Position numbers and translations under genes: made by a program
Assembly: GCA_024278215.1 (NCBI GenBank)
Contig: JAJRTR010000148.1
Span: 1 to 38,006, forward strand
Direction: 5' to 3'
From: a bacterium
Lineage (GTDB): Bacteria > UBP15 > UBA6099 > JAJRTR01
DNA length: 38,006 bases
The notes under the pieces: model-generated
Told to the model about the DNA's origin: nothing
What the model saw: only the letters and a program-made list of their open reading frames with translations
Databases searched by the model: none
Shown here: one piece after another, positions 1 to 38,006 of the stretch
Numbering within the stretch: position 1 is the stretch's first letter
Layout of the letters: the number at the start of each line of letters is the position of its first letter

Positions 1-1
1 G

Positions 2-427
2 GACCCGCTCACCGGCGAAGGTATTTATCATGCACAACGTACGGGGCACATCGCTTCGAGGGTGCTTCATAAATGCCTGCGCAGTCACACTCTCGACTCG
101 GAATCCCTCGCCGAATACCAACGCAGGTGGCACAGGGCTATCGTTCTTTACGACACATGTTACAATAGGAAATCCGCGAAGTTTCTTTTCGACTGCCCAC
201 ACCAGGACGCGGTCATCGACGCTATTCTTCATGTGTCGGACGGCAACGAAAAAGTACGCGAGGCGATGCTCTGGCTTTTCGCCGGCCTGAGATCGCAGAG
301 AGAAGTGATGTTGTATGCCGCGAGCCCGAGACTGCTGTATAACATTATCCAGAAACTGTCTCTTCAAAAAGTTGCGCCCCTTATACCGCGCTTCCTCAAA
401 ACATACAGCATCTCCGATCTTTTGTAG
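2..427 (+). CDS. Geranylgeranyl reductase-family FAD-dependent oxidoreductase, C-terminal part (5' end outside window)
   Basis: Frame open from position 2 reads DPLTGEGIYHAQRTG..., the DP(L/F)TGEGIxxA motif of GGR-family flavoproteins; continuous with ORF 62..427, stop TAG. Confidence 0.8.
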   Translation, partial: DPLTGEGIYHAQRTGHIASRVLHKCLRSHTLDSESLAEYQRRWHRAIVLYDTCYNRKSAKFLFDCPHQDAVIDAILHVSDGNEKVREAMLWLFAGLRSQREVMLYAASPRLLYNIIQKLSLQKVAPLIPRFLKTYSISDLL

Positions 428-552
428 GCCATTAAGAATGAAATCCGGCGCAAGGTGGTAAAGAAATGCTGAAAAGAGATCGGCAGGACGCAGGAGCTTC
501 CAGTTCCAGGCGTTTACAGGGTAGACCCTGGGAACGATGAAACTCTGTGTGC

Positions 553-581
553 AGTGCTAAAACCGCATTTGTTTGGGCACT
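553..581. promoter_or_regulatory. Imperfect inverted repeat, candidate metal-responsive operator
   Basis: AGTGCTAAAAC-N7-GTTTGGGCACT (GTGCTA-N15-GGGCAC) ~70 bp upstream of a His-rich protein. Confidence 0.3.
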
Positions 582-653
582 AAAATACGACCTGTTTGGT
601 TCCGGCTTTGCCGGGTCAGGATAAATGGGCATGGAAAGAAGGGAATGGAGAAT

Positions 654-944
654 ATGACACACGATCACGATCACAAACACTGCCATGATGAACATCATCA
701 TAACAGCCACGATCACAGCCATGATCACGGCCACGGTGTTGAACTCGACGATACGGAAAAGCTGAAAATAAGGATTCAGCACTGGATCGGGCATAACATG
801 CAACACCGTGATTCACTCGACGAGTGGAGCGACAGGGCCAGAGAATCCGGGTTGGAGAAGGTTGCCGACGCGCTGGACCGTTCATCACAAAAACTGTCCG
901 ATTCCGTCGACGAACTCGAGACCGCGCTGACGCTTTTTGATTAG
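654..944 (+). CDS. Small His-rich putative Ni/Co-binding protein
   Basis: ATG 654 after GGAG; 13 His in first 28 residues, then helical domain with HWxxHNxxH motif. Confidence 0.8.
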   Translation: MTHDHDHKHCHDEHHHNSHDHSHDHGHGVELDDTEKLKIRIQHWIGHNMQHRDSLDEWSDRARESGLEKVADALDRSSQKLSDSVDELETALTLFD

Positions 945-972
945 CAGGCAGACAACTTGTATAATACGAACA

Positions 973-3278
973 ATGACATTTTTATCCGGCATAGCGGCTT
1001 TTTCCGCAATGAACGGCGTAACCGCCGCCGCTGCAATAATCGGTGCGCGACGCATCGCTGGAACAAGAAAAGCTGATTTCGCACTTGCGGCAGGCGTATT
1101 GTTCTTCACACAGGTTGTTGTCACATGCGCTGTCGCCGGATTTACGGGAAATATTAACAGCAGTAGTTTTTATTTTATATGCCTGGCAGCCGCGACGGCG
1201 CTTATTTTGTTCTCAGGTTTTTCCGGTACTGGCGCTTCCGGCGTTCTCAGGATTCCGGCAGTCCCGATGAAACCTTTGCCCGTGGTTTTTTTTTTGCCTT
1301 TACGGCACTCGCTGTCACGTGCGTAATCATCTGGGGCATACTGACCCCGCCGCCGCCGGGCGGCGACCCGTTCATCTACAACCTGACATTTCCCGCAAGC
1401 TGGCTGAGCAGCGGCTCGATACATTATGTGCAGTTGCCTTTCGGCGCGCAGGCTGCTACGTACTATCCACTTAACACCGAGTTGTTTTATCTCTGGATCA
1501 TAAAACCCTGGCATGAGGACTTCCTCGTGAACTGCGGCCAGACGCCATTCTGGATATTGAGCGGGCTGGCAGTAGCGGCGCTGGCGCGCGAGACCGGGGT
1601 GGGCAGGCCGGGCGCGGTAGTCGCGGGAACAGCCGCGATGCTTATTCCCGGAGTGATCCAGCAGGCGACGGTGGCGCGTGTCGATATAGCGATGTCCGCA
1701 TGGCTTCTTATTTCAATATATTTCGCGTTGAGATGGTCAAAAACACGGCAGGCCGGACACCTGCTTTTGTTCGGTTTGTGTGTGGGACTGCTCGTGGGCA
1801 CAAAATCAATCGGGATTCTCTATTCAGTGGTCCCCGGCCTGATCTTTCTAAACGGATTAAGAAAACGAAAACTTCGCGTGTTTTCAGATATTATTATTGT
1901 TGCCGCGCTTGCAGCCGCTACGGGCGGCTTCTGGTACATTCGCAACTGGATGATAACCGGCAATCCCCTGTTTCCACTTAATGTCGAACTCGCGGGCCGA
2001 ACCGTCTTCGCCGGCGCTTACGGAAGCAGCGCGATGCAACTCTTCAGAGCCACGGACAATCTGGAGTTGTCCAGGATATTATCATTCTTTGTAGGGCTGC
2101 CGATGACGTTTCTGCTTACAGTTTCCTCAAGTGTCGCAATAGTGATGGTGCTGCTCAACAGGCGCGAAGGCAGCGGAAAGTTGTACCTGATGGCCGCTCC
2201 CTGGCTGCTCATAGCTCTTTTCTGGTTTATAAATCCTTACAACAATCTGACAAACGGACGTTTTCTTTTCCCCGCGTTTATGTTGTTGTGCTATTCTCTC
2301 GGAGTGATAGTGCATGACGGTAAGGGTGTGTTCACCGTATTCTGGGCTTTTGTCGCGGCGCTGTGCGTTGCGGCATCGAGCGCCATGCCGGGTTGCGACC
2401 ATCTTCCACGTATGCTCTCGAACCTTCTTGGCGGCGCTGCCGCCGCGACCGGTGTCACAATCGGCGCGTTCCCGCTGTGGATAACCATAAGTATTTTCGC
2501 AGTCCTTATTTTAATTGCCGTATGGTTTCGCAACCGGGTTCCATATCTCGCTGCGGCGTCGGCCACGGCACTTGCGATGTTGTGCATCTGGACATTTACA
2601 GGTATCGGCATTACGCCGAACAGCCTGTTAAAACCTGCTCAGTCCGCACTTGTCATGCTCATCGGGGCCGCCGCAGCTTTCCTTGTCGCTTCTGTTGCAC
2701 ATAAGAGAAAACTTATTTCCATCACCGCCGCCACCGTTTCACTTATCCTGCTCGTTGCCGGAATAAACGGAGCTCTGGCATATCACAGAGAGCATAAGTA
2801 CGACTGGTACAGGGCATTTCCGGTGGGCGCGGCATGGGCGCAACTGGATAAAATGACAGAGGGCGACTCCCTTACAATCGCTTCTGTCGGAAACGAACGC
2901 GCGTACGGACTTTTCGGCACGCGGCTGCGCCACAATGTTATTACGGTAAATGTCAGCGGAGGCAATGAACTGGGTTTTCACGACTACTGGCGGAGTGCGC
3001 GGCGCGAGGGGCTTGCGCCTGCGATCACGGACAGGCCGCAATGGCACCGCGAAAATGGAAATGCCGAAACATGGATCGCGAATCTGCGCGAGGCCGGTGT
3101 CGATCTCGTGTTCGCCACAACGCTCGAGCCCATGGCCCGCACCGTCATGGCTTATGATTCCCTGGGTTTCCCCCCGGAAGTGGGTTGGGCCGAATCCAGA
3201 CCGGACATCTTCAGGATAAAATATGCCAACAGTCAGGTACGCATCTTCGCGTTAAAACCCGATGCCGCTGATAGATGA
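973..3278 (+). pseudogene. GT-C fold (ArnT/PMT-like) polytopic membrane glycosyltransferase, frameshifted at a T10 tract (1286-1295)
   Basis: Hydrophobic N-terminal ORF (937..1326) joins ORF 1179..3278 at GTTTTTTTTTTGCC; motifs DPFIYNL..P, YYPLN, GLLVGTK, WYIRNW..TGNPLFP, GRFLFP. Confidence 0.75.
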
Positions 3279-3339
3279 GAATGCTTACTGTTCAAACGAA
3301 TCATTCTGAAATTACAAAAGCCGGAAGACGGGGAAAATT

Positions 3340-3663
3340 ATGATGAAAAAATCTGCTCCTGCATTACTATTGCCCGTTTCCGTGTTATGTATTACAGGTA
3401 TTGCATATATGTCTGCCGCCGATGAGCCGCAAACCGCAGAGAATTTCGAGATGTACATTGACAATGACACCGACCTTCTTCGGTCAAAATTACCACTTTC
3501 GCCGGAAAAGCTCGCAGTGCGCATCAACTGGAGACATTTACCGGACACTGGTTCCCGGTTTCATGCCATTGCCCATGAATCGGAATATCCCGCAGCCCGC
3601 CGCCAGGCAAATAAAGGGCATTATCGGATGTCGAAACATCGAGTAGCCGGTTATGCCGCCTGA
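3340..3663 (+). CDS. Possible 5' fragment of an exported protein
   Basis: GGGG-type RBS, signal-peptide-like MMKKSAPALLLPVSVLCITGIAYMSAA; 3' third overlaps the convergent glycosyltransferase. Confidence 0.3.
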   Translation: MMKKSAPALLLPVSVLCITGIAYMSAADEPQTAENFEMYIDNDTDLLRSKLPLSPEKLAVRINWRHLPDTGSRFHAIAHESEYPAARRQANKGHYRMSKHRVAGYAA

Positions 3664-4894
3664 TAATGCAACAAAATAGAAAACTACCATTAAAACAATA
3701 ATCAACAGTAATTTATTACTCATTGAATACGAACCGTGATTGATAACAGCATAAACACTCAGCAGCATAGGGAGATATAGAAAGATTGTAGTGTAACAAA
3801 GGCTGAAGATTGAGCGTGGACTGCCAAAAAGAGCGGCAATTTTTTTCCTGTCGTTTTTCACCGGACATTATTATCCCCAGAGGGCCGGGCAAATTCGATT
3901 TGCCGCCTGACATCCTGTTGAATTCCGATGTTCCCGGTTCAAGCAGTACAGCGACTATCCCCCTGAGGTACTGCTTCACAAATACCTTCTTGTTTTCCAG
4001 GATTATTTTCTTAGCTTCGCGGTGCATATAAGCATACTTTTTCACAACATCCGGCCCATGCGCCTTAGCTTTATCTGCAAAAATGCGTTGCTGCTTGGCA
4101 AAAGGGATATTGTTTTTTACGGCCATAATGGAAGCAGCCTGGTAATCGTAAAGGTTACTGTCGGAAATCGAACTGAACCCTTTATAGCCTGTCAACTCGA
4201 AGTTCCTGACGTGCCATGGGAATATCAATAGCACGCACAAAAGAAGAAAGTAAAATGAGGTTGCCACCGCAGCTGTAAATGACCTGCGTCGAAAAAGAAA
4301 GTACAAAAAAATGCCGAAGGCCACAAATATCGGAAGGAAATAACTTATCGGTCTCGTATAAATCGACGCAGTGAGCGCAAAGGCCGATAATATCAAATTC
4401 TGGAATTGTCTCCTGTCTAGATATTGTAGAAGGTAGTACAGAAACAACATAATAAAAAAAGCAAAAACTGTCTCGGATAGAAGCAGGCTGGAGTAAATTA
4501 TCGACAGAGGCTCAAGCGAATACAAGCCGGCACCGGCCAATGCCGCGCGCCGGCTGTTAAAGATGATAATCGAACATTTATACACGAGAACTACCGTGAG
4601 GCAGCTGAGAATAATCTGGATGAATATCGTTACGGGTTCGACTTTACCCAAGGCAATACCAGGTATTAGAACGAGCGGATATAGCGGGGTTCTGTGTATT
4701 TCCGGCACGCCATCTATTGCAAAGGAACCAGTATTAAGGATGGCAGTCGCCGGTGCAATGTTGGTTTTGCTGTCAGATCTATAAAAAATAGTAGTGTCGC
4801 CGGAATCGTGATAAGCAATAAATGCAAATGCAATTCTGATGATAAAAGCAAATATAATAATGTGCCGAAGTCTTAAATTTTTCAATTTTAACAA
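3538..4894 (-). pseudogene. ArnT/GT39-like membrane glycosyltransferase, frameshifted at an A7 tract (T7 at 3840-3846)
   Basis: ORF 3716..4894 has RTPLYP, LLSETVF, TRPI, PWHVRNF motifs; membrane C-terminus with GYSMFRHPIMPF lies in ORF 3538..3861; deleting one A gives ...QEKIAALFG... Confidence 0.75.
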
Positions 4895-4905
4895 TATGTC
4901 ATTCT

Positions 4906-4925
4906 ATAGAGCCAATTGGCTCTAT
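4906..4925. repeat. Perfect 20-bp palindrome ATAGAGCCAATTGGCTCTAT, probable collapsed MITE scar
   Basis: Core GAGCCAATTGGCTC (4909-4922) equals both MITE termini fused through their shared CAATTG. Confidence 0.6.
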
Positions 4926-5060
4926 TATATGAACTGCTCGATAAAACAAATCTGAATGGATAGTGATCTATCTTCCGTAACTGTCTACATGTCCCACATT
5001 GGTGAAATATGCGGGACAACAGATATGGAAGCGGATACTACAGACATTCGTTCTATGACG

Positions 5061-5840
5061 CTATTCGCCGCCCTTGTTCATACTCTTCATGAATGTGCTG
5101 AAGAGGTCGATAGGAATGGGGAACAGGGTTGTAGAGTTGTTTTCGGCGGCGACTTCGACAAGTGTCTGGAGAAAACGGAGCTGGATGGTGATGGGCTCCT
5201 CGGCCATGATGGCGGCTGCTTCTGCGAGGCGTTTGGATGCCTGGAATTCACCTTCGGCTGATATGATCTTGGCCCGGCGTTCTCTTTCGGCTTCGGCCTG
5301 TCGTGCCATTGCGCGTTTCATGTCCTGGGGGAGTTCGACGTCTTTAACTTCGACGGTGGAGACTTTGATGCCCCAAGGATCGGTGTGGTCGTCGATGATT
5401 TCCTGGAGTTTACGGTTGATTTTTTCACGTTGTGAGAGTAGTTCGTCGAGTTCGGATTCGCCGAGCACGCTGCGGAGTGTAGTCTGCGCTATCTGTGAAG
5501 TAGCAGCGACAAAGTTTTCAACTTCTATGACTGATTTGTTGGGTTCCATGACGCGGAAGTATATTACGGCGTTGACCTTTACGGGCACGTTGTCGCGAGT
5601 GATGACTTCCTGTTCGGGTACATCCATGGTGATGGTACGCAGGTCAATCTTTATCATCTTATCAACGAACGGGATGATGATGATAAGTCCGGGGCCGCTG
5701 CCTCCGATAAGTGCTTTCGAGACGCGACCGAGTCTGAATATTACGGCGCGTTCATATTCGGACAGCACCTTTACTGCCGAGAAAAGAAACACAATGATGA
5801 GTACAACAATAAATACCAACTGTGAGGGAAGACCTTCCAT
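5061..5840 (-). CDS. Stomatin/slipin SPFH (band 7) protein
   Basis: N-terminal [57 protein letters not shown]. Confidence 0.95.
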
Positions 5841-5889
5841 AATATCACATCTCCTTTTTTAAGGCTGCAAGTAAAACCTTTTTATCACT

Positions 5890-6067
5890 GAGCCGATTGC
5901 AAAATTCTGATTCGGCTGCGGTCGGCTGCTATTGTCCATAGCTGCGTTGTCGGCACAAAATCGTCCTCGACGTACTCTACAAGTACGCCTGCGAGGATTT
6001 TACACCTCTGCCTTGCTCTGAACAATTTCGCTCGACCTCGCTACGAACATAATTTTGCAATTGGCTC
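5890..6067 (-). mobile_element. Palindromic MITE copy 1 (178 bp), RPE1-like
   Basis: TIRs GAGCCGATTGCAAAATT / AATTTTGCAATTGGCTC (16/17), flanked by CACT direct repeat (5886-5889, 6068-6071); aligns end to end with the other copies. Strand given is that of the downstream gene. Confidence 0.85.
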
Positions 6068-6089
6068 CACTGATGTTTTCAGTGCCGGA

Positions 6090-6118
6090 ATTATAACAGA
6101 CAACCGTTGTTATGTCAT
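6090..6118 (-). promoter_or_regulatory. Candidate sigma70 promoter for the stomatin gene
   Basis: Minus strand ATGACA-N17-TATAAT with extended -10 TGn. Confidence 0.5.
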
Positions 6119-7816
6119 CAATCTGACAATAATCTCCATTCCGTCAACTGAAACTATTTCCACCCGCGCGCCTGCTTCGATCGTTTCGCCCGACTGTGAC
6201 ACGGCGTTCCATAACTCGCCGTTTGCGAACACTTTTCCTTCAGGGTCGAGTTTTCTGCGTACTTTGCCCTTTTTACCGACCATTCCCTGTTTGCCCGTGG
6301 TGACCTGTGCTCTGTGCGATTTTATTACCGCCGCAAGCACCACGAGAAATAAGAACATTGTCGAAAATACAACGGTTGCAATAAGCTTCAGGTCTATCTG
6401 CATCGCGGGGTCTGTCGAATCTATAAGCATGAGAGAGCCCAATATCATTAGTGCTATCCCTCCAATCGTCAGCAGTCCATGACTGACTATTTTTATTTCG
6501 AGCATAAACATTACTACCGCACCGACGATCAGCAGTAGTCCGATGGTATTTATCGGAATCACCTGGAACGAGGTGAACGCAAGCACGAGACACACAGCGC
6601 CGATGACGCCCGGAACGACTGTGCCGGGGTGAGTCACTTCGAATATGAGCGCATAGACACCGATCATAAGTAGAATGTACGCTATATTCGGGTGGCCTAT
6701 GATGCTGAAGAATTTCTCGCGTAGCGACATTGCCACATCCTCGACGCGCGCGTCTTTTGTTTCAAACACATAAGTTGTGCCGCCGCTGATTTCTTCGCGG
6801 CCCGTGAGCAACCTCTTCAGTTCGTCGTCTATCTCGTCCACGGAAAGTTCGAGCTGGCCGCCGTAGTAATCTTCGCCCCTGATGCCCCGTTTTTTCAGCA
6901 TCTTCCGCAGTTTGCCGTCAAGGTCTTTGCCGGAGAGTAGCAATTGTGCAGGCTGCTCATTTTTTTCTATGATGCCGCGCTTGACAAGTGCTCCGCGCAG
7001 TTCGTCGTCGATGTCAGACGCCTCGACAACAATTTTGCCCGATGTCTTTTCGTTTTCGTCCGGGAGCAGTCCGCGTTTATCGAGTTCGGCCCTGAGGCTG
7101 TCGCTCATCTCGTCGAGATAGACGACATAGGTTTCCTGCCCGCCCTTGACCACCTCCATGCCGTCGAGTTGCGCGAGCAGGTCGTCGAAGTCGGAAGCGA
7201 TGATTTCGACGACATTTTTCGCCCTGGCTTCCTGCGCGGTGACAGAAATGCTTTTCACAACGGCGTTGCGCCCGATCTCGACGTTCCTGCCCCTGCGGCG
7301 CACGAGTTGTTCCATATATTTGACGGCATAGTTGGTCGTTTTTTCCTTCATTACATCGTCCATCTTCTGCCCGTCGCCCGACACGGGATGCGCCGAACCC
7401 GCGCTGGTATCGGGTGCCATGGCGGCGATGTCCGAGGCCATGAGAATGAAGAAACCAGCGGAAGTGGCCGTGCTGCCGTTGGGAAAAACGTAGACGACGA
7501 CAGGCAGGTGGGCATTGATCATCGCGGTGGCGATGTCTTTCATGGAGTCCATGAGGCCGCCGGGAGTGTCTATTGTAATGATGACGCAGTTAGCATTTAT
7601 TGATTCGGCGTGCCGGATGCCGCGCTCGACATAGTTTTTCGACGCGCCGCCGATGATACCGTCGATATCGAGGCGCACAATCGGCCCGGCGCGTTTCGCC
7701 CGCGCCGCCGACGAAGCCACGCACAGCAGCAGAACCGCGATTATCAACACGCGCACCGTTATGCGCACATTCGCCACCTGCCTATTGTGTCTGAAAATGT
7801 GTTGAAATCTGCTCAT
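6110..7816 (-). CDS. nfeD: NfeD long-form membrane-bound serine protease with an internal repeat insertion
   Basis: Signal peptide, IDTPGG, ATSAG (catalytic Ser), GSAHPV, KTTN (Lys), PNIAYILL TM domain, C-terminal OB fold (PEGKVFANGELWNA); adjacent to stomatin. Confidence 0.92.
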   Translation of the reverse strand: MSRFQHIFRHNRQVANVRITVRVLIIAVLLLCVASSAARAKRAGPIVRLDIDGIIGGASKNYVERGIRHAESINANCVIITIDTPGGLMDSMKDIATAMINAHLPVVVYVFPNGSTATSAGFFILMASDIAAMAPDTSAGSAHPVSGDGQKMDDVMKEKTTNYAVKYMEQLVRRRGRNVEIGRNAVVKSISVTAQEARAKNVVEIIASDFDDLLAQLDGMEVVKGGQETYVVYLDEMSDSLRAELDKRGLLPDENEKTSGKIVVEASDIDDELRGALVKRGIIEKNEQPAQLLLSGKDLDGKLRKMLKKRGIRGEDYYGGQLELSVDEIDDELKRLLTGREEISGGTTYVFETKDARVEDVAMSLREKFFSIIGHPNIAYILLMIGVYALIFEVTHPGTVVPGVIGAVCLVLAFTSFQVIPINTIGLLLIVGAVVMFMLEIKIVSHGLLTIGGIALMILGSLMLIDSTDPAMQIDLKLIATVVFSTMFLFLVVLAAVIKSHRAQVTTGKQGMVGKKGKVRRKLDPEGKVFANGELWNAVSQSGETIEAGARVEIVSVDGMEIIVRLMT

Positions 7817-10608
7817 GTGGCTTTTAGTCTTTCCGCCATTCTCGCCATGCGCTCGTCGTCGGGCGCCAGCTTCGCCGCCTTTGAAAGCATGTCGATCGAC
7901 TCTTGCAACATACCCTTTTCGTAATAAAGCAGCCCAAGATTTACGTAAATACCGACATGACTGTATTCGTATTTATTCAGCAACCCTTCATAAACAGCTA
8001 TCGCCTGATCAAGGTTGCCCGACATGGCGTCTGAATAAGCCTTTGAAGCGAGTACAACAGGATTGTCCGGCGAGTATTGCAAGGCACTCACGTATTCATT
8101 GAGTGCATCCTCGTAGCGTTCGAGATTCGCGAAAGTGTTTGCCAGCAGCAGGTGTCCGTAAACGCTTTCGTTATGTTTGTCGACGGCATGTTTGAAGTTG
8201 TCGAGCGCAGCTTCGTAGTCTTCACCAATGTTGCGCTGGGCAAGACCGAGCAGAAGGTGGCTGAGAGCGGTGGCGGGCTCGGACTTCCCGCGTTCCGTGA
8301 TGATGTCGACAGCCTCGCGAGCATTGCCTTCGTCGATAGAGTGCGCGGCACGCACAAGCATGTCGTCGGCGCTGTCGATGTAAGCAGCGATGACGTCGGC
8401 AGCGGGCGGGTCGGGTTCCGGTTCGAGATTGAGCAGTGCGCCCTGTTGCGTGATACTGAGCAGATCGTTGGAGGCGAAGTGCAGGAGCAGCGAGTCCGCG
8501 CCGGCTGTGCCTTCGGCGTCCTGTTGTTTTATCAGGAAGTCGTCGATGTACATTTTTTCCGGATCGTAGTCTTCGAGCAGTTCGAGCGGCTTGAGTCCGG
8601 TTCTGCGCGAGCGGCCCGCCAGAAGTACCATATCGGCATAGCCGAGGCCACTCGCTTTGAGTTTCGCGATAAGTTCGCCGGACATGCCGAATCTGCGCTG
8701 CATCATTTTCGCGAAAACATTTTCTTCGGCGGTAGTGAGCATGGCGGCGTTGAAGTTGAGAACGGCACGTTTCAGTCGAAGGCGTTGTTCCTGTAGTGTT
8801 TCCCGCGCGATTTTTGCTTTTCGCGCCGCGCTGTCGAGGTGGTCGATACCGGTCTTGATACTTTCGTTCATCTCGGTGGCAACCATGAATAGCGCGTGGC
8901 GGTTGTCCACGTCGAAAGTCTCCCCGAGTTGAGCGAGGCTGTTGTGAGTGTTGACGAAGCCCGCCTGAGTTTCGTCGATGGCCTCGTCGAGGGCGCTCTG
9001 TATGCGGGGCGATTCGGTTGTGAGGTTTTCCGCGACATAGGCCAGGTCTTCGGCGGCCCATATCGCATCGCTGCCCAGAGCGGATTTGTTTTGCAGGTAA
9101 TACCTCATTTCACGCGCGTTGCGTTCCGCCTCGCGTGTTGTTTCCGACAGCCTGGCGCCGTCCGACTCGAGTTCGGCCAGCGTATTGAACATTCCACTAA
9201 AGAATAAGCCTGCATTATTCAGCACGCTCACCCTGTATTCGTCGTAGGATGAAACTTCTTTTGCTGTCTCCGAGTAGCCGCGCAGGTTCTTGTAGAATGA
9301 CCTCTCGATTCCCGCTCTACGGTCTGCGATATCCAATTGTTGATTCCTTCCATTGATTGCCGTAGCCGATATTTCAGGGATCACCCTGTCCAGCCATGCG
9401 ACCGTGCCGTCTATGTCTTTTTCGGTAGCCGCCGGCAGTTCGGCGATAGTACCGGTATCATCGGACGTGTCGCTGTCGAGTCTTTCGAGACCCGCGACGG
9501 CTTCATCGTTGCCGGGATCGATGTCGAGCGCGTAGTTGTACCACTCGGACGCATCGTCTTTAAGGTCGAGAGCGGCAAACGAACGCGCCGCGCCAAGTGC
9601 CGCCTTTTCGTTTTCAGGATCAATATCGAGTATCTGTTTGTAGCGGTCGATCGCTTCGCGGTAATGGTATCTGTTCTCGTATGAGTTCGCGATATGCAGA
9701 AGGTTTTCCGGTGTCTTCTCCATCTGTGCAGTACGCGAGAAAGCCGCAATACGATTAGGAGTTTTCGGGTGGCTCTGCATGGCGACATCCATTTTATCGA
9801 GGTTGCCCGAAGGATGTTCGCGTTCGAGTTTGTGGAACATGGTAATCATCTGTTCCGGGTCGTAACTTGCGTCGAAAGCATACTCTGCGCCAAGGTGGTC
9901 GGCCTGATATTCGTCTTCGCGCGAATAATGAAGCTGCATCAGTGAGAAAGCGGTCCCGATGATACGGCCCGCCGCCTCGCTGGTATTGTTGTTAAGCAGA
10001 ATCGAACCGGCGATGAGAAGCGGCATTTGTTTCACTCTTTTCTTTCCATGATTCGCGGCCACGTGCCCGACTTCATGGCCCATCACGGCAGCAAGCTCAT
10101 CGTCGCTGTCGACCTTTTCCATCATGCCCCTGGTGACAAAAACAAAACCACCCGGTGCCGCGAATGCGTTCACTTCATCCGTGTCGACAATGTGGAATTC
10201 GTATGGTATATCTGTTCGGTGGCTCACGGCGGCCAGGCTCTGCCCTATATCGTTCACATAATTCTGCAATATCGGGTCTTCGACGAAACCGTATGTCCGG
10301 CGCATCTCCGCCACAGTGCCTTTTCCGATATGCTTTTCCGCTTTCCATGTCAGCTTGTCGAGCAAACCCGCCCTTGCCGGTGTCGCGAAAACCGCGGCCT
10401 GCGCCGTCAAAAGAAACAAAAGTATTGCGAGAACTGCTGGCATAGCTGTTTTGCGCGAAGGCGTCCCGTCGACCGCTGTGAACTCCGGACATACAAGTGT
10501 TTCCGCATTGTCCCGGCACCTGTGAGACGGGCTGAAACCGTTTTCCTTCCGGGCATGGGCATGCCTCGAACGGTATGCGTGAAATATCATTTCTGTAAGG
10601 GTAAACAT
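7813..10608 (-). CDS. M48-family zinc metalloprotease with TPRs and long helical domain (start uncertain: 10608, 10590 or 10443)
   Basis: VNAFAAPGG, HEVGH, YSREDEYQAD, SHP motifs; TPRs after the protease domain and at the C-terminus; ATGA overlap with nfeD. Confidence 0.88.
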   Translation of the reverse strand: MFTLTEMIFHAYRSRHAHARKENGFSPSHRCRDNAETLVCPEFTAVDGTPSRKTAMPAVLAILLFLLTAQAAVFATPARAGLLDKLTWKAEKHIGKGTVAEMRRTYGFVEDPILQNYVNDIGQSLAAVSHRTDIPYEFHIVDTDEVNAFAAPGGFVFVTRGMMEKVDSDDELAAVMGHEVGHVAANHGKKRVKQMPLLIAGSILLNNNTSEAAGRIIGTAFSLMQLHYSREDEYQADHLGAEYAFDASYDPEQMITMFHKLEREHPSGNLDKMDVAMQSHPKTPNRIAAFSRTAQMEKTPENLLHIANSYENRYHYREAIDRYKQILDIDPENEKAALGAARSFAALDLKDDASEWYNYALDIDPGNDEAVAGLERLDSDTSDDTGTIAELPAATEKDIDGTVAWLDRVIPEISATAINGRNQQLDIADRRAGIERSFYKNLRGYSETAKEVSSYDEYRVSVLNNAGLFFSGMFNTLAELESDGARLSETTREAERNAREMRYYLQNKSALGSDAIWAAEDLAYVAENLTTESPRIQSALDEAIDETQAGFVNTHNSLAQLGETFDVDNRHALFMVATEMNESIKTGIDHLDSAARKAKIARETLQEQRLRLKRAVLNFNAAMLTTAEENVFAKMMQRRFGMSGELIAKLKASGLGYADMVLLAGRSRRTGLKPLELLEDYDPEKMYIDDFLIKQQDAEGTAGADSLLLHFASNDLLSITQQGALLNLEPEPDPPAADVIAAYIDSADDMLVRAAHSIDEGNAREAVDIITERGKSEPATALSHLLLGLAQRNIGEDYEAALDNFKHAVDKHNESVYGHLLLANTFANLERYEDALNEYVSALQYSPDNPVVLASKAYSDAMSGNLDQAIAVYEGLLNKYEYSHVGIYVNLGLLYYEKGMLQESIDMLSKAAKLAPDDERMARMAERLKAT

Positions 10609-10743
10609 ATCGTAGTGAACCTGTCATTTCTCCGCTTCATGTTGGCAGGTTCCCTTTTCCCTCCCCTTTTTTGATAATTTACTGTATATTTTATTATCGT
10701 TTTTCACTGTTTTAAATACATTATATAAGGAATCAAAGAGAGT

Positions 10744-11922
10744 TTACACGCTGTCCGAATGTGCCAGGTCGTAATCGGCGTAAGTACGTTCGTGCGGTTC
10801 GATGTCGGGCCAGTATGTCCGCCACTTCGGATGGGTGATGTACCAGATTCTTTCCAGTTTTTTATTTCTCGCGTACCATTCGAGAGTGACTTTCATGCCG
10901 AGAGCGGTTTCAGGATATTTGAGCACATAGCCGGTGGCGGCAAGTTTGCTGTTGTCGTAAACATAATGTGATTTAAAAAAGGCGAAGTCGTCGCGTTCCA
11001 TATTGACAAAAGGCACCTTTATGCCTTTGGGCAGCAGGTTGTAGAAAGCGTCGGCCAGCCGGTCCGGTGTGCCGACGATAGGGATTCTGACTCTGAGCCT
11101 GCTCGCGCATTCCTCGAACATTTCCCTGAATGTGTTCGGTGTGTTGTCGGCGACATTGAATACCTGCCCGGAGATGTCCATGTTCGCGAGGCAGTATATA
11201 AGATGCATCGCCGCACCGACCACATCATCAATGTGCACCGAACTGAACATGTTGTTGCCGCTTCCGGGAATCGTAATGAAAGGGATGATCCCGCCCCATG
11301 AGAGCGGTGTAAGCGCCTTGGACATGGCATATTCGCCTCGGGGACCGTACACGCTTGCCGGTCTGATAATCACCAGCGGCATACCGTCGCGCTCATACTC
11401 CAGCGCTGCCTCTTCCTGTCTCAGCTTGGATTCCGAATAGTTGTTTACGGGGTTCGGCGTTTTGTCTTCCGTAATCGGGGCCGGACTGCTCGCACCGCCG
11501 TAGAGCATGACAGTACTCCATATTGCAACGCCCATGAGATCGGGCGCATATATCGAGGCGGTATCCAGAAGATTGCATGTACCGCCGACGTTAACCCTGT
11601 TCAGGGTACCGCGCGAAGCGCTCATATCGAATATCGCCGCAGGGTGCATTATGTATTGAACCCGCCGCTTCTCGAAAAGTTTCTTTAGCGAACTTCTCTC
11701 CGTAAGGTCCGCCGCTACGATGTCCAGTGTAACATCCGCATATCGCCCGGGGTGCGCTTCCATATAGTTCCTGTGCCTTCGCACCGCGCGAAAATCCGAA
11801 CCCGGCAGGTCCGTCGCAAGCACCGGGTAGCCGTGCTGGAGCAGGTAGTCGACTGCCGTTGAACCCGTAAATCCCGATGCGCCGGTTACCAGTACTACCC
11901 CCAACTCATCTGCTGTGCTCAT
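10744..11922 (-). CDS. NAD-dependent epimerase/dehydratase (extended SDR)
   Basis: VLVTGASGFTG, HPAA, VNVGGT, YSESK catalytic motif, RPASVYGP. Confidence 0.9.
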   Translation of the reverse strand: MSTADELGVVLVTGASGFTGSTAVDYLLQHGYPVLATDLPGSDFRAVRRHRNYMEAHPGRYADVTLDIVAADLTERSSLKKLFEKRRVQYIMHPAAIFDMSASRGTLNRVNVGGTCNLLDTASIYAPDLMGVAIWSTVMLYGGASSPAPITEDKTPNPVNNYSESKLRQEEAALEYERDGMPLVIIRPASVYGPRGEYAMSKALTPLSWGGIIPFITIPGSGNNMFSSVHIDDVVGAAMHLIYCLANMDISGQVFNVADNTPNTFREMFEECASRLRVRIPIVGTPDRLADAFYNLLPKGIKVPFVNMERDDFAFFKSHYVYDNSKLAATGYVLKYPETALGMKVTLEWYARNKKLERIWYITHPKWRTYWPDIEPHERTYADYDLAHSDSV

Positions 11923-12050
11923 AACTGCTTTTCCTCATCATGAAACATAAAATGGCACTTCTTATACATTTATCCTGATACGTAACGCGCTAAACATAAC
12001 TTCCGCTCCTGATTTTCCCCAGCCGTATTCAGCGGTGATAATTCTCTGAT

Positions 12051-12229
12051 GAGCCAACTGCAAAATTCTGATTTGGCTGCGGTCGGTTGCAATTGTCAAC
12101 AGTTGCGTTGTCGGCACAAAATCTTCCTCGACGTACTCTACTAAGTACGCCTGCGGTGATTTTGCAGCTCAGCCTTGTTTCTGAACAATTTCGGTCGACC
12201 TTGTTTCGAGCTTATTTTGCAATTTGCCC
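12051..12229 (-). mobile_element. Palindromic MITE copy 2 (179 bp), more diverged
   Basis: GAGCCAACTGCAAAATT ... TATTTTGCAATTTGCCC; same internal sequence as copy 1; flanks TGAT/TTAT (3/4). Confidence 0.85.
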
Positions 12230-12408
12230 TTATTTCATATTTTAGACTATTTTGTTCAATTAATGGTATATTCTCCGACAAAGCATTGCAGAAGGAACCA
12301 GCGTACAATTGCTGATTTGAATAATATGCAACGAATACTTTGTTTGTGATATAATGTAGGCATTACTAAAATCACTCGAGCCTGAAATGCCCTGAACGGA
12401 TAGTTGCC

Positions 12409-13074
12409 ATGCGCGGAAAAAAGAAGTCCGAGAAAACAAAAAGGGAACTTCCACTGATAAAAGTCAATATTGAATGCCTCGAAGACGGTATGAGAGCGGC
12501 AAGTGATATCTGCAACGATTACGGTACTCCGATTATCAGGCGTATGAGAAAAATCGAGAGCAAGCATATAACACAATTTCGCATGGCCGGCATCGAGATA
12601 ATAGACGTATGGGACGAGGAGCATGACGAGCATAACCGGAAAGAACAGGTTCCCTCAATCCACATAGACGACTACCCAAGGCATCTGTCGCGGCTTGTGA
12701 ATACAAATGTGCTTATAGTGGACGACTCGAAGTCGGCACGCATGGTACTACGCTATCTGATCGAGGACACCGGTTTAAAAGTCGTAGCGGAAGCAGGGGG
12801 CGGACGCGAGGGCATCGAAAAAGCACGCGAGTTCAAACCTACTCTCATCACACTCGACATTTCCATGCCCGACGTCGATGGCCTCACAGCACTTCCCGAC
12901 ATCCTTTCAGCCTCGCCGGGCTCGAAAGTCATTATGATCTCATCGCTCGGCTACAAAGACAGAATAGTAGAAGCGCTCACACTCGGTGCCGCGCAGTTCG
13001 TCACAAAACCATTCAGCCACAGCGGACTCCAGAAAGTAGTCATCAACACAATCATCGGCCACAAACCCGTGTGA
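12409..13074 (+). CDS. Response regulator: small N-terminal domain plus C-terminal CheY-like receiver
   Basis: VLIVDD, ITLDISMP (phospho-Asp), ISS, KPF. Confidence 0.88.
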   Translation: MRGKKKSEKTKRELPLIKVNIECLEDGMRAASDICNDYGTPIIRRMRKIESKHITQFRMAGIEIIDVWDEEHDEHNRKEQVPSIHIDDYPRHLSRLVNTNVLIVDDSKSARMVLRYLIEDTGLKVVAEAGGGREGIEKAREFKPTLITLDISMPDVDGLTALPDILSASPGSKVIMISSLGYKDRIVEALTLGAAQFVTKPFSHSGLQKVVINTIIGHKPV

Positions 13075-13098
13075 TCCCACAGCTACACCTCTGATGGC

Positions 13099-13701
13099 TT
13101 ATCTGTTGCCGGCGCAATCTATTGTCTCTGTTTCGGTAATAATAAAGTCAACTTTCTTATCGTGATCCTCGAAAGGAACAACGTCCAGCACTTGGTACGA
13201 GAAAGCGAGCGCGGCATAAGCCACCCCCGGTCTGAGGCGCTCTCTGAAGCGATCGTAGAATCCTTTGCCGTAGCCGATCCTGTTCCCTTCGCGGTCAAAA
13301 ACCGAACCCGGAACCACGACAAAATCGATCTCCTCAGGATCGACGGGCCGTATGAACTCCCTGACCGGCTCGGGGATGCCGAAAGTGCCCTCGCGCAGTT
13401 CGCTGTCGTAGTCCCTGATTTCCGTCGGCAGCAGGGATGTGTCTTTCAGGATCGAGACCGGAACGACAACCCTCTTTCCCTCGGCAATAGCGCGGCGGAT
13501 TATAGCTTCCGTCGGAACTTCGCTGCGGAATGATACAAAAAGCATGACCGTTTCAGCGTCTGCGAAAGGTGCGAAATCGAAAAGGCGGTCAGCAATCGAC
13601 CTGCCGGCTGCGGCTCGCTCGTCCGCAGGCATGCCGTCTCTTATTGCAAGTACCCGGCTTCGCATTTCCTTTTTTTCTTTTTTTATGTCTTTGCGCGTCA
13701 T
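13099..13701 (-). CDS. 5-formyltetrahydrofolate cyclo-ligase
   Basis: SFRSEVPT, FGIPEP, VVPGSVFDREGNRIGYGKGFYDR, HDKKVDFIITE; start ATG 13701 or GTG 13707. Confidence 0.95.
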   Translation of the reverse strand: MTRKDIKKEKKEMRSRVLAIRDGMPADERAAAGRSIADRLFDFAPFADAETVMLFVSFRSEVPTEAIIRRAIAEGKRVVVPVSILKDTSLLPTEIRDYDSELREGTFGIPEPVREFIRPVDPEEIDFVVVPGSVFDREGNRIGYGKGFYDRFRERLRPGVAYAALAFSYQVLDVVPFEDHDKKVDFIITETETIDCAGNR

Positions 13702-13919
13702 ATTCACCTGGAAACCATTCCTAATCTGTATTTTTAATTCGAAATTTCATGTTGAAAATATCCCTTTCCCGAGATTGATTATAGTTGCTTACAGCATTCT
13801 CATGCAAATGAGATAGTGTCAATCAGGAACAAAGAAGAATTTGAGGAATAATCATAAAATACACAACACGTATATTCCGTATTTTTTTCGTAATCAATAT
13901 GAAAAAAAACGCAGCTCCA

Positions 13920-13928
13920 TGTTATAAT
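13920..13928 (+). promoter_or_regulatory. Extended -10 promoter candidate for the PilZ gene
   Basis: TGTTATAAT (TGnTATAAT) in AT-rich intergenic DNA. Confidence 0.5.
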
Positions 13929-13938
13929 ATCATTGTAA

Positions 13939-14117
13939 GAGCTAATTGCAAAATTATATTCGTAGAGAGGTCGAACGAAATTTTTCAGAAGCAAGGCGGA
14001 GGTGTAAAATCCCCGCAGGCGTACTCGCCGAGTACGTTGAGGATGATTTTGTGCCGACAATGCAGCTATGTACAATTGCAGCCGACCGCAGCCGAATCAG
14101 AATTTTACAATTGGCTC
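13939..14117 (+). mobile_element. Palindromic MITE copy 3 (179 bp), inverted relative to copies 1 and 2
   Basis: TIRs GAGCTAATTGCAAAATT / AATTTTACAATTGGCTC; perfect GTAA duplication (13935-13938, 14118-14121); reverse complement aligns closely with copy 1. Confidence 0.88.
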
Positions 14118-14137
14118 GTAAGAGAAAGCAGAACATC

Positions 14138-14527
14138 ATGGCACCGGCTACAGAGAGACAACAGGACAGGCGCAGATCGAAGCGTATCCCGCTGAGAGGT
14201 GCAAGCATGGCATGTCGCGGGGATAGAGGCGATCTGCTTAACATATCAACACTGTTTGATATCAGTGAAGGCGGGGTTGGGTTCTGCACACGGGACAAAG
14301 TTGACATCGGCACAAAAATAAAATTTGACTTCTACCTGCCGATCTCAAGAAAAGGCGAAGATATAAACGGAGAAGGTAAAGTAGTATGGATAGTACAGTA
14401 CTGCGACGTATTCGGAGATAATGTAATGCGATGCGGGCTGCAATTTCTGAATCTGCCGTCAAGATCACAACAGGGAATCCGCAAATATATAAAAATCACA
14501 TTGAAACAGAAGAAAAACGGTATCTGA
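14138..14527 (+). CDS. PilZ-domain c-di-GMP receptor
   Basis: RRSKR (RxxxR) and DISEGG (DxSxxG), GKVVW, CGLQF; the longer ORF from 13946 runs through the MITE. Confidence 0.88.
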   Translation: MAPATERQQDRRRSKRIPLRGASMACRGDRGDLLNISTLFDISEGGVGFCTRDKVDIGTKIKFDFYLPISRKGEDINGEGKVVWIVQYCDVFGDNVMRCGLQFLNLPSRSQQGIRKYIKITLKQKKNGI

Positions 14528-14546
14528 ACTGAACGCCGTTCAGTTC
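14526..14546. terminator. Hairpin right after the PilZ stop
   Basis: GAACTGAAC-GCC-GTTCAGTTC perfect 9-bp stem, but no U tract. Confidence 0.35.
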
Positions 14547-14742
14547 GACATGAAGAACGCCGGTCCAGGATAAATAACCCCGGAAAAACACAGAAAATAA
14601 CTCTCTTAAAAAATATACTTTACCCGGAAGTAATAAATGTATTATAATAGTTTGACTTTCAGTTCATTGTGGGTATTTTATAAGGAGCATTCCTTGTAGA
14701 GTATAAGCAATGCTAAAAGATAAAGATTGGACAGGATCGCCC

Positions 14743-15807
14743 ATGAAGCGGTTAGCTATTACAGGGTTAATGTTAATGATATTTGCGGCAGTGCCGGCAC
14801 TGGCAGTTGTCAATGATGCTGGAATTCTCAACAATCAGGGTGTTGAGCTGTACGAGCGGGGCAGTGCAGAGGAAGCCGTGTACAAGTTCTATCATGCGCT
14901 CGAGTTCGATCCGTACAACCCGGCTATTTACACAAACCTTGGTTATGCATTCCAGGCACTGGATGAACACAAAAAAGCGGCTAATGCTTTTAAAAAAGCG
15001 CTAAGCTTCGATCCGAGCAACCTCGAGAACCATAATAGTCTTGGCGTCAGTCTCTACAATATGGGCGAAAAGGACCGCGCAATCGCAGAATGGGAATTCG
15101 TGCTTTCAAACGACCCGAGCAATACTGCCGCGGCAGCCAACCTCGGCATTGTCCGCCACCCCGAGAAAGCCGACAAGATTGTCGAACAAACTAAAGAGGC
15201 ACTCGGCGGCGAATATGCCGCAAGTGAATACGATCAGGCTATCGAACTTAAAACGCTCTTCGGTAACGGCAAGGCCGCTTTCATGGTCGGCAAATACGAC
15301 GATGCAATCGGCAATTTCGAAAAAATCATGGAGCGCAAACCCGAATCAAAATTCTCACACTACTATGCGGGCATGGCCTACGCATATCTACAGATGAAAG
15401 AACCGGCGCTAAAAAATCTTAGAGAATATCTCATCCTCGAGTCATATCCTCCACAGAGCCAGGAGGCTTATGAAACCGCAAAGGACGCATACAACACGCT
15501 CCGTGATGGTGGCGATGTCAAACCGGTAAGAAGGTCTTCGGCCATGGCGGCCAATTCTTTCAACCTCGGCAAGAAAGCTTACAATGACAAAGACTACTTT
15601 AAGGCTATAAAATTTCTCAGCGAGGCATACAAACTCAAACCGAATTCTTATGCCACGAACTATTATCTGGGTATGTCATACAAGGAAGTAGACGATACCG
15701 AACGCGCGGTTTACCATCTCAACAAATGCCTGTTTGCAGGCCCCGAATATCGCTCGAAAGAAGATGCAAGAAAGATCGCTGAAGTCCTTAAGAAGCTTGT
15801 AGACTGA
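14743..15807 (+). CDS. Exported TPR-repeat protein
   Basis: Signal peptide MKRLAITGLMLMIFAAVPALA, multiple TPRs (YTNLGYAF, HNSLGVSLY, YYAGMAY, YYLGMSY); alternative start 14710. Confidence 0.88.
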   Translation: MKRLAITGLMLMIFAAVPALAVVNDAGILNNQGVELYERGSAEEAVYKFYHALEFDPYNPAIYTNLGYAFQALDEHKKAANAFKKALSFDPSNLENHNSLGVSLYNMGEKDRAIAEWEFVLSNDPSNTAAAANLGIVRHPEKADKIVEQTKEALGGEYAASEYDQAIELKTLFGNGKAAFMVGKYDDAIGNFEKIMERKPESKFSHYYAGMAYAYLQMKEPALKNLREYLILESYPPQSQEAYETAKDAYNTLRDGGDVKPVRRSSAMAANSFNLGKKAYNDKDYFKAIKFLSEAYKLKPNSYATNYYLGMSYKEVDDTERAVYHLNKCLFAGPEYRSKEDARKIAEVLKKLVD

Positions 15808-15988
15808 CCCCGCGCCGATTTGCCGGGTTGGTGTATCCACTTGTTGTCGTTTCCGGAACATTGCAGTTTTTTGTGACAGCTTGATTTTATGGATTATTGT
15901 TTCCTCGATATTTTGTTTTTCTCCCATTTCAAATATCATTGGAGTAAACATCATCTCATTCAATAAGTCTGCAAACAACGACGATCTT

Positions 15989-16621
15989 ATGGATATGGTC
16001 GAACTCAGGCGCAATTACCTGGGAATCCACAGGTTCAGCGAACATATAATTGATGTTATGAGAAATACCGACCGTGCGATGTTTGCGCCTCCGGACACGG
16101 AACATATCTATGAAGACGACCCGGTACCTATCGCCTGCGGACAGACATGTTCGCAGCCGAGCATGGTGGCGGCTATGGCCGATTTTCTGCAACTGGAGCC
16201 CGGACATAAGATTCTCGAAGTAGGCACCGGTTGCGGGTACAGCGCGGCGATTACGGCGCAACTCATCAGGCCGGGCGGCATACTGCATACTGTCGAATAT
16301 ATTTCCGAGCTGTCACATAGCGCACGAAAGAATCTGTCGAAGCTCAGAATTATCGATAACATTCGTTTTGTAACGGGCGACGGCTCTATCGGTTTGCCCG
16401 ATGAAGCTCCGTTCGACCGTATATACCTTACCGCAGGCGTCGGACGCTGTTTCAACGAACAGATATTACTCGACCAGTTGGCACCGGAAGGTATTCTGGT
16501 CTACCCGGAAGCACACGGCTCGATGTATATACTGAAACAAACGGCGACAGGTGTCGATAAGCAGACGCTCGGCGGCGTTGGTTTCGTATTTTTGCGTGGC
16601 GTCAACAGTGGTTTCGGTTAA
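15989..16621 (+). CDS. pcm: Protein-L-isoaspartate O-methyltransferase (start approximate)
   Basis: GQTCSQPSMVA, ILEVGTGCGYSAA, GDGSIG, APFDRIYLTA. Confidence 0.92.
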   Translation: MDMVELRRNYLGIHRFSEHIIDVMRNTDRAMFAPPDTEHIYEDDPVPIACGQTCSQPSMVAAMADFLQLEPGHKILEVGTGCGYSAAITAQLIRPGGILHTVEYISELSHSARKNLSKLRIIDNIRFVTGDGSIGLPDEAPFDRIYLTAGVGRCFNEQILLDQLAPEGILVYPEAHGSMYILKQTATGVDKQTLGGVGFVFLRGVNSGFG

Positions 16622-16754
16622 TCGAATTCGTTCTGTTTCGCAACCGGATATGTGACGGGCCGACGGCAAAGGAAATTTTACCGATTATCATTTATTCGGA
16701 GGAACAATGGGTGTAAACTGTTTGTCCGAAGGGTGACACCGGATACACACAGCA

Positions 16755-19700
16755 ATGAGTCTGCTTGAGAAAACATTTAACAGCCCCGGCATGCAAAGGG
16801 CGCTCGAGGCTGCGGGTGATTCCAGGCAGCCGATCTCTATCACAGGCGTTCTAGGCATGTCGCTGATGCTGTTCGGCCTTGCCTTTGCAAACGACACCCG
16901 CCTGCCCCTGATGATGATATTCCCCGACGAAGACCGCCTCTATCTTTTTGACACCGAACTGCACTGGCTGCTCGAACAGGAATCGATGTCCGGTATCTGG
17001 CAGGTGGCGTCGCTGCCCGATTTCGACGCGCACGAAATAGAAGAACCAGCGATGGTGAAGAACAAGAATTCACACCGTATGAGGGCGCTTACTGCGCTGT
17101 ATAGCGACAGCGGCGGCATCCCCTGGATACTTGCCACGCCCGGCGGCGCGCTCCGAAACGCAATGAACCGCGAAAACTTCCGAAAACACACCGTCTGTTT
17201 CGATATGGGTGCTGAGATAACACCCGCCACCGCCGCCGAGCGGCTCGTCGCCGCCGGTTATGAACGAAAAAAGATTGTCAAATCACCCGGCCGGTTCTGC
17301 ATACGCGGCGGTATGATAGACGTGTTCCCAATACAGGGCGACGCGCCGGCAAGGATAGAACTCGCAGGCGATATTATTGATGAAATAAGAATATTCGATC
17401 CGGATACACAGCGCTCCAGCGCTAAGATCGAATCGTTGACAGCCGCGCCGTGCTCCGAGACGCTCGCGCATCTTGCCCGAGGTGAGCGCGACCATCTTCG
17501 CAAAGACCACAGGCACCTGGCCGAACACGGCATGTCGTTTACTGAGTCGGCACTGTATCCGACGGCTTTTTCGGCTGGCGAGAACCTGCTCGAAAGCGGC
17601 GCTGTCGATAGAATAATCATTGTAGACGAGACCCGGTGCCGCGAAGCCTTTGCGGCGCGGCGCGAAGTGATGTCTCTCCGGCTCGAGAACAACGATTTCA
17701 CAGACCCGGAAAAAGTATTGGATGGTATTTATTCGAGTGAATTCGATGATATTTTGAAAAACTCCGGAACTGTGTCATTGAACCCGCGCCCGGCAGCAGA
17801 GCAGCCCGGCACGGTCTCGCTCCCGGTTTCCTCGCTCCCGCCGCTGCCCCTCAGCCTTGACGCTATAGCGCAAAGCATCCGCCGCGACCTCAAACACGGT
17901 GAAGTCGCCGTCATATCAAAATATAAAAAACGCCTCGACAGTTTTCTCGCGGGGGAAGGGATTCATAACGCTGAAATGTTCGAGGGCGATATACGGGGCG
18001 GTATAAAAATCACCGACATTCCTTTTTTCATTTATACAGATTCGGACATGTTCCAGCGCCCTCCGCCGAGAAAAAAGAAGCGCGCCCACGCAGTGGCTGA
18101 AAAAAGCAGAGCGACGATAAAAACGCCGGATGACATATCCGAAGGCGACTATGTCGTACATGTTGACCACGGTGTAGGCATCTACAAAGGCATAGAGCGA
18201 CAATCGTCGGGAGACGGCTACGACCGCGACTTTTTCCGCATCATGTACGGAAAAGGAGATGCACTTTTCGTGCCGGTCGACCAGTTGAGCCGCATCGAGA
18301 AATATATCGGAGCGGGCGCGTCACTGCCGAAGATATATCCGCTCAACTCGAAGCGCTGGGGCAATGTGAAAAAGAAAGTGCAGGAAAAAGTCGACAGGTT
18401 TGCCGCGCAGCTATACTACCTTTACCAGGAAAGAATGAATGTGCGCGGTTACAAATTCAGCGGAGACAACATTTTTCTACATGAACTCGCGGCATCCTTT
18501 CCCTATGAAGAAACAGCGGATCAGTTGACGGCCATTGAAGATGTTTACAGGGATATGGAAGCCGAAAAACCTATGGACCGGCTCGTATACGGAGACGTCG
18601 GTTACGGCAAAACAGAAGTCGCCGTGCGCGCGGCGTTCAAGGCGGCTGTCGACAAAAAGCAAGTCGCTATACTCGCTCCCACAACGATTCTCGCGCATCA
18701 GCATGGCGAAACATTCAGGGAGCGGCTCGCAAGATTCCCCGTCACTGTCGATGTCATATCACGCTTCAAGTCGCGCAAAGAACAGAAAGAAATCATCGCC
18801 CGTCTCGCATCCGGCGAGCTCGACGTAGTCATCGGCACACATCGGATTCTGTCGAAGGACATCAAATTCAAAAACCTTGGTTTGCTCATAATCGACGAAG
18901 AACAGCGCTTCGGCGTCAAACACAAGGAAAAACTCAAAATGATGAAAACCAATATGGATGTGCTCACACTGACCGCGACACCGATACCACGCACAATGAA
19001 TATGTCCATGCTTAATTTGCGGGACATGAGCATGATATCGACGCCGCCCGAAGACAGGCGCGCGGTGATGACATTTGTCGAAGAGTCCAATCAGCAATCG
19101 CTTAATATCGCCATCGGCAGGGAACTCGCCCGCAGGGGCCAGGTGTATTTCGTACACAATGTCATCGAGACAATAGGTAAGGTGAAGGAGAATCTCGAAG
19201 CGGCGTTTCCACGCGCCCGAATCGCAACATGCCACGGAAAAATGCCCGAGAAACAGATCGAGCAGACTATGGTCGATTTCTACAACGGTGTCCACGACAT
19301 TCTCGTGAGCACAACGATAATCGAGAACGGGCTGGACATCCCGAATGTGAATACACTGATTGTCGAGGGCGCGGAAAACTTCGGACTCGCGCAACTTTAC
19401 CAGCTAAGGGGCCGAGTGGGACGCTCATATCGACAGTCCTACGCATACTTTTTCCACGGCCCGCGCGCGTTCATGAACGATAAAGCGAAAAAACGGCTCG
19501 AAGCGATCAGCGACTTCGCCGACCTCGGCTCCGGCTATCAACTTGCCATGAAGGACTTCGAGATACGGGGTGCCGGCAACCTGCTGGGACGCGAGCAGCA
19601 TGGCTATATCACTGAAGTCGGCTTCCACCTGTACTGCCGGATGCTTTCCGATTCCGTGAACAAAATGCGCGGCATTCAGGAAGAACCGCGAAAACCGCTC

Positions 19701-20159
19701 GAGGTCGATTTCACCGTAAGCGCATTTATTCCCGAAGACTACATCGCGGAGATGTCCGAACGCACATCACTGTACAAGAAACTTGTGCAATGCGAAACGA
19801 TCGAAGAAGTCGAGGCGGTCGAGGCCGAAACCACAGACAGGTTCGGCGAACCGCCCCTGTCGCTCAGGAGAATATTGAAACAGGCGAAAATCCGCGTACT
19901 TGCGAACGCGCTTGGTGTCGCTAAAATCAAAACCCACCCACGCTCGGATTCCACAGACATCACCTTCCAGACAGATGAAGACAGAATACGATTCCATGAC
20001 GGCCCCTACCCCATCGCCGTCCATGCCGAGATCGAGCATATAGGTGACATCACGCGCCTTGTCCACAGGGGATACAACCCCGACCAGGTTATGGACCAGT
20101 TCTTTTTCTACTTCAAATTCATCTATGACGAACTTACGGAAATCGCGGAATCGGAATAA
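16755..20159 (+). CDS. mfd: Transcription-repair coupling factor
   Basis: UvrB-like N-terminus, RID (GDYVVHVDHGVG), GDVGYGKTEVA, DEEQRFG, TATPIPRT, QLRGRVGR, TRG motif, TRCF domain. Confidence 0.97.
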   Translation: MSLLEKTFNSPGMQRALEAAGDSRQPISITGVLGMSLMLFGLAFANDTRLPLMMIFPDEDRLYLFDTELHWLLEQESMSGIWQVASLPDFDAHEIEEPAMVKNKNSHRMRALTALYSDSGGIPWILATPGGALRNAMNRENFRKHTVCFDMGAEITPATAAERLVAAGYERKKIVKSPGRFCIRGGMIDVFPIQGDAPARIELAGDIIDEIRIFDPDTQRSSAKIESLTAAPCSETLAHLARGERDHLRKDHRHLAEHGMSFTESALYPTAFSAGENLLESGAVDRIIIVDETRCREAFAARREVMSLRLENNDFTDPEKVLDGIYSSEFDDILKNSGTVSLNPRPAAEQPGTVSLPVSSLPPLPLSLDAIAQSIRRDLKHGEVAVISKYKKRLDSFLAGEGIHNAEMFEGDIRGGIKITDIPFFIYTDSDMFQRPPPRKKKRAHAVAEKSRATIKTPDDISEGDYVVHVDHGVGIYKGIERQSSGDGYDRDFFRIMYGKGDALFVPVDQLSRIEKYIGAGASLPKIYPLNSKRWGNVKKKVQEKVDRFAAQLYYLYQERMNVRGYKFSGDNIFLHELAASFPYEETADQLTAIEDVYRDMEAEKPMDRLVYGDVGYGKTEVAVRAAFKAAVDKKQVAILAPTTILAHQHGETFRERLARFPVTVDVISRFKSRKEQKEIIARLASGELDVVIGTHRILSKDIKFKNLGLLIIDEEQRFGVKHKEKLKMMKTNMDVLTLTATPIPRTMNMSMLNLRDMSMISTPPEDRRAVMTFVEESNQQSLNIAIGRELARRGQVYFVHNVIETIGKVKENLEAAFPRARIATCHGKMPEKQIEQTMVDFYNGVHDILVSTTIIENGLDIPNVNTLIVEGAENFGLAQLYQLRGRVGRSYRQSYAYFFHGPRAFMNDKAKKRLEAISDFADLGSGYQLAMKDFEIRGAGNLLGREQHGYITEVGFHLYCRMLSDSVNKMRGIQEEPRKPLEVDFTVSAFIPEDYIAEMSERTSLYKKLVQCETIEEVEAVEAETTDRFGEPPLSLRRILKQAKIRVLANALGVAKIKTHPRSDSTDITFQTDEDRIRFHDGPYPIAVHAEIEHIGDITRLVHRGYNPDQVMDQFFFYFKFIYDELTEIAESE

Positions 20160-20322
20160 GATTATCCTCCCCCCCCTTATTACGTTGTGAGCGATAAGGC
20201 GTTTTTCAGCTATAACCCTTATCCCACATATTTCACCAATGCGGGCTAAACAGTACTATTCTTAGACCGCGGCGGCATCTTTCGTTATAATCCTTGAGAT
20301 GACTATTTGCCGGAGGAAGAAC

Positions 20323-23085
20323 ATGAAACAAAGAATCCTGACATCAACACTTGCAATTGCTGTTCTTATTATGGTTTCGTCTGCCGCCGTTGCAGAACCC
20401 GGCAACGATATAGGCACCACAAAAAAAACGATACTCGACAACGGGCTTACTGTGATCACAAAAGAAATACACACCGCGCCGGTAGTCTACTTCAGTATAT
20501 GGTACAAAGTGGGTGCGCGAAATGAGACAACCGGAATTACCGGCATATCTCATGCGCTCGAACACATGATGTTTAAAGGTTCCACGAAATTCCCACGGGC
20601 CGGCGAGTCGGACGAACTTGTCCGGCGCATCGGCGGCATGGGCAACGCGGGCACGAGTACCGACTACACGGTATTCTACGAGACCGTGCCGACCGGCATG
20701 GAAGATAAGGTCATCGATATCGAGTCCGACCGTATGTCAAACGCTCTGTTGCGTGCCGATGATTTCGCCTCTGAGATCAAAGTGGTAATGGAAGAGCGGA
20801 AGATGCGTAATGAAGACAGCGCGAAAGGTCTTTTCTGGGAAGAGATCAACGCCGCCGCCTTTAAAGTACATCCATACGGATGGCCGATTGTCGGCTGGAT
20901 GAACGACCTGAAAGCAATGAAGATTGAAGACCTTCGCAAGTATTACAAAAGCCACTACGCGCCGGATAATGCTATTGTGGTAATGTGCGGTGATTTCAAC
21001 ACGGAAGAAGCAATGAAAAAAATATCCGCGACTTTCGGGAAGGTGGCGAGAGCCGAAACTCCGGCCCCGAAAATGAACCAGGTCGAACCACAACAGGAAG
21101 TCGAAAAACGTATTGTATATCCATCGAAAAAATCAAATCTCGCCTATGTTGTTTACGCGTATCACGCGCCGACTTATGGGCACCCTGACAGCCCTGCGCT
21201 CGAAATTGTGGACAGCATTCTGAGCAGCGGCCGCCTTTCGCGCCTCTCGCAAACCTTCGTGGAATCCGGACTTGCCAGTTCGGCCGACGCTGTGCACGAC
21301 ACCAATACGGACCCTTACCTTTTCTACTTCGAGATAGAGCTCGTGCCAGGTGTCGACACTGACCTGATCGAGAAAAAACTCGCCGAACTCATAGAAGACC
21401 TGAAGCAGAATCCGGTCACCGAACATGAGCTTCAAAAGGCCAAAAACAGGTTCATCGCGGAGGAAGTCCTGTCTTCGCAGAGCATATCGAGCTATGGCCG
21501 CAAGCTCGGCTGGTTCGACCTCACAACCGGCGACCCGGATTTCTGGGACAAATATATAAAAGAAATAAACGATGTAACCGCCGATGATGTGATGAACGTC
21601 GCAAAGAAATATTTCAGGCCGACAAACCGAACTGTGGGCATCCTGATACCGGAAGGCAATGGTGCCGGTATGTCGTCTGAAAAACCGGAACATAACACCG
21701 GACCCCGGAAGGAATACGCCTACACAGGCGCGAAACACGACGAGATGCCCAATGCCGGTACCGAAATTAAACCCTTTGCATCTATCGCGGCAGACGGGGA
21801 CACCGAATTTCCCGGAATAGACTTCGCGTCACGTGTAAAGAAAAAGGTACTGTCCAACGGACTCACTCTTTTAATATACGAGAACCCGGCATTCCCGGTG
21901 GTTGTTGTGAACGGTGTCATTCGCGGCGGCGGATCATACAGCGACCCGGAAGACTTGAGCGGACTGGCAAAACTCACCGCGGCCACAATGCGCAGAGGCA
22001 CGAAAACAAGAACATACGATGAGATAAATGAAGCGCTGGAGTTCGTCGGCGCAAGCGTCGAACTGTCCGCGGGCAACGAGGCTTCGGTTTTCAGCGGCGA
22101 GTTTCTGAAAAAAGATTTTTCGACGGGTTTCGAACTTTTGTCCGACATCCTTCTCAACCCGTCATTCCCGGAAGACGGTTTCGAGATCGAAAGAAACATC
22201 GCTGTCGCGCAATATACCGCTATGCAGAAAAATACGCGCAGCATGGCATGGAAAAAATACATGAACATGATGTACAGAGGACATCCGTATTCGAACCCGG
22301 TCGACGGTTCGGAAGCCGGACTTGCGGCGGCTACTGTCGAAGCCATGAAAACATTCCACGATAATAACTATCGTCCGGAAAACACGATAATCGCCGTGGC
22401 GGGAGACGTAACCGCGGCAGAGGCAGGACAACTCGCCGAAAAACTGCTGGGCAAGTGGGAACGCGGCGGCAGGAAATTCAACCCGCCGCCCGTCGCTGAT
22501 CTCAAGGGCTTCAGCAGCGAAACGATCGACATGCCCGAGAAAATGCAGGATGTTTTCGTGATGGGTTTCCGATCGCCGAGACCGGCGGATGATGACTATG
22601 AAACTTTTGATATGATGACCGACATACTGGCGGGCACCGACCTCACATCGAGGCTCTACACGACAATCAGAGAACAGGAAGGTCTCGTCTATTATGTGTA
22701 CGGTTTCGATCTCGCGAAAACCGCCGCCGCCGCTTTCCAGATATCCGGCGGCGTCAGTCCGCAGAATCTCAACCGCGCAATCGAGCTTACGAAAAAGGAG
22801 ATCGCGAGGATAAGCGAGGAACCGGTCGGCGACGAGGAACTCGCGGACGCTAAGAGTTACGCCGTCGGCCACCTGCCGCTGACGATAGAAACAAATTCGC
22901 AAATCGCGAAGTTGCTTACTTCCTATGAATATCACGGTCGCAGCTTCGACGACATCGATAATTATGCCGACAAGGTTAACAAAATCACGATGGATGATAT
23001 AATGAATGTTGCCCGCAAGTACCTGGTTATCGACAAGTGTGTGCTCGCAGTGGCAGGGCCGGAACCCGGCGATATTGAAAAATAA
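20323..23085 (+). CDS. Exported M16 (pitrilysin/insulinase) zinc protease, two-module
   Basis: GGAGG RBS, signal peptide, HALEHMMFKGS (HxxEH); second module without the zinc motif but with SRL...IREQEGLVY. Confidence 0.93.
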   Translation: MKQRILTSTLAIAVLIMVSSAAVAEPGNDIGTTKKTILDNGLTVITKEIHTAPVVYFSIWYKVGARNETTGITGISHALEHMMFKGSTKFPRAGESDELVRRIGGMGNAGTSTDYTVFYETVPTGMEDKVIDIESDRMSNALLRADDFASEIKVVMEERKMRNEDSAKGLFWEEINAAAFKVHPYGWPIVGWMNDLKAMKIEDLRKYYKSHYAPDNAIVVMCGDFNTEEAMKKISATFGKVARAETPAPKMNQVEPQQEVEKRIVYPSKKSNLAYVVYAYHAPTYGHPDSPALEIVDSILSSGRLSRLSQTFVESGLASSADAVHDTNTDPYLFYFEIELVPGVDTDLIEKKLAELIEDLKQNPVTEHELQKAKNRFIAEEVLSSQSISSYGRKLGWFDLTTGDPDFWDKYIKEINDVTADDVMNVAKKYFRPTNRTVGILIPEGNGAGMSSEKPEHNTGPRKEYAYTGAKHDEMPNAGTEIKPFASIAADGDTEFPGIDFASRVKKKVLSNGLTLLIYENPAFPVVVVNGVIRGGGSYSDPEDLSGLAKLTAATMRRGTKTRTYDEINEALEFVGASVELSAGNEASVFSGEFLKKDFSTGFELLSDILLNPSFPEDGFEIERNIAVAQYTAMQKNTRSMAWKKYMNMMYRGHPYSNPVDGSEAGLAAATVEAMKTFHDNNYRPENTIIAVAGDVTAAEAGQLAEKLLGKWERGGRKFNPPPVADLKGFSSETIDMPEKMQDVFVMGFRSPRPADDDYETFDMMTDILAGTDLTSRLYTTIREQEGLVYYVYGFDLAKTAAAAFQISGGVSPQNLNRAIELTKKEIARISEEPVGDEELADAKSYAVGHLPLTIETNSQIAKLLTSYEYHGRSFDDIDNYADKVNKITMDDIMNVARKYLVIDKCVLAVAGPEPGDIEK

Positions 23086-23155
23086 GCGCAGGACATATTA
23101 GTATGAACCGCACTGTGCACTTCTTCCGATGGTATACAGGCCCTGGAGGTATCTG

Positions 23156-24244
23156 ATGAACGCTGAACATCTATATGCTGTCGTAATGGCGGGCGGCCGA
23201 GGCTCACGGTTCTGGCCCCGCAGCAGAAAAAAATGTTCCAAACAGACTCTGAATATCATCGGAAATAATACGATGATCCAGGACTCTGTCTACAGGCTCT
23301 CGGACATCATAGGCCCCGACAGGATTTTTATTATGACCAACTCGCTTCTGCGCGACCAGATACTCGAGCAGGTGCCCGAAGTTCCGCCTGCGCAGGTGAT
23401 TGCCGAACCGGCGAGCCGCAATACCGCGCCATGTATCGGGCTTGCGGCTGTAATACTCCGCAGGCGAGACCCGGACGCGATCATGGCCGCATTCGCAGCC
23501 GACCACTTGATAAAGGATGTCGGACGCTTCCACCGCGACCTTGTGATGGCCGCCAGCTTCGCCACCGACCGTAAAGAGATTGTAACATTCGGGGTGCCGA
23601 CTGAAAGGCCGGAAACAGGATTCGGCTATCTCCAGGCAGGCGAGGTGGTTGCAGATTCGGGCAACGGCGATGTTGTTCGGAAGGTCAGGCGATTCGTGGA
23701 AAAACCGGATGTCGAACGGGCGGAAATGTTTCACAAAGACCCGGACTATTATATAAACAGCGGTATGTTTGTGTGGCATGTCTCCACGATACTCGAGGAG
23801 ATCGAACACTACCTTCCCGACATGGCCGCGGGACTTTATGAAATCGAAAAGAACCTTGGCACACCGCTGGAATTCAAATCGCTCGGCGAGGTTTTTCCGG
23901 ACCTCGAACCGGTCTCCATAGACTATGGCGTAATGGAAAAGTCGGAGCGGGTTGTTATGGTCGCCGCTGGTTTCGGATGGAACGATATAGGCAGCTGGGG
24001 TTCGCTGTACGATGTGTGGCCTAAAGACAAACAGGGCAACGCCTGTATATGCAGAAAGTTGACGATCGACACAAATAACAGCCTTGTTTACAGCCCCGGC
24101 AAACTCGTCGCGGTGATCGGAATGCATGACGTGATTATTGTGGAAACGGAAGACGCGCTGCTTGTGTGTCACAAGGACAGGGCGCAGGATGTCAGCAAAG
24201 TTATCGATCTTTGCAGAAAGAACCGAATGGAAGAATATCTATAG
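23156..24244 (+). CDS. manC: Mannose-1-phosphate guanylyltransferase (no PMI cupin domain)
   Basis: GGAGG RBS; MAGGRGSRFWPRSR, EPASRNTAPCI, ADH, PETGFGY, FVEKP, NSGMF, SIDYGVME, WNDIGSW. Confidence 0.93.
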   Translation: MNAEHLYAVVMAGGRGSRFWPRSRKKCSKQTLNIIGNNTMIQDSVYRLSDIIGPDRIFIMTNSLLRDQILEQVPEVPPAQVIAEPASRNTAPCIGLAAVILRRRDPDAIMAAFAADHLIKDVGRFHRDLVMAASFATDRKEIVTFGVPTERPETGFGYLQAGEVVADSGNGDVVRKVRRFVEKPDVERAEMFHKDPDYYINSGMFVWHVSTILEEIEHYLPDMAAGLYEIEKNLGTPLEFKSLGEVFPDLEPVSIDYGVMEKSERVVMVAAGFGWNDIGSWGSLYDVWPKDKQGNACICRKLTIDTNNSLVYSPGKLVAVIGMHDVIIVETEDALLVCHKDRAQDVSKVIDLCRKNRMEEYL

Positions 24245-24250
24245 GTAAAT

Positions 24251-24298
24251 GCCAATTGCGGCTGACCTGTGCCGGACCAGAATTTTGCAATTGGATCA
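24251..24298 (+). mobile_element. Truncated MITE copy (one TIR plus ~30 bp)
   Basis: Reverse complement TGATCCAATTGCAAAATTCTGGTCCGGCACAGGTCAGCCGCAATTGGC aligns ungapped with copy 1 start TGAGCCGATTGCAAAATTCTGATTCGGCTGCGGTCGGCTGCTATTGTC. Confidence 0.75.
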
Positions 24299-24322
24299 TA
24301 AGATGAAAAGGGGACAAGAAAA

Positions 24323-25426
24323 ATGATTATCGGCGTACCGAAAGAAATTAAAGAAGAAGAATACCGGGTTGCGATAACACCTGCCGGTGTGAGATCGTTC
24401 GTGGAGTCCGGGCACAAGGTGATAATTGAAAAAACCGCGGGAGTTGGCAGCTACATAACTGCCAGGGAATACAAGGAAGCAGGCGCGAATATTGCCGCGA
24501 ATATTGCGAACGTCTATAAAAGAGCAGACATGATTTTAAAGGTCAAGGAACCGCTTCCGCCCGAATATGATCTTATACGCGAGGGACAGCTTCTGTTCAC
24601 CTACCTGCATCTCGCGGCGAACGAAAAGCTGACACGACATCTCATGAAGAGCGGTTCGACCTGCATCGCGTATGAAACCGTCACGAGGAGCGACGGGCAC
24701 CTACCGCTGCTACGGCCCATGAGCGAAGTTGCGGGAAAAATGGCGGTCCAGGTGGGCTGCCAGTTCCTCGAAAAAAGAAAAGGCGGCCGGGGTATTCTCA
24801 TCAGTGGAGTGCCGGGAGTACCGCCTGGCGATGTTGTGATCATAGGCGGCGGTGTGGTCGGACTGAGCGCCGCGCAGCTTGCTGTCGGACTCGGTGCGCA
24901 GGTGGCGATACTCGATGTCAGCACAAAAGTGCTGCGCCATGTCGACGAGAACATGCACGGCCGTGTAATTACTATTAAATCCACTCCCCAGTCCGTGGAA
25001 AGCGCTGTGAAATATGCAGACCTCGTCGTCGGCGCAGTTCTCGTAACCGGCGCGAAAGCGCCCAAAGTCGTCACGCGGCGCATGATCAAAGAAATGAAGC
25101 CCGGCTCCGTTATCGTCGATGTCGCCATCGACCAGGGGGGCTGCATCGAAACAAGCAAACTGACCACTCATTCGCATCCGACATTCACTTACAACGATGT
25201 CGTCCATTATTGTGTGGGTAACATGCCCGGCGCTGTGCCGCGCACATCAACACTCGCTCTGACAAACGAAACACTTCCATACGCCCTCGAACTCGCTAAC
25301 AAAGGATTCATTGATGCTGTGAAAGGTAACGAAGGTCTCGCCAACGGTGTAAATATTCACGATGGTAAATGCGTTCATCAGGGCGTGGCTGAGGCATTCA
25401 AACTTAAACTTTCGGAGATTTTTTGA
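24323..25426 (+). CDS. ald: Alanine dehydrogenase
   Basis: MIIGVPKEIK, KVKEP, FTYLHLAA, PMSEVAG, GGGVVG, DVAIDQGGC, NMPGAVPRTST. Confidence 0.97.
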   Translation: MIIGVPKEIKEEEYRVAITPAGVRSFVESGHKVIIEKTAGVGSYITAREYKEAGANIAANIANVYKRADMILKVKEPLPPEYDLIREGQLLFTYLHLAANEKLTRHLMKSGSTCIAYETVTRSDGHLPLLRPMSEVAGKMAVQVGCQFLEKRKGGRGILISGVPGVPPGDVVIIGGGVVGLSAAQLAVGLGAQVAILDVSTKVLRHVDENMHGRVITIKSTPQSVESAVKYADLVVGAVLVTGAKAPKVVTRRMIKEMKPGSVIVDVAIDQGGCIETSKLTTHSHPTFTYNDVVHYCVGNMPGAVPRTSTLALTNETLPYALELANKGFIDAVKGNEGLANGVNIHDGKCVHQGVAEAFKLKLSEIF

Positions 25427-25480
25427 TAATGTTGACCGTTGCCGAATAGTTACTATTAACAGACAAAAGGAGACAAAACT

Positions 25481-26155
25481 GTGGCTGAAGAAAAAAAGGA
25501 TTCGCAAAAAAATCCGCCGGATGATGGCAAAAAGCAGATTATCGTCCGTGGCAGGATAACAAAAGTCGTTGCTGAAAAAATAAAGGACGGCCCGGTTTCC
25601 GGTATGGAATTGTTCGTCCAGCCGTCTGAGGTCAAGGCAAACGGCAAATTCCTGGAAGTATGGTTTGAATACAAAGTTACATACCAGGAAAAGATCGGAT
25701 CGATAGAACTGCGCGGTGTGTTGCTGTTCGAACTCGACGAGATAACCGCCCGGAAGGTCTCGGACGATTTCGCCGCGAAAGGTTATTTCGAAAGTCCATG
25801 GGCGGAAACAGTCGCGAACAATATCAATTTCAAATGCAGTACGGACGCCGTGTTCCCGGCAAAAATCATGGAACTTCCCGCGCCGATCATGCCGCCGCGT
25901 ATCGCTATGGCAAACCAGCCCGGCGCGAAGCAGAGCGCGGACGATGCCGCTGGAAAGGCTGCGGGCGTTGCTCCGGGACAATCTGCCCCTGCCTCAACAC
26001 CACCGCCCAAAAGACCTGTCGCACGACCCGACCTTAGAAAAAAGGAAGAGGAGAAAAAGATAAAACTGGGCAAGGGCACCGTAAGAAAACCAGGTTCCAC
26101 GAAAACAGGATTCCCTTTCCCGCCTGCCGCTCCGCCTCCGTTTACAAAAGACTGA
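25481..26155 (+). CDS. Hypothetical protein resembling a conserved archaeal family, with Pro/Lys-rich tail
   Basis: AAGGAG RBS plus GTG; globular region FEYKVTY..IGSIELRG...NNINF...LPAPIMPPRI; followed by a terminator. Confidence 0.75.
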   Translation: MAEEKKDSQKNPPDDGKKQIIVRGRITKVVAEKIKDGPVSGMELFVQPSEVKANGKFLEVWFEYKVTYQEKIGSIELRGVLLFELDEITARKVSDDFAAKGYFESPWAETVANNINFKCSTDAVFPAKIMELPAPIMPPRIAMANQPGAKQSADDAAGKAAGVAPGQSAPASTPPPKRPVARPDLRKKEEEKKIKLGKGTVRKPGSTKTGFPFPPAAPPPFTKD

Positions 26156-26173
26156 ACATTTATTACAACAAAC

Positions 26174-26219
26174 AAACCGGTGGAACCTGTCTGGTTCCGC
26201 CGGTTTTGCGTTTTTATTT
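26174..26219 (+). terminator. Intrinsic terminator
   Basis: AAACCGGTGGAACC-TGTCT-GGTTCCGCCGGTTT stem followed by T-rich run. Confidence 0.8.
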
Positions 26220-26317
26220 CTATTTTCTCTTTTATTTTATCAAGAACTGTTTGGTTTTCCGTTTGTCTTACATATAAAGTATATGGTAGACAGTATATAT
26301 CCATTGGAGTTGACTCG

Positions 26318-29300
26318 ATGAATAAGAAAACATTTCCTGTAATCTGTTTTATTACAGCCTTTCTGCTGCTGTTCGCCGGAGGCATACTTTCAGGCCGCGA
26401 CAACATATACATCAACATCAACCTGAGGCCCAACTTCTCGCTCGAAGACGAGATAAACGGCGGTGTAAATGGCAGGGGATTCTCGAAAATCGATATGACT
26501 CTGTACAGGGTCGATATGGAAGAAGTAATAAAAACGATAACTAAAGCCGTCGAACGGCCGAAGGATGGTTTTTCGGACATTTTGCGCGGCGAAACTATCA
26601 AAGAATGGACTATGAATTTCGAGATGCCCGAACGCGGCAACTGGGTCAGAAATGATTTTAATATCGATAATCCCGGTACTGGCTCTTATCTGCTCGAAGC
26701 GAAAACTGAAGGAAAAACTGTACGTCGTTTTTTCATCGTAACGAGCATTGCCGCAATATCAAAATACGACGACAGCAAACTGATAGTATTTGTCGTGGAC
26801 CGCCGGACCGGCGAGCCGAGAGAAGGCGCGAAAGTCGGCATTGTAAATAATGGTGAAATATCACGCGGTACAACAACAGGCAAAAACGGTATTGCTCGAT
26901 TCATGAATGTCAGGCAAGCCGGCTCTGCGCCGGTAATCATCACATGGAAAGGGCAACCGGCCGCGCTGAATTTCTACAATTACAGCAGTCACGGCACCGA
27001 TGAAAAATTATATATATATACCGACCGCCCTGCATACAGGCCCGGCCAGACCGTACATATAAAAGGTGTCGCGCGTAATGCCGACAATTACAGCTACAGT
27101 ATACCGTCCGACAAAACGGTTGAAGTCGTCGTCACCGATCCGCGTGGAAATGAAGTAATGCGGCGCAGTACTGCATTAACTGAATTCGGCACGTTTACTA
27201 TTGACTGCGAACTCGGCGACGAGCCGCCGCTCGGTTATTACAACATCCGGATTATCTCTTCAGGCGGAAACCACTATTCAGGTTTCAAGGTCGAGGAATA
27301 CAGAAAACCCGAATACCTTGTCACCGTTACACCGGAAAAGGACATCGCAGTGCGCGGCGACGAACTTTCTTTCACTATCAACACGAAATACTATTTCGGC
27401 GAGCCGGTAACGGATGCGGACATAAAATACAAAATAACGAAACGGCGTTTTTTCGACTGGTACGGCGGCGGCGTCAAGTATCCATGGTACGCGAACAGCC
27501 GCTCCCGGAGAATTGCGCCACCTTATTACAGGGGCGGCGAACCTGTTGCCGAGGGAACAGTTAAATCAGATGAAAAGGGATCAGCATCAATAAAGTTCGA
27601 TAAAACCAATGTCGATTATCAAACGACTTTCATTCTGACGGCAACCGTAACCGACAGGAGCAGGCGCGAAGTGACCGGTTCGGGATCGGTGAAAGTCATG
27701 ACAGGCGAATTTCGTGTATTCGTCGATACAAACAGATACCTCGTAAAACCCGGCGAGAAACTGTGGATCACTGTCAACACACTTGACATACATGATAAGC
27801 CTGTATCACGTGCATTGACGATGAAAATATCGAAAATCACGTGGAACAAACAGGAAAAGACAACAAAAGAAATAATGCGCCGGACTATCGAGACATCGGA
27901 ATCCGGCAGAACAAAAACCAATTACATTCCCGATGAGGCCGGTTATTACGAGATCGAAGTATTCGGTGCCGACTCGCGCGACAACCCCATCAAAAAATCA
28001 GCGTTCTTCAGTGTTGCCGACAGGAAACATTATTATAGTTACTACAGCCGGGGCGAAGTCGAGATGATCGCGGATAAAGACACATACAAACCCGGCGATA
28101 ACATTCAGGTGCTGATTACAACACCATTTGTCGGAGCGAGCGCGCTTATTACTATCGAAGGAAAAAACATCCTGCACTCGGAAGTTCAGCGCCTCGAAAA
28201 CGGAATGGCGCTTGTCGATTTCATGGCCGACGCTCGGCACCAGCCCAACGTGTTTGTCGCGTTCACTACCATATACAACAATGCTGTAGTGCAACAGAAA
28301 ACCAATATTATTGTGCCGCCTGAAGATAAATTCCTTGATGTGCGCATCGAGTCGGACAAAGAAATATATGAACCGGGCGACAAAGCTGAAGTAAAGGTTA
28401 CTACTCTGGACGCGGACGGCAGACCGGCGCGTGCCGAGGTGTCGCTCGGGGTTGTCGACGAATCACTGTACGCGCTTTATCCGGAATCCGTGCAGGATAT
28501 ACGCGCTGTTTTCTACGGTCCTCGCTGGAGCAGGGTCAACACTTCCAATTCATTGTATTTTTATGCAAACAGATGGGCGCTGAACAATACGGAAGTCAAA
28601 ACAAAAAGCGCATCCGGAGGCGGTGTTATCGAAGGAAACATCAGAATGATGTCCGAAAAAGCGGCACCGCGTGCGATGGCTGATTCCTTACAGTACGCTC
28701 CACCCGTCATCCGGTCCGATTTCCCCGACACTGCCTACTGGCGCGCGAATGTCGTCACCGGCGACGACGGCACGGCGCATGTAACATTCACTATGCCCGA
28801 TTCGCTCACCACGTGGAGACTGACATCACGCGGAGTTACGCTTAATACAAGAGTCGGACAAACGACAGCAAGCACGATAACGAAGAAAAACATCATCGTC
28901 AGACTCGAAACTCCGCGTTTCTTCATACAGAACGACAGGCAGAATATAACGGCGGTCGTCCACAACTATCTCGAAACCGACAAGCGCGTTAAAACAATCC
29001 TGAACACCAAAAGGTTGAAACTCGAAGGCAGCAACGAAAAGACAATCACCGTGCCCGCGGGCGGAGACGCGCGCGTCGAGTGGCCCGCATTTGTCGAAGC
29101 CCCACAGAACGCGTGGATTACAGTTAAAGCAATGACGAACGAAGAATCCGACGCGATGCAACTGACTGTTCCAGTGTTGCCGCACGGCAGCCCGGGACGT
29201 GATGCCGCAGCCGGCGAAGTCGATAAAACGGAAACATTCACCCTGCTGCTTCCCGAAGACTATATCCCCGGCACAGACGAACTTTCGCTCACATTTTCCG

Positions 29301-30784
29301 CTTCGCTCACAGCCGGCATGTTCGATGTGCTCGAATACCTTGCCGGATATCCTTATGGATGCGTCGAACAGACAATGAGCCGTTTCCTGCCGGATGTAGT
29401 GATAGCCGAAGCGTACCAGCGCGCGGGCCGCCCTCTCGAGGGCAGGCTCGAAGAACTCCCGAAGATGGTAGACAAAGGTATGCAGCGGCTCAGCGACTTC
29501 CAGAAACCGGACGGCGGCTGGGGCTGGTGGCGCGGCGATGCAGTAAATCCATACATGACCGCTTATGTTGTGATGGGACTCGCCCAGGCGCGCCGCGCGG
29601 ACTTCTCAGCACCCGCCGGGATGCTCGAACGCGGCATCGAAGCACTGAAAAAGACGCTCGACACGAAGTATAAAAAAGACGAAAAACCAACACCCGACCA
29701 GTATGCCTATATCCTTTACGCGCTGTCCGAAGCAGGCGATTCATCACAAAAACATTCCGTAAAACTATTTGACAACCGAAATAAATTGTCGAATTACGGC
29801 AAGGCCGCGCTTGCGCTCGCAATGCACAGGAATGGACAGAGCAAACATGCTCGCACACTTATGGAAGAGCTTGCCGCTGCTGCCGACTCCACCGGCACAT
29901 CTGTGAGATGGACCGGCGCAAAGAATCGGTACGGATGGACGGACAACGAGGTGGAAACAACATCGCTCGTTCTTATTGCTATGATCGAGATCACGCCGGA
30001 CAGCGACCTGATCCCCAGAGCTGTGCGATTCCTTAATATGTCACGCCGCGGCAACCGCTGGTACTCGACAAAAGACACTGCGATGGCGGTCATGGCCCTC
30101 ACACGCTATATGACGAAGTTCGAGGACCCGCACCCGGATTATTCCTTCACAGTGTCACTTAACGGCGACAATATACTTTCTTCGACAATGACCGGCGATG
30201 ATATTGCCGGAACCGGTCTTCGCAAATCTTTCAAGGATCGTTTGAAGCCCGGCGGCAATATAATAAACATAAACAAAACCGGCACCGGCAACCTTTATTA
30301 TTATGTGTCCACAAATTATTTCGAAGGCTCGGATTTTCTCGAAGCGCAGGAGGCCGGTATTCGGGTCGAGAGATTCTACAGCGAGGATTACGAGGGCGAG
30401 AAAAAACTTGAGAGCCCCATCAGGCTGAAACCCGGCGACCGGATATGGAGCCAGGTCAGGATACATTCCGAGAGTGCGTTCGATTACGTAATGGTCGAAG
30501 ATTTCCTGCCGAGCGGGTTCGAGGTCGTGAAAGATGAAATGCCATACGGGATTCACCCGTTGATGCGTCGCTGGTGGCACGGCTACATGAACAAAGAAGT
30601 GCGCGACGAAAAAGTGGTTTCATTCTTCACGAGAACATATCGAAACGAAATGGCGATCGCCATGCCCCTGCGCGCGGAGGTTCCCGGCGAAGTGTCCGCA
30701 ATGCCGTGCAGGGCATCGCTCATGTACTTTCCGGAAGTCGGCGGTCGCTCGTCCGAAACGCGATTCATAGTCGAAGATAAATAG
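26318..30784 (+). CDS. Bacterial alpha-2-macroglobulin with intact thioester motif
   Basis: GGAG RBS, signal peptide; YTDRPAYRPGQ, VEEYRKPEY, VVDES, IRSDFPDTAYW, PDSLTTW, YPYGCVEQ, DGGWGWW. Confidence 0.95.
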   Translation: MNKKTFPVICFITAFLLLFAGGILSGRDNIYININLRPNFSLEDEINGGVNGRGFSKIDMTLYRVDMEEVIKTITKAVERPKDGFSDILRGETIKEWTMNFEMPERGNWVRNDFNIDNPGTGSYLLEAKTEGKTVRRFFIVTSIAAISKYDDSKLIVFVVDRRTGEPREGAKVGIVNNGEISRGTTTGKNGIARFMNVRQAGSAPVIITWKGQPAALNFYNYSSHGTDEKLYIYTDRPAYRPGQTVHIKGVARNADNYSYSIPSDKTVEVVVTDPRGNEVMRRSTALTEFGTFTIDCELGDEPPLGYYNIRIISSGGNHYSGFKVEEYRKPEYLVTVTPEKDIAVRGDELSFTINTKYYFGEPVTDADIKYKITKRRFFDWYGGGVKYPWYANSRSRRIAPPYYRGGEPVAEGTVKSDEKGSASIKFDKTNVDYQTTFILTATVTDRSRREVTGSGSVKVMTGEFRVFVDTNRYLVKPGEKLWITVNTLDIHDKPVSRALTMKISKITWNKQEKTTKEIMRRTIETSESGRTKTNYIPDEAGYYEIEVFGADSRDNPIKKSAFFSVADRKHYYSYYSRGEVEMIADKDTYKPGDNIQVLITTPFVGASALITIEGKNILHSEVQRLENGMALVDFMADARHQPNVFVAFTTIYNNAVVQQKTNIIVPPEDKFLDVRIESDKEIYEPGDKAEVKVTTLDADGRPARAEVSLGVVDESLYALYPESVQDIRAVFYGPRWSRVNTSNSLYFYANRWALNNTEVKTKSASGGGVIEGNIRMMSEKAAPRAMADSLQYAPPVIRSDFPDTAYWRANVVTGDDGTAHVTFTMPDSLTTWRLTSRGVTLNTRVGQTTASTITKKNIIVRLETPRFFIQNDRQNITAVVHNYLETDKRVKTILNTKRLKLEGSNEKTITVPAGGDARVEWPAFVEAPQNAWITVKAMTNEESDAMQLTVPVLPHGSPGRDAAAGEVDKTETFTLLLPEDYIPGTDELSLTFSASLTAGMFDVLEYLAGYPYGCVEQTMSRFLPDVVIAEAYQRAGRPLEGRLEELPKMVDKGMQRLSDFQKPDGGWGWWRGDAVNPYMTAYVVMGLAQARRADFSAPAGMLERGIEALKKTLDTKYKKDEKPTPDQYAYILYALSEAGDSSQKHSVKLFDNRNKLSNYGKAALALAMHRNGQSKHARTLMEELAAAADSTGTSVRWTGAKNRYGWTDNEVETTSLVLIAMIEITPDSDLIPRAVRFLNMSRRGNRWYSTKDTAMAVMALTRYMTKFEDPHPDYSFTVSLNGDNILSSTMTGDDIAGTGLRKSFKDRLKPGGNIININKTGTGNLYYYVSTNYFEGSDFLEAQEAGIRVERFYSEDYEGEKKLESPIRLKPGDRIWSQVRIHSESAFDYVMVEDFLPSGFEVVKDEMPYGIHPLMRRWWHGYMNKEVRDEKVVSFFTRTYRNEMAIAMPLRAEVPGEVSAMPCRASLMYFPEVGGRSSETRFIVEDK

Positions 30785-30803
30785 TGCGATTATCCCGAAT
30801 ATT

Positions 30804-31090
30804 TCACAAATGCGGGTTATCGGTGTTTACAATAATGTCGTCTTTTGTCAAACTGTCGAGATAGCAGGCAACCCCGATGCTCATTGTAGCATCCAGCTCC
30901 TTCTCGACATTTTCCCGAAGTCTCTCCGCAACTTCCCGTGCCGATTCAAGATCGGTTTCAGGCAAAAGAATAAGAAATTTATCACTGCCGTAGCACACTG
31001 CGAGGTCCATCAACCATATATTTTCAATAATCGTAGTCGCCATCTCCATCAGCGCCCTGCCGCCTTCAGCATGGCCGTATGTATCGAAAG
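30804..31090 (-). pseudogene. Decayed GGDEF (diguanylate cyclase) fragment
   Basis: FDTYGHAEGGRAL (cf. NDTYGHxxGD), CYGSDKFLILLPETD (cf. RYGGEEF), TMSIGVA; in-frame stop just upstream, domain incomplete. Confidence 0.8.
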
Positions 31091-31263
31091 AGACATTATT
31101 AGCTTACTTTCTTCGCGCCCACATCTTCCTGTTGCTAATGTCAGTATAAGTGCGTTAAAATATCCGATTTGCTTATTGGCAACAATATATCCTTTCCTGT
31201 CAGCTTTTCAAGGTGCAGCTTCACATGGATAGAGTGTTACCATGAATCAAAGTTGACACGACA

Positions 31264-31794
31264 CTATATTTCAGGCGGGGATGTGGGTGATACGACAAAA
31301 GAGATTGATGTTGTTCCCGTGTTGCCGGCGGCATCCTTTATAGAAACATCAATCTTCATATTGAATGTATCCGTGTTATTGTTAAAACAGAAGAGCCGGT
31401 CTTCCTCGGGCAATACGCAACTGCATAACTCCCCAAAATCCGAGTTTTCTTTTATTGTCGTTTCATCAATTTTTGAAAAGAGTGCTGTAATATCCTTTAT
31501 CTTTTCACCTGTTGCCGCACCGACACTGGTAATAGTCGCGGAGAATGTGCTGAAATCCATCAGATTTTCATCGGAATAGCTGATTTGAACAACTTGCGCT
31601 CCAACACTCACATGGCAGAAGTCCGCTTCTGAAACACTTTCTCCCGACTGTGGTTTTATCGCACTGAGAACAGGCGAAGTCGTGTCGACAGCCGGTGTCG
31701 CCGGAGTGCCGCCACCACCACCACCACCGCAGCCTGCTGCCGAGGTGAGCGAAACAACAATAATTGTAAGGATTAAACGGAATACTTTGCTCAT
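31264..31794 (-). CDS. Lipoprotein with Gly linker and Ig-like domain
   Basis: Lipobox AAGC, G7 linker, DTTSP...DAAGNT pattern of bacterial Ig-like repeats. Confidence 0.75.
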   Translation of the reverse strand: MSKVFRLILTIIVVSLTSAAGCGGGGGGGTPATPAVDTTSPVLSAIKPQSGESVSEADFCHVSVGAQVVQISYSDENLMDFSTFSATITSVGAATGEKIKDITALFSKIDETTIKENSDFGELCSCVLPEEDRLFCFNNNTDTFNMKIDVSIKDAAGNTGTTSISFVVSPTSPPEI

Positions 31795-31892
31795 ATATAT
31801 ATTGTCTCAAATTATTACGACAAAAACAACCGCACCCGATAAATTCACCTGTCGTTCCGGGGCGGGAGACCCCAAAACGATTACTGGAACCG

Positions 31893-32885
31893 CTATACAT
31901 TCTCTACAGGGACAATATCGCTGCCGACGACAACGGAACCGGTAATCGCAGCACCCTGCGATATCGTCGACCCCGGAAACGCGACGGATTGTTTAACGCA
32001 GGCACCTTTTCCGATTTTTGTGCCTGAACCGATGACTGCGTAGGGCCCGATGACAACGTTTTTTTCGATCTCTACGTTGTGACCGATATATACAGGTTCC
32101 CTGACGACTGCCGGGCAGACATCGGGTTTCGCGAAATTCGCGCGTGCGAGGCATCTGCTTGTGCCGGTTCCGTCGAGGGCGTCGAAATGCGCCTGCAAAT
32201 AATCCGCCGGTGTGCCGATGTCGTTCCAGTAGAATTGCGTGTTCCTGTAGATCATTACCGGCTCATTATTTGCGAACAATTTCGATATAAGTCCCTCTTT
32301 ATCAGCGAACCCGAACGGAGTATATTCCGATGCGTATTCACGCAGTATGCTGCTTTCGTAGACAAAAACGCCGAGGTTGACGTAGTAATCCCTGGGTTCA
32401 CCCTCGCCGGAACAGTGGTCGCGGATGCAGTGGACGCGGCCTGATTTGTCCGCGCCTACGACATGGATTCGAGGGCGGGAGCGGATTTTGCCGGCGGCGA
32501 GTGTAAGCGCCGCGCCTGAGCGCTTGTGGAAATCGATAATCGCGCGGAGGTCGATGCCGAAAAGGATATCGCCGTTGATCACAGTTATCGGGCCGTCGCC
32601 GAGCAGTGGGAGCGCTTTTCTTATTCCACCTACCGCGCCCAGAATTTCATGTTCGTGCGAATATTCGATGTTCACGCCCGAATATTTGTCGCCCAGCGCC
32701 GCCTTCACTTTCCCGGGAAGATGATGAAGGTTCACAACGACATCTTCGATCCCGGAATCGCGGAGCAACTCGAGAGTATCGGCAACTGCCGGAACATCGA
32801 AAACAGGCACGAGCGGTTTGGGAACAGTGTTTGTGATGGGCCTCAGTCTTGTGCCGAGCCCGGCACAGAGCAGCATTGCTTTCAT
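31893..32885 (-). CDS. NDP-sugar pyrophosphorylase (MurU/GMPP-like) with C-terminal left-handed beta-helix
   Basis: MKAMLLCAGLGTRLRPIT..PKPL, VNLHHL, NGD, WNDIGTP, hexapeptide repeats. Confidence 0.9.
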   Translation of the reverse strand: MKAMLLCAGLGTRLRPITNTVPKPLVPVFDVPAVADTLELLRDSGIEDVVVNLHHLPGKVKAALGDKYSGVNIEYSHEHEILGAVGGIRKALPLLGDGPITVINGDILFGIDLRAIIDFHKRSGAALTLAAGKIRSRPRIHVVGADKSGRVHCIRDHCSGEGEPRDYYVNLGVFVYESSILREYASEYTPFGFADKEGLISKLFANNEPVMIYRNTQFYWNDIGTPADYLQAHFDALDGTGTSRCLARANFAKPDVCPAVVREPVYIGHNVEIEKNVVIGPYAVIGSGTKIGKGACVKQSVAFPGSTISQGAAITGSVVVGSDIVPVENV

Positions 32886-32901
32886 AACACAGCCGTCGCT
32901 T

Positions 32902-33921
32902 TCATCGAAGTTCACCGACATATTTCGAGAGGGTATCGTGAAATGCCGTGAGTTCGTCGCCGAGCCGTTCCAGCGCGGGTTTCACCTTCGCAAGGCATGG
33001 CTGGAAATATTGAAGGTATCTGTTTTTCTTTTTAACAACGTCGAGATAGGCGAACGAACCTGCTGCTTTTATATTGCGCTGAACGGTCATGAAATCATAA
33101 ATTCTGTCGAAGCGTGTGCGGGTGTCCGGCGAGGGCGCGCGCCTGCTGTAGTTGCCGAAGTAGTATTCATACACGTCTTTCGCCACCCCGACCGGAAGCG
33201 ACACATAGGAGTCCATCAGCAGAGAAGCCAGGTCATATTGAGCGGGTCCCATGCGTGCGTCCTGAAAGTCGACCATCCCTAGAGCGCCGTCCGCGCGGAC
33301 CATGAGGTTGCGGCTGTGGTAGTCGCGGTGTGTGACGAAACGTGGTTCGGCGGCGAGCGTTTCCGAGATGTACAGAAAACCGCGCTTAATTATATTTTCA
33401 TCGGTGGTGCCCGGCGCTGCTTTTTTAAAGGCCAGAACAGCGTGCTTGTAGAAAAAATCGAACTCGAACATGAACTTCTCGACATCGAACGCATATTTGT
33501 AGACAATGCAATCTTCACAGATGTTTTTCCCGCTGCCGAACTGCATATCGAGTATCAGGTCGGCGGCTTTTTTGTATAGATCAAGTACCTTCTCGCGTTC
33601 TGCGCCTTCTATCGCTTCTTCGAGAGTGAGGTCGCCGTAATCTTCCATGAGAATCAGACCGTTTTCGATGTCGGCGATTATTATACCGGGTACGGGCAGG
33701 CCGGCGGAATCCATGTGACGCTGCACATTGAGATATGGAAGTTCGCCGCCATCGTGTGGTTCGCCCAGCAGCATCAGCACAGCGGTTTTTCGTCCATCAA
33801 TTCCCGCAGCGTCGAAAATGACGCGAAAGAAACTCCTGTCGGAGGCGTCGCCCGCCAGTTTTTCTATTTTGAAATCGGTTCTGTCGAGCAGGGCAGCAAG
33901 CCGCTGGTTCGGGTCAGGCAT
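32902..33921 (-). CDS. amgK: AmgK-like anomeric sugar kinase (APH family)
   Basis: LAGDASDRSFFR, HRDYHSRNLM, DFQDARMGP, YDLASLL, QRNIKAAGSF; start overlaps the upstream stop. Confidence 0.85.
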   Translation of the reverse strand: MPDPNQRLAALLDRTDFKIEKLAGDASDRSFFRVIFDAAGIDGRKTAVLMLLGEPHDGGELPYLNVQRHMDSAGLPVPGIIIADIENGLILMEDYGDLTLEEAIEGAEREKVLDLYKKAADLILDMQFGSGKNICEDCIVYKYAFDVEKFMFEFDFFYKHAVLAFKKAAPGTTDENIIKRGFLYISETLAAEPRFVTHRDYHSRNLMVRADGALGMVDFQDARMGPAQYDLASLLMDSYVSLPVGVAKDVYEYYFGNYSRRAPSPDTRTRFDRIYDFMTVQRNIKAAGSFAYLDVVKKKNRYLQYFQPCLAKVKPALERLGDELTAFHDTLSKYVGELR

Positions 33922-34792
33922 CGGCGCACCCCACGTCTGTCTCTTCGCGGAGTTCGAGCAAGAGGTCGTAAGTGACTCTGCAATGCTCAAGTATTTCGCG
34001 ATATGACGCATCTTTGCGCGGCTCGAAAACGAAGCAGCCGTCATAATCAATCCTTCGGAGATTCTTCATAACAAGTTTCCATTTTATGCCGCCTTCGAGC
34101 GGGTAGAGGTGGTCGTCTGCCGTGCCATTGTTGTCGGAAGCGTGGATGTGGATGAGTTTCCGGGCGCAACTCTCGACAGCGAACGAAGGCTCTTCGTTTA
34201 TGTTGGCATGTCCAATATCTAGGCAAACGCCCATCCGGTTGAAGGCGTATTGTTCGAGCAGATATGTCATATAGCCCGCCATTGAAATCTGTGTTGCGAC
34301 ATTCTCGAATGCGATTGCGACACCTGATCCCTTGATCCTGTCGTCAATGAGAATCAGAGAAGAAACGATATTGGAAAGGACCTCGCCTTTGAGGAAGTCG
34401 CCGAACATGCCGAAATGGACAACGACGATTTTCGCTCCCAGCGTGTTTGCCGCGTCGACAGTTCTGAAAATCGAATCGAGAGTCCTGGCGCGTCGCTTCG
34501 AATTGCCGAGTGAAATGGAGATACCGCGGCGTGGCCGCGTGCCGCTCATCATCTCTGCGATGGGGGCATGAACCGAGGCGACGCGGATTCCTTCATCGGC
34601 GAACCAGCCAGCGGCGTTGCGCACAAGTGTCTCGTCGGAGCAGTCGAAATGCGGGGACATGCCGTAAATCTCGGCGGCCGCAAAATCCGAAGCGGCGATA
34701 GCTTTCACATGTTCGGCGGTCAGCTTTTCGCCCCTGAATATCTGTGTGGAAATTCCCGGATACAACCCTGACACCTCATTATGCCCGGCCAC
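33914..34792 (-). CDS. Sugar phosphate isomerase/epimerase (xylose isomerase-like TIM barrel)
   Basis: SVHAP, VVHFG, AFEN, CLDIGHAN, HIHASDN...DDHL, FE metal ligands. Confidence 0.88.
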   Translation of the reverse strand: MAGHNEVSGLYPGISTQIFRGEKLTAEHVKAIAASDFAAAEIYGMSPHFDCSDETLVRNAAGWFADEGIRVASVHAPIAEMMSGTRPRRGISISLGNSKRRARTLDSIFRTVDAANTLGAKIVVVHFGMFGDFLKGEVLSNIVSSLILIDDRIKGSGVAIAFENVATQISMAGYMTYLLEQYAFNRMGVCLDIGHANINEEPSFAVESCARKLIHIHASDNNGTADDHLYPLEGGIKWKLVMKNLRRIDYDGCFVFEPRKDASYREILEHCRVTYDLLLELREETDVGCADA

Positions 34793-34834
34793 TGTCGCTT
34801 ACGGCGCGACATGGGGCTGAACAGCAACATATAG

Positions 34835-35929
34835 TCACAACGTATGTTTGAACCATTTCAAGCTGTCTACGACAACACTGTCGAAGGGCAGAATATGGCC
34901 GGATTCATACCAGATCATTTTCTTCTTTTTCGTTCCGAGTAATTTGAAAAGCCTGTTGATCGCCGGAGTGCTCAGCGTGGTGTCCTCCCTGCCGTTCATC
35001 AGCAGCACGGGCCTGTCTTTGATGTGCGGCACGAAAACAGCAGGCTCTACATACTTGAAAGCATCGACGAACGCTTCAGGCTGCATGTTGTTGTCTTTCA
35101 TATATTCCCTTATTCTCTGCAAGGAACCGTAGTCGGAATTCTCGAACATGAGAGAGAAGTCCGCAGCGCCGTCGGCGAGTATAATGGTTTTTATTCTCTT
35201 ATCGAGAGTAACGGCGACACTTCCGGTCAGTGATCCCATGCTTATGCCCATGAAGCCGATACGACCGGGGTCGATCCCTTTCCACTGAGCCAGCACATCG
35301 AATCCGCGCAGGATGTCTAATATCTGCATCTTCATATACTTCGCGCTCTGAACCGGGTCGGGCATGAGGATATCTTTTCCGTCTTCATGCCGCTCGCCGC
35401 GGAACAGCCCGTCGATCGCCATGACCGCAATACCCCGTCCGGTCCAGCCGCTTAAAAGGTCCGCAAAGCTTTTGTCGGCAACGTGAAAGTGCATAAAAAA
35501 CACGACCGGGTACGCATCGTCCACAGTCGAGCGTCCGGGCTTCATCGGCCTGACACGAGCGACGGGCATCATCAACACAGCGGGCACCCTGCCGCCACCG
35601 GGGCTGTCGTAGGAGAAATATATCTTGCGTCCGGCCGGAACGATCTCTTTCTCGGAAGTGATCTTGATATTCAGAGGCAGGCTGTGGTCGTATTCGTATG
35701 ATTTTCTGATTTCATCGAAATCGACTGCAATGCCTCCGACGTCGAGAGATTTCGCGATCCATGGCCCGGCTGCCGTTTTGCTCTGCGCAGTGCCGCCGAC
35801 ATTTGTTTCAGCCGAGACGCTTGACGGAAACAACAACGAATTGCAAAAGGAACCGGGAACGGGATGCGCGGGATTCAACAAAAAGATCGCTGCCGCAATC
35901 AGTATTTCTGAAATAATTTGTATTCTCAT
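34835..35929 (-). CDS. Exported alpha/beta hydrolase (acetylxylan esterase-like)
   Basis: GGAGG RBS; GISMG nucleophile elbow, NGREDT Asp, SGH His; hydrophobic N-terminus. Confidence 0.88.
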   Translation of the reverse strand: MRIQIISEILIAAAIFLLNPAHPVPGSFCNSLLFPSSVSAETNVGGTAQSKTAAGPWIAKSLDVGGIAVDFDEIRKSYEYDHSLPLNIKITSEKEIVPAGRKIYFSYDSPGGGRVPAVLMMPVARVRPMKPGRSTVDDAYPVVFFMHFHVADKSFADLLSGWTGRGIAVMAIDGLFRGERHEDGKDILMPDPVQSAKYMKMQILDILRGFDVLAQWKGIDPGRIGFMGISMGSLTGSVAVTLDKRIKTIILADGAADFSLMFENSDYGSLQRIREYMKDNNMQPEAFVDAFKYVEPAVFVPHIKDRPVLLMNGREDTTLSTPAINRLFKLLGTKKKKMIWYESGHILPFDSVVVDSLKWFKHTL

Positions 35930-36418
35930 ATTACCTCCGTAGTTGCTCAAATATATAAAACCGCACAGTGCCAGGTTCTCGTAAATATACTAACTCTTTT
36001 TCATTGATTTGCGAAGCCTGGCGAGTTCGACGGACAGATCGATCCATTCATTCACCGGTAAGTTTTTTGAACTGCTGGTAGTTTTTCACTTGCTTTCATT
36101 GACTGCATAACACTATACAATATTTACTAATTTCTGGGATTGTGCTCCATCAAGCCGCGCAACAATCATGGACACCACGGCTACAGCCTCAGAGAAAAGA
36201 TAACCGGGAAGCAACGGAGTAGTGTACGGGAAAAAAAGTGTTCCTGCGAGACATCTTCGACACGATGTATTTGAGAATGCTCCAGGCCCTGTCCACGGAA
36301 AAAGAACGCGCGCCTTCAGTACATGCGTATCATCCTTACGTGGCATGAAATGTTGTTGTTGAAAAAGCAATTGAGTTTCGCTATATTATGGCAGTAAACC
36401 ACAGCCAGATGAGGATAA

Positions 36419-36691
36419 ATGGACATGGCATCTAATGTCGGAGGCAACGGCGGGAAAAAGACGCGCAAAAAAGAGCGTAATTCCTGTGAAGCTAAAAAGA
36501 ACTCAAAAGATGCGGTATGTGTTTCGGCAAGGAAAAAAGAAATATCGAAAGAACTCGAATCGACATCCGGCAATGGTTCAAAAAAGAAGAATTCCTCGGA
36601 CAAGATAATGGAAGACAGTATAATAGCATTAAAAAGACGGATGCACAAAGAGATATTCGATAGATGTGTTGATAAGTATTTTCTCATGTAA
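36419..36691 (+). CDS. Small Lys/Ser-rich hypothetical protein
   Basis: GAGG RBS, 90-aa ORF in otherwise unassigned DNA; no recognisable motif. Confidence 0.4.
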   Translation: MDMASNVGGNGGKKTRKKERNSCEAKKNSKDAVCVSARKKEISKELESTSGNGSKKKNSSDKIMEDSIIALKRRMHKEIFDRCVDKYFLM

Positions 36692-36806
36692 ATGTGTTTC
36701 CTCAAGACTGTGAAAATGTGTCTGCCGACGAGAATCGTCGATAGCGAATAATTAGAGAACCCCGCTGTAAGCGAGAGCCTGCAAATGTTAATGCGGGGGA
36801 GGAAAA

Positions 36807-37805
36807 ATGGAAGAGAAGTGTTTGATAACAGGCGGAAGCGGAATGCTTGGCCGAGAGTTGGCAAGCCAGTTGATTTGCGCAGGTGTCGTTGTCAGGATTC
36901 TCGACGAAAAGGTGGATCACAACCCTGTGGACGGCGTCGAGTATATAGTCGGGGATATAAGGAATCCTGAGTTTACTGATACGGCATGTGACGGCGCGAC
37001 AACGATTTTTCATCTTGCGGCCGCACCGCTGGACGCGGACCCGGATGTGATTCGGGACGTAAACATAAACGGCACGGCAAACATGCTCCAGAGTGCCGAA
37101 CTGACAGGAGTGTCGAAGTTTGTTTTCGCGTCGTGCTGCACGGTGTACGGTTATCCGCCGGAGCGGGTACCATGCACGGAGGACACGCCTCTTTATTCGT
37201 CGGGCGCTTTTTCTCTGTCAAAAGTCATAGGTGAGGAATTGTGTTTCGAGGCGATGGAGCGCATCGGTATTATGGCGTCTGCAATAAGAGCGCCGGTGAT
37301 ACTGGGGCCGGGAATGAAAGATGAATTCATCACAAAATGGATCGTCGAGCGGGCGGTCGAGAACCAGCCGATTTTTCTGCCGGGCTCTGAAAAAGCGAAG
37401 CGACATTATGTGGATGTTCAGGACTGCGCGAGAGCGTTTATCGCAGCGGCGGCGACTCCTGAAGCTGCGGGCCTGAGCTTCAATGTCGGATATGCCCGCA
37501 CTCATACCGACGAGCATGTCGCAAGAGCAGTTATAAAAGCGGCGCGGTCTTTTTCTCTGACAATCGCCGTGCCCAAACCGATTGTGGAACTCGCCCTTCG
37601 CGTTATGAAAATGACGGACGAGCGAGGGCCGTTGCATCCCGAAACCGCCGGTATGCTTTTCAATGATTACTACTATGATATAAGCAGGGCCGGGGAAATC
37701 CTCGGATGGAAACCCGACAAAAGCCTGTCTGTAACTATGTATGAATACATGAGATGGTATCGTCGAAGGCAACTGAAAAAAGAACGCGCCGAAGCCGCTG
37801 TCTGA
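36807..37805 (+). CDS. Extended SDR / NAD-dependent epimerase with catalytic Tyr replaced by Phe
   Basis: GGAGG RBS; ITGGSGMLG, IFHLAA, NINGT, FSLSK in place of YxxxK. Confidence 0.88.
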   Translation: MEEKCLITGGSGMLGRELASQLICAGVVVRILDEKVDHNPVDGVEYIVGDIRNPEFTDTACDGATTIFHLAAAPLDADPDVIRDVNINGTANMLQSAELTGVSKFVFASCCTVYGYPPERVPCTEDTPLYSSGAFSLSKVIGEELCFEAMERIGIMASAIRAPVILGPGMKDEFITKWIVERAVENQPIFLPGSEKAKRHYVDVQDCARAFIAAAATPEAAGLSFNVGYARTHTDEHVARAVIKAARSFSLTIAVPKPIVELALRVMKMTDERGPLHPETAGMLFNDYYYDISRAGEILGWKPDKSLSVTMYEYMRWYRRRQLKKERAEAAV

Positions 37806-37968
37806 AGATTATTGGTTATACACAATTTATTATTCGTTCCAACAAATACGACACGCAATATATTCATAAAGTTTCTGTGGGGCATCCGGGAATCAAGTGG
37901 GTGACCACAACATGTAGTGTAGAAAGGATAGAAAGGCGAGTTTATCGCATTCAGGACGATAACTGGAG

Positions 37969-38005
37969 AGAAAAAGAAAGAGAGGCCCCATTGAGAGGGC
38001 CTCTC
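37969..38005 (-). terminator. Intrinsic terminator of a minus-strand gene beyond the window
   Basis: GAGAGGCCC-N8-GGGCCTCTC stem followed on the minus strand by TTTCTTTTTC. Confidence 0.75.
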
Positions 38006-38006
38006 C

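What the first reader, a model, noticed from the sequence alone, without database searches (positions are those of the whole stretch)
4906..24298. MITE copies sit in probable 5' leaders in one orientation, just after -10 boxes
Seen: copy 3 starts 10 nt after TGnTATAAT (13920-13928) and ends 20 nt before the PilZ ATG. Copy 1 lies 22 nt after a minus-strand ATGACA-N17-TATAAT and ahead of the stomatin RBS. Copy 2 starts 9 nt after a minus-strand TAAAAT (12239-12244) upstream of the SDR. The truncated copy ends 24 nt before ald. The scar abuts a minus-strand TATAAT (4924-4929). The four oriented copies present the same strand to the putative transcript. Inference: promoter-directed insertion, or a mobile 5'-UTR RNA module that tunes mRNA stability or translation across unrelated genes. 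The sample is small, copy 2 lies between divergent genes, and AT-rich target preference is an alternative explanation.
Basis: partly seen in the sequence, partly recalled or inferred. Interest (0 to 1): 0.78.

Follow-up and report, generated by a model that had tools for sequence, protein, structure and literature searches.

The report
Oriented hairpin mini-transposons near gene starts
The repeats are a new family of small non-coding mobile elements, and copies that land just upstream of a gene almost always face the same way; this fits known ways such elements affect neighbouring genes, so it is noteworthy but not a new kind of system.

Summary
The repeats are real. They are a 178-nt MITE with about 50-nt imperfect terminal inverted repeats and a 4-bp AT-rich target duplication at C|WWWW|G. 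The window's own 4.55-Mb draft genome holds 228 full and 221 partial copies.

The orientation claim generalises. Of copies whose nearest facing start codon is within 60 nt, 50 of 67 show the same strand to the mRNA (p=7e-5). Beyond 100 nt the split is 43:40. Operon-internal spacers give 16:2 and 49-nt mini-derivatives give 18:4. A target-site model trained on distant copies does not explain this. It also leaves an excess of favoured-orientation copies 30-100 nt upstream of starts (55 observed, 29.6 expected).

The "-10 box" claim is not specific. -10-like hexamers are equally common on both sides and both strands of the elements, as expected for an AT-rich target, and their spacing to the element varies. 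Favoured-orientation copies do lie downstream of two-hexamer promoter-like sites more often than controls (22/61 against 6/61).

Best reading: an ordinary transposon family that passes an orientation-dependent filter in transcribed DNA. The favoured strand folds as the tighter RNA hairpin. No RNA data were available, so the mechanism is inferred. An earlier AI note of this scan describes a similar pattern in another genome.

The parts
5890..6067 (+). MITE copy 1, full length (178 nt). It has the 4-bp duplication CACT at 5886-5889 and 6068-6071. It lies in the nfeD-stomatin spacer, 49 nt upstream of the minus-strand stomatin start, so the mRNA-sense strand is the reverse complement of the model orientation ('anti').
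   Evidence: (nhmmer 213.7 bits against 52.9 on the other strand)
12051..12229 (+). MITE copy 2, full length but more diverged, with a degenerate right terminus. Its flanking 4-mers are TGAT and TTAT (3 of 4 match). It lies between divergent genes: 128 nt from the epimerase start ('anti') and 179 nt from the response-regulator start ('same').
13939..14117 (-). MITE copy 3, full length, with the 4-bp duplication GTAA at 13935-13938 and 14118-14121. It ends 20 nt before the PilZ ATG at 14138 and is in the 'anti' orientation relative to PilZ.
24249..24297 (-). 49-nt mini-derivative, made of arm A plus the last 12 nt of the other terminus. Its flanking 4-mers are GTAA and ATAA (3 of 4 match). It lies in the 78-nt spacer between the nucleotidyl-transferase gene and ald, 25 nt before the ald ATG, in the 'anti' orientation.
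4909..4922 (.). Scar: the 14-nt palindrome GAGCCAATTGGCTC, formed from the two element tips joined at their shared CAATTG. It is flanked by TATA and TATT and lies about 24 nt upstream of the minus-strand PMT_2 glycosyltransferase gene. It is one of 5 such scars in the genome; 4 of the 5 have a perfect 4-bp duplication.
6090..6118 (-). Promoter-like site ATGACA-N17-TATAAT with TG, 11 of 12 matches. It overlaps the nfeD stop codon and lies 22 nt upstream of copy 1 in the gene sense.
13899..13928 (+). Promoter-like site ATGAAA-N18-TATAAT with TG, 10 of 12 matches. It ends 10 nt before copy 3.
5061..5840 (-). Stomatin/SPFH gene downstream of copy 1. Its partner nfeD lies at 6110-7777 on the minus strand.
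   Evidence: the pair is conserved in 4 relatives, none of which matched the MITE
14138..14527 (+). PilZ-domain gene downstream of copy 3.
24323..25426 (+). Alanine dehydrogenase gene downstream of the mini copy.

Best explanation
The repeats are a lineage-specific, non-autonomous DDE-type transposon (MITE). It is 178 nt long and its two roughly 50-nt arms pair into a hairpin of about 85 bp. It inserts at C|WWWW|G and duplicates the four central bases. Insertion itself is only weakly oriented, with the T-richer strand of the target tending to lie in the element's model frame.

Where a copy lands in transcribed DNA (a 5' leader or an operon spacer) it is co-transcribed, and an orientation-dependent filter acts at insertion or soon after. 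Copies persist when the mRNA carries the 'anti' strand. That strand folds about 10 kcal/mol tighter because six G.U pairs replace A.C mismatches.

Copies in the other orientation are largely confined to untranscribed DNA upstream of promoters or to gene 3' ends. I infer that their RNA is polar: it either terminates transcription or destabilises the message. Its central hairpin is followed directly by AUUUUA.

Shown: mobility, the target site, the distance-dependent orientation bias, its independence from target composition, and the position of favoured copies downstream of promoter-like sites. Inferred: co-transcription, and the reason the other orientation is disfavoured.
For: Copy number: 228 full and 221 partial copies, with strand assignment separated by at least 90 bits.

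Target site: an exact 4-bp TSD in 111 of 183 copies, against 0-10 in offset controls. The target is C at -1 in 47 of 77 copies, WWWW, then G at +4 in 38 of 77.

Orientation against distance: 50:17 within 60 nt of the nearest facing start and 43:40 beyond 100 nt. Operon-internal-like sites give 16:2 and mini or arm-A copies give 18:4.

Not a target-composition effect: the near-start bias holds whatever the TSD skew (9:4, 8:3 and 24:7). The target model predicts near-start orientation in only 36 of 68 copies.

Promoter-like sites (score 8 or more) within 90 nt upstream: 'anti' copies 22/61, antisense control 6/61 (p=0.001), 'same' copies 5/40 (p=0.011). 'Same' copies more often have the promoter between the element and the gene (13/40 against 8/61, p=0.025).

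Operon evidence: copy 1 sits in an nfeD-stomatin spacer. In 3 relatives where the spacer could be read it is 33-150 nt long, and none of the 4 relatives matched the MITE.

Folding: the 'anti' RNA folds at -80.8 against -65.0 kcal/mol for the consensus and is more stable in 209 of 228 copies, with 6 G.U pairs against 0 (copy 1).

Gene 3' ends: next to stop codons and 100 nt or more from the next start, the trend reverses to 7 'anti' against 17 'same'.

Age: the bias is the same in the oldest, middle and youngest thirds of copies (25:11, 25:11, 26:11). It is therefore set at or soon after insertion.
Against: No transcript data exist for this organism in the tools. Co-transcription, termination and processing are therefore all unobserved.

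Relative to the target model, the bias at 30-100 nt is an excess of 'anti' copies (55 against 29.6 expected, p=2e-5). 'Same' copies there are as expected (27 against 27.6). Only at 0-30 nt are 'same' copies depleted (4 against 10.7). Purifying selection alone therefore needs an added regional preference for promoter-proximal DNA.

The simple scan found no terminator-like site in copies 1 and 3 on either strand. The mini copies show the bias although they lack the central hairpin.

Private stem substitutions show no significant RNA-level selection: 43:32 in near-start 'anti' copies against 112:113 elsewhere (p=0.29).

Genes were called with my own crude caller (3537 genes). The reversal at stop codons is weak (p=0.06).
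Confidence: 0.5

Rival explanations
1. The favoured orientation carries its own outward-reading promoter at the arm-A end. Insertions that cut a gene off from its native promoter or operon would then survive only when that end faces the gene.
For: Near-start and operon-internal copies have arm A next to the gene. The mini copies, which keep only arm A, show the same bias (18:4). The 'anti' strand holds the best internal candidates: TTGTTC-N17-TAAAAT (score 11.45) and TGGACA-N17-CAGAAT (8.3), against 8.8 for the best on the other strand. An excess of favoured copies, rather than only a loss of the others, fits a helpful feature.
Against: The candidates are weak next to the flanking native promoter-like sites, which score 13.2 and 15.7. 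The tool's 9-of-12 scan found no outward-reading site at the arm-A end of copy 1 or copy 3. The CAGAAT box is CGGAAT, losing the key A, in 3 of 18 near-start mini copies. The variable positions that would make the -35 or the first -10 box (model positions 41 and 25) are no more frequent in near-start 'anti' copies (0.54 against 0.54, and 0.52 against 0.60). An outward promoter firing antisense into an upstream gene should be avoided, yet that arrangement is the commoner one next to stop codons (17:7).
Confidence: 0.17
2. Insertion itself is oriented and aimed at promoter-proximal or transcribed DNA. An asymmetric transposition complex (the two arms differ beyond nt 17) would read the direction of transcription or an asymmetric target, so the bias would be mechanistic and not selective.
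For: There is an excess of favoured copies 30-100 nt upstream of starts over the target model (55 against 29.6). The bias is identical in the youngest third of copies (26:11). The target has a real intrinsic asymmetry: the TSD holds 329 T against 238 A in the element frame, and leave-one-out prediction of orientation is right in 51 of 77 copies far from starts. An earlier AI note (e1-1130902) reports a similar arrangement in an unrelated genome.
Against: The target model does not predict near-start orientation (36 of 68) and the bias is independent of TSD skew. There is no fixed spacing to -10 boxes and no side or strand excess of -10-like hexamers next to the ends. From recall, not from a search, I know of no DDE transposon with a 4-bp TSD whose orientation follows transcription. 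Orientation is random beyond 100 nt, including in tandem gene contexts.
Confidence: 0.18
3. The bias is an artefact of composition or of annotation. Either A-rich leaders combined with a T-preferring target produce it, or my gene caller's start choices do, and it has no functional meaning.
For: The target model does predict a 1.8:1 excess of the favoured orientation in the last 30 nt before starts (19.4 against 10.7). Genes were called with a home-made caller. Other repeat families abut many copies.
Against: The bias survives a restriction to genes of at least 150 aa with high coding score (44:15) and a switch to the most upstream in-frame start (64:24). At 30-100 nt the model predicts parity (29.6 against 27.6) but 55:27 is observed. 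The promoter-position contrast between the two orientations does not depend on start codons being exact to the base.
Confidence: 0.1

Closest known systems
Correia / NEMIS elements (CREE) of Neisseria
   Same: Both are abundant non-coding elements of about 100-155 nt or more, with terminal inverted repeats, that fold into long hairpins. They are often co-transcribed with neighbouring genes, are reported as RNase III substrates, and carry putative promoters (passages of PMC2229807; background of PMC3049150).
   Different: The element here is 178 nt and duplicates 4 bp at C|WWWW|G. From recall, Correia elements duplicate TA. The host phylum differs. No sequence comparison with Correia was run, and Rfam gave no match. 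RNase III processing and promoter activity are untested here.
ERIC / IRU elements of enterobacteria, as studied in Yersinia
   Same: ERIC is an imperfect palindromic MITE co-transcribed with flanking genes, whose effect on mRNA stability depends on orientation through an RNase E site (passages of PMC2229807; PMC3049150). This is the closest functional precedent for an orientation filter in transcribed DNA.
   Different: The reported ERIC effect is on upstream transcripts inside operons. Here the bias is tied to distance from the downstream start codon. I could not read the primary paper (PMC1291288 is not held), so I cannot say whether a genome-wide orientation bias was reported there.
Pneumococcal BOX, RUP and SPRITE repeats
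   Same: These are small interspersed repeats that are transcribed with neighbouring genes. The effect of the boxB module on downstream expression depends on orientation (PMC3049150 passages).
   Different: Those repeats are over-represented between convergent genes (same paper). Here the convergent sites hold about the expected number (23 against 26.4) and the excess lies upstream of starts.
IS5-family insertion sequences and their MITE derivatives
   Same: From recall of ISfinder descriptions, not from a call: a 4-bp target duplication and termini beginning GAG/GGC are typical of the IS5 group.
   Different: No autonomous element with matching termini was found. The three DDE_Tnp_1 genes of this draft genome have other or no matching inverted repeats.

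Membership tests
Bacterial MITE (non-autonomous DDE transposon derivative) | Short element, too small to encode a transposase | tested here: met
   The model is 178 nt long. The mini form is 44-58 nt.
Bacterial MITE (non-autonomous DDE transposon derivative) | Terminal inverted repeats | tested here: met
   The 17-nt tips GAGCCAATTGCAAAATT / AATTTTGCAATTGGCTC are near-perfect, and the arms are about 50 nt and imperfect.
Bacterial MITE (non-autonomous DDE transposon derivative) | Target-site duplication of fixed length | tested here: met
   The 4-bp duplication is exact in 111 of 183 copies and matches at 3 or more of 4 positions in 145 of 183. Offset controls give 0-10.
Bacterial MITE (non-autonomous DDE transposon derivative) | Many dispersed copies at unrelated loci | tested here: met
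   There are 449 non-overlapping matches on many contigs. Flanks share only short stretches that belong to other repeats.
Bacterial MITE (non-autonomous DDE transposon derivative) | A cognate autonomous IS with the same termini | tested here: inconclusive
   None was found among tip pairs 250-5000 bp apart or at the 3 DDE_Tnp_1 genes. The genome is a 207-contig draft, 95% complete, and 72 partial copies lie at contig ends.
Correia / NEMIS (CREE) | TA target duplication and Neisseria-type 26-bp termini (features recalled, not from a call) | tested here: not met
   The duplication is 4 bp, WWWW. The termini differ from the recalled ones, but no alignment with a Correia sequence was run.
Correia / NEMIS (CREE) | RNase III cleavage of the transcribed hairpin | not testable with these tools
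   Only the predicted hairpin is available: -65.9 and -74.9 kcal/mol, with z-scores of -6.6 and -7.6.
REP / REPIN (RAYT-mobilised) | 20-40 nt palindromes with a GTAG or CGTC tag, no target duplication, and an associated tyrosine transposase (recalled; abstract of PMC3733652 seen) | tested here: not met
   A 4-bp duplication is present and the element is a 178-nt unit with a GAGCC tip. No search for a RAYT gene was run.
Curated RNA family (Rfam) | Match to any covariance model | tested here: not met
   There were 0 matches at gathering thresholds in the window and 0 at E up to 1 on copy 1 with flanks.

The most novel reading that the evidence does not exclude
The orientation coherence is an active property of the family and not a passive survival filter. 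One version is that the transposition complex reads transcription direction and targets promoter-proximal DNA. Another is that, with many copies transcribed, a minority-sense transcript is fully complementary over 178 nt to the pool of majority-sense leaders and is silenced in trans. That would drive all transcribed copies to one sense and make the family a genome-wide, self-reinforcing leader module.
Probability: 0.15. Interest if true: 0.75.

Novelty: new member of a known kind. Interest (0 to 1): 0.45.

Why it matters
This MITE family has enough copies in one genome (228 full and 221 partial in 4.55 Mb) to measure how orientation depends on distance to genes. The result is a sharp switch: about 3:1 within 60 nt of a start codon and parity beyond 100 nt. 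Target composition does not explain it.

If the cause is an orientation-specific effect of the transcribed hairpin, the family is a natural experiment on how long 5' hairpins are tolerated in leaders and operons. The host is a little-known, uncultured sulfite-respiring lineage. If the cause is oriented insertion, it would be an unusual property for a transposon with a 4-bp duplication.

A 2024 review of prokaryotic MITEs contains no occurrence of the word 'orientation' (term search in PMC10969869). One library search for MITE orientation bias found no such genome-wide report. The primary ERIC paper could not be read.

Tried and rejected
RNA evidence: one search for sequencing runs with window 5001-15000; none was listed and no RNA holder was listed. 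No reads could therefore be laid.

Parent IS: element-tip pairs 250-5000 bp apart flank ordinary genes, not a transposase. PF01609 gave 3 genes without matching termini and PF13586 gave none.

Other genomes: 40 relatives and the whole phylum sample (12 other genomes) gave only one distant relative of the element in G011. G019, in another phylum, has a 175-nt element with different tips. G019 has only about 6 copies, too few to repeat the orientation test.

Central-module scan: a scan of genome contigs with a pattern from the central module returned 2 chance matches in what look like coding sequences. G019's own copies were not listed.

Conservation tests: neither the candidate promoter positions nor strand-specific G.U-compatible substitutions gave a significant signal.

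Rfam: no matches. tRNA scan: none in the window.

Target-composition explanation: rejected as the sole cause of the near-start orientation bias.

Duplicated loci: rejected as a cause, because flanks share only 32-102-nt stretches from other repeat families.

Papers: the ERIC paper was not held under its DOI or its PMC id.
Full report
WHAT IS THERE. The window holds three 178-nt copies of one repeat at 5890-6067 (+), 12051-12229 (+) and 13939-14117 (-). It also holds a 49-nt derivative at 24249-24297 (-) and a 14-nt palindromic scar at 4909-4922.

The window's own genome is a 4.55-Mb draft of 207 contigs, 95% complete. I built a profile from 212 full-length BLAST matches. It found 449 non-overlapping copies: 228 full length and 221 partial, of which 72 lie at contig ends. 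The strand of every full copy is unambiguous, with a margin of at least 90 bits over the other strand.

The tips are GAGCCAATTGCAAAATT and its complement. The arms are about 50 nt and imperfectly complementary. Both strands fold into one long hairpin: copy 1 gives -65.9 and -74.9 kcal/mol, with z-scores of -6.6 and -7.6. Rfam has no match.

MOBILITY. The four bases on either side of the element are identical in 111 of 183 full copies, and at least 3 of 4 match in 145 of 183. Shifted registers give 0-10. The duplicated bases are about 80% A/T. The base before them is C in 47 of 77 copies and the base after is G in 38 of 77, so the target is C|WWWW|G.

Five scars of the form GAGCCAATTGGCTC occur in the genome, and 4 of the 5 have a perfect 4-bp duplication. 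CAATTG is itself a palindrome and therefore occurs as a direct repeat in both tips. The scars are what a deletion between those two repeats would leave (inference).

Twenty-seven mini forms of 44-58 nt keep both tips.

No autonomous partner was found. The family is essentially confined to this genome. Among 40 relatives and the 12 other genomes of the phylum sample, one (G011) has a 71%-identical relative of the element. An earlier AI note (e1-1454343), which I did not check, names the phylum UBP15.

WINDOW CLAIMS. Pfam confirms stomatin, NfeD, an NAD-dependent epimerase, PilZ and alanine dehydrogenase. It places the PilZ domain from residue 10 of the ATG at 14138, so copy 3 does end 20 nt before the gene.

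Copy 1 lies in the nfeD-stomatin spacer. The stomatin homologue was found in 4 relatives, none of which matched the MITE. In 3 of them the spacer to an upstream gene could be read, at 33-150 nt.

Two-hexamer promoter-like sites with TG lie 22 nt upstream of copy 1 and 10 nt upstream of copy 3. None includes the hexamers named for copy 2, the mini copy or the scar.

GENOME-WIDE POSITION AND ORIENTATION. No gene finder was installed, so I called 3537 genes with a codon-usage and RBS scorer of my own (85% coding). Of the 228 full copies, 4 overlap a called gene by more than 30 nt and 19 lack a called gene on one side. The remaining 205 split into 114 between tandem genes, 68 between divergent genes and 23 between convergent genes.

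I call a copy 'anti' when the sense strand of the neighbouring gene is the reverse complement of the model, as in all window copies. I count each copy once, by its nearest facing start codon. The split is then 50 'anti' to 17 'same' within 60 nt (p=7e-5), 26:16 at 61-100 nt and 43:40 beyond. The result holds for genes of at least 150 aa with high score (44:15) and for the most upstream in-frame start (64:24).

Copies with 60 nt or less to both the upstream stop and the downstream start split 16:2. Arm-A-only and mini copies within 60 nt of a start split 18:4. Next to stop codons, and 100 nt or more from the next start, the trend reverses to 7:17 (p=0.06). The near-start bias is the same in the oldest, middle and youngest thirds of copies (25:11, 25:11, 26:11).

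IS IT TARGET COMPOSITION? The duplicated bases are T-rich in the element's frame (329 T against 238 A, p=1.5e-4). This holds even for copies 100 nt or more from any gene (80 against 55). A 24-position target model trained on 77 copies more than 100 nt from starts recovers orientation in 51 of 77 by leave-one-out. Insertion is therefore weakly oriented by the target itself. The same model recovers orientation in only 36 of 68 near-start copies, and the near-start bias holds for every class of duplication skew.

I summed the model over all intergenic positions and scaled it to 205 copies. Expected 'anti'/'same' counts are:
- 0-30 nt from a start: 19.4/10.7 expected, 17/4 observed.
- 30-60 nt: 14.5/12.8 expected, 31/11 observed.
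- 60-100 nt: 15.1/14.8 expected, 24/16 observed.
- All farther bins and the convergent regions are close to expectation (23 observed against 26.4 for convergent).

The unexplained part is therefore an excess of 'anti' copies at 30-100 nt (55 against 29.6, p=2e-5) and a deficit of 'same' copies in the last 30 nt (p=0.02).

THE -10 BOX CLAIM. Hexamers matching TATAAT in at least 5 of 6 positions lie within 30 nt upstream of 21 of 48 near-start 'anti' copies. The antisense control is 17 of 48, and 'same' copies give 7 of 17. In the element's frame, hexamers 0-14 nt from an end number 47, 52, 45 and 46 for the four combinations of end and reading direction. Gaps between hexamer and element range from 0 to 60 nt. 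Adjacency to a -10-like hexamer is therefore what an AT-rich target gives.

A fuller score (-35, spacer, -10 and TG) does separate the classes. A site scoring 8 or more lies within 90 nt upstream in 22 of 61 'anti' copies up to 150 nt from a start. The antisense control gives 6 of 61, and 'same' copies give 5 of 40. 'Same' copies more often have such a site between the element and the gene (13/40 against 8/61). Favoured copies therefore tend to sit inside the transcribed leader, and the others upstream of the promoter.

MECHANISM. The 'anti' strand folds tighter as RNA: -80.8 against -65.0 kcal/mol for the consensus. It is tighter in 209 of 228 copies and uses 6 G.U pairs where the other strand has mismatches. 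In the 'same' sense the central hairpin is followed directly by AUUUUA. In the 'anti' sense the U run lies four bases further on (read from the consensus). The simple terminator scan did not flag either strand of copies 1 and 3.

Candidate outward promoters on the 'anti' strand are weak. Tests for selection on them, or on RNA pairing after insertion, were not significant. No sequencing run was listed.

I therefore rank four explanations:
- an orientation-dependent filter on co-transcribed copies: 0.5;
- oriented insertion: 0.18;
- an element-borne promoter: 0.17;
- an artefact: 0.1.

COMPARISON WITH WHAT IS KNOWN. MITEs that are co-transcribed and act through RNA structure are established for Correia/NEMIS (RNase III, putative promoters) and for ERIC, whose effect depends on orientation. 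Orientation-dependent effects are also reported for pneumococcal BOX modules (passages of PMC2229807 and PMC3049150). This family meets the structural definition of a MITE. It is not a Correia or ERIC member, because its duplication is 4 bp at C|WWWW|G.

A term search of a 2024 review of prokaryotic MITEs found no occurrence of 'orientation' (PMC10969869). One library search for MITE orientation bias found no genome-wide report of this kind. The primary ERIC paper was not available. An earlier AI note of this scan (e1-1130902) describes co-oriented hairpin MITEs just behind predicted start sites in an unrelated genome. I did not test that note.

VERDICT. This is a real, new MITE family of a known kind. 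It has a robust and quantifiable orientation bias near gene starts. Specific association with -10 boxes is not supported.

Noticed in passing
window 4993-5026 and 20212-20245; also many genome copies next to MITE fragments: A second small repeat family built around the hairpin CCCGCATATTTCACCAATGCGGG, or a CCGGATTTCTCACAAAGGAATCCGG variant. It often abuts truncated MITE arms at ...TGTCCATAGCC. Flanks of many MITE copies share 32-102-nt stretches with each other, so several repeat families cluster together.
   Followed up: partly
L003:179-353 and L005:1450-1624 (G019); L002 about 1500-1660 (G011): Elements of about 175 nt in two other genomes, one in another phylum, have unrelated tips (GAAGCGGTTTCATAAG... 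and AGAGGCTCTAACAAAA...). They share about 75 nt of the central hairpin module with this MITE at 71-81% identity. A central module shared between elements with different tips is unexplained.
   Followed up: partly
genome-wide; window example 24249-24297: There are 27 mini-elements of 44-58 nt that keep both tips (8 with an exact 4-bp duplication, 16 with at least 3 of 4 matching) and 5 fourteen-nt scars. Together they form a decay series from the 178-nt element.
   Followed up: partly
window 13946-14527 (+): One reading frame is open from 8 nt inside copy 3, through the rest of it and into the PilZ gene. On the 'anti' strand an ATG near position 128 of the consensus opens a frame that I read by eye as running out of the element end. 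In copy 3 it stops in the duplicated GTAA (read). Fusion to downstream genes was not surveyed.
   Followed up: no
window 6110-7777 and 5061-5840 (-): The NfeD protease-like gene and the stomatin gene form a pair also seen in relatives. One relative (G006) has a TGTATAAT box in the spacer, which suggests an old internal promoter ahead of stomatin.
   Followed up: partly
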